Origin: Calditrichia bacterium
Lineage (GTDB): Bacteria; Calditrichota; Calditrichia; JAJRVZ01
Length of the DNA stretch: 64,000 bases
NCBI GenBank assembly: GCA_963765585.1
Contig: CAVXXB010000008.1
Coordinates: 405,111 to 469,110 of the forward strand
Direction: 5' to 3'
Each line of letters starts with the position of its first letter. The first letter of the stretch is position 1. The position numbers were made by a program, and so were the translations under genes. Below, piece by piece: positions 1 through 64,000 of the stretch. Below the pieces are notes generated by a model that was given only the letters and a program-made list of their open reading frames with translations, was not told where the DNA came from and ran no database searches.

Positions 1-189
1 CATTAGGTGAAATTTTCATTTTTACATACTCCTTTTTTGATCATTTTTATTAAATCAGGGTTTTTGTATGAAATTTCAGGAATATAGTTCCTGTGCGATT
101 AATAATATGATCAAATCAAAAACAGCGCAGCATTTCACTGCGCTGTTTTATTATATTCTAACTATAACAACCAATTTGTAAAAAAATTA

Positions 190-3045
190 TTAAAGAGACA
201 AACGCAAACCGGCACGTAGCCAGTAACCATAGTATTCTTGCTGCAGTGGCCGATCGGCAATTTCAAAATAGTCAATCTGAGGTTCATCCAGTATATTGAC
301 AAATTCAGCAAAGATATCCAGTTGAGGAATTATTTTATAGCTGGCTGATAAATCCATCTGCATGTGGGCATCACGCCATTCGTCTTCACTTCCATCCGGA
401 TTTGAGCTTACCTCTCTCAGATATTTCCCTTGATAGTTTACAGTAAACCGGCCGGAAAATCCGCCCCACTCGTAGGCCAGAGCTATATTACCAATGTCAC
501 CAGCCTGTCCCGGCAATACTTTTACATCTTCACGAATATCTTTTACCAGATCAGAATTTGCCCAGGTATGGGTATAGTTGGCATATATTCCGAATCCTGC
601 CCAGAAACCAGGCAGAAAATTAAGTTGTTGCTGCCAGTTCACTTCAATACCAAGTATCGTGGCTGCACCGCCATTTACCGGACCTCTGAATTCCCATCCA
701 TCAAATTGAGAAGTAGGATCATCGATATCTTCGCGAAGTTCAAAAATGATGTTATCCATACTCTTATAGAAAACACCACCCGATAGTACACCAACACCAA
801 CAAAATAATGCTCACCCATTAGATCCAAATTCCAAGATTCGGTAACAGCCAGATCCGAATTTCCTTCCCGAATCTCTTCGCCATCAAAGTCTAACGATGA
901 ATATGGTACAAGATCCCAGTAGTTTGGCCGGGCCATAGTTCTGGTCACAGCAAACCTGAGATTGCTCATGCGATCCAATTGATATTTCAGGTGAAGGTTT
1001 GGCATAAATAAGCCATAACTTCTATCACTGGTTGAGTCCTGGTTTGCAACCAGGTCACCATCTGTATTAAAACGAAGTACTGTTCCGGTGTAGTCATTTT
1101 GAGTATGCTCATAGCGTATACCTGCCAAAACAACCCATTCACTCAAATTGACGGTAGTCATCGCATAGCCGGCATAAATTTTTTCTTTAGCCAGATAAGT
1201 TTGTCCAAACGTATCCCAAATCTCTGTACTACCGACAAATCCGTCATCGTTATCACGCCATTGATTAAAGAATTCTTCTACCTTATCGGCATCCGGTGCC
1301 GGGCCATAACGATAATTATTATTCAAAAAATCCATGGTTCCATCATCCCTGCCGGCTTCCATCTGGCTCATAAAAACATCATCGCCTTCCCAATCATAGC
1401 CTTTACGATCATCTTTCCGGTCTTTTTCTTTATTTCGCACTTTACCACCAATCTTAAAATCGGAGGCATAACCGGCGAACGTATAGGGCATTTTATAATT
1501 TAACCCGATTGTCAGGTTCTGATCAGATGCACTTGTGTTTCGATAGTCTACAGCTCGCAATTCATATCCCGCGGCGTCGAATTCACTGAACACATCCGCA
1601 TCCCCTACATTCGTTTGATTCCATTTTGGATATGCCGGATCGCTATAGTCAATTCTGAAATTATAATTATCTTCAATCGAACGCCATTCAGAATCAATCT
1701 GAGGTTGATGTTTTTCATCACTAAAACTATAAGAAACTTTATAATCCAGAACACTATTGCCAAGCATATGCTCACCACCTGCAGAAAATGCTTGCTGAAC
1801 CAGTTCTTCGAGTCTTTGCCCAGATTCCATCTCAATTCTTGCACCTTCGAGAGTCGTACCGCCTGAGTCCAGATAATCACCACGGCCCATACGCACACGC
1901 TTCCGGCCAAAGGTCTGATCATCATCCAGTTTATTCCACATGGCATCAATAAAAAAACGTGTGGTCTGAACAGGACGAAATTCAAAAGTGGCGCCCACGC
2001 CATAACGATCACGGACATTGTAAAAATCTCTTAAATCTACATCATCCAGAGCCCAACCGCCACGTACTACGCCGCCGTCGTCGGCAGTAGGATCATCATA
2101 CCCGGTTTCTTTGTTATGGGCCCCTTTATCCGTGCGATCCCAGTTTGCAGTAAGGGTAAGTCCCATATTATTATTCGTACCAAAACGATTACTATAACTA
2201 AATTTACCCTGGTAAATGGCATTGCCTCTTAAGGCAGTATATCCACCACCAAGCGTGGCACGAAGACGCATTCCGCTATAGTCAAATGCATTTCTGGTGA
2301 TCAAATTTACTGTTCCGCCAATTGCATCCCCATCCATATCAGGAGTGAGTGCTTTGACAACCTCGATGGAAGCCATCTGGTTAGAACCAATAACATCCAA
2401 CTGTGAATAACGTTCTTCTACACGGCTGGTTGCCAGTTCTTCACCATTAACTTTCACATTACTCAGGCGTGGCTCTGTTCCACGAACCAGCACATATCGC
2501 CCTTCACCCTGGCTGCGGTCAATGTATACACCCGGTACACGCTGTACCACGTCTGCTGTAGTGTAATCGGGGAATAATTCCATTTGTTCACGGGAAACTA
2601 CATTTTTAATATTGGGTGAAACCCGTTGCTGGTTCAGAGCCTTCATCTGTCCTTCCAACTGCCCCTCAACCACAATAGTTTCAGTGCTCATAGCTGATAA
2701 ATTAAGACGAATCTCATCCAGAACCACACGGCCTCCGGAACTGGTCACACTGACCGGAGCAGTATAATCTTCATAACCAATATAGGCGATCATCAATTGA
2801 TAATCTCCATCAGGCACATTTGCAATTACAAACACACCTTCTCTGTCAGTGGCCGCTCCCATACTGGTGCCCTGCAGCATCACATTGGCACCAACCAGGT
2901 ATTCGCCTGTACTGGCATCGGCTACCTGACCGGCGATCATGCCCTGGGCATAAAGCATACCGGTAGATGCCATTAAAAGAAAAAACAATACAAAGCATGC
3001 GCTTCGCATCAACAACGGAGATTTGTTAGTCATGCGTACCTCCAA
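190..3045 (-). CDS. TonB-dependent outer-membrane receptor (N-terminal carboxypeptidase-regulatory-like domain, plug, beta-barrel)
   Basis: 951-aa ORF with a signal peptide. The N-terminal CarbopepD_reg-like segment (IAGQVADASTGEYLVGANVML...) is followed by plug and barrel-type Gly/Tyr-rich repeats to the C-terminus. Confidence 0.8.
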   Translation of the reverse strand: MEVRMTNKSPLLMRSACFVLFFLLMASTGMLYAQGMIAGQVADASTGEYLVGANVMLQGTSMGAATDREGVFVIANVPDGDYQLMIAYIGYEDYTAPVSVTSSGGRVVLDEIRLNLSAMSTETIVVEGQLEGQMKALNQQRVSPNIKNVVSREQMELFPDYTTADVVQRVPGVYIDRSQGEGRYVLVRGTEPRLSNVKVNGEELATSRVEERYSQLDVIGSNQMASIEVVKALTPDMDGDAIGGTVNLITRNAFDYSGMRLRATLGGGYTALRGNAIYQGKFSYSNRFGTNNNMGLTLTANWDRTDKGAHNKETGYDDPTADDGGVVRGGWALDDVDLRDFYNVRDRYGVGATFEFRPVQTTRFFIDAMWNKLDDDQTFGRKRVRMGRGDYLDSGGTTLEGARIEMESGQRLEELVQQAFSAGGEHMLGNSVLDYKVSYSFSDEKHQPQIDSEWRSIEDNYNFRIDYSDPAYPKWNQTNVGDADVFSEFDAAGYELRAVDYRNTSASDQNLTIGLNYKMPYTFAGYASDFKIGGKVRNKEKDRKDDRKGYDWEGDDVFMSQMEAGRDDGTMDFLNNNYRYGPAPDADKVEEFFNQWRDNDDGFVGSTEIWDTFGQTYLAKEKIYAGYAMTTVNLSEWVVLAGIRYEHTQNDYTGTVLRFNTDGDLVANQDSTSDRSYGLFMPNLHLKYQLDRMSNLRFAVTRTMARPNYWDLVPYSSLDFDGEEIREGNSDLAVTESWNLDLMGEHYFVGVGVLSGGVFYKSMDNIIFELREDIDDPTSQFDGWEFRGPVNGGAATILGIEVNWQQQLNFLPGFWAGFGIYANYTHTWANSDLVKDIREDVKVLPGQAGDIGNIALAYEWGGFSGRFTVNYQGKYLREVSSNPDGSEDEWRDAHMQMDLSASYKIIPQLDIFAEFVNILDEPQIDYFEIADRPLQQEYYGYWLRAGLRLSL

Positions 3046-3275
3046 ATTAAAGGGTTAGTAAAAATTTGCAAGTTAAGGACAATTTTGTCTGAATAACTTT
3101 CCTGGACATCACCTCCTTTTTCAACTGTTAAATGTCTGTTCATATTTGATTGATATTTAAATTGCACATTCTTTCATATATCATGGGTTCACTGGATTTA
3201 TATTAAATCAGTGATGATTAAGTTAAAGTTTGAATTCTCAAAACTCTTCCCGTATATGCAGTAATATATGGCCCC

Positions 3276-3333
3276 AAGCTTGATAAGCACAAAATATAGA
3301 GCATTGCTCTGTTATTGTCAAGCCTTTTTTTTC
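3276..3333 (+). terminator. Hairpin (gcttgataagc...ttattgtcaagc) followed by a T8 run, intrinsic-terminator-like in plus orientation
   Basis: Imperfect ~9-bp stem at 3276..3323, then tttttttt at 3325..3332, directly abutting the stop codon of the minus-strand SDR gene. Confidence 0.4.
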
Positions 3334-4098
3334 TCAAACACAGGCACTAAGCCCGCCATCGACAAAAAATGTCTGGCCGTTTACATAAGATGATGCCTGT
3401 GAAGCCAGGAAAATGGCTGCGCCAATCAGTTCCTCGGGATTCCCCCAGCGATCTGCCGGAACCCGTGAACATAACCAGGCATCAAATTCTTTATTTTCAT
3501 ACAGGGATTTTGTCATTTCTGTTTTAAAGTAACCGGGCGCAATGGCATTGATCTGGATATTGTGTTTCCCCCAATCGGTTGCCATTCCTTTTGTAAGTAA
3601 TTTAAGGCCACCCTTCGCCGCAGTATATGGTGCTATCGTGGGTCGGGCCAGTTCACTTTGTATGGAACAAATATTGATAATTTTGCCTGATTTTCGCTGT
3701 ATCATATCAGGAACAACGGTTTTGGCCGTTAGAAAGGCTCCTGTAAGATTGATATCTAAAATTCTCTGCCAATCTTCCAGTTTAAATTCTTCTAACGGTC
3801 CACGAATCTGAATACCAGCGTTATTAACAAGGATATCTATAGATCCGATATCGTTTTTGAGCTTCTCAATAGCTTTTAGAATACCTTTCTCATCCCGCAC
3901 ATCAAAAACAGAACCAAATGCTGAAATTCCTTCATCATTCAGGGTTTTAACGCTTTCGGATAATTGATTCTCATCAATATCGCTAAGGATCACCCGGCAT
4001 CCTGCCTGACCCAGGCCACGGGCGAGGGTTAATCCGATTCCCCGGCCGGAACCGGTGATTAAGGCGGTTTTGTCTTTTATGTTGAATAAGCTATTCAT
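3334..4098 (-). CDS. idnO: Short-chain dehydrogenase/reductase, gluconate 5-dehydrogenase (IdnO/Gno)-like
   Basis: 254 aa with the TGSGRGIG Rossmann motif. The blocks NICSIQSE...YTAAKGG...NAIAPGYFKTEMTK...WLCSRVPADRWGNPEELIGAAIFLAS match my recollection of E. coli IdnO, not KduD (which has APGYMATNNT). Confidence 0.8.
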   Translation of the reverse strand: MNSLFNIKDKTALITGSGRGIGLTLARGLGQAGCRVILSDIDENQLSESVKTLNDEGISAFGSVFDVRDEKGILKAIEKLKNDIGSIDILVNNAGIQIRGPLEEFKLEDWQRILDINLTGAFLTAKTVVPDMIQRKSGKIINICSIQSELARPTIAPYTAAKGGLKLLTKGMATDWGKHNIQINAIAPGYFKTEMTKSLYENKEFDAWLCSRVPADRWGNPEELIGAAIFLASQASSYVNGQTFFVDGGLSACV

Positions 4099-4156
4099 TG
4101 ATTTATTTCCTTTTGCGGGCTAAAGCCCGGTATTGTGGTGATTCATCAATCCCCCG

Positions 4157-5090
4157 GGATAAATCCCGGGGCTATTGATCATATTTATGAATCTATGCAA
4201 ATGTCATCCCGAATTTATTTCGGGAATATTCTGCTGGCTATCGGCTGTCTGCTCTCGGCCAACAGCCAACGGCAAACGATTTAGGATAAATCCCGGGGCC
4301 ATTGATCATATTTATCAATCTATGCAAATGTCATCCCGATTTTATTTCGGGAATATTCTGCTGGCTATCGGCTGTCTGCTCTCGGCCAACAGCCAACGGC
4401 AAACTGATTTAGGATAAATCCCGGGGCCATTGATCATTTTTATCAATCTATGCAAATGTCATCCCGAATTTATTTCGGGATCTATGTATCGGCTATCGGC
4501 CACCGGCAAACGATTAGGATAAATCCCGGGCTATGATCATATTTATCAATCTATGCAAATGTCATCCCGGAATATTCTGCTGGCTATCGGCTGTCTGCTC
4601 TCGGCCAACAGCCAACGGCAAACTGATTTAGGATAAATCCCGGGGCCATTGATCATATTTATCAATCTATGCAAATTTCATCCCGATTTTATTTCGGGAA
4701 TATTCTGCTGGCTATCGGCTGTCTGCTCTCGGCCAACAGCCAACGGCAAACTGATTTAGGATAAATCCCGGGGCCAGTGATCATATTTATCAATCTATGC
4801 AAATTTCATCCCGATTTTATTTCGGGAATATTCTGCTGGCTATCGGCTGTCTGCTCTCGGCCAACAGCCAACGGCAAACTGATTAAGGATAAATCCCGGG
4901 GCCATTGATCATATTTATCAATCTATGCAAATTTCATCCCGATTTTATTTCGGGAATATTCTGCTGGCTATCGGCTGTCTGCTCTCGGCCAACAGCCAAC
5001 GGCAAACTGATTTAGGATAAATCCCGGGGCCATTGATCATATTTATCAATCTATGTATCGGCTATCCGCTGTCGGCCATCGGCCAACGGA
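4157..5090. repeat. Tandem array of a ~127-128-bp unit, 6 near-identical copies plus 2 truncated/degenerate copies
   Basis: Unit starts (ggataaatcccgggg) fall at 4157, 4285, 4412, 4517, 4631, 4759, 4887 and 5015. The copy at 4412 is truncated and the copy at 4517 has a 12-bp deletion. Each unit carries the hairpin tcatcccgattttatttcgggaat. The last degenerate copy runs into the stop codon of the transporter gene at 5091. Confidence 0.95.
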
Positions 5091-6413
5091 TCAGCTCATC
5101 ATCTTTGTGACCATATCAATCACGGACAATGCCGATTCCCAGGCACCCCAGATGGCCAGGGCAAACAGAAAACCCATGATCAGGTTTTCCCATAATTTAT
5201 TTTTATATTCTGTTCCGATATAGCGACTGTTGGCTGTGATCCACCAAAGGCCACCTGCCAATGCAGGAATCAGCACAGCCATTAGTGTATTTGCAAGTAG
5301 TGTTAGTGTTACAAAATCTGCTTTTCCTGTCAGGATCCAGACGAATGGTGAAACCATTATCCATAGGGCGGTAATTTTGTATATTGGATACTTACGATAA
5401 TCCGGCGTTTTTGTTGTGCTTTTTGGATTTCTCCAGCGAAAAAATGCATGACTGGCCAGATATCCCAATCCCAAACCATTTCCAAGTAAAGAAGTAAATA
5501 CCGCACCGAACATGCCTAACAGAAATAATTTACGGCCACCCTCACCCAGGACCAGACCGAGCAACGCAGTTAAATCCTCTAAATTGCCAATATTTTTTCC
5601 AGATTCTCTGACCAGTTCGGCACCAAGTGTCCATACTGCCAGATTAAATATAATCAATGCCACGATGGCCAGAATAAAATCATAGGTCTGCAGTTTCCGG
5701 TATTTTGGTCCTTTCCACCCCTTCTGCTCTAAAAAATAAGGATATACCAGGTTTAACAGAGATCCACCGACCGCGCCGATCATGGCCATAGCCACAGCCA
5801 TTGCACCAAACGGACCCTGTTGTTCAGGAATATCAAATGCAATCGTTCCTTTTATAATACCTGTAATATTTGGCCCCACCCAGAGAGCCGATCCAACCAG
5901 CGAAATAGTCATCAGTACAATAAATATCTTAAATACCCATTCAGCACGATCGTAAAGAGGTCTGAAAACAACAAGCAATCCAATTATCACCCATACTATC
6001 CCCCACATCCAATCTGGACCAACTCCGGTTAATTTGGACATGGTCTCACCAATGCCGGCAATCATATAGGTTCCGTTTATATGACCAATAATGGCAATTA
6101 CAATCAATAGAAATGGCGCGTAGAATGGGTGCAGGCGAACAAGGCCATCCAAAAGGCCTTCATTGTGTATATTGCACATCTGATATTTGGCAATTGTGCT
6201 GACAAAAAAGAAGCGCATCAATAATGCCACTACCATTGCCCACATCAGTGCATAACCATAATTTGCACCGGAAACACCCGCGGACACAATATCACCGGAT
6301 CCGAGCCATGTTAACACAATGACAAATCCGGGACCGAATGAACGTACATATTCCCAAAAAGATGTTGGAATTTTTGGTGCGGCTTTATTTTCGATATTAT
6401 TATTTTCTGACAT
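5091..6413 (-). CDS. Nramp-family-related polytopic membrane transporter (divergent; canonical DPGN and MPH motifs absent)
   Basis: 440 aa with ~11 TM segments. GPGFVIVLTWLGSGDIVSAGVSGANYGY aligns to the MntH TM1 region GPG..DPGN..GY, with DPGN replaced by GSGD. Confidence 0.55.
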   Translation of the reverse strand: MSENNNIENKAAPKIPTSFWEYVRSFGPGFVIVLTWLGSGDIVSAGVSGANYGYALMWAMVVALLMRFFFVSTIAKYQMCNIHNEGLLDGLVRLHPFYAPFLLIVIAIIGHINGTYMIAGIGETMSKLTGVGPDWMWGIVWVIIGLLVVFRPLYDRAEWVFKIFIVLMTISLVGSALWVGPNITGIIKGTIAFDIPEQQGPFGAMAVAMAMIGAVGGSLLNLVYPYFLEQKGWKGPKYRKLQTYDFILAIVALIIFNLAVWTLGAELVRESGKNIGNLEDLTALLGLVLGEGGRKLFLLGMFGAVFTSLLGNGLGLGYLASHAFFRWRNPKSTTKTPDYRKYPIYKITALWIMVSPFVWILTGKADFVTLTLLANTLMAVLIPALAGGLWWITANSRYIGTEYKNKLWENLIMGFLFALAIWGAWESALSVIDMVTKMMS

Positions 6414-6567
6414 TTGTTTTCCTGACTGATACTTTTTTGACCAATAAGAAAAGTTAGAAGTTAGAGTTTATCATTGGCCACTCGCCTCTCGGCTCTCGCC
6501 CCAAGACATACAAAATGGAGCTGTATTCGAAACCAGTGCCGAGTACCAAGTTCCTAATTCCTAACTC

Positions 6568-7380
6568 CTAACTGCTATTAATAAGCCCATACCCCAGACT
6601 CTTCGAAATGCTGTCTGCGTGTTTTTTTACCTGTTTACCGATTTTTTCAAATTCTGATTCGGGTATTCTGATCGACGGCCCGGTAATCCATATGGCGGCA
6701 ATCGGCTTGCCGTGCCGGTTGAACACGGGCGCAGAGATGCAATGCATTCCTTCAATTTCTTCCGCATGATCAATAGAATAGCCATCTTTACGAACTTTCG
6801 TAAGCACCCTGCGATATTTTTCTAAACTTAAAATTGTACGTGAACTGTATTTTTTAAACACAATCTTTTTGAATATTTTTTCCTGTGCTTCCTTAGGTAA
6901 AAAGGCAATCATTGCTTTTCCTGGTGCAGCGGTATGTAACTGAAATTTGCGTCCCGGTTCCAGTACAAAGCGAAACGAATGAATCCCTGGTACTTCCTCG
7001 ATCACCATTCCTTCATGACCATGTAACACACCAAGAGGAACCGTTTCGCCAAACATGTCCCTCAGGCGGCGCATATGGTCCAATGCTTTTTCAACCAGCG
7101 ATTCTTCGGTTAGTGCATTATATCCCAACACAAGCAATTTTTGCGACAATTGGAAGGCCTTGGTATCCTCATCCCGGTTCAAATAGCCGCGATCGAATAG
7201 CGTTGCCGTGATTCTAAAAATACTATTACGCGGGATGTTAGACTGAGTTGAAATTTCGCTGGAATTGAGACCTTGAGAATTATTGGCGAGGAGCTCAATA
7301 ATTTCCAGGGCCCGTTCAAGATTGGGAACATGATATTTGGAAGGGGTACCTTTGATATTCATTACTGTCTTAATCCCCAA
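6568..7380 (-). CDS. IclR-family transcriptional regulator (KdgR-like)
   Basis: 270 aa. The N-terminal wHTH (LERALEIIELLANNSQGLNSSEISTQSNIPRNSIFRITATL) is followed by an IclR effector domain. KdgR of pectin/hexuronate regulons belongs to this family. Confidence 0.8.
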   Translation of the reverse strand: MGIKTVMNIKGTPSKYHVPNLERALEIIELLANNSQGLNSSEISTQSNIPRNSIFRITATLFDRGYLNRDEDTKAFQLSQKLLVLGYNALTEESLVEKALDHMRRLRDMFGETVPLGVLHGHEGMVIEEVPGIHSFRFVLEPGRKFQLHTAAPGKAMIAFLPKEAQEKIFKKIVFKKYSSRTILSLEKYRRVLTKVRKDGYSIDHAEEIEGMHCISAPVFNRHGKPIAAIWITGPSIRIPESEFEKIGKQVKKHADSISKSLGYGLINSS

Positions 7381-7480
7381 GCAATGGTTTAATATTTAGA
7401 CAGAATGTCTAAAAATAAAATAAATCAAACCATAAGTCAACAAAAATAACTATATTTGGACGAATATTTACCTGATAATT

Positions 7481-8194
7481 TTAAGTCTCATTTTGGACCG
7501 GATTACGCAAAACGCCAATCTTTTCTATCTCCACCTCAACCTCATCACCGTCCTGAACAGCACCCACACCGGCAGGCGTACCGGTAAGAACAATGTCGCC
7601 TTCTTCCAGCGTAATCCAGCGTGTTATAAATTCGAGCATTTCCGGAATTGAAAAAATCATATGCTTTGTATTGCTTCGCTGAACAGTTTTGCCATTCAGT
7701 CTGCAGGTAATATCTAAATTTTGCGGGTCACCGATGTCTTCGGGATACACCAGCTGAGGCCCGAGCGGGCCAAATGTGTCCAAAGATTTCCCCCTGAACC
7801 AACCGGATTTATCCTGGGACTGAAAATTTCTTTGAGATACGTCATTCACACATGTATAGCCCAGAATATAATCGAGCGCATGAGATTGCATTATGCGACT
7901 GGCAGTTTTTTTAATTATAAATGCCAGTTCTGCCTCATAATCTACCCGCACCGGATCAAAATCATATTCAAACATCGCCTTAGGAAGTATAATGGGGCTG
8001 CCATTACTGATTAATACATTTGGTGTTTTTGCAAACAGGATAGGCTCACTAGGTTCATCTGCATTTATGCTTTTTACCTTTAAGGAATCCGCTTCTGCAA
8101 TGTGGTCACGGTAGTTCATTCCCAGCGCAATAATCTTTTGTGGTTGTACAGGATAAACTTTATCACTGCCAAATATTGGTAAATTGATTTGCAT
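7481..8194 (-). CDS. Fumarylacetoacetate hydrolase (FAH) family protein (2-keto-4-pentenoate hydratase / YcgM-like)
   Basis: 237 aa. The motifs KIIALGMNYRDHIAEA, YEAELAFII and DIVLTGTPAGVG are typical of FAH-family decarboxylase/hydratases. Confidence 0.8.
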   Translation of the reverse strand: MQINLPIFGSDKVYPVQPQKIIALGMNYRDHIAEADSLKVKSINADEPSEPILFAKTPNVLISNGSPIILPKAMFEYDFDPVRVDYEAELAFIIKKTASRIMQSHALDYILGYTCVNDVSQRNFQSQDKSGWFRGKSLDTFGPLGPQLVYPEDIGDPQNLDITCRLNGKTVQRSNTKHMIFSIPEMLEFITRWITLEEGDIVLTGTPAGVGAVQDGDEVEVEIEKIGVLRNPVQNET

Positions 8195-8195
8195 A

Positions 8196-10232
8196 TCAAC
8201 TCCCCGATCGAGATTTTACTCTTTGATATACTTTTTCGGCGGTAAACCCGAAATAATCTTCTATCACAGGCTCCGGTGCTGAGGCGCCATAGCTATCCTG
8301 TGAAATAATTAAGCCATCATTGCCGGTAAATTTCTGCCATCCATGCCCAACCCCGGCTTCGACACTAATTCTTAAACCAGCCCGCCGGCCCAGAATTGAT
8401 TTTTTATAATTTTCATCCTGAAGATCAAATAATTCCCAGCTTATTACTGATGCCACGCAAACCGAATGCCCCTCTTTTTCAAGCATCCTGGCCGCACCGG
8501 CAGCAGCATGCACTTCGGAACCAGTAGCAAAGAATAAATAATCGACCGGACCATCTTCCTGACCATATAACACATACGCACCGCGGCGTACACCGGATAA
8601 TGCCTTTTTAAATGTAAACTCACTCATTGTGGATTTAACCGGCTGCCTGGTAAATGTGATGGCAATCGGCGATCCCTGTACTTCAAATGCGGTAATCCAG
8701 GCTGCCTTTGCTTCATTTTCATCACAGGGACGTAATACCACCAGATTGGGAATCATACGTAGTGACATAAGTTGTTCGACGGGTTGATGGGTGGGTCCAT
8801 CGGCCGCAATCAGAATTGAATCATGAGAAAACAGATAAATGACACGCTGCTTCATCATGGCAGCCATACGCAGGGCATTACGCATATAATCTGAAAAAGT
8901 AAGAAACGTAGCCACTGCCGGTTGGATCATTCCGTGTAACTGCATTCCATAGGCGCATGTGGCCATGGCGAATTCACGCACACCGAATTTTATCTGTTGA
9001 TGCCGCCAGTCACCTTTTTCAACAATGCCGGTTTTCAGTGAGGTATTATCACTACTGGCCACGTCAGCCGAACCGGTTACAAAATAGGGTAGAATTTCAC
9101 TCAGTTTATTTACAATGGGTGCATTATAAAAGCGTGTGGCCTGATCCGGTTTTATATCCAATTGCCAAATCTGTTGCTCAAAATCCTCAGGCAAGCCACG
9201 CTCAACGGCGCTATTCCATTTTTTTAGGATTCCCGGATTTGCGGCAATGTTTTGCTCCCAGCGCGCCTTCCATTGTGCCTCATAGCCACTTAACTTGGGT
9301 TTAAGGTTCTTTAAATAATCTTTGACTTCATCTGGCACATAAAAAGTTGGCTCTTGCGGCCAGCCGATGGCTTTTTTAAATCCCGCCATTTCCTCGGGTC
9401 CGAGAAAATTTCCATGACTGACACTTTTTCCTTCGCGGGTAGGAGAGAATTTCCCAATGACGGTTCTGGCAATAATCAAAACAGGTTTATCTTTTTCATT
9501 TTTTGCCAGATCAAAGGCCTTTTCCATTTGCTGATAATCATAGCCATCGATAACTATGGTCTTGAAACCGTAAGATTCATATCTTGCCTGCGTATTTTCC
9601 AGCAAACAATGCTCCGTTGGACCATCCAGACAGATATCGTTTGAATCATAAACAATCACCAGGTTATTGAGCCCCAGTGTTCCGGCAAGACTACCGGCCT
9701 CCGAGGTAATGCCTTCCATGATACAGCCATCGCCTGCCAGAACATAAATTTTTGCATCAAACAACTCATCACCAAATTGGGCGGCAAGTCGTTTTTGTGC
9801 CATAGCCATACCCGTTGCAGCCGCAATACCCTGCCCCAATGGTCCGGTTGTGGTTTCCACACCGGGTGCTTCGCCATGTTCCGGATGTCCCGGCGTCCGT
9901 GAATGTAATTGTCTGAATTTTTTTAGATCGTCAAGCGTCAAACCATAATCGAAGAGATGTAACAAGGAATAAAGAAGCATGGATCCATGCCCGGCGGATA
10001 GAACAAAACGATCGCGCCCGATCCAATCGGGATTCCCGGGATTGTGACGCATTACCCTGGCATATAAATACACCGCGATATCAGCTGCGCCAAGCGGTAA
10101 CCCCGGGTGTCCTGACTTTTGCAATTCGATTGCATCTGCTGACAGCGCACGAACTGTATTGGCCGTTTGTTGCAAAATCGCAATATCAGCACTGTTCATA
10201 ACATTTCCTTCCAAAGAAACATTTTTGTTCAA
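8196..10232 (-). CDS. tkt: Transketolase
   Basis: 678 aa with the TPP-binding N-terminus (GHPGLPLGAADIAVYLY...RDRFVLSAGHGSMLLYSLLHL), a Pyr domain and a C-terminal domain. The start codon is 2 bp from the stop of the FAH gene. Confidence 0.9.
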   Translation of the reverse strand: MNKNVSLEGNVMNSADIAILQQTANTVRALSADAIELQKSGHPGLPLGAADIAVYLYARVMRHNPGNPDWIGRDRFVLSAGHGSMLLYSLLHLFDYGLTLDDLKKFRQLHSRTPGHPEHGEAPGVETTTGPLGQGIAAATGMAMAQKRLAAQFGDELFDAKIYVLAGDGCIMEGITSEAGSLAGTLGLNNLVIVYDSNDICLDGPTEHCLLENTQARYESYGFKTIVIDGYDYQQMEKAFDLAKNEKDKPVLIIARTVIGKFSPTREGKSVSHGNFLGPEEMAGFKKAIGWPQEPTFYVPDEVKDYLKNLKPKLSGYEAQWKARWEQNIAANPGILKKWNSAVERGLPEDFEQQIWQLDIKPDQATRFYNAPIVNKLSEILPYFVTGSADVASSDNTSLKTGIVEKGDWRHQQIKFGVREFAMATCAYGMQLHGMIQPAVATFLTFSDYMRNALRMAAMMKQRVIYLFSHDSILIAADGPTHQPVEQLMSLRMIPNLVVLRPCDENEAKAAWITAFEVQGSPIAITFTRQPVKSTMSEFTFKKALSGVRRGAYVLYGQEDGPVDYLFFATGSEVHAAAGAARMLEKEGHSVCVASVISWELFDLQDENYKKSILGRRAGLRISVEAGVGHGWQKFTGNDGLIISQDSYGASAPEPVIEDYFGFTAEKVYQRVKSRSGS

Positions 10233-10332
10233 ATATTTTATAAATAACTGCGAAATATTATTTATATATAGACAGCCTGTCTAAATATATGACATGTTTC
10301 CTAATAGTGCAAGGATTATATATCGATGTTAT

Positions 10333-12021
10333 TTAGTAGGATGGTAATATAAAGAACTCCTCCCCGGATATATTTTCTGGTTTCACCTGGCCCCAAATCT
10401 CAATTGTATTTTCATTAATACTTTTTATCACACTCCAGATTTTTCCTATTTTGACAACATCCCCGGTTTTCACACCCGTCAGGTTTTTCTGTGGTGATAT
10501 TGTTATCCTGGATACAAATTTGTTTTCATCATTGGAATATTCAATAATTTTTCCCTTGGCAGTATTCCTTTTATATTCATAATTAAAATCTGAATTTTCA
10601 GCTGCCCATTTTTCTGATATATTATAAATACTGTTTTGCTTAACATCAGGTGGAACACTTATATTTTTCGCTATTTCAATCGGACCATTTGCATTATTTT
10701 TAAACTGGTTTTTATGTATCATTGCGGCCGGAAAGTAAGAATATACAGAACGTACCGTAACCCCGGGTCCACCTGGATTGTCCATAATGATGTTGCCGGA
10801 TAGTTCCATATACGAATCCACACTTAATACACCTCCGCCCGGATTATATACGATTGTATTGCCGGTAATTTTTCCGCGGCCTTCCTTACTTAACCTAATA
10901 CCACCGGGTCCGCCACCTTCCGTATAGTTACCTGCAATAAAGTTATCCTGTATCAAGGGATGACTGGATCGCATGGCATAGATTCCGCCGCCATCATCAT
11001 CAGAACTATTCCCAAGAATAAAATTTTCGATGATATCGGGAAACGAAAAATACTCTACATAAATACCGCCGGCATCACTACGCCCCTGTGCCTTATTGTT
11101 CAGAATCAGGTTATTCTTTATAATCGGCCGGGCTTCGTACGCACACCCTATTGCAGCACCGTTGCTGCTGCGGGTACGTCCGGTATCATTAATACCGGAG
11201 TTATTCTCTAAAAACACATTGTTTTCTATTTTGACCCGCAAACCGTCAATCATGCGATTGTCAACAAACCTGGCTTCCGGACCACCCTTTACACGCACCC
11301 AACCATATACGGCAATTCCGGCACCCATACCGATACCGGTTTTGTTCTTATAAAAGATATTATTTCGAATCTCGGGTACAGCGTTAAACAAACAGGCGAT
11401 TCCGCCACCCTGGTTGCCTTCCTGGTGAATCCGGTTATAGTTAAAATTTTCCGGCGCCAGGGTCATATTATCCAAAATAATATTATTGCTGATTTCCGGC
11501 GAGGTATCATCACACAGAATGCCCGCGCCATGCCCCCGCACCCGGCCATTTGCAATAATAAATCCATCCAATATAGAGTGATCGGCAGCAATGATCACTC
11601 TGTTTTCACCCTTACCGCTCAGAAAAGTCCGGTATTGATAAATATCTCTTTGCCAATTGTCCTCTGAGAATCCACCATACAAATCTGTGTATTGTATCAT
11701 TTCCAGGCTGCCTGATTCGTAACGACCCTGTCCAACCAACACCGCAATACGATTTTTTTCAGATGAACCGGCAATCTGCGATAAGGCTTTTTTAACTGTC
11801 TGCCATGGTTGTTCGGGAGTCCCCTTACCATTTGTATCTGATCCCGATTTTACAGATACATACATTATAGATTGATATCGATCTGTATCGATTTTTTCAG
11901 TTTTAGGTCCCAGTTTATCGAGCCTGGATTGTAATTCCTCACCGGCAAGACAAGTGGTAAATAAAATGGCGATAATTATGATTGATTTTAAAATATGCAT
12001 AGATTCTCCACAGCTATTCAT
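10333..12021 (-). CDS. Secreted right-handed parallel beta-helix (PbH1) repeat protein, pectin-lyase-fold
   Basis: 562 aa with a signal peptide (likely true start at MHILKS...). Multiple NNI/NN(T/S)G beta-helix repeats. Confidence 0.65.
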   Translation of the reverse strand: MNSCGESMHILKSIIIIAILFTTCLAGEELQSRLDKLGPKTEKIDTDRYQSIMYVSVKSGSDTNGKGTPEQPWQTVKKALSQIAGSSEKNRIAVLVGQGRYESGSLEMIQYTDLYGGFSEDNWQRDIYQYRTFLSGKGENRVIIAADHSILDGFIIANGRVRGHGAGILCDDTSPEISNNIILDNMTLAPENFNYNRIHQEGNQGGGIACLFNAVPEIRNNIFYKNKTGIGMGAGIAVYGWVRVKGGPEARFVDNRMIDGLRVKIENNVFLENNSGINDTGRTRSSNGAAIGCAYEARPIIKNNLILNNKAQGRSDAGGIYVEYFSFPDIIENFILGNSSDDDGGGIYAMRSSHPLIQDNFIAGNYTEGGGPGGIRLSKEGRGKITGNTIVYNPGGGVLSVDSYMELSGNIIMDNPGGPGVTVRSVYSYFPAAMIHKNQFKNNANGPIEIAKNISVPPDVKQNSIYNISEKWAAENSDFNYEYKRNTAKGKIIEYSNDENKFVSRITISPQKNLTGVKTGDVVKIGKIWSVIKSINENTIEIWGQVKPENISGEEFFILPSY

Positions 12022-12192
12022 TGTGATATCTCCCGATTAACCGGGACCATACAAACAAGGTTCTTCTCCGGAAATATTTTCCGGAGAAAATTCATATAAA
12101 TTAATTTGTGAAACACATTATACCATAGCGCACACTTTTTCGCGGAGACGCGGATACGCAGAGTTTTACTCGGTACTCGCAGCTCTGTATTC

Positions 12193-12228
12193 ATCATAAA
12201 AAGAAGAGGAACGGTCTCAGACCGTTCC
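12193..12228 (-). terminator. Intrinsic terminator for the FG-GAP gene: perfect hairpin ggaacggtctcagaccgttcc followed by a T-run on the minus strand
   Basis: A 10-bp perfect stem lies 7 bp downstream of the stop at 12235. The minus strand reads hairpin then tcttcttttt. Confidence 0.7.
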
Positions 12229-12234
12229 CTACAA

Positions 12235-15072
12235 TTATTTAAAGCTAATTTTCACTTCGTTAAGTATAGGTGAATATGCGCCGTTATCGGTTGTAAAAAT
12301 GGCCTTGTATTGCAACCAGGTTGCATCAGACGGCAGATTGATAATTTTGCCCGGTTGGGTATAATACGTGTCCTTACCATCAGGCCCCATCCATTGGGCT
12401 TGATCCAACATTTCCACACTTTTTGCCGCACGTACCTGGAAATGTATTTTACTGCGATTTGGTGTTTCTGCCTGCCAGGCTATTTTTTCAGGAATTTTAC
12501 CTGCCAAATTATGAGCTGAAGATATATAACTGTATGCAAATTTTCTATTCTCAATATGTCCGATATCAATACCCACATCATAATGGACGCCCACACTGGG
12601 AATCTCATGGCGATTGTCTGCAGAAAAGCCCTTTTCGCTGCCCCAGTAAATAAGTGAATTAGTACTATGGTCACCAAATTTCCCAATCTCATCATAACTG
12701 CCATCATGACGATGACAAAAGAAAAACACATCCGTATATCCGTCCAGATTAAAATCACTTGCGATCGATCCCGTGGCACCATCCGTAGGTAATTTTATGC
12801 TATTTTCAAGCGAATATCCATCTTCACCTCCAAGCAGGATAGTTGAATGCCAGGATCTGCGGCCATTGCCTTTGTAAAAGGGGCATATTAAATCAAGCCA
12901 GTCATCTCCATTTACATCGGCGATGCACATTGTCTTGGCCATAACGCCGATTTTTGTGAGATGCTCCGGATCAAATGTGCCATCCGCATTCTGATAATAA
13001 ATCAACACATTTTTATCATGGGCAAAGACAATATCCAGGAGGCCATCTTTGTTCAAATCCGCCACTCCAGGCGTCCCGGCGCCATTGCTTTCAGAAATTC
13101 GGATTCGTTTATCTTCCTTGAATTCACGGGTACCGGTTCCATAATAGATGCTGGCATCACCCCATTTCCCCTGCTGACCAAATACGATATCCAGATGACC
13201 ATCCCGGTTGATATCGGCAATTGATGCAGCACGGGTCATCATTATTGGCAATGTTGTTCGATCTGTGATGGGCCAACCCTGCTCGCTGCCCCAATAAATA
13301 AACGAACCTGGAAGCGGATCCCCATTTTCTGATTTTTTTACAGGTGTGCCATTGGATATAAGCACATCCAGATAGCCATCACGATCCAGATCGGCCACTT
13401 CCACACCCAATCCGGAATATGACGGCAAACCACTCATTCGCCATGAATCAAAGTCATTATTCTGATTCCAATAGACAAACGCTTCATTGGCCAGCCGCGT
13501 AATTTCACCCCGGTTAAGTAATATGACATCCACCTGATTGTCATCGTCCAGATCGGCAAAAGCCTGTTCGTAGGATTCCCGACCCGGCAATTCGATCCGG
13601 TCATCGACATTATATTTTCCATTGGCATTTCCAAAATAGAGATAATTTGGATCATAGTCCCCGCGTGAATTTCCCATCATTGACGTAAAAACGATATCGA
13701 GATGTCCATCCCCATTCAGATCCGCAATCGCGTTACCCTGGGCTCCGTGCTCATAAAGAGGTGTGCGTTGGGTTTTAGTAAATCCATCGGGTGAATTCCA
13801 ATAGATAAATGATGGTACTTCATAAGAATAGTGTTCCTGGAAATTTGACACGACCAGGTCAACCCATCCATCGTTGTTCAGATCTGCCGCATTGGCGCCC
13901 CAGGCACCAATCGTCTGGATTGAAACACGATTTTCTTCCAGAAAGCCTTTTTCAGAACCATAATACAAATATGAATCAATTAAGCGATTCGCCAGCCTGG
14001 GATTCCCGGTAAGTGAATGCTGGTGATTGGTAAAGAACACATCCTGATGACCATCTTTATTAAAATCTGAGATTACGACATCTTTTGCCATATAGCTTGT
14101 AAATGATATAGACCTATCCGTCAAAAATCCGTCGGCACTATTTAAATATGCAAGTGATGTGGTTCCTTCCTGATTTGCAAAAACCACATCTTTTAAACCG
14201 TCACCATTAATATCATCGCAAGCGACTGCATGGGCCTTTTTTGTCGGTAATTTTGCCATTTCTTTTTCATCGAATCCGGATTCGGAGCCATAATAGATAT
14301 AAGATTCCGCCCCATCCCCATTGGCAAAAACCAGATCCGGCCAGTCATCGCCATTCAACTCATCGATCAAAACATCAGTGGCACCTACCGTCAGGACATT
14401 TGTAAATTTTTCCGGATCAAAGCCACTCTTTGCCCCCCAGTAAATCCTGCTGGGGGAAGAACCTTCACGATTTTTATCGCGATATTCCCAGAACCCGCCG
14501 GAGAATGCAAATACAATATCCTGAAAACCATCCTTGTTCAAATCGCCGATGGCTGCTTTTTGCGTATTGGATCCGGGAAGTTCAACACGCTCTGCAAAAG
14601 GATAAAAGCCCCATTTGTCAGGCGATGATTTAAAATCCGGATCTTTCAATCCACCGTAATATATAAAAGACGGCATCTCCGTCCAGGTGCCATTTGAATA
14701 ATTTGCTACAACTAAATCCTGATTACCATCCTGGTTCAGATCGCCAGGTGTCACCCACATGGGGCCGTTGGCCGGCACATAATTGTGATTCTTAATACTA
14801 AAATCTTTGCCGTTTCCCCAATAAATGGACAGATCAAGCATCTCGATCAGAGGATGCGAATTGGCACACAGGATATCGATATAGCCATCGTCATTGACGT
14901 CCCAGCGATTGATCATCTGTACCCGGCCGTTATGGGATACATACGTATTGGCGCCGGCATCATCAAACGTGCCGTCTGCAAAATCGGTAAATGTTTTTTC
15001 AATCCACACATCCTGGCTAAACAGTGATATACAACTGAATAGAAAGATTACCAATATCAAAAATGTTTTCAT
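12235..15072 (-). CDS. Secreted FG-GAP/VCBS repeat beta-propeller protein (945 aa)
   Basis: Signal peptide present. There are more than 10 repeats of D(L/I)NxDGxxD(I/L)V calcium-binding FG-GAP motifs. Confidence 0.7.
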   Translation of the reverse strand: MKTFLILVIFLFSCISLFSQDVWIEKTFTDFADGTFDDAGANTYVSHNGRVQMINRWDVNDDGYIDILCANSHPLIEMLDLSIYWGNGKDFSIKNHNYVPANGPMWVTPGDLNQDGNQDLVVANYSNGTWTEMPSFIYYGGLKDPDFKSSPDKWGFYPFAERVELPGSNTQKAAIGDLNKDGFQDIVFAFSGGFWEYRDKNREGSSPSRIYWGAKSGFDPEKFTNVLTVGATDVLIDELNGDDWPDLVFANGDGAESYIYYGSESGFDEKEMAKLPTKKAHAVACDDINGDGLKDVVFANQEGTTSLAYLNSADGFLTDRSISFTSYMAKDVVISDFNKDGHQDVFFTNHQHSLTGNPRLANRLIDSYLYYGSEKGFLEENRVSIQTIGAWGANAADLNNDGWVDLVVSNFQEHYSYEVPSFIYWNSPDGFTKTQRTPLYEHGAQGNAIADLNGDGHLDIVFTSMMGNSRGDYDPNYLYFGNANGKYNVDDRIELPGRESYEQAFADLDDDNQVDVILLNRGEITRLANEAFVYWNQNNDFDSWRMSGLPSYSGLGVEVADLDRDGYLDVLISNGTPVKKSENGDPLPGSFIYWGSEQGWPITDRTTLPIMMTRAASIADINRDGHLDIVFGQQGKWGDASIYYGTGTREFKEDKRIRISESNGAGTPGVADLNKDGLLDIVFAHDKNVLIYYQNADGTFDPEHLTKIGVMAKTMCIADVNGDDWLDLICPFYKGNGRRSWHSTILLGGEDGYSLENSIKLPTDGATGSIASDFNLDGYTDVFFFCHRHDGSYDEIGKFGDHSTNSLIYWGSEKGFSADNRHEIPSVGVHYDVGIDIGHIENRKFAYSYISSAHNLAGKIPEKIAWQAETPNRSKIHFQVRAAKSVEMLDQAQWMGPDGKDTYYTQPGKIINLPSDATWLQYKAIFTTDNGAYSPILNEVKISFK

Positions 15073-15335
15073 CTTATGTCCATTTTTTTCCTGATTGCCT
15101 TCATTTATAGAACGCTGAGTACGCTGAATACCGCGGAATATTTAAGAACAGAGTGTAAGCAATTTAAATTCTGAACCGGGTTCAGAATGACCTTATTGTC
15201 TTCCCGTATTTGGTTCGGGATCTAAATGGAGATATATTTTTTAAACTGTTATTTGGTAGTTATAAACGAACTCACAATAAATCTCTCATCTCTAATTTAT
15301 TAAAATCCGCCTTACTCTGAATAATCTGCGTTAAA

Positions 15336-16136
15336 TTACAGATCACGCTCATATAACAACATGAGAGTATTTGACATTTGGATACGTATTTCCCTGTATT
15401 TCTCATTATCTGCCTGACTCTCTGTAAGTTTGATTTCACGCGTCAGGTAGTTGATCAGTTCCTCTTTTGATCGTTGTGCATAATAACTATCAGGGAACCG
15501 ATCCATATAATCCTTAAATAGAATAAATCCCAGAGGCCATAATTGTTCAAAGTTACCCCATTTCTCAGATATTCTCTGATCTATAACCTGTAGAATACTT
15601 TTATTTGCTTCAAATGATCTGGTTTCAGAACTTTTATGTGCCATAAACTGATACTCAAAAAAAAGTTCATTCATAGCAATTAATTCTGATTCGGTGTTAC
15701 CAGTACCCAGTTCCGAGTAATAGTAACGCACAGAATCCAGCCAGGTCTGAATTTCAAATTTCGATAGTTTCTCCACATCCAGCTTATAATTTATGGGTAT
15801 GTTAAGCCAGAACTTCTCCACCTTGCCATTTACTGTGCCGGGTTCAAATTTTGCCGTCTTAATCATATCAAGTGCCGATTGATCCAATAATTGTGATCCG
15901 GATGATCGGTATATATCTGCCAGCGCTACATTACCCTGTTCATCAATCATTACTTTTAACTGTACTGATCCGGATATATTATATTCATAGGCCTCCCTGG
16001 GATACTCAAATGCGATATGTGTGGAAAGTAATTTTGGGTAAACTATCCCCGATTTGTTCTGTTTTTGTGGATGACATCCTAACAGAAAACAAAATAAAAA
16101 TAATAACAGATATTTTGACGCAATGTGTCTTATCAT
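15336..16136 (-). CDS. Lipoprotein with a TonB C-terminal-like domain
   Basis: 266 aa with a signal peptide and lipobox (LLGCHPQ). The segment YPREAYEYNISGSVQLKVMIDEQGNV...SSGSQLLDQSALDMIKTAKFEP matches the TonB_C fold signature. Confidence 0.55.
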   Translation of the reverse strand: MIRHIASKYLLLFLFCFLLGCHPQKQNKSGIVYPKLLSTHIAFEYPREAYEYNISGSVQLKVMIDEQGNVALADIYRSSGSQLLDQSALDMIKTAKFEPGTVNGKVEKFWLNIPINYKLDVEKLSKFEIQTWLDSVRYYYSELGTGNTESELIAMNELFFEYQFMAHKSSETRSFEANKSILQVIDQRISEKWGNFEQLWPLGFILFKDYMDRFPDSYYAQRSKEELINYLTREIKLTESQADNEKYREIRIQMSNTLMLLYERDL

Positions 16137-16164
16137 ATAAATCTGTTTTGAAACGACTAAATCG

Positions 16165-17424
16165 TCATTTCTGTGAAGTTGATAATTTTACTGAAACCGG
16201 ATTATCCAGCTTTAATATCTCTAATTCCAGATATTTACGGAACTGTTCTTCGGTTGTTATGCCGCCCGGCTCCTGTCCCCAGGCCGCCAGGAAATAATAC
16301 GTCATATTTTCCTGTTCTGGTTTCAGAATTACTATGTGACTCTGACCATCATCGGCTCTTTCAATTAAATTCGATTTTTTATATAAAACCGCCATACCGA
16401 GTAAATCCTGTTCATTGACAAGCGTTTGCGCGCCAAAGGTAGCCAGATATTGCCATTCACTATCTCCGGATGATTCTAATAAATCCGCCATTTCATGCTT
16501 TACCAACCCGGTACAGATGTTTTCAGCTCCACCTTTTATAGTGATATCGTGTCTGGTTTTACGGTCACCGGCCGCAATCGATAATTTTGATTGTAAATCA
16601 TATTTTTTGTCCGCCACCTGCCAGCCATAATAATCCGTCTGTATCCGTGAATATACCGGACCATTTGCTACAATCGCGCAGGTAATGCTATCTGTCACTG
16701 ATACCATTTTAACTTCGCTATCATTCCACATACCAATGGATCCGATTCCGAGTGTTGATCCTACCTTCAGTACATCCACTCCCCAATCGGCCATTTCATG
16801 GTATGAATCAAATCCGTCCTGTCCTACGTTTTGTAACACCATTTCGCTGGTCTTTTTGCCGAAGATATCTGTTGCATTGCGCCAGTCCAGATAGAATCGA
16901 TAACCAACCTTATCAGACTCCCAACCGGGACCCTCATAGCGAAAATAGGTATCATGATCTGTATGGACATCCGGAACCCGTACATAGGAAACATTTTCGA
17001 ATTTCCCGCCGATATATTTTTTATCTTCAAATTTTCCACCAACTTTATGGGATAATTCCGCCTGTGTTCTCTTTGTGTATGGTTTTTCAATCGCCACACC
17101 GGGTGTCGAAATTATTAATAATTCTCGTTCTTCATTTGGTTGAAGATCTGTTACCAGTACCAGCATATCATTCTGACCATCCTGATTCCGGTCATCCAAC
17201 TGACAAGGGACTGCATCTTCCCCATGATATACCATTAATGCCCTCTCATTAAATTCGCTGTTACCGGCTTTTAGATCGGCTACAGGTAGTTCAATTAACA
17301 CATCCTTTAGTGGTTGATCCAGATTATTTTTCACCTTCAAATCATATTTAATTGGTCCGCTGCAGGAACTCAATACAACAATAATAATTAGCGACAGAAA
17401 AATTTTCATTTTATAGACCTCCAA
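16165..17424 (-). CDS. Hypothetical lipoprotein (possibly DUF4861-type, associated with hexuronate/pectin loci)
   Basis: 419 aa with a signal peptide and LSSCSG lipobox. No catalytic motifs recognised. The family assignment rests on weak recollection only. Confidence 0.4.
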   Translation of the reverse strand: MEVYKMKIFLSLIIIVVLSSCSGPIKYDLKVKNNLDQPLKDVLIELPVADLKAGNSEFNERALMVYHGEDAVPCQLDDRNQDGQNDMLVLVTDLQPNEERELLIISTPGVAIEKPYTKRTQAELSHKVGGKFEDKKYIGGKFENVSYVRVPDVHTDHDTYFRYEGPGWESDKVGYRFYLDWRNATDIFGKKTSEMVLQNVGQDGFDSYHEMADWGVDVLKVGSTLGIGSIGMWNDSEVKMVSVTDSITCAIVANGPVYSRIQTDYYGWQVADKKYDLQSKLSIAAGDRKTRHDITIKGGAENICTGLVKHEMADLLESSGDSEWQYLATFGAQTLVNEQDLLGMAVLYKKSNLIERADDGQSHIVILKPEQENMTYYFLAAWGQEPGGITTEEQFRKYLELEILKLDNPVSVKLSTSQK

Positions 17425-17678
17425 TGGTTATAATAAATACTACCACAATAATTGTTTCTTGATACACGAATATATATCCGATTATTTTTTACTGCAATTT
17501 TTTTATATTCATTATATGTCCTGGCCTAATGTTTACAAATTTTTAACCGGCAAGTGCGCAGAGAATGACGGAAATAGGTACGGACGAAATCAATAATTAT
17601 TATTCGTTTGTTAACACATAGCCAAGACAATACAAATTATAATATTGCGAGATAAAGCAGATTGGATATAAAATTTCC

Positions 17679-17698
17679 GGAACGGTCTGAGACCGTTC
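17679..17698 (-). terminator. Second copy of the hairpin ggaacggtctgagaccgttc, downstream of the Ldh_2 gene
   Basis: Same stem sequence as at 12208..12228. It lies ~60 nt downstream of the stop at 17759. Confidence 0.5.
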
Positions 17699-17758
17699 AC
17701 TACCAATACATTTGAATATCTAACCTCTAACCAAATTTTCGATACCACAAAATAAAAA

Positions 17759-18760
17759 TTAAACCATTTCCAAAATCTCTTGCCAGTAGTCATAATCAAC
17801 CGGGATTCCATTTTTTAAATTTTCTTTTCTTCTGATCAATGTCTGTTCGCCGGGATAATATATATTTGCACCTTGATGTATTTTATCAGAAGACCGATTG
17901 TACTCTAAAATATTATCAATTATTGCATCCGAATCTATTACACCGGGCTTGGAAGCATCGATGGCGATAAATATCTGTGATAATCCATATTCGTGATCAC
18001 GTTTTCCGATTTGATGCACCGCATCCCCCTCTGACAAAATTGCTGCAATAATATCGAGCATCATAGATAAACCGGACCCTTTCCAAAAGCCGATGGGCAA
18101 AAGACGTTCCGTCTGCTCAATTTCGCCAGGATCACGGCTTAGATTTCCATTGTGATCATACCCGCCATCCATGGGTAAGGATTCATTATTCCGCCGGAAT
18201 GATTCCAGTTTGCCGTAAGAAAACAACGACAATGCCATATCCAAAACAATATGTCCTTCAGATCGTGGTACGGCCATCACAAATGGGTTATTTCCCAATT
18301 TAGCCTCAGTAGCACCCCAGGGCGGTAAATTTGGTTTCGTATTTGTCCAACAGATTCCGATGCAGTTAGCATCTGCTGCCTGCCAGCCGTAGGATCCACC
18401 GCGTAGCCAGTGATTGGTATTGCGCAAAGCAACACACCCTAAACCCTGTGTTTTTGCGATCTCAATTGCTCTTTGCATGCAGGCGTAGGCATTCAGATTC
18501 CCTGGACCAAGACTGCCGTCCCAGTTTTCAACAGTTCCATTTTTCTTCCGGCATTTTGCCAGTGCATCCGGTTTAATATATCCGCGTTGTATGCCGCGAA
18601 TATATGCAGGGAATCTGTTTATGCCATGGGAGGCAAATCCATCCAGATTGGTCTCTGTGAATAACCGGGCTGATAAATCTGCCCGCTTATCACTAAAATT
18701 ATACTTGATTAGAATCTGTTTTAGAGTTTGGTGAAGATCTTTGTATGGAATACGTTGCAT
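17759..18760 (-). CDS. yiaK: Ldh_2-family dehydrogenase, YiaK-like 3-dehydro-L-gulonate 2-dehydrogenase / 2,3-diketo-L-gulonate reductase
   Basis: Blocks NRFP, ALRNTNHWLRGGSYGWQAA, IGICWTN, PWGA..LGNNP, FSYGKLE and GFWKGSG match my recollection of E. coli YiaK. The ORF track starts at 18838, but the first 26 codons are read from the repeat element, so the true start is likely the M of MQRIPYKDL (~18760). Confidence 0.8.
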   Translation of the reverse strand: MQRIPYKDLHQTLKQILIKYNFSDKRADLSARLFTETNLDGFASHGINRFPAYIRGIQRGYIKPDALAKCRKKNGTVENWDGSLGPGNLNAYACMQRAIEIAKTQGLGCVALRNTNHWLRGGSYGWQAADANCIGICWTNTKPNLPPWGATEAKLGNNPFVMAVPRSEGHIVLDMALSLFSYGKLESFRRNNESLPMDGGYDHNGNLSRDPGEIEQTERLLPIGFWKGSGLSMMLDIIAAILSEGDAVHQIGKRDHEYGLSQIFIAIDASKPGVIDSDAIIDNILEYNRSSDKIHQGANIYYPGEQTLIRRKENLKNGIPVDYDYWQEILEMV

Positions 18761-18774
18761 ATTTTTCTCGCTTC

Positions 18775-19052
18775 TGGATACAAGATACAGGATACAGTAT
18801 TCAGGATACAAGATGCTGGATGCTACTTTCATTGTCATCTCGAAGAGATCTTTCCGGATTGCTGGTGCCCTTTTCGACGGGAAGATTCCTTCGGAATGAC
18901 ATAAGAATTACTTAGTACCCTGGATATAGTATCCTGCATATTGCTTCGGCTATAAGGTCCTTTCAGGAAGACAATTCGGTGCCACCTCTATACTGAAGCC
19001 TGGCGCCTGAAACCTGGGGCCTGTATCTTGCATCCAGCATCCAGTATCTGCT
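18775..19052. repeat. MITE-like dispersed element, copy A
   Basis: The low-complexity arm caagatacaggatacag... at 18781 pairs with the inverted arm ...ctgtatcttgcatccagcatccagtatctg at 19021..19050. The core tgtcatctcgaagagatctttccggattgctggtgc...gaagattccttcggaatgacataagaatta is near-identical to 21796..21880. Confidence 0.8.
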
Positions 19053-19056
19053 CTTC

Positions 19057-20478
19057 TCACAGTTTATAATTCTTCTTTGCCAGATTGTATGATAAATCAA
19101 CGATGATTTCTTTTGCTTCATCCATATCCAACACCCCGTCCAGTACCAGTTCGGCCAGATATCGTGAATCAATGCGCCGTGCAAGGTCATGGCGGGCCGG
19201 GATTGATGGAAAAGCACGTGTATCATCAATAAAACCCACCGTATTATAAAAACCTGCGGTTTCGGTTACATGGCGCCTGAAGCGTAACATTCCCTCGCGA
19301 CTGTCATGGAACCACCACGATGGCCCCAATCTCAATGCCGGATAATGTCCGGCCAGGGGTGCCAGTTCGCGGGAATAAGTGGACTCATCAAGGGTGAACA
19401 AAATTAATGTCAGATTTTTGTCATTACCAAATTTATCTAACAGCGGTTTTAGATTATGTACATAATCTGTGGTTACCGGAATATCACATCCTTTGTCCGC
19501 ACCAAATTTCTTAAAAATGTCCGGATTATAATTTCGGTATGATCCCGGATGGATTTGCATGGTCATGCCGTCTTCCGTGGCCATTCGGGCCATTTCCATC
19601 AACATATGTCCGGTAAAGATGGTCGCATCCTCATCCGTTGCTTTTCCCGCCAGTCCTTTTTGAAATAATTTTTCTGCTTCGTCTGCGCTAATTTTTATGG
19701 TAAAGGGTGAATTCACGCCGTGATCGGTTGAAGTACAACCCATGGACTTGAAAAATGCACGCTGGTTTTCCAAGGCGGTGATAAACTGAGTGTAGTCCTT
19801 ACAATCCATATCGGATAAGAGGCTCAACCGGTCAATTTGGGTCTTCCAGTCCGGAAATAACATATTTGTCACATTATCCGGCCGGAATGCCGGAACAATC
19901 TTACCATCCCAGTCGCTTTCCTTAATTGTTTTATGATGAACCAGCGTATCGGTGGGTGAATCTGTCGTACTCAATACCTCGATATTAAAACGATCAAACA
20001 TAGCGCGTGGATAGTTTTCCGGTTTTTGTAATGCAACTTCTATCTGATCATAAATATCCATCGCTGTGTCAGAATTCAATTGCTGTTTTATATCAAATAC
20101 ATCATGTAGTTCATGTTTGAGCCACATTCCGGTGGGTGTACCCCGGAAAAGATAAAAATTATCAGCAAAAATTTGCCAAATCTTTTTATGATCGGCTTCT
20201 GTTTTTCCGCCATCAGCCCTGGGAACACCAAGCGCCTCCAGATCAATTCCCTGGGAATAGAGCATCCGGAACACATAATGATCCGGAATAATTAATAATT
20301 CTGCCGGATCGGGAAATGGTGTATTTTCAGCAAATATTTTTGGATCCACATGTCCGTGGGGACAGATCAATGGTAGATCCTTAACTATTTCATATAATTC
20401 ACGGGCTATTTTGCGTTCTTCGGTGTTGGCACCAAGGTAACGATCTCCATTGAGTTTCAACTGTTTTTCTCCGGACAT
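19057..20478 (-). CDS. uxaC: Glucuronate isomerase (uronate isomerase)
   Basis: 473 aa. Full-length similarity to UxaC: ICPHGHVDP at the N-terminal metal site, and the C-terminal LGPSWWFHDSREGMLRFRRHV...GFIDDTRAFPSIPARHDLARR matching E. coli FGSGWWFNDQKDGMERQ...[20 protein letters not shown]. Confidence 0.9.
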   Translation of the reverse strand: MSGEKQLKLNGDRYLGANTEERKIARELYEIVKDLPLICPHGHVDPKIFAENTPFPDPAELLIIPDHYVFRMLYSQGIDLEALGVPRADGGKTEADHKKIWQIFADNFYLFRGTPTGMWLKHELHDVFDIKQQLNSDTAMDIYDQIEVALQKPENYPRAMFDRFNIEVLSTTDSPTDTLVHHKTIKESDWDGKIVPAFRPDNVTNMLFPDWKTQIDRLSLLSDMDCKDYTQFITALENQRAFFKSMGCTSTDHGVNSPFTIKISADEAEKLFQKGLAGKATDEDATIFTGHMLMEMARMATEDGMTMQIHPGSYRNYNPDIFKKFGADKGCDIPVTTDYVHNLKPLLDKFGNDKNLTLILFTLDESTYSRELAPLAGHYPALRLGPSWWFHDSREGMLRFRRHVTETAGFYNTVGFIDDTRAFPSIPARHDLARRIDSRYLAELVLDGVLDMDEAKEIIVDLSYNLAKKNYKL

Positions 20479-20492
20479 ACAAACTCCTTTTT

Positions 20493-20923
20493 ATAGAACA
20501 CGGATTACACTGATTACTCGAAGTATCAATAAGCGTTCCCGAGAATATCTCGGGAACGAGATATCTATGATTACGGATTAAATGTAGTAATTTAATGATC
20601 TCACATGAGTAATTCATGCAATTTACCACAAAGACTCAAAGACACGAAGAAAAAGAATTAAAAATTTATAATTGAAATACAATCACCGTGTTTTATAATT
20701 ATAACTCTTTCTGCTAATCCATTATTTTTTATAACTTTGTATCTTTGTTACTTTGTGACTTTGTGTTTATGAATAATTCAGGCTAATTATTTTAATAAAA
20801 TATATTGAATATAAGTATAGTATGTATAAATATTTTTAATTTCGATCTAAAATGCATAAATCTATAAAAATTATTTTTTAAATTCCGCGTTAATCCGTGT
20901 GATCCGCGTAATCCGTGTTCTAT
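20493..20923. mobile_element. 431-bp intergenic element bounded by 16-bp perfect terminal inverted repeats (atagaacacggattac / gtaatccgtgttctat)
   Basis: The TIRs at 20493..20508 and 20908..20923 sit right next to the uxaC start and the methyltransferase start. The interior has a perfect palindrome gttcccgagaatatctcgggaac (20535..20557), direct 9-10-bp words CACGGATTA/CACTGATTA, and a very AT-rich centre. Confidence 0.5.
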
Positions 20924-20944
20924 CAAATAATTAACGGGAGCAAT

Positions 20945-21694
20945 ATGAATAACGATTTTATCTTTGAGTTTTTTGAAAAAATGCCCAGACAAGGCCCTGG
21001 ATCAGAAAAATATACGTTACAAGCATTGGAGAAAATCAAGCATAGATTGCCGGTTACCCCTAATATACTGGATATCGGGTGTGGCAATGGTACACAAACA
21101 TTTGATCTGTTACAGGCGCTTCCTTCGGCCAATATAACCGCAATTGATATTCACCCACCATTTCTTGACATGGTCAAAGAGAAATGTTGTAAGATACTAC
21201 AGCCCCCGGCAAAAGTTCATGCACAGGCAATGTCCATGGCAGAAATCGACTTTGATCCGGGCACATTTGATCTCATCTGGTCGGAGGGCGCGATATACAA
21301 TGTCGGTTTTGAAAGAGGAATACAACTTTGGCAGGATTTACTAAAACCCGATGGATATATGGTGGTATCCGAAGCCGTCTGGCTAAAACCGGATTTGCCT
21401 GCGCCGGTGAGAGATTTTTGGGAATCAGAATATCCCGAGATCGGCACTATCGCGGATAAATTTTCAATCATTGAAAAATCCGGCTTAGAAACAGTTCATC
21501 ATTTTACGCTTCCCAAATCAGTGTGGCAGGATGAGTTTTATGTTCCCATGCAGGAATTAATCAATCATTTTCGTAAATCGCAAAAGAGTAACGTGATGAA
21601 TGAATTCCTTGACGGCATGCAGATTGAGATAGATATGTTCAAATCTTACGGAGAGTATTATTCGTATGAATTTTTTGTGATGGGGAAAAGATAG
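20945..21694 (+). CDS. Class I SAM-dependent methyltransferase
   Basis: The glycine-rich SAM motif I (LDIGCGNGTQT) and an acidic motif II (AIDIHPP) are present. The ORF track starts at 20915, but that ATG lies inside the right TIR, so the ATG at 20945 (MNNDFIFEFF) is more likely. Confidence 0.75.
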   Translation: MNNDFIFEFFEKMPRQGPGSEKYTLQALEKIKHRLPVTPNILDIGCGNGTQTFDLLQALPSANITAIDIHPPFLDMVKEKCCKILQPPAKVHAQAMSMAEIDFDPGTFDLIWSEGAIYNVGFERGIQLWQDLLKPDGYMVVSEAVWLKPDLPAPVRDFWESEYPEIGTIADKFSIIEKSGLETVHHFTLPKSVWQDEFYVPMQELINHFRKSQKSNVMNEFLDGMQIEIDMFKSYGEYYSYEFFVMGKR

Positions 21695-21919
21695 ATGCTT
21701 GATACTGGATGCAGGATACAGGATTCAGGATGCTGGATACTGGATGCTTGATGATGTGAATTCGATAAAATCGCACTCTATGTCATTCTGCATTCTGCCT
21801 GCCCCTGTCATCTCGCAGAGATCCTCCCGGATTGCTGGTGCACAATGCGACGAGAAGATTCCTTCGGAATGACACAAGAATTAATCAGTAACTTATTCTC
21901 GTATCCAGTATCCAGAATC
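21695..21919. repeat. MITE-like dispersed element, copy B
   Basis: Arms gatgcttgatactggatgcaggatacagg... and ...gtatccagtatccagaatc flank the core tgtcatctcgcagagatcctcccggattgctggtgc...gaagattccttcggaatgacacaagaatta, which matches copy A at 18828..18910. Confidence 0.8.
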
Positions 21920-21961
21920 ATATTGGGAACTTATTTTACGAGGAATTGTACAAACCGGCTT

Positions 21962-22003
21962 AAAAAAGAAAAACCCATCCGGGGCATGAACCGGACGGGT
22001 TTT
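21962..22003 (-). terminator. Intrinsic terminator of the TPR gene
   Basis: Hairpin aaacccatccggggcatgaaccggacgggttt at 21971..22003. On the minus strand it is followed by tttttctttttt. Confidence 0.65.
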
Positions 22004-22130
22004 CCAGACGTTAGGCTACACAAGGTGTGTAGACTTTGGAAGGCAAACTAATTTAACAATAAATTCAGTAAAAGTATTCCCTTTTCTGAATTTTTTTTAT
22101 TTTTTTTGTATTTGGGAAAATAATTAGAAC

Positions 22131-23429
22131 TTAATTATTTTCTCTATATGGCTTTTGACTTTTATATAAGTCAATTCGCGGCTCTATTTCTTGTGCCATT
22201 TGTTTGTCCCGGTTTTTTATCGCCAGTGAATGTGCTCTCTCTGCCAGTTGTCTCGCTTTGTCATATTCCTTATTCTCGGCAAAGCCCATCGCCAGAAGAT
22301 CCAGACATGTTGCCGTTTCCTGCTCATTATCCTCACAAATTAAAACAGCCAGTCGTAATGCTTCTTTTCCATTGCGAATTTTCGATTCAGGTGCGCTGGC
22401 ATATATTCTCGCGAGTTGATATGCAAATCGACGATCATTAGGTGCAATTTCCATACCCTTTTTAAAATAATTTATGGCGTCCGCTCTCTGACCCTGTCGT
22501 TTTGAAAAGGTTCCGATATTCAGATACGCATCCGTGGATTTGCTATCTATTTCCAGACTTTTCATTATTGTCATTTTTGCCTTTTCTATATCACCCAGTT
22601 CAAAATAGATGACTGCCAGATTGTTAATCGCGGCGAAATGTACCGGATTAATATCCAGAGCTTCCTTGTAATGATCCATGGCGGCTTCATAGCGTTTTTG
22701 TCGCTGATACACATAACCTAAACTGGTATGAGATGCTTCATTGGGTTTTGCTTCCAACGCTTTTTTGAACTCTTCTTCGGCCTTATTCAGATTGCCCTGA
22801 TTCAAAAAGTTATTTCCCCTAACCTGACACCAGAACGAACTCACCGCTTCGTTGACCATTTCGTAGTAGACCGGGTCTTTTAAGTCAAGTCGTTCGGGAA
22901 GCTTTACCATTTTATTAAATACAAGTTCGGCCTTTTCCTTTTCACCTTTTCTACGGTAAATATCTGCGAGTAGCGCTTGTGCCTCTCTGTAACCGGGCGC
23001 CATCTGCACGGCTTTACTTATTTGAGATTCCGCAGCATCTAAATCACTCTGTTCCATAGCCACTTTTGCCAAACCCAGATACGCATGTGGCACCCTGGAA
23101 TTCGAATATAGAACTCCCTGATAGCAAGCTTTGGCTTCCTTTAAACGACCAGATAAAAGATAGCGATTACCCAGTTTTATATTTAAGGGTGGATAAGAAG
23201 AATCCAGTTGTTTTGCTTTTTCATACCAGATAAGCGCATCATCTGAATTGAGCTCATCCAGTGCAATCGCACAAAAATAAGGCCAGCGGAAATGTTCGGG
23301 GTCAAGAGAATTTGCTTTTTCAAAACACGGCACAGAAGGTTCTATATAATCATGAATTAACAATGTCATGCCCAATTTACCCCAGTTTTCACTTTTATCC
23401 GGTTCAGATTCGGCCTGCGACACCAGCAT
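22131..23429 (-). CDS. Tetratricopeptide (TPR) repeat protein
   Basis: 432 aa with at least 8 TPR-like 34-aa repeats (AxxxYxxAxxxDP pattern). Confidence 0.8.
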   Translation of the reverse strand: MLVSQAESEPDKSENWGKLGMTLLIHDYIEPSVPCFEKANSLDPEHFRWPYFCAIALDELNSDDALIWYEKAKQLDSSYPPLNIKLGNRYLLSGRLKEAKACYQGVLYSNSRVPHAYLGLAKVAMEQSDLDAAESQISKAVQMAPGYREAQALLADIYRRKGEKEKAELVFNKMVKLPERLDLKDPVYYEMVNEAVSSFWCQVRGNNFLNQGNLNKAEEEFKKALEAKPNEASHTSLGYVYQRQKRYEAAMDHYKEALDINPVHFAAINNLAVIYFELGDIEKAKMTIMKSLEIDSKSTDAYLNIGTFSKRQGQRADAINYFKKGMEIAPNDRRFAYQLARIYASAPESKIRNGKEALRLAVLICEDNEQETATCLDLLAMGFAENKEYDKARQLAERAHSLAIKNRDKQMAQEIEPRIDLYKSQKPYRENN

Positions 23430-23925
23430 ATTGACTTTGCTAACGATTTGCTTCTCTGTGCCTGCAAAAGCAATTGCTCTGATATTTTCAAGAATTTCTT
23501 TATTCGTACTATAATCGATGTACCAAATAATTGAAAAATAAGATGAACGTACATACGATTAATAAAAGAATAACATAGAGATAATTTTTAGTTTTCATTC
23601 CATCACCTGATATTTGAGAGTAGTATAAAATAGAGACAGGTCATCTCGCAGAAACCCTCCCGTGATGCAGGCACTGCGTTAGAACAAGAAAATGTTACCC
23701 GAACGACGGAAAGATCCCTGAAGGGATGACAAATTAATATCAATGTCCAATGCCCAAGTCCGAATGTCAAATGAATGCCCAAAATAAAATGCCAAATTAT
23801 AAAAGTAATTCACAATCATTGGACATTGAAAATTGATTTGGCATTTGGATTTTGACATTTGGCATTCTTATTTAAAACTTTGTGATCTTCGTGGTGAATT
23901 ATAGTACTCATAATAATTTCACCAC

Positions 23926-25623
23926 TCAATCGGCTACATCTTGTCCTTGCCCTTTTTTAAGGGTAATTATCTGATTGGGTGAAATATTCTTAAATATTTC
24001 AGTATCTCCACCTGGCCAAATGACGCGTACTTCATCGATGCTGTCGATGTTGCCAAGTCCAAAATGCGCCCGCGGATCATTTGAGGCGCAAAAACTATAG
24101 CCGGGATTTACCAGACGCAGGAAACTTTTTTCTCCCGAATGGACTATGACTTTTGCACCATACATATCCCTTTTCAAGTTGGGATCGATGGCCCTGACTA
24201 TTAACCAGTTACCATTTTTCTCATGATCATTGCGATACAGGCGGGCTCTTCCGCCTTCATTTGATACCAGCAAATCAACATCCCCATCGTTGTCAATATC
24301 GCCAAATACCAGCGCCCGGCTATTTTCAACCCGTGACGTAAATGGCAATGCCTGGTCACTCACATCGGTGAAACGGTCATTGCCATCGTTATTAAAAATC
24401 AGATTTGGTTCGGCATAATGATCCCAGTATTGAAGAGGATCTCTGTCCGTATAAATTTTTCCTCGAATAACTCTTCCGTTCACAATGGCAAGATCCAGAT
24501 CGCCATCGAGATCATAATCAAAGAATCCGGTACCAAAGCCGGTAAACGGCAGGCTGACTGCCGACAATGCGACTGGATTGGTCTCATCCTGAAATCCGAT
24601 ATCACCGGCATTGCGTAAAAAAGTGTTTGTTTCCCCCTGAAAATGTGTCATAAATAAATCAAGATCAAGATCGTTATCCACATCACCCAGTGTTACGCCC
24701 ATACTCGCTTCGGCCATTCCCATGCCATTTATTGCCATTCCCTGCATAAGTGCGTCATCACGAAACGTCCCATCCTTTTGATTGATCCACAGATGATTGT
24801 ATTTCCGGTCATTCGAGATATAGATATCGGGATAAAAATCATCATTAAAATCGGCACTTATAATTCCCAGGCCGGCGGATGGTTTGGCAGCAATGCCCGA
24901 TTCGACAGAGACATCTTTAAAGGTACCGTCACCATTATTTTTAAATAACCGGTCCGCGTATCCCGGGAATCCCTGTGGACCACAATAATCCGGGGCTCCT
25001 AAACGATCGACGCATACTACTGCTGTATCGTAATCCACATAATTTGCCACACAAATATCCAGGAATGAGTCTAAATTATAGTCGACGAAGGTAACGGAAA
25101 TCCCCCAATCGGGATTATGAATACCTGATGCCTGTGTTATATCACTAAAAGTACCATTTCCATTATTCAAATAAAGTGCATCCGGACCATCATTGGAAAT
25201 GTAAACATCCAGATCGCCATCATTATCAATATCCCCAATGGCCACTCCCATGCCATATCCTTGATCCCCCAGGCCGGAAATGCTGGTAACATCCGTGAAT
25301 GTACCATTGTCTTCCTGCCGGTAGAGCCTGTTTCTTATCGGTTCGTTATTGGTTTGTGTCTTTTCATGAATTGCGCCGTTGAGTAAATAAATATCCAGAT
25401 CATCATCGTTATCATAATCAAAAAACGCCGCACCGGATCCGATACTTTCCGGCATGTAATATTTACCATCAATTGCCGGGTCATGCACAAAATCAAGATT
25501 TACCTGGTCGGTAATTTCAGTTAGAAAGGAATTACTCTTTTGCCCCGTATCATTGCTGCACCCACAAAAAAACAAAAGCACATATGCAGGTATAACAAAC
25601 ATTGTAATCCTAAAATTTACCAT
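23926..25623 (-). CDS. FG-GAP repeat + ASPIC/UnbV C-terminal domain lipoprotein (CRTAC1-like)
   Basis: 565 aa. Lipobox FFCGCSN, D(x)DxDGDLD FG-GAP repeats, and the C-terminal ASPIC motif ...GYSFCASNDPRAHFGLGNIDSIDEVRVIWPGG. Confidence 0.8.
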   Translation of the reverse strand: MVNFRITMFVIPAYVLLFFCGCSNDTGQKSNSFLTEITDQVNLDFVHDPAIDGKYYMPESIGSGAAFFDYDNDDDLDIYLLNGAIHEKTQTNNEPIRNRLYRQEDNGTFTDVTSISGLGDQGYGMGVAIGDIDNDGDLDVYISNDGPDALYLNNGNGTFSDITQASGIHNPDWGISVTFVDYNLDSFLDICVANYVDYDTAVVCVDRLGAPDYCGPQGFPGYADRLFKNNGDGTFKDVSVESGIAAKPSAGLGIISADFNDDFYPDIYISNDRKYNHLWINQKDGTFRDDALMQGMAINGMGMAEASMGVTLGDVDNDLDLDLFMTHFQGETNTFLRNAGDIGFQDETNPVALSAVSLPFTGFGTGFFDYDLDGDLDLAIVNGRVIRGKIYTDRDPLQYWDHYAEPNLIFNNDGNDRFTDVSDQALPFTSRVENSRALVFGDIDNDGDVDLLVSNEGGRARLYRNDHEKNGNWLIVRAIDPNLKRDMYGAKVIVHSGEKSFLRLVNPGYSFCASNDPRAHFGLGNIDSIDEVRVIWPGGDTEIFKNISPNQIITLKKGQGQDVAD

Positions 25624-26096
25624 TAACGTCCTGTTCTAATAGTATTATGGCGTTAATCCGGCCTGCCGCGTTTCACACGGGTCATCCCCGTTCTATTTCT
25701 TTGATGTTGATATCCTATGATACTATTTATTATTATGCAATATTACTGGTAGACGAATATTATATTTCACCCCTAAAGGGGTTTTCAATGTTTTTGGGAA
25801 CTCCATTTACTACAAATATAGAACCGCTACGCGGTTCTTTGTATATCCTCGATATCATAGTCCCGTCAGGGATTATATATTTCTATCCATTTTTGATAGA
25901 GCATAGTAAAAATCCCTTAGAGTTAATATATTATAAGTAATTTGTAATTGGTAATTTTAATGAACCAATAGCCAACTCCAGGTTCTGAATAACCAATAAC
26001 CAATTCCAAGTTACAAGTTACGAGTTACAAATTCCTAATCCCTCATCTCTAATCTATTTCACCTGTGCATTTACATGAGAGACAATTTCCCCCTTA

Positions 26097-29000
26097 TTAT
26101 TCAACCGTTATTTCCCTGGCATTATGCGGAATATCCGAAGTGGTGGATTTGCCACCGGGCCAGATTATCTTAATTTTTTGAGGATATTCCGCTATGCCAA
26201 AGACCTGGACATGAGAATCCTGGGACCAATAACCCGAACCGGTGTGAATTTGTCTGGCCGGACCGGAGTGATCCGAATATATCAACTGAGCAATGGCGCC
26301 AACGGCGGATAGATTCTTATCATCACCCTTTAACCGCACACGCAGACCCGGTTTTGCTTGTACATTTTTATAAAGTTTCGTCCTGGCGCCGTTTTGCGAA
26401 ACCGCAAGATCTATTCTGCCATCTTTATTATAATCACTTAAAGCGGCACCTCGTTGTTCGCCATAAATCCGGATTCCCGACTCCTGACCAGGTACTGCCT
26501 GCAATTTACCACTGCCATCTCCCCGCAACCATAATCCGCGTCCGGCATCAATTCTCGGCGTTTCAGGCTGGGTCGCAAAAAAGTTCTGAGATATAAATAC
26601 ATCATCATGACCATCGCCGTCAAAATCCGACACGCCACAATAAAAAGCCGGGGAAAATTGGGCTTCGGCCGGAAACTCAATGGCCTCAAACGAAGCACCC
26701 TTATTTAAAAAAACGGTATGAGCCAGGGTGTTTGCTGACAAGGAATCTGCGAGATATAGATCCGGACCGATTATACTGCGAAGTTCTGCTGCACCATATT
26801 GTTCAAATGATTTAACTTTGCTTTTTATAAACGGCATTGCCCGTGACATGCAGGAAAACCCACGCTCCGGAACAATGGATCTGATAAACGGATCAAAATG
26901 CGCTTCCACGATATCCAGGGTACCATTATTGTCAAAATCATCATAATATATTTTTAACGGATGATCGGGAGTATAATGATATTTACTGTTCAGTCCCCAG
27001 TTGGTTGCCACAATATCCATGCGGCCATCTTCGTTGAGATCAGCGGTAGTTAGCCCATTCCACCAGCCGCGATATTTGCTCATCCCATATTTTTCAGTAG
27101 CATCGGTGAAATGGCCATTTTGATTCTCAAATATCATCACCGGGCCCCATTCCAGCGCCAGAATCAATTCAGGATCGCCATCATGATCAAGATCGCTGAA
27201 CACGGCACCGGAGACCAGCCCAATTCGTCGTAATTTACCAGAATTTATTTCATCTGTTACGAATTTCCCATCTTCATTCTTTAATAATTCTGAAGATGCC
27301 GGATCCGGATATTTGCCTGGGATGACCCGCCCGCCAACAAATAAATCCAAATCTCCATCATTATCATAATCTGCAAGGGTGAGAGGACCGGTAGCAGAGA
27401 GGTTTGACGGCAAATCTTCACTATGCACAAACCGGTCTTTTTCAATGCGATATGTTTTGGCAACCGGTATCATTGCAGATTCCTCATAATTGGACTGACC
27501 AATGACCAGCGAGGTAGAATTTGGTTTATCAGACCAGGCCAAAACGGCCGTCTGATCTCGTTCTGTTTCTTTATTAAGTAACTTATCAATTACTTTAATA
27601 AAACCTTTGACCCCGTCATTGCGAAAAATAGTCGCTTTGCCCGCTTTTCCACTTGAAATTAACAGATCATCATCCCCGTCATGATCGATATCGAACCATG
27701 TCAAACCAGGACCCAGTTGACTCAATTGATTTGGCAGCAACGGCTGACGGTAAAAGTCATTAAACGCCAGATCATAATGTTCGTGCTGCAATTTCTCGCT
27801 CACATCTGTAAAATATGGATTTATATCATCAGATTTTAATTCCGAGGCACTTTCAGCAGTGGTTTCATCAATTTCATAGATACAATTTATTGACACATTT
27901 CGGATAAGGCTACGTTTGCCGCTACGCCAGATAACTTCGATTCGTCTTTCTGTAGCGTTTGATGTCGCAGCAAATACAATTAAGGGGTCTGAACCTGAAA
28001 GATAGTGTCCGCCACTTTTGACTTCTTTCGATTGCAGTATTTCTTCGCCAAGCAGTGTGACTTTTGATCCGATACCCTGAGTATTTGCTCCGGATCCCCT
28101 GAGGCGAACCGCAATTCTTGGTGCAATTGCTGTATTTTTATATATCCCGGCCGGGCTTTCAAAATTATTAATCACCACATCAAGGTCACCGTCATTATCA
28201 AGATCAGCCATTGACATGCCATGGGAAATTCCGGCGGTATGAAATCCCCAGTTTTCGCCGGTTTCAGTAAATGTCAGATCGCCATTATTTCGAAAGAGAT
28301 AATTATGGGTATCCAGCGGGGATACAATCAGTATGGACCGGCGCAACTCGTCCACAGTTTTAATTTTCTGCTGAATAATTTTATTCTGAGTATCGTAGTC
28401 CTGGACATCATATGCATGTCCGGTCGTTACCATCAGATCTTCATAGCCATCCAGATCCGCATCTATAAATATCGCCGACCAGGTCCAGTCCGATGCATAT
28501 AAACCACTGTAATTTGCAATTTCTGCATATGTTCCGTCACCACGGCTCAAAAACAGCGTATTGCGCATCACCTGGGGCCGGTTATATATTTTTCCGACGG
28601 AAATGCTGGTACGTGCCATCTCGCCCATCTGCATTTTACGTTTTTTATGGTCCCGGCTGAGCATGTCCGCAACAAAAAAATCAGCAAGTCCATCCCGGTT
28701 AATATCCGTAAAATCTACTGTCATAGATGAAGAACTGGTTGTACGGATTGCCGTTCTTTCAACTGCTTGAAAATTTCCATGGCCGTCATTTATCCAGATG
28801 AAATCCGGGCTTGAGAAGTCATTGCATACATAGATATCCGGATCACCGTCATTATCCATATCCTGCATTTGAGCGGAAAGCCCCCAGGCACGGGGTATAA
28901 TATCAGGAACATTATCTTCGCGGATGAAACGGGATGATTCCAGTGCAACCGGTTTAAGATGGCCTTTGCCATCATTGATATACAATATATCCCGTTCTCC

Positions 29001-29627
29001 GGCATCCGGTTCATAAAGCATTAAACCCGACGCATCCATTACCGGTGATTCCCTGTCACGGCGGCTTTTATAGCGGTAACTCACCATATACATATCCAGA
29101 TCACCATCCCCATCAATATCTCCCAGTGTCATGGATGTATTACCGGTCCGATCCTCCAAAGACACCAGGCCCACCTTTTCGGTCTCTTCGGCGAAACTTC
29201 CTGTACCATCATTTATAAAGCAGGCATTCGGTCCGTCCATTACGGTAACAAATAAATCAAGGTCCCGGTCACCATCAATATCGGCAAACACCGCCCCTTT
29301 AGAAAAATGACCGCGATGTGCCACACCGGCAGAATCAGTAATATCTTCAAACTTCCAATTACCCAGATTACGGTACAATTTATTTGAACCATTCAGTCCA
29401 CAGAAATAAATATCAATAAATCCATCATTATCGATATCGCCGGTGGCCACCCCGGAACCATCAAGCAAATGCTGATTACTGAGTATTTGCTCCTGGGTCA
29501 AGGTATTTGTAAATCCGATACCGGTAACTGTTGAATCCGAGCTGAACAAACCCGGTGGAATCGCCTGCGGGATCCATAAGTTCGGCCCATCGAAATCCGG
29601 TTTCCTGATGCCACTGCATCCGGTCAT
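26097..29627 (-). CDS. Large FG-GAP/ASPIC-UnbV protein with two propeller + ASPIC modules (1176 aa)
   Basis: Lipoprotein-like N-terminus (MTGCSG). There are two FG-GAP propeller regions. An internal ASPIC motif (GGHYLSGSDPLIVFA...IEVIWRSGK) and a terminal ASPIC motif (GSGYWSQDSHVQVFG...IKIIWPGGK) follow them. Confidence 0.8.
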   Translation of the reverse strand: MTGCSGIRKPDFDGPNLWIPQAIPPGLFSSDSTVTGIGFTNTLTQEQILSNQHLLDGSGVATGDIDNDGFIDIYFCGLNGSNKLYRNLGNWKFEDITDSAGVAHRGHFSKGAVFADIDGDRDLDLFVTVMDGPNACFINDGTGSFAEETEKVGLVSLEDRTGNTSMTLGDIDGDGDLDMYMVSYRYKSRRDRESPVMDASGLMLYEPDAGERDILYINDGKGHLKPVALESSRFIREDNVPDIIPRAWGLSAQMQDMDNDGDPDIYVCNDFSSPDFIWINDGHGNFQAVERTAIRTTSSSSMTVDFTDINRDGLADFFVADMLSRDHKKRKMQMGEMARTSISVGKIYNRPQVMRNTLFLSRGDGTYAEIANYSGLYASDWTWSAIFIDADLDGYEDLMVTTGHAYDVQDYDTQNKIIQQKIKTVDELRRSILIVSPLDTHNYLFRNNGDLTFTETGENWGFHTAGISHGMSMADLDNDGDLDVVINNFESPAGIYKNTAIAPRIAVRLRGSGANTQGIGSKVTLLGEEILQSKEVKSGGHYLSGSDPLIVFAATSNATERRIEVIWRSGKRSLIRNVSINCIYEIDETTAESASELKSDDINPYFTDVSEKLQHEHYDLAFNDFYRQPLLPNQLSQLGPGLTWFDIDHDGDDDLLISSGKAGKATIFRNDGVKGFIKVIDKLLNKETERDQTAVLAWSDKPNSTSLVIGQSNYEESAMIPVAKTYRIEKDRFVHSEDLPSNLSATGPLTLADYDNDGDLDLFVGGRVIPGKYPDPASSELLKNEDGKFVTDEINSGKLRRIGLVSGAVFSDLDHDGDPELILALEWGPVMIFENQNGHFTDATEKYGMSKYRGWWNGLTTADLNEDGRMDIVATNWGLNSKYHYTPDHPLKIYYDDFDNNGTLDIVEAHFDPFIRSIVPERGFSCMSRAMPFIKSKVKSFEQYGAAELRSIIGPDLYLADSLSANTLAHTVFLNKGASFEAIEFPAEAQFSPAFYCGVSDFDGDGHDDVFISQNFFATQPETPRIDAGRGLWLRGDGSGKLQAVPGQESGIRIYGEQRGAALSDYNKDGRIDLAVSQNGARTKLYKNVQAKPGLRVRLKGDDKNLSAVGAIAQLIYSDHSGPARQIHTGSGYWSQDSHVQVFGIAEYPQKIKIIWPGGKSTTSDIPHNAREITVE

Positions 29628-30011
29628 TACCGCATGAGATAAGAAATATTAGTAAGATGAAAAAATATGCCAGCCGAATAGCAGAATTATTATTAGAAAT
29701 ACATTTATAAAGATGGTTTATCATATACTCGTTTTCCCACCAACAAAATCAGTGATAATTTCTTTATACAAAAAGTCTGATAATTTACCAAAAAATAATA
29801 GAATAGTTTGAACCCTGAATTTAATCAGGGTCTCTCGCATAGACCCAAAGACCCGAGACAAGATGATTAGGTAAGTTAGAATGAGAAGTTAGAAATTGTA
29901 ATGGTAATTATTGCACATCGCCAATTACAAATTCTTAATTCCAAATCGTTTCATCTGCGCCTCTGCGACTCTGCGTGAAATAATTGTAAACAAATATGGA
30001 TGTTTACGCCC

Positions 30012-31652
30012 CTATTCCCGGATTCCTTTTCCTTGTACAACCTTAATATAATGATCAATTCCTGGTTGCTCAATATATTCTTTTTGCCCGTCCGGCCATT
30101 GGATCTCAAGTTTGTCAATTTTCTCATCGCCCCCTAATCCGATATGCATTCGCGGATCATTATAGGATAAATACGATGTGGCCCATTGATTTATTTTCAC
30201 CTGCTTTCTGCTCCCGGTTGTAATTGTCACTTTTGCGCCGATTGCTGAGGCCGGTCCGTTTTTACCCACCAGGGTCAATCCCAGCCAATGATTTTTATTT
30301 CCACCATCATTCCGAAGCAGCGTGGCAGTTGCACGCAGATCCACATGAGACACGATGATATCCAAATCACCGTCATTATCAAAATCCCAGACAGCAGCGC
30401 CTCTACCCGAACGTAAATCACTAAAATAATCTCCAACTTTCTTTCCCACATTGACAAAATTACCTTTTCCATCATTTTCAAGTAACAAGGGCGGTTGCTC
30501 TACCAGTTCCTCCGCCAGACCGTTGGCGGAAAAAATATCCAAATCGCCATCATTATCATAATCAAATAATGCGGCACCCCATGCTCCTTTGCCGGAAAAT
30601 GCGGACCGAACGCCACTGGACGCGGTTATATCTTCATAAATACCATTTCCGGTATTGCGGTAGAGCGCACCATACCGCAAATCAACTACCAGCAAATCAA
30701 TCAGACCATCCCCATCCACATCACCAATCGAACCATGCATGGATCCCGTTGGCAGCCCCTGGTCATTTACAGCCAGACCACTGGCTCTTCCCACTTCGCT
30801 AAATTTCTGATTGCCGTCGTTACGGAATAAAAAATTCTCCTGGTGGTCATTTCCTTGAAATAAGTCAAGATCACCATCATCATCATAATCAAATAAGCTC
30901 AGCCCCATGCATTTTGATTGTGGGTAGTACAAACCAACATCCCTGGTAACTTCCTTAAATGTACCATCTGTTTGCTGTTCGTATAATAACGAAGCCTGAC
31001 CATCATACTCAGAAGGGTGTGGCATCATATCGGGCGCAGTTGGTGAAATATAAGCGGGATCAAAAGCGAGAAAATTCCCCACCATCAGATCCACCCTTCC
31101 ATCCTGGTTATAATCCCAAAAACTGACCCCCACACTCCATTTTGTAAAATTATTCAGTTTTTCCGGACCCTGCAGTCCTAATTGTTGTGCGATATCTGTA
31201 AATGTCCCATCCCCATTATTCCGGTAAAACACATTGGGTCCATAGTTCAGCAAAAATATATCAACATCCGAATCACCATCATAATCAATTGCCCCGGCGG
31301 CCATGCTCCAATGCCGATCATCGACGCCTGCCTGACCACCTGTTTCGGTAAACGTACCATCCCCATTATTATGATACAGTTTATTGGGTGTGTTTTTAAA
31401 AATTAAACCCGTGGAATCGCTGATTCCCTCCAGGTAAGTGCCATTTAGCATATATAAATCCATGTTCCCATCACCATCATAATCCAGAATGGTAATCCCC
31501 GAACCACTGCTTTCAAGTATATTTTGATAGGTCAAATCTCCAAAATTATAACGGAAGTCGATACCGGCCTGTGTGGTAATTTCGGTGTATCGAATATCAA
31601 GATTCTGCGCAAATAGTCCACTGCAAAAAACAATCAATAGGATTAATATCAT
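30012..31652 (-). CDS. FG-GAP + ASPIC/UnbV secreted protein (CRTAC1-like), 546 aa
   Basis: Signal peptide and FG-GAP repeats. The C-terminus reads ...SYLSYNDPRMHIGLGGDEKIDKLEIQWPDGQ. Confidence 0.8.
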   Translation of the reverse strand: MILILLIVFCSGLFAQNLDIRYTEITTQAGIDFRYNFGDLTYQNILESSGSGITILDYDGDGNMDLYMLNGTYLEGISDSTGLIFKNTPNKLYHNNGDGTFTETGGQAGVDDRHWSMAAGAIDYDGDSDVDIFLLNYGPNVFYRNNGDGTFTDIAQQLGLQGPEKLNNFTKWSVGVSFWDYNQDGRVDLMVGNFLAFDPAYISPTAPDMMPHPSEYDGQASLLYEQQTDGTFKEVTRDVGLYYPQSKCMGLSLFDYDDDGDLDLFQGNDHQENFLFRNDGNQKFSEVGRASGLAVNDQGLPTGSMHGSIGDVDGDGLIDLLVVDLRYGALYRNTGNGIYEDITASSGVRSAFSGKGAWGAALFDYDNDGDLDIFSANGLAEELVEQPPLLLENDGKGNFVNVGKKVGDYFSDLRSGRGAAVWDFDNDGDLDIIVSHVDLRATATLLRNDGGNKNHWLGLTLVGKNGPASAIGAKVTITTGSRKQVKINQWATSYLSYNDPRMHIGLGGDEKIDKLEIQWPDGQKEYIEQPGIDHYIKVVQGKGIRE

Positions 31653-31959
31653 ATTTAAACTCCTGAGATCTAATTTGAATTGAGCCCCACTACCCTATTA
31701 TTAACTCACGCAGAGGCGCAGAGACGCTGAGAAAAAGAATATTGAATAGAAATTAGAGATTTGCGATTGGCAATATTTACAAATTACCAGTTCCTAATTC
31801 CGAGTTCCAAATTCTCCATTTTTGAGCAGGAGATTCTTCGTCCGCCAGACGGCGGACTCAGAATGACACCTAATATAATAACGAATTACCAATAGCAAAT
31901 TACTATCCTCATTTCTAACTTCTAACTATTTTTACTGCCTCTCTGCGAGTGAACATTGC

Positions 31960-34900
31960 TTAATCAGATTTATCCGATAGTAATGTCCGATATTTTTGGG
32001 TCGTTATCTTACGGGTGTTGTATTTTTTCATATACTCCTGATATTCATTATTTTGCGGGTAATTTTCACTATCACCATAAGGATATCGCGACATACCGAT
32101 AAACGGTAGTGGCAGAACTGTCTGCCCGGCAGCCGTATTCAGATCACCATCTTTCAACCAGCCCTGGGTATAGATTATAAAGTCCCGTGTCCAGCCCGTT
32201 TTGGTTGCAGGAAGTCCATCGGCCGCAAATGATATGCTTATCTCGTCACCTGCATTGGTAATGATGTATTTACTATCCGCCGTTTGCAGTAACTCTTCTA
32301 CATGACCATAACGTGTATAAAAACCTGTCAGATCGCGCCATATGGGTTCCGTGGTTACATCCGCATAGTCAAACCAGAAAGGTCCATGTCTTCCACCCTT
32401 GCGATACATGCGTGAAAATCCACGGTAATGGATATCAGCCGTGGAAAGAGCTAATTCATTAATTTCAATAGGTATTTCCTGGTCCCCAACTGTAAAGAAA
32501 ATATAATCCCAGTAAATGTGCATACTGGTGCGGATCCTGATCTTGCGCTCTTTGGAAAGGAATTTATCTTTCAGGTCAAGTATGACATATTTATTCTTCC
32601 CCATGGGAAAACTGACATTTTCAATCACGGTCTGCCATTTCCCCTGCTTATTTAGTACCTGCAGGTATGGCGCAATTACCTTTATATCCGAAGATTGCGA
32701 TACGGCCATATTTATACTGGCATCGGTCGGAAACACCCAGCCATTCAGATATAACATGACGGCTTCGGTCTCAGGAATATCACCAAGATCGATTACCAGG
32801 TCGTGGGGAACGGTTATGCCCTGATATTTGTCCATCTGCATGTCAGCGACGTATTTATTATCCTTCTCACGTACCAGCGGGCTGAGATCATTCCCCTGCC
32901 CATCCTGTACCGATTCTGGAGTTTTCTTCTGCTTTACTTTATACAGCTTAAATGGTGGAAATGGGGGCGGTGTAAAGCGCTCATTGACATATATATCTGT
33001 ATTCTCCGGATGGTCCACCGCCAGAAGTTTCACCTGATCAAAATAGGCCGTTTCCCAGAGTTCGGCGGTAATTTGCATTTGATATAAGCCATCTTTTTCT
33101 TTCAATAAGTGTCCGGGAATCTTGAAATAATCCTGCGAGGGATCTGAAAAGGCATAGGCCGTTTCTCCGCCCATAATGCCCAATGGCATGCCGAGAGCAC
33201 TGCGCCACAGTACATCGGTGACAAATTCAAATTTATCACCATCCCAGGTATACAGGAACGGACAGGATCCCTTTAGAATCTGTTTTTCCAACAATGCCTG
33301 ATCGCTGCCCGGTTCGAACAGATTTTGCGGAACACCATTTGTCCAAAGTACGCGAACCACATCGGCCTTTGTTCTTTGCCCCAGGCCAAAATGAGAAACC
33401 GCCTCGGTTACAACCCTGCGATTGATAGGACTCATCGGCTTTGACTTCCAGTTTGGCACCAATGCCAAAATAGTTATTCTTACCACTTCCGGTTCTGAGA
33501 CCTACCAGCTGTACTTTCAGATAATGATTCGCATTCCCGCCATCATTTCGTAATAAATAGACCCGGCCATCATCTCCTGCCATAAAAATATCCAAATCAC
33601 CATCCTCATTATAATCGGCGACCTCTATCTGCCTGGCTGACGGTAAATTTTGCGGTAGCAGAGATGACGCATCACTGAAGACACCCTTTCCGTTATTATG
33701 AAGGAGTATTACTTTATTTTTGACAGAACTGCCGGCTGCGGGTTCTCCGGAAATTATTAAATCCAGAAAACCATCATTATCAAAATCAAAAAAGGATACG
33801 GTATTGCAGGTAAAATCTTTTAAACCGGATTGTATTTCTTTCGAACGATAATCCTGTTCGAATTCAACGCCATCTTTGTTGGCGAAGAGAGAAAAAGTAC
33901 CCACACCGGCCGGAAAGTGGATCAAATCCTGTAATCCGTCATTGTTATAGTCACCCATGGCCACAGCCCGGGAGCCGTTAGCCAGTTTCATTCCGACCTT
34001 CTCAGAAATATCATCAAACTGGCCCTGACGTAAATTTGAGAACAGGTAATTGGAACCCTGGCTGTTAACTACATACAAGTCCAGATCGCCATCATCATCA
34101 AAATCCGCGAAATGTGTATCAATACTTGGCAATTTGTCACCGGAAACATTGAATTTATCTGCCATTTCGGTAAACGTCCCGTCCAGATTATTTCTGTAGA
34201 ATTTGTTCTTCTCCATATTTGCCTGGTATAAATCCAGATCACCATCATGATCAAAATCGGCAAAACAGGCGGCCAGACCATTGCCGCTTCCAGTAATACC
34301 CGCTTGCGCTGCCACATTTCGAAATTTCGAAGGATCATAATGATAATAAAGCCTGTTTTCAGTACTATTGACGATATACAGATCCAGATAGCCATCATTA
34401 TCATGGTCTGCAAAGATAGCAAAGCGATCGGCTCCGCCATGATTGATGCCCGATTCATTTATGATGTCGCCAAACTTGCCAAAATCATTTTTTAGCAGGT
34501 AGCGATAGTTCTTTCCCTGTTTGGGATTTAGTCCGGATGCATAGATATCCTGGGTGCCATTGCCATCAAAATCTGCCAGGGCAAGTATGTAATGTGCTTT
34601 TTCTGATCCGGAGGCAGAGTCACATAATACGGGCAGTTTATGCAAACCGGCAGACTCGCTGGCATCGGTGAATTTTATGGTTGCCAGTACGCCTGATGTG
34701 GTTAAATTGGATACATTTACATCCCGACGAAAACTGATTACCGGCGTACCGATAAGCGGCCCGCCGATCCCCTTTAACGCATCAAAACCGGACCGGTATA
34801 AAGGAGTTGGTTTCAGGATGTTTCTAAATATATTGAATGGAGGTGAGGCAGCTGCGGCATCATTTTTTTGCATATGTCTCAGACACTGATCGTAATAGGC

Positions 34901-35542
34901 ATTAGCTTCACCGGGAAATTCAGGCATTTGTTGTTCAATTGGTTCAAAATACCCCAGGGCCATATCTGCTTTTTTATTACGAAGAAGCAGATCGACCAGA
35001 TCAAATCGGGCCGTAATATTTGCCGGTATAAATGTGAGTACCCTGGTCAGCAATTCTTCTGCCCGCAAACTAAGTTGCGGATCCTTCGATTTTGCGTAAA
35101 TCTGCCCCAACTTGTATAAGGTTCTGATATGATCCGGATGATGTCGCAGCGTTTCCTCTAACAGGACAATTGCCTGATCTTCGCGGTTTGTCAGGATCAG
35201 TACTTCCGCCAAATTTAACTGAATTTCCGGATCCACTGCAGCTCTTTCCAGGGCAAATCGTAACTGCTTCTCAGCCTCCTGGTAATTACCCAGGCGAATA
35301 TAAACCAGCCCAAGATTGGCATAACCCAGGGCCTCATCCGGTGCGATACGGATCAATTCTTTAAATGCGGTTTCCGCTTCCGGAAGTTTATTTTCTTCCA
35401 GATATGCCAGTCCCATAGTTCTGGTAGTAATCATGTCAGGAATATTTTGTTGGTCCTGCAGATTCCCGCATGAATTAAAGAAATGAGGGATGAGGAATAT
35501 GATTGTCAGGAATAATGTAATGTTAAATTTTAAATATTTCAC
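31960..35542 (-). pseudogene. TPR + FG-GAP + ASPIC/UnbV + C-terminal extension protein, interrupted by a +1/-1 frameshift near 33440..33480
   Basis: The 768-aa ORF (33236..35542) has a signal peptide, N-terminal TPRs and FG-GAP repeats. It leaves frame after ...GSGKNNYFGIGAKLEVKAD(ESYQS). The overlapping 508-aa ORF (31960..33486) continues in another frame with ...RVVTEAVSHFGLGQRTKADVVRVLWTNG (ASPIC). The junction is at the G-run cagggttg. Confidence 0.6.
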
Positions 35543-35585
35543 TCTTGTTATCCTAAGTTTAGTAATACGTCAAAATAATAATTTA

Positions 35586-35733
35586 GACAGGATAACAGGA
35601 TTATTGAAGATGGTTAACTACTTGTGTATTATGCTGGTGACCCTATATGGACTCAAACTAAGTTTAGGAACCCAATTGTGTTCCCAAGTTCAACCTGGGA
35701 ACAAGGATTTCCTGTAAATCCTGTTATCCTGTC
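35586..35733. repeat. Structured intergenic element: 17-bp perfect inverted repeat gacaggataacaggatt / aatcctgttatcctgtc enclosing ~114 bp with internal palindromes
   Basis: Read directly. The inner palindromes are gttcccaagttcaacctgggaac and ggaacccaattgtgttcc. It lies in the 236-bp gap between two minus-strand genes. Confidence 0.6.
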
Positions 35734-35778
35734 AAAAAAAACAAAATAGTCTGCTTGTCAAACAATGACCGTAATTTA

Positions 35779-37092
35779 TTACTTAAGTCGAGAATTATCA
35801 ATAACCTGAATTATTGGATTGGCCTGATTTCCACCGCCGTTGTCCCAGACAATTTCTCCTGTCACCCCTGTCATTGGTGACATACGGAACAGGATTTCAC
35901 GCAACCGAGCCCGGCTTAATCCGCTAATATGGATAGCCCGGATGATGATGTTTAGACTATCAAACAAATATGCTGCTTCTGAGGTGGGTAATTCACCGAA
36001 TAAATTATGATAGCGATCTGCAAATACACGATAGGCTGAATTATTGTGAGAGGAGAATGGTAACAGATAATTAATTTTCCTTCCAGTGAACGTTTTCAGT
36101 TTATTTATATCAAGATTTGTTATTACGGGCAAGAATACCGATAGGTGCAACTCTTTTTTGCCTAATTCATCCAATAATTCAAATATCATATCCGGAGAGA
36201 GGTGCAGTATCAACGCATCGACATTATATGGCGTAATACGTTTGACAATTTCCGGGATATCCGCGTGAACCGGGATTTCAAAGTGAAAGACCGGATTATA
36301 TGAATTCTCATTAAACACACGGGATAGTTCTCGGGAAAATAATTGTCCGTCATGGTCAGCAGTGGTTATAAATCCGATTATTTTGTATCGGCTTTTTATA
36401 ACGCCATCATGAAAAAGAGCACTGGCCTGCATACAAAAATCGGGGGGAAGTCTGAACATCCAGGGTATATTGACATAGTTTAGCGTAGGATCTGCTGATA
36501 GCGGCGCAATAAGCGGCACTCTGGCCTTTGTAACGATCTGCTCGGCAATATGTGTTGCCGCTCCGTCCTGTGATCCGATAATGGCCCAGACACTATCTTC
36601 GTAAATCAGTTTTATCATTTCTTTTGATCCGGCCCCCCAAGGATCGTCGGCCCAGCGTTGAATCAATTTAAATGGCTTTCCCTGATATCCGCCTGAGTCA
36701 TTTGCCATGGATATGGCCATATTGGCGGCATTGAAAAGCGGTTTATTTTCAGATCTTGGCAGAAACAAACCCAGTGAAATGCTATCGACTTTAGTATTAT
36801 TGCTATCCGGCCACCCGGAATACTCAGCCGGTGTATCAAGAACATGAACCGGTTTTTGTGATTCAACAGATTCCTGAGCAAGGAGAAAATTTAAACTACT
36901 GCTTAAAATAATGAGTGGAATTATTAATAGAGACTTCTGAAAAATGAAAATATTTACCTTAGCGTCATTCTGAACTTGTTTCAGAATCCCTTTAAATAGA
37001 CCCTGAAATAAATTCAGGGTGACGAAATTCAAGTATTTATTACATTTTTCAGAAGTTTCTAATATATAATATTTATGGGGAAGATTATTCAT
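35779..37092 (-). CDS. Periplasmic binding protein, Peripla_BP_6 / Leu-Ile-Val-binding (LivJ-like) family
   Basis: 437 aa (ABC-type branched-chain amino acid binding fold). The start is uncertain: the first ~45 codons run through two hairpin-GATGAC elements at 36962..37025, and the signal-peptide-like segment (IFIFQKSLLIIPLIILSS) lies after them. Confidence 0.65.
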   Translation of the reverse strand: MNNLPHKYYILETSEKCNKYLNFVTLNLFQGLFKGILKQVQNDAKVNIFIFQKSLLIIPLIILSSSLNFLLAQESVESQKPVHVLDTPAEYSGWPDSNNTKVDSISLGLFLPRSENKPLFNAANMAISMANDSGGYQGKPFKLIQRWADDPWGAGSKEMIKLIYEDSVWAIIGSQDGAATHIAEQIVTKARVPLIAPLSADPTLNYVNIPWMFRLPPDFCMQASALFHDGVIKSRYKIIGFITTADHDGQLFSRELSRVFNENSYNPVFHFEIPVHADIPEIVKRITPYNVDALILHLSPDMIFELLDELGKKELHLSVFLPVITNLDINKLKTFTGRKINYLLPFSSHNNSAYRVFADRYHNLFGELPTSEAAYLFDSLNIIIRAIHISGLSRARLREILFRMSPMTGVTGEIVWDNGGGNQANPIIQVIDNSRLK

Positions 37093-38479
37093 TGGATTGA
37101 TTCAAATCCCGCGGGACTTCATCATGAGAATAGAATTTAAAGACACCATCCTCCAGAATTACCAAAGTGGCCGGCGATCTGTTTGAGTATACCGCATCAA
37201 ATTCCTTTTTGCCGGTTACTCCTTTATAATCGGATTGATTTGCCAGCTGGTCCCGAATTAAGGCACGATTCAAACCAGCCTGTTCAACAGCATTTAATAT
37301 CATATTCATACCATCAAAGGCATGGGCCGCATAGCTTTCGGGTTCATCACCAAACCTGTCTTTAAATTGACTTTTAAATGATAACAGATCCGGATCATTG
37401 CTTTCGGGGTGATAAGGATAGGCCGCCGCAACATTCCCGGCACCGGTTCCGGCCAATTGTATGAATTCGGGTATGACCATCCGGTCGCTGCCGAGATACC
37501 ATTGATTCATGCCCAATTTCCGCATCTGCTTTAAGATCAGAGCCGATTCCCGTGCATTGCCGTATGTTATAACCCCATCAGGGTTTAAATTCCGGATTCG
37601 CTCTAACTGAGAGGTAAAATCGGTATCTCCCTCCTGATACTGCAATTCAATGACAAACGGGAATCCAAGTCTTGTGGCTGCATCGCGAAACTCATCTATG
37701 CTCATTCTGCCATAACGGTTTGTTGCACGAAGTGCCGCCACCTTTTTTAGTTTAAGTGTTTTAAATGCAAAATCGGCAAGCGTATAACACATCTGACGAT
37801 CATCGGTGATACAGCGAAACACCCAGGGAATGCTTGTTTCAACAAATGTGGGATCCGTGTCGGCGGAATTCATGACCGGTAGTTCGGCTTTGAGCGCGGC
37901 CCGGATCAATATATGACTATTTGCACCATCTACCGTACCGAGCACCGCCCAGACGCTGTCTTTATAGGCCATCATTATAACTTCTCGTCCCGATGAACGC
38001 CAGTTACCGTTATCATTCCGGATAATCAGTTTAAAAGGCACTTTATTGCGGTAACCGCCTTTAAGATTGGCCTGTTCAACAGCCAGTTGCGCTCCCTGGA
38101 GCATCCTCATGCCAATCGACGATAAATGTGAAGACTGATATCCGTCCCAACGCACCACGCGTTGATTCACATTAAACTTTAAATTTTTCAGATCACCGAT
38201 AGAATCAAGATCCGCATTGATAATCGGACCGATAAATCCTATTTTTATGCTATCTGGTAATGGGGGTTCAGATATATGCCGGCCGTAGCCCGGATACTCC
38301 AGCGTATCCAGAAAAAAACGTTTGTAAGGCTGTTCAAAACGGCTGTATGGCGCGTATTCATTGGGTGTTTTTCCATAATCTAAAGTATCACTTGAATTTT
38401 GAGCGAGAAGGCAAGTACTCATTGCACATAGAAAAATGATGCAGGATATTAGCGATATTTTACCAATTTGATGTATCAT
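37085..38479 (-). CDS. Periplasmic binding protein, Peripla_BP_6 family (second paralog)
   Basis: 464 aa with a signal peptide. Same fold signature as the downstream gene (GSQDGAATH / GTVDGANSH). It overlaps the downstream ORF by 8 bp. Confidence 0.65.
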   Translation of the reverse strand: MIHQIGKISLISCIIFLCAMSTCLLAQNSSDTLDYGKTPNEYAPYSRFEQPYKRFFLDTLEYPGYGRHISEPPLPDSIKIGFIGPIINADLDSIGDLKNLKFNVNQRVVRWDGYQSSHLSSIGMRMLQGAQLAVEQANLKGGYRNKVPFKLIIRNDNGNWRSSGREVIMMAYKDSVWAVLGTVDGANSHILIRAALKAELPVMNSADTDPTFVETSIPWVFRCITDDRQMCYTLADFAFKTLKLKKVAALRATNRYGRMSIDEFRDAATRLGFPFVIELQYQEGDTDFTSQLERIRNLNPDGVITYGNARESALILKQMRKLGMNQWYLGSDRMVIPEFIQLAGTGAGNVAAAYPYHPESNDPDLLSFKSQFKDRFGDEPESYAAHAFDGMNMILNAVEQAGLNRALIRDQLANQSDYKGVTGKKEFDAVYSNRSPATLVILEDGVFKFYSHDEVPRDLNQSNE

Positions 38480-38686
38480 AAATATTCTCGGTTAATTCAC
38501 ATTCAGAGAGAAAGGAAATTGGGAATTAGGACTTGGGAACTTGTGATTGTGCTTTGTTATTGATTATATTAAAAACAAATAAATATCACCCAGCACCAAT
38601 GCCAAATAACTAATTACAAGTTACTAATTCCCAGTTCCAAGTTTCAAATCTCTAATCTCTCATTCCTCATTTCTAATCTCTAACTT

Positions 38687-39808
38687 CTACCTTAATCCCG
38701 GGTAGTACCCCTTACCCTTCCCTCTGGCTAATCCATGCCCGGTTCCGATCCAGATATCATCACCCATAAACTCTGTGCAGATGGTGAAATGGTTTGGTAA
38801 ATCCAGATTTGTCTCCACTTTATCTATTATCTTATTTCCACGCATTACTTTTGCCGTCCAGGTTTTATCATCTTCATTTTCAAGCACATAGGTAACCCAG
38901 GTATCTGAATCAAAATCCACCAGCACGCCCAATCCCTTATCGGTGCAATTATAACTTGATATTGCACTTCTTCCCAGTGACAGATTTATAAAATTACTGG
39001 GTAATCCACTGTCATGATCCATATACCCGCGCCAGTTTCTGCCATCATAACGACTTAACCCAAAATAAGTTGAGGCCCATAATACGTTATCCACATAGGA
39101 TGCGGATGTAGTGATCACATGAACCAGTCCATCATCACGATACAGATCAATCTCCATTTCGCCGTCGGGATCATGGTATACCTTCCAGCTCTCTGTCGGT
39201 ACATCCCACTCCAGAATCCCACCGCCCCAGACTGCAAAATATACCTTGTCATCATTGGCATCGACATTGTAAGTCCAGACCTCTTCCATGGGCGCATGTT
39301 TTTCATTAAAAACCGCCCATTCGCCACTCAACTGGTTATACCGACTGATCCCTGCAGTGGTAGCCACCCATACATTATCGCCCTCAATATCAATGCCATA
39401 TACCACATCATTTAATAAACCGCTGTTCATTTGCGTAAAATGTTCAAAATATCCGCCGCTGAACCGGGCGATTCCCTCACCAAATAATGCCAGCCATAGT
39501 TCACCGGTTTTGTGATCTTTGGCGATACCCATTATTACATTCCAGGGTAATCCATTGGCCTCCGTCCAGCTTTCCCACTTACCATTATAATAGAGTACCA
39601 GACCACCCTCCGTGCCGATCCACAGGCTATCGCCATCTGCTTCCAGAAAGAAAATATGATCATTTATCAACTGCCCCCCAGTTGACTCCGTTGTAAAAGT
39701 TTCCCACTCAGTATAGACAAAAGGAAATCCGGCGTTTACATCCCTATCACTTTCCTGACCAAAAGTCAAAATTGAAAATAACAGGAGGATCATTATTGAT
39801 TTATACAT
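38687..39808 (-). CDS. Secreted beta-propeller protein with two-component-regulator-propeller (Reg_prop)-like repeats
   Basis: 373 aa with a signal peptide. Repeats are of the type WIGTEGGLVLYYNGKWESW and VWVATTAGISRYN. Confidence 0.55.
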   Translation of the reverse strand: MYKSIMILLLFSILTFGQESDRDVNAGFPFVYTEWETFTTESTGGQLINDHIFFLEADGDSLWIGTEGGLVLYYNGKWESWTEANGLPWNVIMGIAKDHKTGELWLALFGEGIARFSGGYFEHFTQMNSGLLNDVVYGIDIEGDNVWVATTAGISRYNQLSGEWAVFNEKHAPMEEVWTYNVDANDDKVYFAVWGGGILEWDVPTESWKVYHDPDGEMEIDLYRDDGLVHVITTSASYVDNVLWASTYFGLSRYDGRNWRGYMDHDSGLPSNFINLSLGRSAISSYNCTDKGLGVLVDFDSDTWVTYVLENEDDKTWTAKVMRGNKIIDKVETNLDLPNHFTICTEFMGDDIWIGTGHGLARGKGKGYYPGLR

Positions 39809-39821
39809 AGTATAGTTCCAA

Positions 39822-42255
39822 TTAAAGCGTCTTTAAGTATTCCATCAAATCATTCAGTTGATCTTTTGTCAGATCATTGGTGACACCATGGGTGTCTTTT
39901 GTATTATACAGTGTCCATATTTCATCCAGCGACGCAGCCCGCCCGTCATGCAGATACGGCGGCGAGGCATAAATATTATTAAGATGGGGTACATCAAACT
40001 TGCCATGGGTATCCAATGCGGATGATGTTCCCACATCAAATTGCTCCCGGTTCGTATAATAGGGATAGGTATGACATGTATTACAGCGATTATATTCAGG
40101 AATTTCATTTCCTGAATTATCATAAATACGTTCAAATATCCGCTTCCCTCTTCGTTGTGCATCGCTAAGCTGTTCGCCGGTACGGTATCTGTTTGGCGGC
40201 CTTGGGATCGTAACAATATATCGATCCAGTGCTGCAGATTGTTCCGGTTTAAAGGGATCAATGCGGGTAAAAAATGCTGCCAGACGCGGTCCGCATTGAC
40301 GTTTTAAAGTGGGATTTTTTCCAGTCCATTTAAAAGGTGCGGTATCATTGATTCCCCGTAGCGTCCGGTTATCAACCGGGTTTACCCCAAGACCATCCGG
40401 TTCGATATCATAGGTCAGACCATCGATACCACCATCGGGATGACAGGAATGACAGGAAAACTGTCGCGCATAGGTATATTCCGAACTGTGAAATATGCGC
40501 TCGCCATATCTTGCCTGGGTAATTTCATCTGGTCCGCCAAGATCGATGGTTTTAATCCGTTCTGCGTGATTCGATATCAATAACCGATATGGCATCATCA
40601 AGGCCGTCTGCCACATATAAAAATTTATTATTCGGCGAAACCGCCATTCCCCTGGGACTTTGCCCCACCTTTATTCGTTCGACCACAAATTGAAGGCTCA
40701 TTCCCAGGTGGTTGGCCATCTCTGCACGGTCTTTAGCAGATAAATTCTGTGAGAGTATGTTTTTCATGGCTTCAATATCGATCATTGCCACTTCTTGCAC
40801 ACCGCCGCCTGTTGCGAATGCATACCGGCCATCGCCTGAAAACACAATATCAGTCGGATCAGCAAAGAAGTCATTAATTTCATCCAGCAATAACTGGTCT
40901 ACGCGACCGTCCTTCCATAAAATCCCGATACCGTTGGTCATGATCCAGCCCTGAATATTGCGGGTCATGGGTACCAGGTTTTTGGTACGAATCAATGTCA
41001 CCAGGGCAAAATGGGCATCAGGTGATACGGCGACACCTTGTATCAGGTTTGCATCCCTGACTGGAATCCGTTTTCTTACCGTCGCGGTTTTTGTGTCAAT
41101 CACTGTAACTTCAGATACGGAAGTTGATCTGAATTTTCCATATCTTGGCAGATTATTGGTGATGTATACAGAACTGCCATCCGGTGATATTGCGGCGCCC
41201 CAGGGTCCGCGTGATGCTGCCAGACGTTTAACCTCGTGCCCTTTAGCCAAATCCACAACAGACACATCGTAGGTTCCGGCATTGGCCACATACATAAACT
41301 TGCCATCGGGAGTAATGACCATTTCATGGGGTTCATCACCAACAATAATCGTATTTATCACCTGGTAAGACCTGGTATCCACGACCGAAATATTATCTGA
41401 TGCCCGATTACTCACATAAGCCCGTGATTGATCCGGTGAAAAGCAAACAAAATGCGGCTGCATACCGATATCAATTTCCCTGAGAATCTTATCGGTCCCG
41501 GTATCAACAACAATCAGACTATTGGAGGCCTCGCAGGCAATAAACAAGCGTTCCCCATCCCTGGTAACGGCCAGGTTAAACGGGGTTTTATAAACTACCT
41601 TCTTTTCATTAACATTCTGCTTTTTTGAGGCAGATGATTTAATTACCGGTTTCGTACGTTCAACATAGTCGTCGTCAATGGGAATAATGCCGGGTGTAAG
41701 TGCGCCCCCTTTTCCGAAATGAGCGATGGCGGCAAACGCCGAATCAAAGTCAAATATTTTTGAATTCAAAACAGATACATGAGAATTTTTTTCTTTATGA
41801 CATATCATGCAATCACGCTTTTGCGTCTTTTTCAGACCTGCACGGATTGCTTTGTCCCGGTCCCGCATAATATCGGCATCAATATAGTCGCTACCGGGTC
41901 CATGACATAACTCGCATTGCACCCCATCCTCAAAGCGGAAAGTATCATCACGCTCCCATTCTTCAACATTATATGCTGTTGTGTGACATCCCAGACAAAT
42001 GGGACTCTCCCAGGGTTCAATATCAATTCCGGATAATTCAGCAATCTCCTTTGACTCCGGTTTAAATAAAACGGAATGGGCCTGCGCGTGTTTTGACTGC
42101 CGCCAGATATTGAATTGATCCCGGTTACCCTGCTGATGATGACATTGGCGGCAGACCTGTTCACCTACATAAATGCGATCAGCTGGCTGCTGCGCACTCA
42201 GGTTCATAGCGGCAAAAATAAACATCCAGATTAGTTTAGAATATTGATTTTTCAT
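39822..42255 (-). pseudogene. Fusion of an N-terminal tetra-heme cytochrome c, a YVTN beta-propeller and a C-terminal di-heme cytochrome c peroxidase/MauG-like domain, split by a frameshift at ~40552..40616
   Basis: The 567-aa ORF has CRQCH, CLGCH, CELCH and CMICH, followed by YVTN-type propeller repeats (YVSNRASDNISVVD, YVANAGTYDVSVVD, YVADGLDDAISVIDIES). The overlapping 264-aa ORF continues ...RIKTIDLGGP...CHSCHPDG...CNTCHT. The junction is in a C-rich stretch (ccattcccctgggactttgcccc). Confidence 0.55.
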
Positions 42256-42441
42256 AATGCAAATCTGATCTATTCAGATATTTCTAAAGCAAAGTCGCAG
42301 AAAAAGATAGTTAGAAGTTTGGAACTGGGAATTGGGAATTAGTAATTTGTTATTGGTTATTAGTACATCTTTTTACTTCTAACTTCTAATTCCAATTCCT
42401 AATTTTCGTCTCTGCATCTTTGCGAGAGATAACCTATCCAT

Positions 42442-43260
42442 CTATTGCTGATTACTAAATTGCAATACTACGACTTCTTTATTCTTCTTTCTGATGCCAT
42501 AAATAGTTCCCTTTTCGGAACGATCCCAGGCGATTCCCTGACCGAATATATTGATCGGTACAACTTCAACCAGATCTAAAACAGAACCTCGATCTGGAAT
42601 CTGAAAGACATAGGTTTCGGGCAAATCATGTCCCGTACAATACAGCAGACTATCCACACCCCATGAACCACCGGAATTACTCATGGGTCTGAATTTTTCA
42701 ACTACTTCCTCCGGAAATACCCATGATTCTATTTCACGCCATTGGCCATCGAGTTTAACCACACTTGTCCATTCGGATCCCTTACCTGTCACATGTTTCC
42801 ATTTTTCATAGTGGGCAAAACCGGCCCACCAATAGCCATCATGCCAGTCAAGCCATGTACAACTACCCCGGTATATGCCAAAACTGAACGAATCGATATG
42901 CTCTAATGTGGCTGCATCCCATACTTCAATTGAACTGGTCATAGGTACCGCAGAATAATTAGAGTGCGCACAATACAACTTGCCGTCAATAATTACGCCG
43001 CTATCCAGGTGAATTATCGGTCCGTCACCGTCTTCCTTCCATTGAGCCACCAGTTCACCGGTTGTTTTATCGTATTTTCCGATTCTTTGACTATCGATTA
43101 CATAAATATAATCCTGGTCAATGGCAACGCCCTGCCGGGCCTCTTTCATTTTAAATGTCTTTATTTCTTTAAATTCCCGGGTTCCTGCATAGGTTTGTGA
43201 ATTAAACAGTACTATAGTCAGGCAGATAATTATACTTAGTGTAAAAAAATGCTTTGTCAT
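42442..43260 (-). CDS. Secreted hypothetical protein (beta-rich, ~270 aa)
   Basis: Signal peptide only. No recognised motifs. Confidence 0.45.
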   Translation of the reverse strand: MTKHFFTLSIIICLTIVLFNSQTYAGTREFKEIKTFKMKEARQGVAIDQDYIYVIDSQRIGKYDKTTGELVAQWKEDGDGPIIHLDSGVIIDGKLYCAHSNYSAVPMTSSIEVWDAATLEHIDSFSFGIYRGSCTWLDWHDGYWWAGFAHYEKWKHVTGKGSEWTSVVKLDGQWREIESWVFPEEVVEKFRPMSNSGGSWGVDSLLYCTGHDLPETYVFQIPDRGSVLDLVEVVPINIFGQGIAWDRSEKGTIYGIRKKNKEVVVLQFSNQQ

Positions 43261-43453
43261 TTAGTCTCCAAACGAGAAGGATAATTACTTTGAAAGATCT
43301 GAAAAAAACACAACTCGTCACGCCCGAAGAACAGGATTTTCAACCTGTATTCATTTCAGATTTTGTTCTTTTGATCCTGAAATCCTGAAACTAGTTCAGG
43401 ACAAGCAAGTTCAGGATGACGCTTTGAATTAAATTTTCATTCTTCAGATCGCT

Positions 43454-45082
43454 CTACTCGATTATTTTAATCACCTGGTTCGCTGATATGTTTTCAAGTA
43501 CCTGGGTAGTACCACCAGGCCAGCGAATTTCTATTTTATCTATAGTTTTCGCATTTCCCAGTCCAAAATGTAGCCGGGGATCACTTTGTGACAGATACCC
43601 GGAACTGCTTACGCGCCACTTTGTCTGGACAAGTTTATTTGCTGTCAACCTGACACGACAACCAATACCATCACGGTTGCTTTTTGTACCCTGGAGCTGA
43701 ATAGAAATCCAGTTTTGTGTGTTTCCACCATCATTCCGTAACAAACGCGGCCGGTTATTCAGATTTAATATGAGAATATCCAGATCGCCATCATTATCAT
43801 AATCCCCGACAGCGGAGCCGCGGCTGACAAACTTTTCCTGAAAATCAGATCCCAATTTATGAGAGATATTTTCAAAGCGGTTGCCTGCCTGGTTTATCAG
43901 CAGCAAATCTTCCTCACCTATCAAACGGTGGGGATGCCCGTTGCTTATAAATAAATCGCTGTACCCATCATGATCAAAATCAAATATATTGCATGACCAG
44001 CTGGTATATTGGCCGCAGGCCGCAGCAATACCCATTCTGGCACTCATCTCCTCGAAGTATCCCGATCCGGTATTTTTATAATAACAACCATAGTCCATGT
44101 CCGGTACAATGATATCGACCATGCCGTTTAAATCAAGATCACCAAATTCGCCACTCATTGCCGAAGTCGCCTCACCATTCTGGCCAAAGCCGGTGCCTGT
44201 TTGAAGTGCCACATCCGTAAAAGTGCCATCGCCGTTGTTGCGGTATAAATAATTCTCCATGGCATCATTGGCAACGAAGATATCCCAGTCCCCATCATCA
44301 TCATAATCACAGGAACTGACACCCATGGCCCGTCCTTCGGGGTTGTAAACACCTGCAGTTTTTGTCACATCACTGAAAGTACCATCCCCATTATTATGAT
44401 ACAAAATATCTGCCTGGCCATGATAGGCCAGCGGTCCGGGAAATTTTTCTGCAGCATAGAAATATTTATAATCGGGATCATATTCGATATAATTTCCCAC
44501 ATACAGATCCAGAAAGCCATCCAGATCGTAATCAAGAAATGTGCTGCCTATCCCATACAGATCATTTTCCAGGCCTGCCTGAGACGTGAAATCCGTGAAT
44601 GTGCCATCACCATTGTTCCGGTAGAACACATTGGCGCCCCAATTTGATACAAATACATCCTGATCACCATCATTATCATAGTCACCCGTAACCACAGCCA
44701 TTCCCATTCCTTTATGCCCCAGACCACTCTCTGCAGTAACGTCGGTAAATGTATGATCACCGTTATTGCGATACAGTGCATTGCGCAGTTTATCTTTATT
44801 TTTTCGGCCGCGCTTATGGCTGATACCTTCGATATATGCGCCGTTCACAAGATATATATCCAGATCTGAATCGCCATCATAGTCAAAAAAACAACAACCA
44901 CCCGCATTGGATTCGATAAGATTACTCATTTCATCATCGCCGAAATTATGAATAAAAGAAATACCCGATATTTCGGTTACATCAGATAATTGCTGATCCT
45001 TATTTTGTGCATCCCCAATATGAATCATACCAAAGATATAAAAGAGGATTGTTACAGTTCTGGCGATACCAGTTAATTTCAT
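43454..45082 (-). CDS. FG-GAP + ASPIC/UnbV secreted protein (CRTAC1-like)
   Basis: FG-GAP repeats are present. The C-terminus reads ...SSGYLSQSDPRLHFGLGNAKTIDKIEIRWPGGTTQ. The likely true start is MKLTGIART (signal peptide) at ~45082, not the longest-ORF start at 45169 (which would overlap the upstream gene by 73 bp). Confidence 0.8.
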   Translation of the reverse strand: MKLTGIARTVTILFYIFGMIHIGDAQNKDQQLSDVTEISGISFIHNFGDDEMSNLIESNAGGCCFFDYDGDSDLDIYLVNGAYIEGISHKRGRKNKDKLRNALYRNNGDHTFTDVTAESGLGHKGMGMAVVTGDYDNDGDQDVFVSNWGANVFYRNNGDGTFTDFTSQAGLENDLYGIGSTFLDYDLDGFLDLYVGNYIEYDPDYKYFYAAEKFPGPLAYHGQADILYHNNGDGTFSDVTKTAGVYNPEGRAMGVSSCDYDDDGDWDIFVANDAMENYLYRNNGDGTFTDVALQTGTGFGQNGEATSAMSGEFGDLDLNGMVDIIVPDMDYGCYYKNTGSGYFEEMSARMGIAAACGQYTSWSCNIFDFDHDGYSDLFISNGHPHRLIGEEDLLLINQAGNRFENISHKLGSDFQEKFVSRGSAVGDYDNDGDLDILILNLNNRPRLLRNDGGNTQNWISIQLQGTKSNRDGIGCRVRLTANKLVQTKWRVSSSGYLSQSDPRLHFGLGNAKTIDKIEIRWPGGTTQVLENISANQVIKIIE

Positions 45083-45096
45083 TTTATTTCCGATTA

Positions 45097-47037
45097 TTAG
45101 TTTTCTTTTTTGGTTCTGACCTTCTCCAAATATGGAGTTAAATCGTAAGGCGCACCCATATCGATCCATTCTATCAGGAGCATTTTTTCCTTCTCGCTCA
45201 GAATATCATTTTTGTGAACCGGCGGTTCGGATATCTCCGATGTATCTTTCAAATGATCTGTTAAAATAATGTCCATTGTCAGACTACTGTTTATTGCCCA
45301 TCCAGGAACTATATATGTTTTATCATCCGCATTTTTCCAGGCAAGTAGATCCAAATAGAAATCTTCATAAGAAAAGTCTCTGCCGGAAGAATTATTATCT
45401 TTTATCGGGGATAATATATGTCCGGATCCATGACATTCAGGAATTGCACATTTTTGCATAAGCATGGGTGCGATTTTATGTCTAAAGTCAATTGGGTTGG
45501 TATTTTCAGGAACATCCGTCAGATCGACCGGTGGTTTTACGATCGCATTTACCAGAATATTGGGCGGTGATAATTCGCGATTTTCATGACATCCAATGCA
45601 TCCGCGATTTTCGTTACCCATTGCCCATGTCCACCCCTCCTGGGTCCGGATTTTCATTTTGTTTTTATTTAATAAGTGAAAACTCAATGGCACTTCGGCC
45701 GGAACCCGCACATGGAAGGATCCGTCATTCTCCACAGGTGCCACACCCAGAACCCTGGCCGGCAGGCTATTTGGATTGATCTGATCAGGTTTTTGCATCT
45801 CTTTTTTTGGCAGACCTTCAATAATCCGGACATATTTTATATCGCCGGGTGAAATATTTTTTCCGGTATCCAAATTGGTCCGATAGCTATCCATGCAATA
45901 GAATACAGCGGTTGTCGCGCCGGGAATCAGCCAGTTGGATCTGCCTTTTGCCGGGGTATGTGAAGTGAGAATTTGTGTGTCAATGGTATGCCATCCGGCC
46001 TCACCATAAATTTTTTCAATTTTATCACCGGAAGAAGGATCCAGTTGATATACTGCAAATTCAGCCTCCTTTGAGTTCGATCGGTACGAGGCAAGTAATC
46101 CGCCATCGGGCATGGGACAAGGGCTATGGTAAAGACCCTCTTCTGCAATAATTGTTTTCCTGTATGAATTCAGTGGTCTGCGATGGGAAACTTCGGCAAT
46201 ATCACCACCACCAGGCCAATTTTGTTCATCCGATTCAATATAGTATACCCGGTTATCATACTCAGATGCATGTACCATCTCTTTGAAAAGAGGCAATTCA
46301 TGATTACCATAATATGGCATCAGGTCGGTGCCATCGACATTCACTGCCATCAGTGCCAGTTTTCCACCGGCAGAGGGTTGCCAACTGCTGAAAACAATCC
46401 GGCCATCCGGTAACACATCGGGAGAATAATCGCTATATAGATTATAAGTGAGCCGGTAGGTATTTTTTCCCTGGTGATCGGTTCCGTAGAGGGCCAAAAT
46501 TGCCCTGGATTCGATATTATTATACCAGGCATGTTCATTTCCGGCATATACAATTTGCGGTGTCGGCTGGGGATCATTCAGATAGAAACGGTTTCCGGCA
46601 TATACCGGCATCATGCAGTCACCGGATGCGCGGGTAATTTGCTTTTTATGGGATCCATCTGATTTCATTGACCAAATTTGCCAGTAGTCATTCTCATTTA
46701 TTTTTCCACTAAATATGATATTCAGTCCATCAAAAGAAATATCCGGATCACAGGCCGCAAAGAAATCCTGAGTCAGATTTTTTATTGTATTACTTTGCAA
46801 GTTATAGTTGACAATTCTCGCACTCTTGACATAACGATCGGAAATTGAGGATATATTTTCATATCTGCTTTTATCGGAATTTGTGTACTGCGGAACCTGG
46901 ACAAATATGAAGTCAATAGTTTTAGCATACTGTGCATTAATATCAGTTGTGATATAGCAAATGAAAAAAAGAATAAGAAAATGCCAATAAACTTTATCGA
47001 TATAATTGTGATTCGCTAGTGATTGTTCTTCTTTCAT
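45097..47037 (-). CDS. Secreted TolB/PD40-like beta-propeller protein with two C-terminal c-type heme-binding motifs
   Basis: 646 aa. Propeller-like repeats (FDGLNIIFSG..., DGRIVFSSW). The C-terminal part has GCIGCHENRE and CAIPECHGSGH (CXXCH x2). Confidence 0.5.
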   Translation of the reverse strand: MKEEQSLANHNYIDKVYWHFLILFFICYITTDINAQYAKTIDFIFVQVPQYTNSDKSRYENISSISDRYVKSARIVNYNLQSNTIKNLTQDFFAACDPDISFDGLNIIFSGKINENDYWQIWSMKSDGSHKKQITRASGDCMMPVYAGNRFYLNDPQPTPQIVYAGNEHAWYNNIESRAILALYGTDHQGKNTYRLTYNLYSDYSPDVLPDGRIVFSSWQPSAGGKLALMAVNVDGTDLMPYYGNHELPLFKEMVHASEYDNRVYYIESDEQNWPGGGDIAEVSHRRPLNSYRKTIIAEEGLYHSPCPMPDGGLLASYRSNSKEAEFAVYQLDPSSGDKIEKIYGEAGWHTIDTQILTSHTPAKGRSNWLIPGATTAVFYCMDSYRTNLDTGKNISPGDIKYVRIIEGLPKKEMQKPDQINPNSLPARVLGVAPVENDGSFHVRVPAEVPLSFHLLNKNKMKIRTQEGWTWAMGNENRGCIGCHENRELSPPNILVNAIVKPPVDLTDVPENTNPIDFRHKIAPMLMQKCAIPECHGSGHILSPIKDNNSSGRDFSYEDFYLDLLAWKNADDKTYIVPGWAINSSLTMDIILTDHLKDTSEISEPPVHKNDILSEKEKMLLIEWIDMGAPYDLTPYLEKVRTKKEN

Positions 47038-47058
47038 TTATATCTTTAATAATTCTGA

Positions 47059-47928
47059 TTACTGGTGATTATTTCCGGATAAATTTCTTCCCACTGCCAG
47101 GGCGACAGGAATAAGTCCTTTCATTAATTCACAAAAGGTCTCAGGATTGAGTGATTGTTCTCCATCGCATAGCGCTTTACTAGGATCATGATGTGCTTCA
47201 ATGAGCAATCCGTCGGCACCCGCTGCAATAGCTGCCTTTGCCAATTCCGGCACCAACCACCAGTGGCCGGCACTATGACTCGGATCCACAATCAATGGCA
47301 GATGGGTGTATCTTTTTAATAAAGGAATCGCACTGATGTCCAGCGTAAATCTTGTGGCCATTTCAAACGTACGTATGCCACGCTCACACAAAATCACATT
47401 AGTATTACCCTGTTTCATTATATATTCAGCTGCGAAGAGGAATTCCTCCACAGTTGCCGACATTCCCCTTTTCAACAGCACTGGCTTCCCGGATTTACCA
47501 ACTTCTTCTAACAAAGCACTATTGTGCATATTACGCGAACCCACCTGCAATATGTCTACACAATCCGCCATGAGCGTAACTTTTCGAGTATCCATGACCT
47601 CACTGACAACCGGAATATCCAATTTCCGCCGAACCCGTGCTAAAATTTTTGCACCTTCGTCATGTAATCCCTGAAAACTATATGGCGATGTACGCGGCTT
47701 AAAGGCACCACCTCGCAGAATAGCGGCACCGCATTTTTGAACCATTTGGGCGGTTTGAAAAGTCTGCTCCTCATTTTCGACCGAACAGGGGCCGGCAATG
47801 ATTACTATTTCATTACCACCAATGTGTACACCAGACACGTTGACGATTGTTTTTTCCTGAACAGATTTTCTACCTGTATATTTAAATTGTTCAGAAATAC
47901 GCGGGTTTAGATATTTAATCTCTGTCAT
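47059..47928 (-). CDS. 3-deoxy-7-phosphoheptulonate (DAHP) synthase, type I-beta (KDO8PS-like fold)
   Basis: 289 aa. The motifs VIIAGPCSVENEEQ, AILRGGAFKPRTSPYSFQG, PVVSEVMD and CERGIRTFE are typical of Thermotoga/Bacillus-type DAHP synthase. Confidence 0.8.
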   Translation of the reverse strand: MTEIKYLNPRISEQFKYTGRKSVQEKTIVNVSGVHIGGNEIVIIAGPCSVENEEQTFQTAQMVQKCGAAILRGGAFKPRTSPYSFQGLHDEGAKILARVRRKLDIPVVSEVMDTRKVTLMADCVDILQVGSRNMHNSALLEEVGKSGKPVLLKRGMSATVEEFLFAAEYIMKQGNTNVILCERGIRTFEMATRFTLDISAIPLLKRYTHLPLIVDPSHSAGHWWLVPELAKAAIAAGADGLLIEAHHDPSKALCDGEQSLNPETFCELMKGLIPVALAVGRNLSGNNHQ

Positions 47929-48003
47929 TAGTAATAATAATATCTTGTTTGCACCGCCATCTAACGTTATTTATTTTCTTGTTGTACAGCAATGGCTTCT
48001 ATT

Positions 48004-48561
48004 TCAACCAACAAATCTTCGCGGCATATTGTCAGCTTGTATACCTGTGCTGGCGGGCAGAGGATCCAGACCCAGCCAGGAATAAAATGCAGTTCTAACT
48101 TCATTAAAATCTTTATAGTCACGTGACATATCACGGAGATAACAAGAAGTTCTGACGATATCATGCCAGTTCATCGATTCAGCACGTAGTAATTCGGAGA
48201 TGTTTCTGAATGTACGCCAGCATTGCGCGCGAAAATCACCCATATGCACCGATTTTCCGTGCTCATCGACACTTGCTGTTCCTGAAATCAGCATTACTTT
48301 ATATCCCCCTAAATTCAGACAGAGCGCTCTTGAAAAGGATGAAGGCTTTTGATAGTCATATGCTTCATTCAGAGTGTTTGCTGCACTTACTGCATTCTTC
48401 TCTACCGGCATCATACCCTCAGCATACTCAGGTCTGACAAATGATTTCGTATTCAAGCCAGCATCGAGAAGGCCCAGTTTTTTCAATTCACTTTTTTCTG
48501 CTTCAGACATCGTAGCCACATCCAATGTGATCACACTATTTGATTCAGTTACAGTTGTCAT
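48004..48561 (-). CDS. RidA/YjgF/RutC-family protein with an N-terminal extension
   Basis: 185 aa. The C-terminal 125 aa fit the Rid fold (GTASVDEHGKSVHMGDFRAQCWRTFRNISELL...DIVRTSCYLRDMSRDYKDFNEV). Confidence 0.7.
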   Translation of the reverse strand: MTTVTESNSVITLDVATMSEAEKSELKKLGLLDAGLNTKSFVRPEYAEGMMPVEKNAVSAANTLNEAYDYQKPSSFSRALCLNLGGYKVMLISGTASVDEHGKSVHMGDFRAQCWRTFRNISELLRAESMNWHDIVRTSCYLRDMSRDYKDFNEVRTAFYSWLGLDPLPASTGIQADNMPRRFVG

Positions 48562-48722
48562 ATATTGATTCCTCCATGTCCAAATAGCTCCTGTTTAAGC
48601 AATATTTATTTACATTAAATTTATCATTTTAAATATATATATCAAAATTACTTTCCCTCTTCTCAGGCATATATCCTGAAGAATACTTGAACTTTAAATA
48701 GCGATAAAATACGTTATATAAC

Positions 48723-49821
48723 TTACAGGGCATTCAGTGCAAAGGCATACGCACCCAACGCAACTGCTTCACTTGTACCTATTTTGGATATTCCAACGCC
48801 CACACGGCTCATTGGATCATATAAAATCTTTTTCGAACTGCCTGGAACGGTAATCTCTTTTGATTCCCCTTTTATAAATAATTCCAGATCATCTTCATCT
48901 TCCAGATTAAACGTACGAACCGCTAAACGACGGTAAGTATCGCCACTAAAATTTCTATAACTGGCATTCATTTCTTCAATCATCTTTGGAAAAAACAGAG
49001 ATGCAGCACCGGCGACTCCACCTCCGATCACCCCAATTCCATCAATTAAAGTTAAAACGTTTGCGATTGCATCGCCGAGTACCTCTCCCATGCGGTTATA
49101 TGAACTGAGCGCAGCCTCTTTATTACCCTGAAGTTTTCCTGTGGCAATTTCATAAATCTCTTTCGGAGTTGGAACATCTTTAAAAGGAATTCCGACAATT
49201 TTGGCATATTCACGCTGAACTGCGCGAATACTCACACCCTCCTCCACATTCATTTCAGGATCCAATTTGTTTCGTAATAACCATACTTCTCCTGCTCCGG
49301 AATTATCACCAATAAATAATTTTCCATTTCGAACAATACCGGCACCAAATCCAGTCCCCAGGGTAAAGCCGACAAGATTATTAAATCTTTTGGGACTACC
49401 AGCATTTTCGAGCAATTGGTTAATATATGGAAGATATCCGGCAATAGCCTCGCCATAACCGTACAGATCGCCATCATTATTTATATAAACAGGTAATTTA
49501 AATTTTTCTTCGAGCATTGGCCCAAGTGCTATTCCACCGCGAAAACCAGGCAAGTTTCCGAGATTTCCGATTATACCGTTGGGATAATCAGCCGGTCCGG
49601 GAAAAGCAAAGACTGATAGCCACTGGTTTATCCGGCAATCGGCTCTCCAATTGTTCAAACCCATCGACAATTGTATTCAAACATCGTTCCAGATTATCTG
49701 CATTTGAGGGTAACGATATTGGTTCACTAATTTTTTGGCCACCTTGTATAGCAATAAATACAAAGTTTGTACCACCGGCATCCAATGTCATTACAGTTCT
49801 TTTATCATTTTTATAATCCAT
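48723..49821 (-). pseudogene. ROK-family sugar kinase (glucokinase/NagK-like) with a frameshift near 49590..49670
   Basis: The 77-aa ORF (MTLDAGGTNFVFIAIQ... ATP-binding N-terminus) and the 315-aa ORF (AFPGPADYPNGIIGNLGNLP...) overlap in different frames. Confidence 0.65.
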
Positions 49822-49896
49822 CTCGATGCTCCATCATTATAGTATATAAGTAATTTGGCTGTAATTGATCTAATAATATCCTGATATCTGCTTGTC

Positions 49897-51036
49897 TTAT
49901 GCTGCCTTGCGCCCTCTTAATGAAATAATAAGCAAATATGTAAAGCAGATGACGGGCACAATATATGATAGTGCAAGCATTCCTTTGTCTACTAATTCAC
50001 CCATTACCAAAGGCACCAGGGCGCCTCCGCTGATTGCCATTACCATAAGACCCGAAAGTTCACTGGCACGATCCGGTTTTTCCTCGATTGTTATAGAGAA
50101 CAACATGGGCCATATATTCGCGAAACCCAATCCACCGAGGATGACACCAATTACAGTTAAATACTCGATACCTGTCATAATAAAAACGACACCCAGGAGA
50201 CCCAAGGCGGCAGATATTCTGAAAAATGTATGCGCATTGAGATTGATACTGCCACCAACCAGTCGACCAAATGTTATTGTACTAAAAAATATTGTTGGAC
50301 CAAGTAACGCCGCTCTGTCCGCGGTAAATCCAAAATTTTCCAGGGTCGGCTTGAGAAAGCGCCCCATGCATACCTCTGCACCCACATATAAGAATATACC
50401 CAATACAGCTAAAGCAAATACGGGCTCTCTCAACAGCCCCAGCGAAGAACCAATACTTGGTGGAATTTCCGCCTTGGTTTCTTCTATTTTTAATGAGGCA
50501 ACAAAAATAAATGCCAAAATCATAAATGCCAGAAATACAGGAAAAACACCACGCCAGCCCATGGCAGCAAAAACAGGCAGAATTAATACTAATCCAACTA
50601 AGTATGAAGATCCGGCAGATCCCAGGCCTTTAATTCCCTGAGCCATGGCAAGGTTACGACTATATCGGCCTTCGGCACTAACATCACGCATAATGGGATT
50701 TCCTGCAACTTGAAGAAATGTTGTACCGATTCCTAATACAAAGATGCAGATCAACAAGACCATAAATCCAGGATTAATAAATGTTGGAACAGCCATAGCC
50801 ACAATATTCAGGCCCAAACCTAAAAGTAAAAGGTTTTTCTTTCCGATACGCGCAGCAAGTACCCCACCGGGCACGCTGAATACCGCAAAGGCAATAAAAA
50901 CAAAAAAGGTGAGTAAGGTGGCAATCACAGCACTTAAATTATAGTTTTCCTGGACCGCACTGGCCATAGGCCCCATGGCATCGGCAATTCCCATAACTAA
51001 AAATGCCAAAAATATCGGGAAGGTCTTAAATTTCAT
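49897..51036 (-). CDS. MFS transporter, FucP/GluP-like sugar:H+ symporter
   Basis: 379 aa with 10-12 TM segments. The N-terminal MGIADAMGPMAS..GKKNLLLLG region resembles the fucose/glucose-galactose permease family. Confidence 0.65.
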   Translation of the reverse strand: MKFKTFPIFLAFLVMGIADAMGPMASAVQENYNLSAVIATLLTFFVFIAFAVFSVPGGVLAARIGKKNLLLLGLGLNIVAMAVPTFINPGFMVLLICIFVLGIGTTFLQVAGNPIMRDVSAEGRYSRNLAMAQGIKGLGSAGSSYLVGLVLILPVFAAMGWRGVFPVFLAFMILAFIFVASLKIEETKAEIPPSIGSSLGLLREPVFALAVLGIFLYVGAEVCMGRFLKPTLENFGFTADRAALLGPTIFFSTITFGRLVGGSINLNAHTFFRISAALGLLGVVFIMTGIEYLTVIGVILGGLGFANIWPMLFSITIEEKPDRASELSGLMVMAISGGALVPLVMGELVDKGMLALSYIVPVICFTYLLIISLRGRKAA

Positions 51037-51134
51037 ACTGTTCTCCTTATGGATGTAATTCCGGTTAGTGTTTGATTCCAGGCTTAATATAGCGTTTGTT
51101 TTTCAATTTATTTGTACCAGGAGTTGAGATTAAA

Positions 51135-52488
51135 TTATCCTATTCCCAATTTTTTCTGTATGTGTTCGAGTGAAATGCCTTTTGTTTCAATCATAACATA
51201 TATTACCCAAAATAACTGTCCGATCATACAAAGAGCATAAAATGCGAATGTATGGCCGCCGGAGACTTCTGCAAATATTGGGAATGTCCATGAAATTAAT
51301 GCTGCCATTACCCAATGTGTAAAACTGCCAAGGGCTTGACCACGTGCACGAACCCGATTGGGGAAAATCTCACTAATGAATACCCAGATCACCGCTCCCT
51401 GCCCGAATGCATGTGAAGCTATAAATACAATCAGACTTACAAGAACAACTATACTTCCGGTATCCGTGAATTCAGTTCCAAAAGTATAAAAAGCCCAGGC
51501 AGGCTGAACTCAAACTTACTATATATCCAATGGATCCGACGACCATCAATTTTTTTCTGCCAAAATTGTCGATTAACAATAGCGCAAGCATCGTAAATAT
51601 TAAATTAGTGCCTCCAATAGCAACTGTTTGCAGTAAAGCCGATTCTGCGCCTGCTCCGGCCATCTTAAATATATGCGGAGCATAATACATTAAAGCATTT
51701 ATTCCGGACAATTGATTGAACATTGCGATAGATACGGCCAGAAGTATCGGTTTTATGTATTTTTTACAATAAAATGGTTCGTTTAACTGATGATGTTCTA
51801 AATCGAGTGACTTTTGAATTTCATTAACTTCTTCTCCAATACTGCCGGAATCAGTACCACAGTTTTCTAATACTATTTTAGCTTCGTCAACTCTGCCAAC
51901 CGCTATTAACCAGCGGGGACTCTTAGGATTTAAAATTAAGAGAAAGAAAAATATAAAAGCAGGAACTGCTTCAACTCCGAACATCCATCTCCATTCTATT
52001 GCACCTAAACTCAGGCCTGATATCACATAATTAGAAAAGAAAGCCAGGAGAATACCAAAGACAATATTGAATTGAGTGAGTGCAACCAGCCTGCCTCGAT
52101 ATTTAGCCGGAGATATTTCTGCTATATACATTGGAGAAACAACTGAGGCACCGCCTACACCCAAACCGCCAATCAATCTAAAAAATAAAAATGAATACCA
52201 ATCCCACGCAAGTGCAGTACCCAAGGCAGAAACAAAATAGAGTACTGCTAAAACATAAAGAATATTTTTTCTGCCATATTTATCTGTCGGCCTGCCAACA
52301 GTAATTGCCCCAATTATTGTCCCTATGAGAGCGCTGGCAACGGTAAACCCCAACCAAAAACTTGACAAATCGTATGTTTGTGCCAGCCAATGAGTGGTGC
52401 CAGAGATTACAGCCGTATCAAATCCAAAAAGCAATCCACCGAGTGAAGCAATTAGTGAATATAAAAAAACATTCTTTTGAGTTTTCAT
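51135..52488 (-). pseudogene. MFS sugar-porter-family transporter (XylE/AraE-like), interrupted between 51392 and 51472
   Basis: The 338-aa ORF has sugar-porter signatures (GRPTDKYGRKN, RLIGGLGVGGASVVSPMYIAEISPAKYRGR, GINALMYYAP). The separate 85-aa C-terminal piece has FPNRVRARGQALGS...IETKG. A ~79-bp gap lies out of frame between them. Confidence 0.65.
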
Positions 52489-52855
52489 TAACTTTTTCTC
52501 GAATTGTTATATTTTAAATCAAAGGGAATTTATTACATTTGATATACAATTTTTAAATTATCATAATTGTTAATATACAATATTTCGCCTACATTTGAAA
52601 AATAATTTTGCTCGATTCTTATTAAATTTTATATGTATTATAGGTTTTTCTTTTATGCACTTAAAGCAATTTTTGGACTAAACAATATCTTTTGTAACAA
52701 TTGTGGTAAACAGAGTCAAAGTAGGTAGGAGGGCAAGAAATAGTCAATAATTATCGCAGCAGGGCGAATCAATCTTGATGGAAATTGCTTCATTGTCTGC
52801 CGTACAACGGGCCCCTTGCCATAACATTAAAATGTGCTAATGTGTGTGAATCATT

Positions 52856-54145
52856 TTACTGATTGCGATAGTCAACCAGGAACAGGGTCGATTGTGATTC
52901 CGGTGCGCCCAGCTGTCTGGCCCTGGCATTTGGTAAAGCGCTTCCCACACAGATTTTTAACTCATATATTTCTTTATAAACTTCTCCATTATCATCATAT
53001 ATCTCTAAATCTTTTTTTTTGAGTCTAAATAAAACTTTTTTCTTTTCACCAGATTTTAGATAAACCCTCTGAAATCCTTTTAATGTTGAAACAGGTGTTA
53101 AAAACGGAACATCCACAGCCGATACATTATATTTGAAAGTCGTATAGCTAAGACCAAATCCAAAGGGGTATAGAATATCACCTTGGAAATATCGATATGT
53201 TTGTTTACTTCCGGAAATAGTATAATCTTTAAAATCTGCCAGTTGATCTGTTGAAGAGTATACAGATGCGGGAAGTTTCCCTGAAGGAGAAATATCTCCA
53301 AATAACACATCTGCAACTGCATTGCCGCCCTGCTCGCCGGGATACCAGGCCCATATAATAGCATCGGCCAAATCATGTACTTCCGGTATTGCCAGCGCAC
53401 TTCCTGAACAGTCCACCACAATCAAGGGTTTGTCATTACAGGCTTTACGCAGTTCACGCAGGTAAATCATCTGGCTCTCAGGCAATTCAATTTTATCACG
53501 ATCCCCACCCGTTTTTGAGAAAGGTGTATCGCCGTCCTCACCCTCGTAAAGGCCTGATAAACCAATTACGGCAATGGCTGCATCAGCATCCCTGGCATTC
53601 CATACCTGACCGGTTTTGATATTTGCAGGCTCCTGTTCCAGAAGAATAATTTTTTCATATCTGACGACGGATGTGCTTGATACCTTTTTGGCTATAAATT
53701 CCGGAAAATGGGATTCCGGTTCAGGATCAAACATGCCCAGCCTAAACCGTATCGCAAGTTGTTTTGCCAGAGCAGCAGATTCAACTTTATCCCCGGTAAT
53801 TTTATGATTTGCATGCAGATCATTTAAGGCACCACAGTCTGAAACAACATAGCCGCCAAAATTCCACTTGTTTCTAAGTATATCGATCAGATATGTTGAA
53901 CTGCCACAGCAGGCTTCCGAATTCAGCCGGTTATAAGCACACATCACACCGGCAACGCCTTCATCGACAAGCCGTTTAAATGCGGGTAAATATGTTTCAT
54001 TTAGATCCTTGAGATTTGATTTAGCATCAAATGTATGTCTAACGTTCTCCGGTCCGTTATGAACTGCAAAATGTTTAGCACAAGCAGCGATTTTAAGATA
54101 TTTTTCATTTTTCCCCTGCAATCCGCGAACAAATGCCGCACCCAT
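52856..54145 (-). pseudogene. Glycoside hydrolase family 3 (BglX-like), N-terminally truncated fragment lacking ~170 aa of the catalytic barrel
   Basis: The ORF begins inside the GH3 catalytic domain (KHFAVHNGPE at residue ~33 rather than ~200; GYVVSDCGA nucleophile region). It continues through the alpha/beta C-domain and the Fn3-like tail. Only 67 bp separate it from the end of the upstream GH92 gene. Confidence 0.65.
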
Positions 54146-54212
54146 CTCACCGGTTAAAAATGGATCCTCGCCATACGTCTCATATCCTCTGCCCTCGATT
54201 GATAATTTTCAC

Positions 54213-56504
54213 TTAAATTTTAACCGGTTTGTTGCCCATTACAAATTTCAATAATCCGCCGCTCATTATTTGCCGGTGGTTTATTGTAGAATTTTTATAT
54301 TTCTTTCCATTCAATTCAATTTCCTGAATATAAATATTATCCGGACTATTGTTTTCTGTTTCGATCGTAAATTTCTTTCCACCCGGTAAGCTGATGGTTG
54401 CCCTGTCAAATATTGGACTTCCGAAGACATATTCCTGCGATGCCGGAAATACAGGGTAGAAACCCAGCGATGAAAGTACATACCAGGCAGACATCTGACC
54501 ACAATCTTCATTTCCGATCACACCATCCGGATCATCATGGTAAAATTCCTTCATAATATAGCGAACTTTTTCTGCCGTTTTCCACTGCTGACCGGCCGAT
54601 GCATATAAATAGGCAATATGATGACTCGGCTCGTTGCCGTGTGCATACTGGCCAATAATACCGGTCAGATCTACCAGAACCTCTTCTTCATCTTCCAGTG
54701 AAATTGTAAAGAAACTATCCAGGCGGGTAATAAACATTTCTTTACCGCCCAGTAATTCGATCAAACCGGGAACATCATGAGGTGCCAGCCATAGATATTG
54801 CCAGGCATTTCCTTCCGCATAATCCTTTGCAAACGATCGTTTGGAGATAATTGGATCAAACATTGGATTCCAGCTGCCATCGCTCATTACCCCCCGGAAA
54901 AATCCAACCGACTTATCATAATATAGCTGATAGTTTTTTGCTCGTTTGCTGAAATATTCATAATCTTCCTCTTTACCTAATGCCTTTGCCATCAGCGCAG
55001 TACTTCCGTCAGATATCGCCAATTCCATTGCCTGGGCCACGGATCTATGAATTTCTCCATCGGATGGGATTGGTTTCATTTCTTTTAAATAATCCAGACC
55101 TTCAATATCTAACATTGAAGTGGTTTTAATAGCATCATATGCGCGTTCAACATCAAATCCACGGTAGCCTTTAAGATATGCTTCGGCAATCACCTGCAAA
55201 CTGCTGATCCCGACCATGGTTTTTGTTTCATATCCATGCAGATGCCAGATGGGTAAATAGCCCTGCTCATCAAATATTGCCAGCATAGTGTTTACAAAAT
55301 CATCCACCCGATTGGGTTGCAATATGGTAAAAAGTGGATGCGCCGCCCGGTAAGTATCCCAAAGTGAAAGCACAGTATAGTTTGTAAAATCCGGATTCTT
55401 ATAAACCTTATTATCGGCCCCACGATAATCGCTATTATGATCATTGAACAATGAAGGATGCATATAGGAATGATAAAGTGCGGTGTAGAAAATCCTTTTA
55501 TCGGCTTCATTTTTTGTTTCAATTGTGACATTTGATAACTCGGCATTCCATTTTTCGCGAGCTGAGGCAACCACACCGTCAAAATTCCAATCGGGAATTT
55601 CTTTTTCTATATTAGCGAGTGCATTTTTCTCACTAACCGGCGATATACCCACTTTTAATTCGATTCTGTCAGGGGAAGATGTAAAACTAATCAAACCTTT
55701 CAGAGAAGTGACATCTTTATTATCTTTGCTTACCGGCTTCGTTTCATCAAACAGTTTTAACTCAGGGATCGGAATCGAACTTTTAATAGCAAAGAATACC
55801 TGCTGCTCTTTCGCCCATCCCGAAGAAAAACGGCGTCCTATAATCGTGTATTCATCAATACGGACTAATGAAGCCTCGGTGGTCCGGTCATTAATCCCTT
55901 CCTTAAGATCGATAATTATATGTGCATTTTGTTTTTCAGGAAAAAAATAACGGTGATAACCGACCCGCTCTGTAGCAGCTAATTCAACCCGTACACCATT
56001 ATCCATTCTTACGGAATAATAACCAGGTTTAACTTTTTCATTTTCATGACTAAACTTGGAGAGATAACCACCATGTGGATATTCCTGAGTTCCTTTATCC
56101 AGTCTCACATCCCCGGTAAAGGGCATGATCAGTACATCGGCCAGATCTCCTATCCCGGTACCGCTTAAGTGCAGCTGGGAAAAACCGATAATCAGGCTGT
56201 CAGAGTAATGATATCCGGAACACCAGTCCCATCCTTTATAGATATTATTTGGACCTATTTGCACTGCACCAAATGGCACATTTGCACCTACAAAGACATG
56301 ACCATGACCTCCGGATCCAATTAATGGATCGACATAGTCTACCGGTTGCATCCTGTTATTATTCGCATTGCATCCAAATAGATTTGAGATCATAACAAAA
56401 AAACTGATCAGCAATAAAATCGTTTTTTGTTTAAATTGAGATTGCATCATCGCTAAACTCCTCGCAGTGATATGAAAGTGTTTTATACGTATTCTCATAA
56501 TCAA
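54213..56504 (-). CDS. Glycoside hydrolase family 92 (alpha-1,2-mannosidase-like)
   Basis: 763 aa with a signal peptide. The N-terminal signature is VDPLIGSGGHGHVFVGANVPFGAVQIGPNN. Confidence 0.85.
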   Translation of the reverse strand: MIMRIRIKHFHITARSLAMMQSQFKQKTILLLISFFVMISNLFGCNANNNRMQPVDYVDPLIGSGGHGHVFVGANVPFGAVQIGPNNIYKGWDWCSGYHYSDSLIIGFSQLHLSGTGIGDLADVLIMPFTGDVRLDKGTQEYPHGGYLSKFSHENEKVKPGYYSVRMDNGVRVELAATERVGYHRYFFPEKQNAHIIIDLKEGINDRTTEASLVRIDEYTIIGRRFSSGWAKEQQVFFAIKSSIPIPELKLFDETKPVSKDNKDVTSLKGLISFTSSPDRIELKVGISPVSEKNALANIEKEIPDWNFDGVVASAREKWNAELSNVTIETKNEADKRIFYTALYHSYMHPSLFNDHNSDYRGADNKVYKNPDFTNYTVLSLWDTYRAAHPLFTILQPNRVDDFVNTMLAIFDEQGYLPIWHLHGYETKTMVGISSLQVIAEAYLKGYRGFDVERAYDAIKTTSMLDIEGLDYLKEMKPIPSDGEIHRSVAQAMELAISDGSTALMAKALGKEEDYEYFSKRAKNYQLYYDKSVGFFRGVMSDGSWNPMFDPIISKRSFAKDYAEGNAWQYLWLAPHDVPGLIELLGGKEMFITRLDSFFTISLEDEEEVLVDLTGIIGQYAHGNEPSHHIAYLYASAGQQWKTAEKVRYIMKEFYHDDPDGVIGNEDCGQMSAWYVLSSLGFYPVFPASQEYVFGSPIFDRATISLPGGKKFTIETENNSPDNIYIQEIELNGKKYKNSTINHRQIMSGGLLKFVMGNKPVKI

Positions 56505-56573
56505 TCCTTTATATCTTTCTAATTAATAATTTCAATTATTTGAACATGGAAAACTGCCTAAGCAGTCGATAAT

Positions 56574-58778
56574 TTATTTCTGAATATTGGATCTGCCGAG
56601 ATAATCCTGATAAATACAGTCTATCTGAAAACCATCCACACCTGCTTTAATAAGTCGCTCAACATCATAGCGCGCCTCTGCACGGTGCTTTTTTTCTGAA
56701 TACCGGAATGTATTTATTGCCGGTATAACCAGAGCGCCATTTTCCTGTACAGGTTTAACAAGATCTAAAGGCCAGGTCTCCGGGACTCCAAACCAGTAAT
56801 AGCCACTGAGATCAGGCGAAGCACCCTGTTTCACCTTTTCCAGCAGATCCTCGGGAAGCGTTATCAGAACTTTATCCTGCAAATATTTTCGCGTTCGGGA
56901 GCGACCGAGTGTCATACATGCCTTATCCAGTTGGTATTTTTCAATCAGGCCCAAAATACGTTTGTAAAACAAATCGCTACCCTCCCCGGATTTTATATCG
57001 AACATGACACCAAGGTTGAGTGAACTGCACAGGCCGAGCATTATATCCAACGAGGTAATGGTCTGATCACTATTCAGGAAATGGATTTGTGAGACGGCAT
57101 CTAATGTAAGGTCAGAGATTCTGCCATCAATCCCACACGCATTTAACATGTTCTCATCATGAAAAACAACCGGGTAATGATCCTGGCTTTCCCTGACATC
57201 CAGTTCAACCATATCATAGCGATAAGCAGCTGCCATTTTAACGGCCATCTGGGAACACTCCGGCACATCCGGAAATACCACCCCGCCGCGATGGGCAATC
57301 AGGATTGGACTGCGGGCACGAACCGCATCAGTATCCCACACATTTATAAGTTCAGGAAGCGGGATAATCCGGGGGACTATCGCTTTGGAGACCGGTGTGC
57401 TTCTTCCATCTATTTTGTATTTCTCGAGCAATCCGGACAATTTTATGGCAATATCCATATTTTCACTATAGACATTTTCTTTTTCAGAAGGATCCCTGGC
57501 AAGATTATACAAGCGATCGTTGCCAATCAGTTTCCATTCCCCTTGCCGGATGAAAAGGTCTGTATTATCCGGTCTGCCGATAAAATCTTCACGAATTGGT
57601 TTATCAACATCTTTGATATATAAAGCATTCAATATATTATAACTGTCTTCGGCCACATTATCGGGCAAAGGTTCACCAACCAGAGCAGCAAAAGTAGCTA
57701 ACATATCTGTGGTGGATATAATTTGAGCACATTTGGAATCCGGTTCGATGACCCCGGGCCAACTTGCAATAAATGGCATGCGGTGTCCACCCTCCCAGGC
57801 GTCAAATTTCATTCCGCGGTACAAAGATGTAGCCCGGTGGCCATAGGTTTCGATATCAACCGGCCACCACACCGGGCCATTATCGCTGGTAAAGAAAATG
57901 AGTGTATTTTCCCGTAATCCGTTGTCATACACTGCCTGAACAACGCTTCCAATCGCATTATCATTTTCGGAAACCCAATCGCCATAATCTCCTGCATCAG
58001 ATGTTCCCTTGAATCTTTCAGAAGCCAACCAGGGTGTGTGCGGAGAAGCAAGCGCTAAATAGAGAAAGAATGGTGATGAGTTATTTGCCGCTTCTTTAAT
58101 AAATTCAATGGATTTTTGAGTAAAATTTGACAGTACTTGATCATGTTTAAAATCCGGAGCAACTTTACCTTCCCGCCAGAAAGGACCCTGCCAGCCATTC
58201 TTACCATAGCCCTCACTGGCTGCCACATCTTCGGTGGGCGGTTGCACTGCATGCCTATTTTCAATGTAGTAATAATCTGCCTGGTCAAGTGAGCGACTGA
58301 TACCGAAATAGTAATCAAATCCGCGATCAACCGGACCACCCTTCAGATTATTATAATCGCTGTAATCAAATCCCAGATGCCATTTACCTACCATTGCGGT
58401 GCGGTATCCGTTTTTTTGCAGCACAGAGGCAATCGTCCAGCGATTCTCTTCAATCAGAGGCTCACTCTGCCATTTAAAACTTCCAGCTCTGAACGGATAG
58501 CGGCCTGTCAGCAGACCATAACGCGATGTAACACAGGATGAACCTGGCACATGGGCATCTGTAAACATCATACCGGATGCGGCTAACTTGTCAAGACGAG
58601 GTGTTTCAATTTTTGAATCCGGATTGAAGGCTTTGACATCGCCATATCCCATATCATCGGCCATGATAAAGATGATATTCGGCAATTTCTGAGTCTGCTG
58701 TGCATGTACATTTATGGTCAGCAAAGAAAGAACCATCACAACGCTAAGCCACCATTTAATCAAAAATTTACTTTTCAT
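56574..58778 (-). CDS. Fusion protein: N-terminal sulfatase (alkaline-phosphatase superfamily) + C-terminal glycerophosphodiester phosphodiesterase (GDPD) domain
   Basis: 734 aa with a signal peptide. The sulfatase core is IIFIMADDMGYGD...SSCVTSRYGLLTGRY (non-canonical C-V-T-S-R instead of C-x-P-x-R). The C-terminal ~250 aa has GDPD catalytic residues (IAHRGG...ELDVRESQDHYPVVFHD). Confidence 0.75.
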   Translation of the reverse strand: MKSKFLIKWWLSVVMVLSLLTINVHAQQTQKLPNIIFIMADDMGYGDVKAFNPDSKIETPRLDKLAASGMMFTDAHVPGSSCVTSRYGLLTGRYPFRAGSFKWQSEPLIEENRWTIASVLQKNGYRTAMVGKWHLGFDYSDYNNLKGGPVDRGFDYYFGISRSLDQADYYYIENRHAVQPPTEDVAASEGYGKNGWQGPFWREGKVAPDFKHDQVLSNFTQKSIEFIKEAANNSSPFFLYLALASPHTPWLASERFKGTSDAGDYGDWVSENDNAIGSVVQAVYDNGLRENTLIFFTSDNGPVWWPVDIETYGHRATSLYRGMKFDAWEGGHRMPFIASWPGVIEPDSKCAQIISTTDMLATFAALVGEPLPDNVAEDSYNILNALYIKDVDKPIREDFIGRPDNTDLFIRQGEWKLIGNDRLYNLARDPSEKENVYSENMDIAIKLSGLLEKYKIDGRSTPVSKAIVPRIIPLPELINVWDTDAVRARSPILIAHRGGVVFPDVPECSQMAVKMAAAYRYDMVELDVRESQDHYPVVFHDENMLNACGIDGRISDLTLDAVSQIHFLNSDQTITSLDIMLGLCSSLNLGVMFDIKSGEGSDLFYKRILGLIEKYQLDKACMTLGRSRTRKYLQDKVLITLPEDLLEKVKQGASPDLSGYYWFGVPETWPLDLVKPVQENGALVIPAINTFRYSEKKHRAEARYDVERLIKAGVDGFQIDCIYQDYLGRSNIQK

Positions 58779-59072
58779 ATATAGGCCTTCATTTTACAAA
58801 AAACAATTTGAGGAGATTGCTTCAGCGTCCCGATTAAATCGGGACTTCTCGCAATGACAAGTAAACGTTAGTCAGTTTTCATTAATCAATCTTTTCAATT
58901 TCTACCCAAAATGGAAATATTCGTTTTCCATTTACCGAATAAAATGGAATCAATTCACAATCCATTTCAGGAAGTGAAACATTTTTCATCTCAATTATGT
59001 CGGTTTTTGTTTTTGAATTTCTTTTTTGGTTTATAATACCCTTTGTTTCCAGAAACATCCTGCCGCCAGCTT

Positions 59073-60632
59073 CTACATCGGTTTTATAAATTTAAAACTA
59101 AAATTATACATCCCCCTCTGCACACTCACATTCCATTTCCCAAAAATTTCTTCATGAGCCCAAATTCCCCGCTGCCCGCCGGCATCGTTTCTATTGAGAA
59201 TAACCGGATTTTCGTATTTACTACCCACGACAATTCTGGGTGCATTAACCAGATTTTCTGATTCAATTAATTGCTTATAAGTTATATCAAGTTCCTTTTT
59301 GAGATTATCTGCAATTTCTTGATGATCAAGAATAATATTATCTTGTTCAAATGGATCTTTACTCAGATTAAATAATTGAAAATCGTTGAGTTCAGCATTA
59401 TAGTCTGTCATTCCAACAAATTTATAGTCTCCCTTTTGCAGGGCAATATTATTATATAGCTCGGGATATCGCCTTGTCCAGTAAAAGAACAGTGACCGGT
59501 CTGTCCATTCTACTTTTACTTTCTTGATCAGCGGTACAAGGCTTTTTCCATCAATTATTTTTTCTTTCGGTAAGGGGACATCACACAACTCTGCTATAGT
59601 TGGCATAATATCGATATGAGCTGAAACTGTTTCTATATCCATATTTTCTTCTGTTAATGCCGGATACCTTAAATAAAAAGGCACTCTGACACCACCACGA
59701 TACACACTGCCTTTCCTGCCGCGCATACCACCAATATACCTTGTTTGCTGAGGTCCGTTGTCTGTCATAAAAATTATAAGGGTATTCTGTGCAATTTTCA
59801 GATCATCTAGCTTTTGCAAAAGTCTGTCCATATTGTCATCGATATTTGTTACCATGGCATATACTTTTCTGGCATCCTCTTTATCCTTATCGCTCATTTT
59901 CGCAAATGGTCTTTTGTCACTCTCAAATCCGGATGAGGGATCAATATCTTTGTATAACTGATAATATTTATCAGGAACCTGCAAAGGGGTGTGCGGTGCG
60001 TTGAAAGAAAGATAGCAAAAGAAAGGGGCTTGATGATGCCTCTCGATAAATTTGATTGCCTGCTCGGTAAAAATATCCGAGCAATATCCGTCGTAGTTTG
60101 CTTTTTTACCATTATGCCACAGCACCGGATTGAAATAACTGCTATCGCCTTTAAAATAGGTCGTTATATCACCCACCTGCCCCATGCCGCCGGACAAATG
60201 AATCAAAGATTCATCAAAACCCTGATAGTTGGGTGTATGTGGATAATTATCCCCCAAATGCCATTTGCCAAATATACCTGTTTTATAATTTGCCTGCTTC
60301 AATATCTCGGCAATGGTAATCTCATTTGAGGCCATTATTGCACCGCCATTGTATGTATCCCGTACACCTGTCCGTAAGGAGTAACGACCGGTCATCAGAC
60401 TTGAGCGGGTAGGTGCACAAACTGGGGAAACATAAAAGTTATTGAAACGGATATTTTCAGACGCAAATTTATCAATTACCGGCGTCCGGACATGTGGATT
60501 TCCGGTAATACCCAGATCTCCATATCCCTGATCATCGGTAATTACGATAATCACATTTGGTTTTTGATCTTGCTGCCGGACACAGGCGGAGAGTAAAACT
60601 GCAAGGATAGCTAAGTAAATCATGTGCTTCAT
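59073..60632 (-). CDS. Arylsulfatase (formylglycine-dependent)
   Basis: 519 aa with a signal peptide. IIVITDDQGYGD, the canonical CAPTRSSLMTGRY motif and GKWHLG. Confidence 0.85.
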   Translation of the reverse strand: MKHMIYLAILAVLLSACVRQQDQKPNVIIVITDDQGYGDLGITGNPHVRTPVIDKFASENIRFNNFYVSPVCAPTRSSLMTGRYSLRTGVRDTYNGGAIMASNEITIAEILKQANYKTGIFGKWHLGDNYPHTPNYQGFDESLIHLSGGMGQVGDITTYFKGDSSYFNPVLWHNGKKANYDGYCSDIFTEQAIKFIERHHQAPFFCYLSFNAPHTPLQVPDKYYQLYKDIDPSSGFESDKRPFAKMSDKDKEDARKVYAMVTNIDDNMDRLLQKLDDLKIAQNTLIIFMTDNGPQQTRYIGGMRGRKGSVYRGGVRVPFYLRYPALTEENMDIETVSAHIDIMPTIAELCDVPLPKEKIIDGKSLVPLIKKVKVEWTDRSLFFYWTRRYPELYNNIALQKGDYKFVGMTDYNAELNDFQLFNLSKDPFEQDNIILDHQEIADNLKKELDITYKQLIESENLVNAPRIVVGSKYENPVILNRNDAGGQRGIWAHEEIFGKWNVSVQRGMYNFSFKFIKPM

Positions 60633-61071
60633 GTATCAGATCCCTTCAAATTCAAGACTCATTCTTAAGGTTATTATCAGTAAGTCCCACATCTACCCGA
60701 TCATAAAAGATCTTGTGATCCTTTAATATGAGCTCTCCCGATGACATCAAGATAATCTTTATTTTCAATAATTAGTTACCATTATTAATTATCATTTATT
60801 ATGATTTTACTAAGTTCTTTTCTTTTACAAACAATAAAAACGAATTGCTTGTTAATGAGATTTCTTCGTCGCTGAACGCTTCGCAATAAAATGAAAATGG
60901 AGCGTACGAATGAAAGTTTATGCGCAGGCGAGAGTCTATTGGCCCGTTAATTTCACGGATTTAACTGATTTTTGCTGATTGGTTTCACAATATTTAAGAC
61001 ATGTGCCTGAATCCGGCCCGCCTGTTTCACAGGAAAAACAGGATAATCCGCGTGTAATTAATCAGATGATG

Positions 61072-63600
61072 TTATCGCAGCAGAATTAATTTTTTAGTTT
61101 CATTAAAACCAGAACATTGTAGTCTGTAAAAATATACACCGCTGTTTAGATCTGAAGCATCAAATTCTATTTTGTGATATCCGCTTACTTTGTATTCGTG
61201 CACTAATGTTGCAACTTCTTTGCCTAATACATCATAGACTTTCAACTGCACAAATTCACTATGTGGCATTGAATAACTTATTGTTGTCAACGGATTAAAC
61301 GGATTCGGATAATTATCATACAATTCATATTTGGAAGGTACATCTCCCATTTCCGTTTTATCAATACCGGTCATGCCATGTTCAATTTTAATATCATCAA
61401 TAAACCAGCCAAGATGAGTGTTCTCCCCATCTGAAATAAACCGGAACCTCAGCCGAAAATCAGCAGAGCCACTATAATCGTTTAAAGAAATATTTATCTG
61501 TTCCCATGTGATCGTCAGGCCGCTGAATCCTTCACCAATTCTTTCCCAAATGACGCCGCCGTCAACACTGATTTCTACAAAACCGGTGTCTCCCTCCATA
61601 ATACTTTTCCTCGACCAGAATGTGAATTGCGGATTAATGACAGATGTGAGATTAAAAGAATAGGTATATTCAGCATAACTATCCATATTATTTTCATAAC
61701 GGAGACCCGGATTAACAGCCAAACAAAACTCGCCATTATTAACTATCCGGCTATCTCGCCCCCAACCAGCGTGAGTAGTCCACTTCGTAAAATCAGTCTC
61801 AAAGTCATCCAATAAATTGGTAACGTTAAAACTTGATTTGAGCGAATCTGAAGATTTATCCTGATCATTGGATAGATTTGTAATAAAGACAATGTCATAA
61901 TTTGCGCTACTTGATGCATTCCAGTTATCAAAAGTTACTGTTTCCATCTCGAAAGTACCTATGTTGTCAATCGTTTTAATGTTAGAATAGACTATCTCAC
62001 CTTCGGATCTAATTTCGCAAGAAATTGGGACATTAAGCTCTTCGTTTTCACCAATATTCCATACGATTAACTCGGGCGAATGGTTAGTCGTGAAAGCAGG
62101 GATGTTTTCAAATTTAGATGTCTGTTTAAATGCGAGCAAATTATGCTCAAGTTTTTCAACGGATGTTATTTCTACAGTAGTAGTACTATTTGCCTTAAGA
62201 TCAATACTCACATCAACAACATGCACTGCATCACCATCAAAAGCCTGCATTATTATTCCGTTTCGATTAATATATTCCTTTCCTTTTGGCAGGATAAAAC
62301 GTACCCTGGCGCTTTCAATGGGAAAATTGAATTTATTAATAATGGTTGCCCTATTATATGCCTTTGTTCCGTTATTTTCGTCGGAATAATCTCAATTTAA
62401 GTTTACAGGTATTATAATTCATGTCGGTCTCAAGCCCTGCATGACCGGAATATGAATTTCCTACCGTTTCAAAGGTACCCTTAATATTATCAATTTTATA
62501 CAAGTTAAACGGAGCACCGTTAATGCCATTCTGGACACCGGCTGCTGTATAAATTATAGGTTTTCCGTCAATGGAATAAGGATTAGTAGTATAGCGGTGA
62601 ATATGTCCGCCCAGCAGTAATCCAAAAGGTGCGCCTACATTCTTAAATGCATTATACAAGGGAGGGACACTTTCCTGGGGGACATGAAAAAAACCGATCC
62701 TTAAATTGCCTTTTCCTACACTGTCAATCCAGTCTTGTGGCTGCATCAAGTTGCCATTGATAATTTGCTACATAACCCGGATCACCACCCCCGGTAGAAG
62801 GGCACCAGGAGTTAGTTATCCCAACAAAACGTGTGTTGCCATAGGTGAAATTCTGGCATGTAAGTCCAAAATATTCATTCCAAGCCCGTGCCGGAGTGGC
62901 CAGGTCCGGCTCGTTGTAATAGTTATGTGTAGGCGTATCATGATTGCCCGGAATCGCAAAATATGCTGTATTTAGGTTATTCAACCCGTTTATAGTTCCT
63001 GTACCATTTATGAATTCATCTAATCTAGCTAAATTTGTACTACTATTGCTACTTTGCCAGTAACAATCTCCTGTTTCAATAAACATTTCAGGCGCTATAA
63101 TATTGGCAATATCAATCACGCTCGATTGTTCAGGGTAGATAATACCCGGGGTATCTTTACTGGCCTCCCATCTATGCGGATCTGAAAAGTGCATAATATA
63201 GTAGCTGCTTTTATACTCCTTAATCACCTTTACCGCTGCTAAAGATATTTCATCGCCAGTGGCAATTTTCAAAATCAGATTATACCGGTCGGCCGGTGCG
63301 TCTTCAGGTACTTGTACGTTAATTTTGCGATTGTAAGTGTTCCCCGACCACTTGTCGTATATCCAGTTACCATTTTCAACACTAAAGGAAGTACTAACAC
63401 TATTATACGGCCCTTGTAACTCTACCGAATCGATGATTTGCCCATCATCGGCATCAAACCATACCTCAAAGTTTTCTCCAGATTTTACAATTGCGGTTGT
63501 AGCCCGCCAGGGATAAATAATCTTTCCACACCATCCGGTGCTATAGAAGCTGAAAAGTTAAGAATAAGATTAAAAATAATGACGTATTGCTGCTTTTCAT
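61072..63600 (-). pseudogene. Secreted calcineurin-like metallophosphoesterase with a T9SS (Por) C-terminal sorting domain, read through 3-4 frameshifts
   Basis: Signal peptide MKSSNTSLFLILFLTFQLL* (63600..63541) ends in TAG. The next piece is out of frame (62724..63272, containing IPGNHD). Then comes 62372..62749 (GHIHRY). After that, 61072..62392 extends 5' of the annotated ATG (...NGTKAYNRATIINKFNFPIESARVRFILPKGKEY...) and ends in a T9SS CTD (VYFYRLQCSGFNETKKLILLR). One junction lies in a C5 run (caccacccccggt). Confidence 0.55.
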
Positions 63601-63777
63601 GTTACATACTCCTGTATAACAAATTTGGAATTTTTAATAGAATTATTATCTATATGCCAAGATAAAAACTATTAAATGTTGATGTGCCGGGTGAATTAAA
63701 ACGCGGCGCGTTGCATGCATAACATTGCCGTTTTCACTTTTTCAACTATCTCATCATCACATTTTCCCGGGAAATTT

Positions 63778-63999
63778 TCACTGGCCTATCCTAACGTTTA
63801 CGCATTCATATTTCTTATCATAAATTACTTCTGCATTCGAGTCATTAATTGTCAATGTTTGAAGTACGCCTTTTACACCGAGTGCTGCATTGATTATAGG
63901 TTGGCCTTCTATTACTACTTCCATATTGGCTCTGTCTGCAGTGAAGGCGGTATAGACTTTGGACAGGCTGTTAAGCACAATTCTATTGCCGGTTCTCAA
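63778..63999 (-). CDS. Partial ORF running off the window edge (5' end missing), unknown function
   Basis: 73 codons ending at the stop at 63778. The first codon in the window is TTG, not ATG, so the gene continues beyond 64000. Confidence 0.3.
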   Translation of the reverse strand: MRTGNRIVLNSLSKVYTAFTADRANMEVVIEGQPIINAALGVKGVLQTLTINDSNAEVIYDKKYECVNVRIGQ

Positions 64000-64000
64000 A

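Follow-up and report, generated by a model that had tools for sequence, protein, structure and literature searches.

A conserved bacterial gene cluster with distant hydrazine synthase homologues probably encodes a periplasmic multi-haem oxidoreductase complex

Gene content of the locus

The window, i.e., the whole stretch of DNA analysed here, comprises 64,000 nucleotides. Genes for CRTAC1-like proteins, a TPR protein, binding proteins, a propeller and haem proteins are all co-oriented on the minus strand between positions 22131 and 48561. An end at 45169 had been proposed by the first-pass annotation; the system runs on to 48561. The genes are closely spaced from 48561 down to 35779. The array is closed by a strong terminator-like hairpin on the same strand (21968-22005; 15-bp stem, 8 GC pairs, T-run). 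Its final gene codes for a TPR protein (22131-23429; Pfam TPR families) which has no recognisable signal peptide. A TPR ORF follows a 23926-like gene in locus L087 and precedes one in L090. Signal peptides and lipoboxes were judged by eye from the N-termini. All periplasmic members have signal peptides, and lipoboxes are present in the proteins starting at 23926 and 26097 and in the TPR fusion described below. Several genes of the window are frameshifted. If these frameshifts are genuine and not assembly errors, this copy of the locus could be decaying.

Five co-oriented genes encode CRTAC1-like proteins with FG-GAP and ASPIC/UnbV domains (Pfam FG-GAP_3 and UnbV_ASPIC). The cluster with partner genes seen in the first-pass annotation is thus real, yet the protein at 12235-15072, which had been included, has FG-GAP only, lacks ASPIC according to Pfam and is outside the system. 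The core CRTAC1-like protein (43454-45082) has a type I signal peptide, matches FG-GAP_3 at 1.7e-45 and UnbV_ASPIC at 2.5e-24, and aligns with human CRTAC1 (PDB 9ETN) at 3.1e-19; its ORF extends from 43454 to 45169, the true start is probably at 45082, the position given in the first-pass annotation. The lipoprotein paralog at 23926-25623 (FG-GAP_3 4.5e-42, UnbV_ASPIC 6.6e-18, lipobox LFFCGC) has its best-match homologue after a long TPR-fusion protein in L087 and L126. The lipoprotein at 26097-29724 consists of two FG-GAP + ASPIC units. Pfam finds two ASPIC stretches and so agrees with the duplicated module assigned to 26097-29627 at first; the lipoprotein signal peptide and lipobox are found in another frame (ORF 29476-29724). 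A secreted paralog at 30012-31652 (FG-GAP_3 and UnbV_ASPIC) is 75% identical to its ortholog in L009, and its orthologs usually follow a TPR-fusion gene.

The fifth protein (31960-35542) is a lipoprotein in which TPRs, an FG-GAP propeller and ASPIC are followed by an all-β C-terminal domain of 438 aa. The ORFs 33236-35542 and 31960-33486 join when one base near 33427 is removed, yielding 1193 aa, i.e., the single gene with an extra C-terminal domain that had been postulated. The repaired protein aligns end-to-end with the L009 ortholog (49% identity over 1184 aa). The C-terminal domain has no match in Pfam. Its 1358 homologues are always located C-terminally of FG-GAP/ASPIC. An AF2 model (pLDDT 81.6) produced in Foldseek only weak partial matches to discoidin, APC10 and CBM-type chains, with TM-scores of 0.15-0.2. 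The paralogs of the window are only 23-42% identical to each other. Therefore, a recent local duplication, as implied by the term expansion used earlier, does not apply. The paralogs are subfamilies that diverged long ago, and for each there are closer orthologs elsewhere.

Two orphan type-I periplasmic binding proteins (Peripla_BP_6/HAAT) are encoded next to each other. SBP1 (37085-38479) matches Pfam at 3.3e-44 and, in the PDB, branched-chain amino-acid/amide binders from 7.8e-27. Its nearest relatives of known structure are thus binders of amino acids or amides; the ligand of SBP1 itself cannot be read from the sequence. SBP2 (35779-37092; Pfam 3.8e-23, PDB 1e-7) is more divergent, and its true start probably is internal, just ahead of the hydrophobic signal segment. 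ABC permease or ATPase genes for either protein are absent from the window and do not recur among related loci. A secreted β-propeller (38687-39808, 'prop373') matches Pfam Reg_prop weakly (4e-4) and PDB 4A2L, a chain of a two-component sensor histidine kinase/response regulator, at 3.5e-17. Pfam and PDB matches thus confirm the partners which the first-pass annotation had listed, i.e., the TPR protein, both Peripla_BP_6 proteins, the Reg_prop-type propeller and two haem-propeller proteins.

The identity of the latter two had been missed. Their resemblance to hydrazine synthase is central to understanding the locus. The α-like protein (45097-47037) comprises a signal peptide, a β-propeller, an HZS_alpha middle domain (Pfam 6.2e-21) and two haem motifs, one CxxCH (CIGCH) and one Cx4CH (CAIPECH). 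It matches NCBIfam hydrazine_alpha at 8e-56 with 189 bits (cut-off 800) and PDB 5C2V_A at 1e-41, or 8e-80 when a profile is used. There are 620 homologues and, at E<=1e-30, 326 cluster representatives. The fused β-γ-like protein (39822-42255) has a signal peptide, a tetrahaem cytochrome c554, a 7-bladed YVTN propeller and a di-haem CCP/MauG-like domain, with six CxxCH in total (Pfam Cytochrome_C554, YNCE and CCP_MauG). It matches hydrazine_beta at 2.4e-55 (188 bits, cut-off 560), hydrazine_gamma at 6.1e-24 (85 bits, cut-off 625) and PDB 5C2V_C at 5.2e-20. The ORFs 40552-42255 and 39822-40616 are one gene interrupted by a 1-nt frameshift within 40552-40616; the repaired protein of 810 aa aligns with single-ORF orthologs at 62% over 782 aa, and the alignment spans the junction. 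Judged by these alignments, the α and β-γ proteins are to be regarded as distant hydrazine synthase homologues.

Upstream of α two cytoplasmic proteins are encoded. The first is a type I-β DAHP (3-deoxy-7-phosphoheptulonate) synthase (47059-47928; DAHP_synth_1 1.8e-80), which exceeds the cut-offs of PRK08673 (434.6 bits versus 335) and TIGR01361 (390.9 bits versus 267.75). The second (48004-48561) has a RidA/YjgF fold like the C-terminal half of FkbO/Hyg5 chorismatases and carries no signal peptide. It matches Ribonuc_L-PSP (1.5e-12), the NCBIfam models Rid (8e-12) and FkbO/Hyg5 (6e-10), both under cut-off, and in the PDB RidA-type proteins (6e-7) and FkbO (4BPS, 2e-4). Its 3' end departs from the homologues after '...GIQAD', which probably is another frameshift. 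Between the core CRTAC1-like gene and β-γ lies a gene for a secreted 272-aa protein (42442-43260) without a match in Pfam, NCBIfam or PDB. This unannotated family is widespread, with >2900 homologues elsewhere, yet homologues are absent from all 163 related loci. The gene is a window-specific insertion.

Conservation of the gene order

Synteny was examined in 80 α-centred genome loci from about ten phyla; all counts refer to loci with enough flank. A recurrent order, in the following called the cassette, is evident: α, CRTAC1-like, β-γ, propeller, SBP1, SBP2. The CRTAC1-like gene adjoins α in 68 of 78 loci, β-γ is present in 59 of 62, the Reg_prop-type propeller in 50 of 55 and at least one SBP in 45 of 52; either two SBPs or a single SBP ORF of more than about 1.9 kb is found in 41 of 50. 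The arrangement was found again in 163 independent loci and therefore is not due to chance. Maximal identities to the window are 85% for γ, 81% for the propeller, 78% for the core CRTAC1-like protein (across phyla), 71% for SBP1 and 53% for α. Single ORFs join α and CRT in L016, SBP1 and SBP2 in L013, and the propeller and SBP1 in L068, L075 and L071; these fusions rest on few MAG ORFs and could be assembly artefacts.

All 68 α-adjacent CRTAC1-like copies have the 43454-45082 paralog as best match. This paralog belongs to the obligate part of the cassette, and the CRTAC1-like gene cluster belongs to a gene set which is kept across many bacterial phyla. The first-pass annotation had suspected that these genes and their redox and ligand-binding partners form one system and are not isolated adhesins, and the linkage of this paralog to the haem and SBP genes in about ten phyla bears this out. 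The additional paralogs are less constant. They occur near the cassette in only 22 of 79 genome loci and also without it (L081, L083, L090, L099, L143). Genes of 1115-1124 aa which resemble the double-module protein are located near the cassette in L082, L146, L150, L155, L157 and L121.

A reciprocal search started from the C-terminal domain of the TPR fusion. It retrieved full cassettes in L082, L095, L100, L107, L109, L130, L146, L150, L160 and others. In 30 of 46 metagenome loci the gene directly upstream of the TPR fusion encodes an SBP, and in 40 of 64 loci the next gene downstream is the 30012 ortholog. In FCB-type genomes the TPR-CRTAC1-like lipoprotein with its β-rich domain and further CRTAC1-like paralogs come after the SBP genes. 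The same cassette is thus extended by the TPR-fusion gene and by the paralog at 30012. A scattering of the paralogs away from SBP and cytochrome genes in relatives would have spoken against a system; the loci examined here did not refute it. In some loci the TPR-fusion gene is also away from any cassette (L081, L083, L090, L143).

The RidA-like gene is present in 44 of 80 genome loci, in 43 of the 44 co-oriented, and in most Bacteroidota-type metagenome loci. The DAHP synthase is present in 23 of 79 genome loci, in 13 of 67 immediately upstream of α; in many metagenome loci it is located between SBP1 and SBP2. The positions of both genes vary. They travel with the cassette, and because of these partial frequencies neither is obligatory. 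The system is only in part extracytoplasmic, unlike the one originally proposed, since both of these conserved members are cytoplasmic.

Functional interpretation

Taken together, the region 22131-48561 is probably a single locus, kept in evolution, that encodes a periplasmic multi-haem oxidoreductase complex which is related to hydrazine synthase, yet distinct from it. It represents an extended form of a known kind of gene cluster, and we infer the following mechanism. The α and β-γ proteins would assemble as in hydrazine synthase and form two haem sites. Electrons would move between the c554 haems and the CCP-like site, in one direction or the other. As a structural subunit, the core CRTAC1-like protein would bind to α. 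A small-molecule substrate may be caught by the propeller together with the two SBPs, which would deliver it to the enzyme rather than to a transporter. Speculatively, the substrate or cofactor could be an amine, an amino-acid-like or a chorismate-derived aromatic compound, and the extra lipoprotein paralogs might anchor the complex to the outer membrane or add to its diversity there.

It is unlikely that the locus instead specifies surface or periplasmic handling of a polymer, glycan or other, with CRTAC1-like propellers and the β-sandwich C-terminal domain as binding modules and cytochromes as auxiliaries. The window does contain GH92, GH3, sulfatases, sugar transporters and a SusC-like receptor. 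Three paralogs are lipoproteins, the model of the C-terminal domain weakly resembles discoidin and CBM-type jelly rolls, and the conserved propeller is like the periplasmic domain of the sensor kinase 4A2L. However, the glycan genes do not recur in the 80 genome loci (sulfatases in 3-4, the others in 0-1), a SusC/SusD pair is not found next to the cluster, the fold matches have the low TM-scores given above, and of all partners, haem proteins and binding proteins of a small-molecule type are conserved best. The polymer or metal role envisaged initially thus finds no specific support.

Quite unlikely, too, is a role in protein-cofactor maturation. Methylamine dehydrogenase possesses a propeller subunit and is matured by MauG. 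Likewise, the MauG/MbnH-like di-haem domain could oxidatively modify a partner, i.e., the CRTAC1-like protein, α, the propeller or an SBP, which then would be the real catalyst or metal binder. The γ module retains a Trp of the CCP/MauG type at the position of γ-His144 (PFKWTG aligned to FWDGR), NCBIfam MbnH-family and MauG models match at 1.5e-8 and 2.3e-5, and the partner proteins are strictly conserved and co-evolve. Yet these scores are far below that for hydrazine synthase γ, a candidate target residue was not identified, and the second haem protein, α, and the SBPs are left unexplained.

A genuine hydrazine synthase with anammox-like N-N bond formation in a Bacteroidota-like organism is highly improbable. 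Each of the three subunit types is encoded here, in synteny, and the third haem-binding Cys, equivalent to γ-Cys165, is kept (KRQCG). However, no Tyr is found within 20 residues after the CxxCH of α, where the haem ligand α-Tyr591 is expected (HENRELSPPN..., with Glu488 invariant), Trp replaces γ-His144, hydrazine dehydrogenase or HAO genes are absent from the 64-kb window, and homologues have been judged likewise (PMC12758564). Since residues specific to hydrazine synthesis are missing and the scores are below the NCBIfam cut-offs, the enzyme of this locus makes no hydrazine; low scores and missing catalytic and ligand residues effectively refute this candidate. Virtually no likelihood is left for a coincidental juxtaposition of unrelated secreted-protein genes with independent adhesin-like CRTAC1-like proteins: some such genes and the TPR-fusion gene do lie apart from a cassette (L081, L083, L090, L143), but the same order in 163 loci from many phyla and a cassette-adjacent copy that is always of one orthologous subfamily and more conserved than α refute it for the core paralog.

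Comparison with known systems

The SBPs share the Peripla_BP_6 fold with ABC binding proteins of the HAAT family (LivJ-like, amide/urea and aromatic-acid binders), yet they lack a cognate permease/ATPase and form a conserved pair, sometimes fused together or to the propeller. The paralogs resemble vertebrate CRTAC1 (cartilage acidic protein 1) and the ASPIC/UnbV 'CRTAC1 family' of bacteria in the FG-GAP/VCBS propeller, the DxDxDG-type motifs and the ASPIC/UnbV domain; vertebrate CRTAC1 is not known from a haem-enzyme context. Like di-haem cytochrome c peroxidase, MauG and MbnH, the γ module has two CxxCH and an inter-haem Trp motif (PDB CCP matches 7e-8 to 2e-3). In contrast to these, it is fused to a propeller and c554, paired with an α-like haem protein and keeps the HZS-type extra Cys.

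Anammox hydrazine synthase HzsABC (Kuenenia, PDB 5C2V) has the same α architecture (propeller, middle domain, C-terminal haem), a β propeller and a di-haem γ. The window proteins differ in that they are far below the family cut-offs, do not conserve catalytic and ligand residues, have β fused to γ with an extra tetrahaem domain, and carry Cx4CH instead of CxxCH as second haem motif in α. The gene order is reversed with α first, and anammox operons, unlike the window, are devoid of CRTAC1-like, propeller and SBP partners (PMC12758564).

Hzs-like genes have been noted in Phycisphaerae MAGs (PMC10732223). The core of the system, α, CRTAC1, β-γ and two SBPs, is not new, which the first-pass annotation had missed; Hagglund et al. 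(2025, Genome Biol Evol, PMC12758564) published it in December 2025 as clades I-III, without a function, from Planctomycetota, Desulfobacterota, Acidobacteriota and Opitutus. Neither the conserved Reg_prop-type propeller nor the genes for the RidA/chorismatase-like protein and the DAHP synthase turned up in a text search of this paper. These non-anammox clusters share with the window the order α, CRTAC1-family FG-GAP, fused β-γ, with two SBP genes downstream. They also share N-terminal cytochrome c554 haems on β-γ, four in the window as in the Opitutus terrae member, Trp for γ-His144, Cys at γ-165 and the lack of α-Tyr591. By comparison, the window is from a Bacteroidota/FCB-like taxon and has four more CRTAC1-like genes, one of them the TPR fusion with its unannotated C-terminal domain, and in addition the TPR protein and the inserted 272-aa gene.

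Gene content of the cluster

Almost all genes of the window are located on the minus strand, and the G+C content is even (0.38-0.46). According to Pfam, a propeller (FG-GAP_3) combined with an UnbV_ASPIC domain, i.e., the composition of the CRTAC1/ASPIC-UnbV family, is present in five minus-strand genes with six modules. These are 23926-25623, the double-module gene 26097-29627 with a product of 1176 aa, 30012-31652, the TPR fusion (33236-35542 with 31960-33486) and a core paralog, 43454-45169. In a PDB search carried out for the core paralog alone it matched the human CRTAC1 structure 9ETN_A (3.1e-19) across both propeller and ASPIC regions. The partners, likewise on the minus strand, comprise a TPR protein (22131-23429), two Peripla_BP_6 proteins, SBP1 (37085-38479; Pfam 3.3e-44) and SBP2 (35779-37092; 3.8e-23), a Reg_prop-type propeller (38687-39808; PDB 4A2L, 3.5e-17) and the haem proteins described below. 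The first-pass annotation had recognized such a clustering of CRTAC1-like genes with TPR, solute-binding, propeller and haem partners; by Pfam it stands, with five genes and every partner present. Inspection of the N-termini by eye indicated signal peptides on every periplasmic member and lipoboxes on 23926, 26097 and the TPR fusion.

Several reading frames are interrupted. The TPR fusion becomes a single gene of 1193 aa when one base near 33427 is removed, and the repaired protein is 49% identical over 1184 aa to its Fidelibacterota ortholog. A 65-nt overlap exists between the ORFs 40552-42255 and 39822-40616; when one base is deleted they are joined to an 810-aa beta-gamma protein with continuous 62% identity over 782 aa, junction included, to orthologs encoded by single ORFs. 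In the double-module gene the lipoprotein signal peptide is in another frame (ORF 29476-29724), with the putative shift at about 29600, and the 3' end of the RidA-like gene 48004-48561 departs from its homologues, with a putative shift at about 48030. A GH3 gene (52856-54145) and an MFS sugar transporter gene (49897-51036 with 51472-52488) look split as well. Because the same kind of split genes is seen on contigs with similar ENA assembly (ERZ) accessions (the related loci L081-L083), the frameshifts are probably long-read assembly errors and not pseudogenes.

The CRTAC1-like modules of the window share only 23-42% pairwise identity. For the core paralog and for 30012 the identities to orthologs from other phyla go up to 78% and 75%, respectively, and for the C-terminal domain of the TPR fusion up to 68% in the metagenome scan. 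Since the paralogs are closer to orthologs in other phyla than to each other, a recent tandem duplication is ruled out. What had been read as an expansion is, as far as identities tell, a set of old subfamilies gathered in one locus.

The FG-GAP protein 12235-15072 had originally been counted with the set. It possesses FG-GAP repeats without an ASPIC domain and has matches in just 3 of 80 related loci; it is not a member of the system. This 945-aa protein adjoins a NosD-like beta-helix protein (10333-12021), both on the minus strand, and a TonB-like gene is at 15336-16136. None of the three is linked to the cassette formed by the haem proteins and their neighbors. Between the core CRTAC1-like gene and the beta-gamma gene a secreted 272-aa protein is encoded (42442-43260, minus strand), an arrangement seen in this window only. 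It has no match in Pfam, NCBIfam or PDB. Its more than 2900 homologues (55-75% identity) from Bacteroidota, Planctomycetota, Ignavibacteria and Thiotrichales are nearly all designated hypothetical; a single one is named cycloisomerase.

The hydrazine synthase-like haem proteins

For three ORFs of the cassette the closest NCBIfam models are hydrazine synthase subunits: alpha for 45097-47037 (8e-56), beta for the propeller of 40552-42255 (2.4e-55) and gamma for 39822-40616 (6.1e-24). Homology to chains A and C of the anammox hydrazine synthase structure 5C2V was confirmed by a PDB search. The alpha protein contains the HZS_alpha middle domain (Pfam 6.2e-21) with the alpha-I CxxCH, in which CIGCH aligns to CSGCH of 5C2V_A. 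A second haem motif is of the Cx4CH type; here CAIPECH aligns to the CAMCH alpha-II site. Glu488 of alpha is invariant in 26 homologues. The beta-gamma protein, once the frameshift of 1 nt is repaired, consists of an N-terminal c554 domain with four CxxCH motifs, a seven-bladed propeller and a CCP/MauG-like module with two C-terminal CxxCH motifs. The gamma module retains an extra Cys equivalent to gamma-Cys165.

Is this then a hydrazine synthase? The bit scores for alpha, beta and gamma are far below the NCBIfam equivalog cut-offs (189 vs 800, 188 vs 560, and 85 vs 625). The alignment of alpha to 5C2V_A breaks directly past the His of CxxCH, and the haem ligand alpha-Tyr591, four residues past this His, is absent; the window has CIGCHENRELSPPNILVNAIVKPP without a Tyr. 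Gamma-His144 close to haem gamma-I is also absent from the window, which has PFKWTG instead with the Trp aligned to the FWDGR motif of CCP. In addition, no hydrazine dehydrogenase or HAO gene is present among the ORFs scanned in the 64-kb window, all of 100 aa or longer. The sub-cut-off scores, the missing Tyr591 equivalent and the Trp at the position of gamma-His144 exclude a hydrazine synthase proper, and by these sequence features the enzyme of this locus is something else. The alpha-like family comprises 326 cluster representatives at 50% identity (E<=1e-30), i.e., it is widespread yet not huge.

Conservation of the gene neighborhood

Using an alignment of alpha homologues, 80 loci were retrieved in a genome scan. 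They belong to Gemmatimonadota, Fidelibacterota, Calditrichota, Omnitrophota, Planctomycetota, Acidobacteriota, Bacteroidota, Desulfobacterota, Verrucomicrobiota and unclassified MAGs. The proteins of the window were compared with the six-frame ORFs of these loci by phmmer, and the counts include only loci with sufficient flank. A CRTAC1-like gene adjoins alpha in 68/78 loci. The beta-gamma gene is present in 59/62, the Reg_prop-type propeller in 50/55, at least one SBP in 45/52, and two SBPs or a single SBP ORF of more than about 1.9 kb in 41/50. The core gene 43454-45082 begins 14 nt past the stop of alpha and is positioned between alpha and beta-gamma; it is the best window match of all 68 alpha-adjacent CRTAC1-like genes. 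No other gene family occurs in more than 7 of the 80 loci, and none of these is an ABC permease or ATPase. The highest identities to the window are 85% for gamma, 81% for the propeller, 78% for the core paralog, 71% for SBP1 and 53% for alpha. That the first four are more conserved than alpha fits tightly co-evolving subunits, as judged from identities.

Apparent fusions were encountered between alpha and a CRTAC1-like protein (1191 aa, L016 4455-8027; partial in L046), between SBP1 and SBP2 (903 aa, L013 12723-15431), and between propeller and SBP1 (765-818 aa, L068 4703-6997 and L075 13712-16165; also L071). They hint at a physical association. As these ORFs are few and all from MAGs they are supportive only.

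The same region emerges when the search starts from the paralogs. At its C-terminus the TPR fusion carries a 438-aa domain which lacks a Pfam model and has 1358 homologues. Wherever upstream domains are annotated this domain is located C-terminal to FG-GAP/ASPIC; several fragmentary matches are devoid of annotated domains. When metagenomes were scanned with the 438-aa domain, 80 loci resulted. Where the flank allows a count, an SBP gene is directly upstream of the TPR fusion in 30/46 and an ortholog of 30012-31652 directly downstream in 40/64. In many loci the full order is alpha, beta-gamma, propeller, RidA-like, SBP1, DAHP synthase, SBP2, TPR fusion and 30012-like, often with a double-module gene nearby. 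The TPR fusion is also found without the cassette (L081, L083, L090, L143). The position of the 23926-like gene varies: in L087 the TPR fusion is followed by it and then by a TPR gene, in L126 it comes after the fusion without a TPR gene, and in L090 a TPR gene precedes it elsewhere in the locus. Recurrence from both the alpha and the paralog side identifies 22131-48561 in its entirety as a recurrent supra-cluster. It is closed by a strong terminator-like hairpin with a 15-bp stem and T-run (21968-22005, minus strand), directly after the last gene of the array. This is the sole informative element of the promoter/terminator scan; sigma-70-type promoter sites in the window did not exceed shuffles in a scan which is ill-suited to Bacteroidota.

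Two further associations were observed. Downstream of the 30012 ortholog, Bacteroidota-type loci contain an Asn-synthase-like gene (31/83 loci) and a gene for a RaSEA-like radical-SAM protein (26/83; e.g., L082 13746-15753, L083 14372-15703, L130 13358-14698, L115 7054-7971 and about 30 others). Both are absent from the window; they point to small-molecule chemistry. Beside extra CRTAC1-like paralogs a membrane protein of 700-990 aa recurs (L024 3816-6782, L108 1611-3728; also L004, L005, L008, L023, L055, L090, L092, L094, L104, L112). It has DUF4405 or cytochrome-b561-like helices, c554/MtrC-like multihaem motifs and in some cases TPRs near the C-terminus. Apparently it represents a second cytochrome-CRTAC1-TPR association, separate from the hydrazine synthase-like cassette.

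The cytoplasmic enzymes

Two cytoplasmic proteins recur with the cassette, a RidA/chorismatase-like protein (48004-48561) in 44/80 genome loci and a genuine DAHP synthase of type I-beta (47059-47928) in 23/79. The RidA-like gene is co-oriented in 43/44 of its loci, and the position of both genes with respect to the cassette varies with lineage. Co-orientation together with shifting positions favors a functional linkage over merely inherited adjacency. The earlier proposal of an extracytoplasmic system is only partly retained: the linkage of CRTAC1-like genes to haem and SBP genes is conserved (68/78 for the CRTAC1-like gene beside alpha, 45/52 for at least one SBP), and with DAHP synthase and the RidA-like protein the system is not purely extracytoplasmic.

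The RidA-like protein of the window scores 39 bits against TIGR04444 (FkbO/Hyg5; cut-off 325), in the C-terminal half only, and 45 bits against TIGR00004, under the cut-off of 106. Forms of 380 aa from other loci attain 50-68 bits over positions 63-309 of TIGR04444, and a 404-aa RidA-domain protein in L083 has Pfam FkbO_Hyg5-like_N. A motif LPASTGIQAR is conserved in the family, in which a catalytic Arg of E. coli RidA may be replaced by Ser. Instead of the short gene, Omnitrophota, Acidobacteriota and unclassified lineages have the 380-aa form, located directly upstream of alpha (L017 8710-9843, L024 8405-9541, L033 8652-9803 and about 15 more loci). Its match extends over the greater part of the FkbO/Hyg5 chorismatase model (E 1e-13 to 1e-19), and DAHP synthase is absent from these loci.

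A possible function

SBP1 and SBP2 both have a type-I periplasmic binding fold, supported by PDB matches. The best PDB neighbors of SBP1 are amino-acid/amide binders with other "extracellular ligand-binding receptor" entries ranking lower, and these neighbors do not single out a ligand class. Alpha and beta-gamma may assemble as in 5C2V, which would create two haem sites. The c554 haems would link the CCP-like site to an electron-transport chain, the core CRTAC1-like propeller would bind alpha, and the Reg_prop-type propeller and the SBP pair could hand over a small molecule. The HAAT-family fold of the SBPs and the co-inherited DAHP synthase and chorismatase-like enzyme lead us to speculate on an amine, an amino-acid-like compound or a chorismate-derived aromatic as substrate.

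Taken together, the CRTAC1-like propellers could be integral subunits of a widespread periplasmic enzyme with two haem sites, an evolutionary sister of hydrazine synthase, to which the Reg_prop propeller and SBP pair deliver substrate. The enzyme would transform an amine or a chorismate-derived aromatic, and this compound would be supplied or processed with the help of DAHP synthase, the RidA/chorismatase-like enzyme and the Asn-synthase-like/radical-SAM pair of Bacteroidota. We consider this comprehensive proposal unlikely, and put it forward tentatively. If true, a biochemical role would be assigned to the CRTAC1/ASPIC family for the first time, and the enzyme's N-N, N-O or oxidative coupling chemistry could be unprecedented outside anammox bacteria.

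Hydrazine synthase was for a long time regarded as lacking relatives. The clusters discussed here are its closest living kin and a clue to the activity of the ancestral enzyme. Equally, neither human CRTAC1 nor the bacterial ASPIC/UnbV-FG-GAP proteins with their thousands of genes are known to have an established molecular function; the literature searched contains just passing mentions of bacterial paralog abundance. Human CRTAC1 is an osteoarthritis biomarker (PMC8596997). Obligate membership in a highly conserved haem-enzyme cassette provides the first concrete functional context for the bacterial proteins. Extended by propeller, SBP pair, RidA/chorismatase-like enzyme, DAHP synthase and the TPR fusion with its new C-terminal domain, the parts list amounts to 8-10 genes for co-expression, plus a short list of candidate ligands. 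Experiments on this question are feasible with cultured carriers known from the literature, such as Opitutus terrae, Paludibaculum fermentans, Thermogutta terrifontis and Syntrophobacter fumaroxidans.

Comparison with known systems

Outside the cluster the window resembles Bacteroidota: it encodes sulfatases, GH92, a T9SS sorting domain and a SusC-like receptor in which a CarboxypepD_reg domain is present. In contrast to a Bacteroidota polysaccharide utilisation locus, the cluster does not adjoin a SusC/SusD pair: the scanned ORFs of the window contain no SusD domain, and the sole TonB-dependent receptor of the window (190-3045) is 19 kb away. The cassette SBPs share the HAAT-family fold with binding proteins of ABC transporters, but lack linked permease/ATPase genes. 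No ABC_tran or permease domain occurs among the scanned ORFs of the window, nor does such a family recur in the 163 related loci.

Dalcin Martins et al. (PMC10732223) suggested that hydrazine synthase-like enzymes make up a wider family acting on substrates of other kinds. Recently, co-localised homologues of alpha and fused beta-gamma with a CRTAC1-family gene between both haem genes and two SBP genes downstream were reported from Planctomycetota, Syntrophobacter, Paludibaculum and Opitutus (Hagglund et al., PMC12758564). Extra c554 haems and a loss of catalytic residues were described, and no function was proposed. In clade I of that study the N-terminus of beta-gamma carries additional c554 haems, 8 in number or 4 in O. 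terrae, and alpha has a second haem site. In a search of the paper's text neither the Reg_prop propeller nor the RidA/chorismatase-like gene nor DAHP synthase came up, and a description of the extension by TPR fusion and extra paralogs was not found in the literature searched. The window matches these clusters in alpha, the CRTAC1-like gene between the haem genes, fused beta-gamma and two downstream SBP genes, and it possesses the clade I traits, i.e., four N-terminal c554 haem motifs and the second alpha haem site. The locus belongs to this recently described, functionally uncharacterised kind of cluster, of which it is an extended variant of the FCB type.

Follow-up and report, generated by a model that had tools for sequence, protein, structure and literature searches.

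The stretch 39822-42255 on the minus strand of the window (the whole 64,000-nucleotide stretch of Calditrichia DNA that was analysed) is a single gene for an exported six-heme protein, in which a tetraheme cytochrome c554-like module is followed by a beta-propeller and a di-heme domain. Judged from its sequence, the gene is a distant relative of the hydrazine synthase (HZS) of anammox bacteria, its propeller and di-heme domain corresponding to the beta-gamma unit of that enzyme. It is a short (4+2 heme) member of the clade I HZS beta-gamma homologs, an assignment made by a point-by-point match to the published description of that group. We consider it likely that this account holds as a whole, that is, a single gene for a short clade I homolog, standing in a conserved cassette and interrupted by a surplus base that is most likely an assembly error.

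The gene is read in two open reading frames. ORF A (40552..42255, 567 aa) carries CXXCH sites at residues 35, 87, 114 and 149, after which the YVTN repeats follow, and ORF B (39822..40616), in a different frame of the same minus strand, carries CHSCH and CNTCH, which lie at residues 601 and 724 once the frame is repaired to give 810 aa. The original prediction had seen this division, with four heme sites and YVTN repeats in the first frame and two heme sites in a CCP_MauG context in the second, and both parts were confirmed by the sequence and by the TIGR02276 and PF03150 models. It had also placed the overlap of the two frames correctly at 40552..40616, but the overlap is not the C-rich stretch that had been described, as C makes up 17 of 65 positions on the plus strand and 12 of 65 on the coding strand, compared with 23% across the window, and there is no C homopolymer. 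Attachment of c-type heme needs export of the protein, and a Sec-type signal peptide opens ORF A. About 0.005 CXXCH motifs would be expected by chance in 810 residues by our own estimate, and all six are invariant in an alignment of 28 homologs. A search for full-length orthologs, which had been proposed earlier, recovered intact forms of 797-820 aa that are 71-77% identical to the repaired protein over 97-100% of the sequence.

The N-terminal module matches PF13435 with 60.3 bits (cut-off 20.8), covering profile positions 1-84 of 84, and matches cytochrome c554 of Nitrosomonas europaea (1bvb) at 1.7e-6. It shares with that protein (1BVB/1FT5) the four-heme module and the same motif spacing, and it has in addition three invariant histidines (His56, His159 and His179) and one invariant methionine (Met130) that are candidates for distal ligands. 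The N. europaea cytochrome is a free carrier, whereas here the module forms the N-terminal domain of a larger enzyme, and most relatives have two copies of it.

The propeller matches TIGR02276 in five stretches (121.8 bits; cut-off 27.85), and it is homologous to HZS-beta. The best NCBIfam models are those for the hydrazine synthase beta-gamma fusion (216.9 bits) and for the beta subunit (196.7 bits), and the curated cut-offs of NF052342, NF052340 and NF052341 are all missed (216.9 against 1250, 196.7 against 560 and 77.7 against 625, respectively). HZS-beta (5c2v_B) is matched at 1.4e-41 over residues 223-559 and is also the first-ranked PDB match in Foldseek, with a target-normalised TM score of 0.88 and 28% identity over the alignment. 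Matches to the generic propellers of L-NosZ, YncE, the PQQ-associated propeller and NirF fall well under their cut-offs and reflect a shared fold only. The AlphaFold model, built on the alignment of 28 sequences, has pLDDT above 90 across most of the propeller, which includes an invariant loop at about residues 420-438 that is modelled with low confidence. In both heme regions pLDDT is below 50, so the model is used for the propeller and heme ligation is argued from sequence alignment.

The di-heme domain matches HZS-gamma (5c2v_C) at 5e-19 to 6.7e-20, compared with 7.5e-8 for the best cytochrome c peroxidase (CCP), and its key residues (CHSCH 601-605, Trp643, Gln653, Cys654, CNTCH 724-728 and His789) are invariant in the 28 homologs. 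Cys654 (RQC654G) takes the position of gamma-Cys165 (RVC165G), which provides the third covalent link to the heme, and it probably forms a third thioether to the catalytic heme here as well. His789 (KDTHG) aligns with gamma-His332 (KDMH332G), and together with CNTCH728 it predicts that a bis-His heme like that of HZS gamma-II (His229/His332) has been retained. Other residues of the HZS active sites are not kept. The position of gamma-Asp168, the proton donor at heme gamma-I of HZS (PMC12607021), is taken by Leu658 (or by Arg657 if the alignment is left ungapped), both of which are invariant. Trp643 replaces gamma-His144 between the two hemes (PFKW versus PFRH), as it does in clade I homologs (PMC12758564), and the Mg-binding glutamate of the HZS-beta loop is missing (PVCEAENGQ versus PMTRNIQGW, with no acidic residue), as the acidic residue also is from other HZS homologs (PMC12758564).

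Compared with the anammox enzyme (Kuenenia stuttgartiensis, 5C2V), the Calditrichia protein thus shares the arrangement of a di-heme CCP/MauG-like domain behind a seven-bladed YVTN propeller, the third heme-linking cysteine, the predicted bis-His electron-transfer heme, the propeller loop insert and a clustered alpha partner. Beta and gamma are also fused in Scalindua, and the tetraheme c554 module is an addition in the Calditrichia protein. The domain order had been taken to be unfamiliar from any characterised protein, but propeller followed by di-heme domain is the order of HZS beta and gamma, and the fusion with c554, together with its gene cluster, was published in 2025 (PMC12758564). The suggestion of a propeller-bound substrate found no support, since the HZS propeller has no cofactor and is likely structural, and one of its loops may control the tunnel between the hemes (PMC12607021).

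Table 1. Coordinates of the features in the window
Feature	Coordinates	Strand	Evidence or remark
Whole c554 / beta-propeller / di-heme gene	39822..42255	-	810 aa once one base is removed; stop codon 39822-39824
Sec-type signal peptide	42193..42255	-	MKNQYSKLIWMFIFAAMNLSA followed by QQ; direct sequence reading
Tetraheme cytochrome c554-like module	41761..42183	-	PF13435 and 1bvb match
Seven-bladed YVTN beta-propeller, HZS-beta homolog	40530..41592	-	5c2v_B match, AlphaFold model, Foldseek
HZS-gamma / CCP-like di-heme domain	39825..40529	-	5c2v_C match stronger than CCPs
Single surplus base shifting the frame	40560..40563	-	AGA-A-CGG, equivalently CGC-A-GAA; ortholog comparison
HZS-alpha homolog, 646-aa ORF	45097..47037	-	One CXXCH (CIGCH at 480), one CX4CH (CAIPECH)
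FG-GAP / ASPIC (CRTAC1-type) protein	43454..45169	-	FG-GAP_3 153.9 bits, UnbV_ASPIC 85.4 bits
272-aa exported protein, no assigned family	42442..43260	-	Cassette insert
373-aa exported Reg_prop-type propeller protein	38687..39808	-	4a2l (BT4663 sensor propeller) match 3.5e-17
Peripla_BP_6 substrate-binding protein, 464 aa	37085-38479	-	PF13458 152.4 bits
Peripla_BP_6 substrate-binding protein, 437 aa	35779-37092	-	PF13458 83.1 bits
Frame-broken RidA-like gene	~48040		
Frame-broken TPR-FG-GAP-ASPIC gene	~33400		
Frame-broken ROK kinase gene	~49600		
Frame-broken sugar transporter gene	~51480		

The neighbouring genes form a cassette whose order and strand are conserved in 82 related loci from Gemmatimonadota, Acidobacteriota, Planctomycetota, Verrucomicrobiota, Omnitrophota and others. 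The alpha-homolog has 5c2v_A as its sole PDB match (1e-41) and matches PF18582 (HZS_alpha) with 75.2 bits and NF052339 with 189 bits (cut-off 800); it lacks an equivalent of Tyr591, with ENRE after CIGCH484 and no tyrosine at +4. The FG-GAP / ASPIC gene, whose true start likely lies near 45082, is in the same position in 79 of the 82 loci. The 373-aa propeller gene starts 13 nt past the beta-gamma stop codon and is directly downstream of the beta-gamma gene in 81 loci, and the genes for the 464-aa and 437-aa substrate-binding proteins are kept in 73 and 72, respectively. For the 272-aa protein there is no Pfam or NCBIfam match and no PDB match below E = 0.03; its gene has a counterpart in none of the 82 loci, and the insert is confined to the Calditrichia genome. 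An Rfam search of the 64-kb window gave no match. When ORFs from the flanks were clustered, most clusters were made up of false ORFs, antisense or in an alternative frame, from high-GC genomes, and only the RidA-like cluster was real. With transketolase as the marker, the nearest named relatives reach 62-64% identity and belong to Ignavibacteria, Bacteroidota and Neomarinimicrobiota, which gives a loose placement of the organism.

This arrangement agrees with the description of clade I by Hagglund et al. (Genome Biol Evol 2025, PMC12758564). The clade I examples include Syntrophobacter fumaroxidans, Paludibaculum fermentans, Thermogutta terrifontis and Opitutus terrae, and the cluster is described as an alpha-homolog, an FG-GAP/CRTAC1 gene, the beta-gamma homolog and two substrate-binding proteins. 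The Calditrichia gene shares with this group the fused beta-gamma unit with N-terminal c554 heme motifs, the cysteine at the gamma-Cys165 position and the tryptophan at the gamma-His144 position, and its cassette shares the alpha-homolog upstream, the FG-GAP/CRTAC1 gene between and the two substrate-binding protein genes downstream. The N-terminal heme motifs number eight in clade I, or four in O. terrae, and the Calditrichia protein has four. It differs from the group in the one-base frame break, in the additional 272-aa gene that separates the FG-GAP gene from the beta-gamma gene, and in an alpha-homolog that has CX4CH rather than CXXCH at its second heme site. The accessible part of that report makes no mention of the 373-aa propeller gene. 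We found family matches in at least 592 stretches of species-representative genomes; the family spans many bacterial phyla with a mean column identity of 66% across them, 8+2 hemes are usual, and a total of ten CXXCH motifs is found in the majority of the 82 related loci.

The similarity of the di-heme domain to peroxidases raises the alternative of a cytochrome c peroxidase that carries its own electron-donor module, detoxifying H2O2 in the periplasm and unrelated in function to the other cassette genes. The domain passes the gathering threshold of CCP_MauG (PF03150, 29.3 bits against 25.6, with the best stretch confined to residues 723-780), and it shares with the CCP/MauG family two CXXCH hemes, the bridging tryptophan, WxG...Q and the PYxHDG motif. 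The bridging tryptophan and the distal-pocket glutamine, the equivalent of Gln104 in CCPs, are present and invariant in the 28 homologs (KW643TGKNPTLKRQ653 versus FWDGRAKDLKEQ of 1iqc), and Trp643 and Gln653 fit the CCP motif WDGR...Q. However, the match to HZS-gamma (6.7e-20) is far stronger than that to any CCP (7.5e-8 at best), and neither the His/Met ligation of CCPs nor the His/Tyr ligation of MauG is found by alignment. The ETMG of 1iqc, whose methionine we take to be the ligand of the electron-transfer heme in CCP, falls on NTKD, with no methionine or tyrosine and with His789 three residues further on. By alignment, a distal histidine is absent from the loop YDIEPDGLG, where CCPs carry their distal ligand, and in a direct reading no glutamate equivalent to Glu114 is found ten residues past Gln653. 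CCP/MauG proteins also lack the fusion to a propeller and a heme wire, and the strict conservation of six genes speaks for a multi-subunit function. We therefore regard a peroxidase as unlikely.

Having relatives without a frame break allows the break itself to be assessed. On the minus strand the sequence reads TCA CGC AGA A CGG ATT, with one base more than in the intact orthologs, which encode IDI(D/Q)SR(R/K)(R/Q)IKVIDLGG at this site, and the frame switch in tblastn falls between 40561 and 40562. All 82 related loci show one uninterrupted HSP across the break point, and the 246 codons past the shift are free of stop codons and 87% identical to the intact ortholog P0001, compared with 72% ahead of it. 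At least five genes are frame-broken in about 20 kb, the c554-beta-gamma gene included and at least four others lying between 31 and 52 kb; in the three breaks resolved so far the cause is one surplus base each. An indel of the assembly is most likely because the related loci are unbroken, the downstream codons are so well conserved and at least four other genes nearby are frame-broken. The gene could instead have been inactivated recently and be a young pseudogene in this Calditrichia bacterium, as the surplus base stands in the deposited sequence and the truncated 567-aa product exists in public protein collections (P0054). This we find improbable, since the downstream codons are intact, the other broken genes are unrelated, and dense, fresh frameshifts with no other decay suit sequencing error better. 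Of the two causes considered originally, the sequencing indel is thus upheld, and a true frameshift is unlikely given the number of broken genes nearby. The contig is prone to indels, so its other apparent frameshifts should not be taken as biology.

A MauG-like maturase, which would oxidise a residue of a cassette partner by long-range hole hopping to form a protein-derived cofactor, seems to us very doubtful. In its favour, the di-heme domain belongs to the MauG/CCP type and has the bridging tryptophan, the propeller has a weak likeness to the beta subunit of quinohemoprotein amine dehydrogenase (TIGR03907, 73 bits), and several exported partner proteins are always co-encoded. Against this, MauG itself is matched at E of about 0.6 only, its tyrosine ligand is absent by alignment, and the fused wire of four or eight hemes is out of keeping with the maturases known to us, none of which has this feature.

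Two further readings are rejected. There is next to no chance that the gene is expressed by a programmed +1 ribosomal frameshift, or that a beta-like and a gamma-like subunit are translated separately, as they are in Kuenenia: the subunits are separate genes in Kuenenia and Brocadia (PMC12758564), but all relatives of the Calditrichia gene are fused, in all 82 loci the frame runs on through the break position with no stop, the site CGC AGA ACG GAT TAA shows no slippery or re-pairing sequence on direct reading, and ORF B, if started at its own ATG, gives a product that lacks a signal peptide and so could not be exported for heme attachment. The original prediction had named separate genes with a signal peptide on the second as the outcome that would speak against one six-heme fusion gene for an exported redox protein, and the fusion is borne out, with no locus split at the break. 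It is equally hard to credit that the gene encodes a genuine hydrazine synthase and thereby points to an anammox organism that had gone unnoticed: homologs of all three subunits are clustered and the third heme-linking cysteine is kept, but the scores (217 against a cut-off of 1250 for beta-gamma, 189 against 800 for alpha) and the absence of gamma-Asp168, gamma-His144, the acidic residue of the beta loop and alpha-Tyr591 reject it, the gene order is reversed relative to anammox bacteria, and the 2025 study reaches the same verdict for the family (PMC12758564).

By analogy with HZS, we infer that the clade I homolog described here works in the periplasm as a reductase of a small N- or O-oxide and draws its electrons from the fused heme wire. 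What it reduces, which way its electrons flow and its association with the alpha-homolog are likewise modelled on HZS. After export the protein would acquire six c-type hemes, and it would pair with the alpha-homolog as HZS-beta-gamma does with HZS-alpha. Electrons would enter through the c554 wire, reach the predicted bis-His heme (Cys724/Cys727/His728 and His789) and arrive at the catalytic heme (Cys601/Cys604/His605) by way of the conserved Trp643. The catalytic heme probably has Cys654 as the partner in a third thioether, and its distal site would be open and would be the place where a small oxidant is reduced, either NO or hydroxylamine, or perhaps peroxide. The invariant loop of the propeller is a possible gate for a channel leading to the heme of the alpha-homolog. 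No hydrazine would be made by the c554-beta-gamma protein. This mechanism assigns no role to the two substrate-binding proteins or to the extra propellers. A broader proposal, which we put forward as a long shot, is that the six-gene cassette (alpha-homolog, FG-GAP, c554-beta-gamma, 373-aa propeller and two amino-acid-type binding proteins) is a non-anammox relative of HZS with two-site periplasmic nitrogen chemistry, in which nitrogen derived from NO or nitrite would be reduced at the gamma-type heme and the product channelled to the alpha-type heme, to react with an amine or amino acid supplied by the orphan binding proteins. If this were true, there would be a widespread, unrecognised enzyme that forms N-N or N-O bonds or produces hydroxylamine in Acidobacteriota, Planctomycetota, Gemmatimonadota and others.

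As a single finding this gene is unremarkable: it is a frame-broken member of a family that was described in 2025, gene cluster and architecture included. Among widespread proteins, the family is the nearest relative of hydrazine synthase, which is the defining enzyme of anammox. It is always accompanied by the same five partner genes, and its function, once known, would reveal the chemistry from which hydrazine synthase evolved and might expose an unrecognised step in nitrogen or reactive-oxygen cycling.

The feature encodes an exported protein in which six c-type heme sites are conserved. ORF A starts with a Sec-type signal peptide; four CXXCH motifs (residues 35, 87, 114 and 149) come next and then the YVTN repeats of a propeller. 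ORF B, in the next frame, carries CHSCH and CNTCH. Together with the Pfam matches (Cytochrome_C554, 60.3 bits; YNCE/Lactonase propellers; CCP_MauG, 29.3 bits vs a cut-off of 25.6) and the five YVTN repeat units found with NCBIfam, this bears out the original prediction of four CXXCH motifs and a propeller ahead of a second-frame ORF with two more CXXCH sites. The ORF overlap was also said to be C-rich, which it is not: its 65 bases contain no C run, and the C count is 17 for the plus strand and 12 for the coding one.

[quoted passage not shown] In NCBIfam the top-scoring models are "hydrazine synthase subunit beta-gamma fusion" (216.9 bits), beta (196.7) and gamma (77.7), all far below the curated cut-offs of 1250, 560 and 625 bits, respectively. 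In the PDB, HZS-beta (5c2v_B) is matched by residues 223-559 at 1.4e-41 and HZS-gamma (5c2v_C) by the C-terminal domain at 5e-19, or 6.7e-20 when searched alone; the domain's best di-heme peroxidase match (7.5e-8) and its match to MauG (about 0.6) are far weaker. The AlphaFold model is confident for the propeller only, and its top PDB match is HZS-beta (target-normalised TM 0.88, 28% identity).

The original prediction knew this domain order from no characterised protein; exactly this arrangement is published, under the name "clade I", among the HZS homologs of Hagglund et al. 2025 (PMC12758564). In the passages of that paper describing clade I, the genes run, from upstream to downstream, alpha-homolog, FG-GAP/CRTAC1, fused beta-gamma homolog and two substrate-binding proteins; the fusion has eight N-terminal c554 heme motifs, or four in Opitutus terrae, as in the window gene. 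Gamma-Cys165 is described as kept (Cys) and gamma-His144 as replaced by Trp, with alpha-Tyr591 and the beta-loop glutamate lost. The same passages conclude that clade I proteins are not hydrazine synthases and propose no function; they do not mention the 373-aa propeller gene, and the window cluster differs from their description in an extra 272-aa ORF. Dalcin Martins et al. 2023 (PMC10732223) had earlier proposed a broad family of hzs-like genes whose products act on other substrates. The window gene is a further member of this already-described, uncharacterised family.

All tested positions of the beta-gamma protein are invariant in 28 homologs. The third heme link of HZS, gamma-Cys165, is kept as Cys654, and gamma-His332, the bis-His ligand of heme gamma-II, as His789; gamma-Glu122 is conservatively changed to Asp620, gamma-His144 is replaced by Trp643, and the proposed proton donor gamma-Asp168 is lost (Leu658 or Arg657). 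The HZS beta-loop segment CEAEN reads TRNIQ, with no acidic residue, and the propeller has an invariant loop of low AlphaFold confidence (about residues 420-438). The di-heme domain keeps the CCP (di-heme cytochrome c peroxidase) motif WDGR...Q as Trp643 and Gln653 and has YDIEPDGLG, with no His, for the distal-His loop. A plain peroxidase is improbable. A MauG-like maturase, suggested by the Pfam family and disfavoured by the structure search, is very improbable.

The HZS-alpha homolog of the window has no Tyr at +4 of CIGCH, and its second heme site, aligned with CAMCH of HZS-alpha, is CAIPECH (CX4CH; residues about 527-533). Across about 70 loci this site is CXXCH or CX4CH by lineage, roughly half each, and a search for CXXCH only would count the CX4CH alpha-homologs as being without the alpha-II heme.

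Features of the gene cluster and its surroundings in the window
Feature	Position	Strand	Remarks
ORF A	40552..42255	minus	567 aa
ORF B	39822..40616	minus	next frame relative to ORF A
HZS_alpha-domain protein	45097-47037	minus	sole PDB match HZS-alpha, 1e-41
FG-GAP/ASPIC protein	43454-45169	minus	
272-aa exported protein	42442-43260	minus	between FG-GAP and beta-gamma genes
373-aa exported Reg_prop-type propeller	38687-39808	minus	directly after beta-gamma
Peripla_BP_6 binding proteins (two)	37085-38479, 35779-37092	minus	
TPR-FG-GAP-ASPIC gene, frame-broken	33236-35542 + 31960-33486		break about 33400; one surplus base vs intact ortholog in L001
RidA-like gene, frame-broken	47970-48561		break about 48040; one surplus base vs intact ortholog in L001
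ROK kinase, split	49588-49821 + 48723-49670		break about 49600, adjoins short T run; domain scans and ORF lists
Sugar transporter, split	51472-52488 + 51135-51392		break about 51480, adjoins short T run; domain scans and ORF lists
DAHP_synth_1 (KdsA-like) gene	47059-47928		intact, 289 aa
Other FG-GAP genes	12235-15072, 23926-25623, 26097-29627, 30012-31652		

The break between the two ORFs had been attributed to either a sequencing indel or a true frameshift, and the former, as an assembly artefact, is most likely. Intact orthologs (797-820 aa, 71-77% identity with the sequence after repair) have ...AISVIDI(D/Q)SR(R/K)(R/Q)IKVIDLGGP... at the junction, where the window has TCA CGC AGA A CGG ATT AAA on the minus strand; dropping one A at plus-strand 40560-40563 gives ...IDIESRRRIKTIDLGG..., a residue-for-residue match to the orthologs. 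The 246 codons after the shift contain no stop and are 87% identical to the intact ortholog P0001, vs 72% before it. A single tblastn alignment covers the junction in 82/82 fetched related loci: none of them shares the shift, and none has a gene pair in its place. Five otherwise well-conserved genes are frame-broken within about 20 kb, which marks the assembly as indel-prone and does not suggest programmed frameshifting or gene decay. Three related beta-gamma genes (L013, L053 and L061) have their own frame changes at other positions, all three in the N-terminal c554 region, with an additional one in L013 close to where the di-heme domain binds its second heme; the L053 gene sits on a contig of 1.3 Mb. 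Assembly indels are the probable cause here too.

Across species-representative genomes, c554-beta-gamma has at least 592 confirmed matching stretches, the phyla among the matches listed being Gemmatimonadota, Acidobacteriota, Planctomycetota, Verrucomicrobiota, Omnitrophota, Bdellovibrionota and others. Ten CXXCH motifs in total is the usual number in the 82 loci, and the window gene is of the rarer 4+2-heme form. In a cluster of same-direction genes, c554-beta-gamma is co-encoded with the HZS-alpha homolog plus four further exported proteins, and the inspected loci keep the order alpha-homolog (present in 70/82), FG-GAP (79/82), beta-gamma, 373-aa propeller (81/82), binding protein 1 and binding protein 2 (73/82 and 72/82); where genes were absent, the cases examined had a contig end close by. 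The 373-aa propeller resembles the sensor propeller of the Bacteroides hybrid two-component system BT4663 (4a2l, 3.5e-17). The 272-aa protein matches nothing in Pfam, NCBIfam or the PDB, and its ORF is found in the window genome only, none of the 82 loci having a counterpart.

At least six FG-GAP genes lie in the window, five of them (not that at 12235-15072) with an ASPIC/UnbV domain, and one is a 1176-aa ORF with two complete FG-GAP and ASPIC units in one frame. The organism's transketolase shares 62-64% identity with its counterparts in Ignavibacteria, Bacteroidota and Neomarinimicrobiota. A RidA/YjgF-family gene (about 195 aa, without an obvious signal peptide) lies on the cassette strand in about 30 loci (22, plus 8 with a double-length form), its median distance ahead of the beta-gamma start being about 4.3 kb. 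A KdsA gene or remnant sits between it and the alpha-homolog both in the window and in L001, which is the closest syntenic locus from a metagenome (RidA/YjgF gene at 534-1127) and has a 92-aa remnant only (1172-1450).

The original prediction holds as an observation, and its interpretation is supported in part only. Among the functional readings, we give about an even chance to a reductase, in which the beta-gamma protein would form a complex with the alpha-homolog and the c554 wire would supply electrons to the bis-His heme; these would then pass Trp643 to a triply linked catalytic heme with an open distal site, which would reduce a small N- or O-oxide, with the propeller loop perhaps gating a channel that leads to the alpha heme. 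More speculatively, an amine or amino acid may be a co-substrate, as hinted by the orphan binding proteins and the often-adjacent RidA-like gene.
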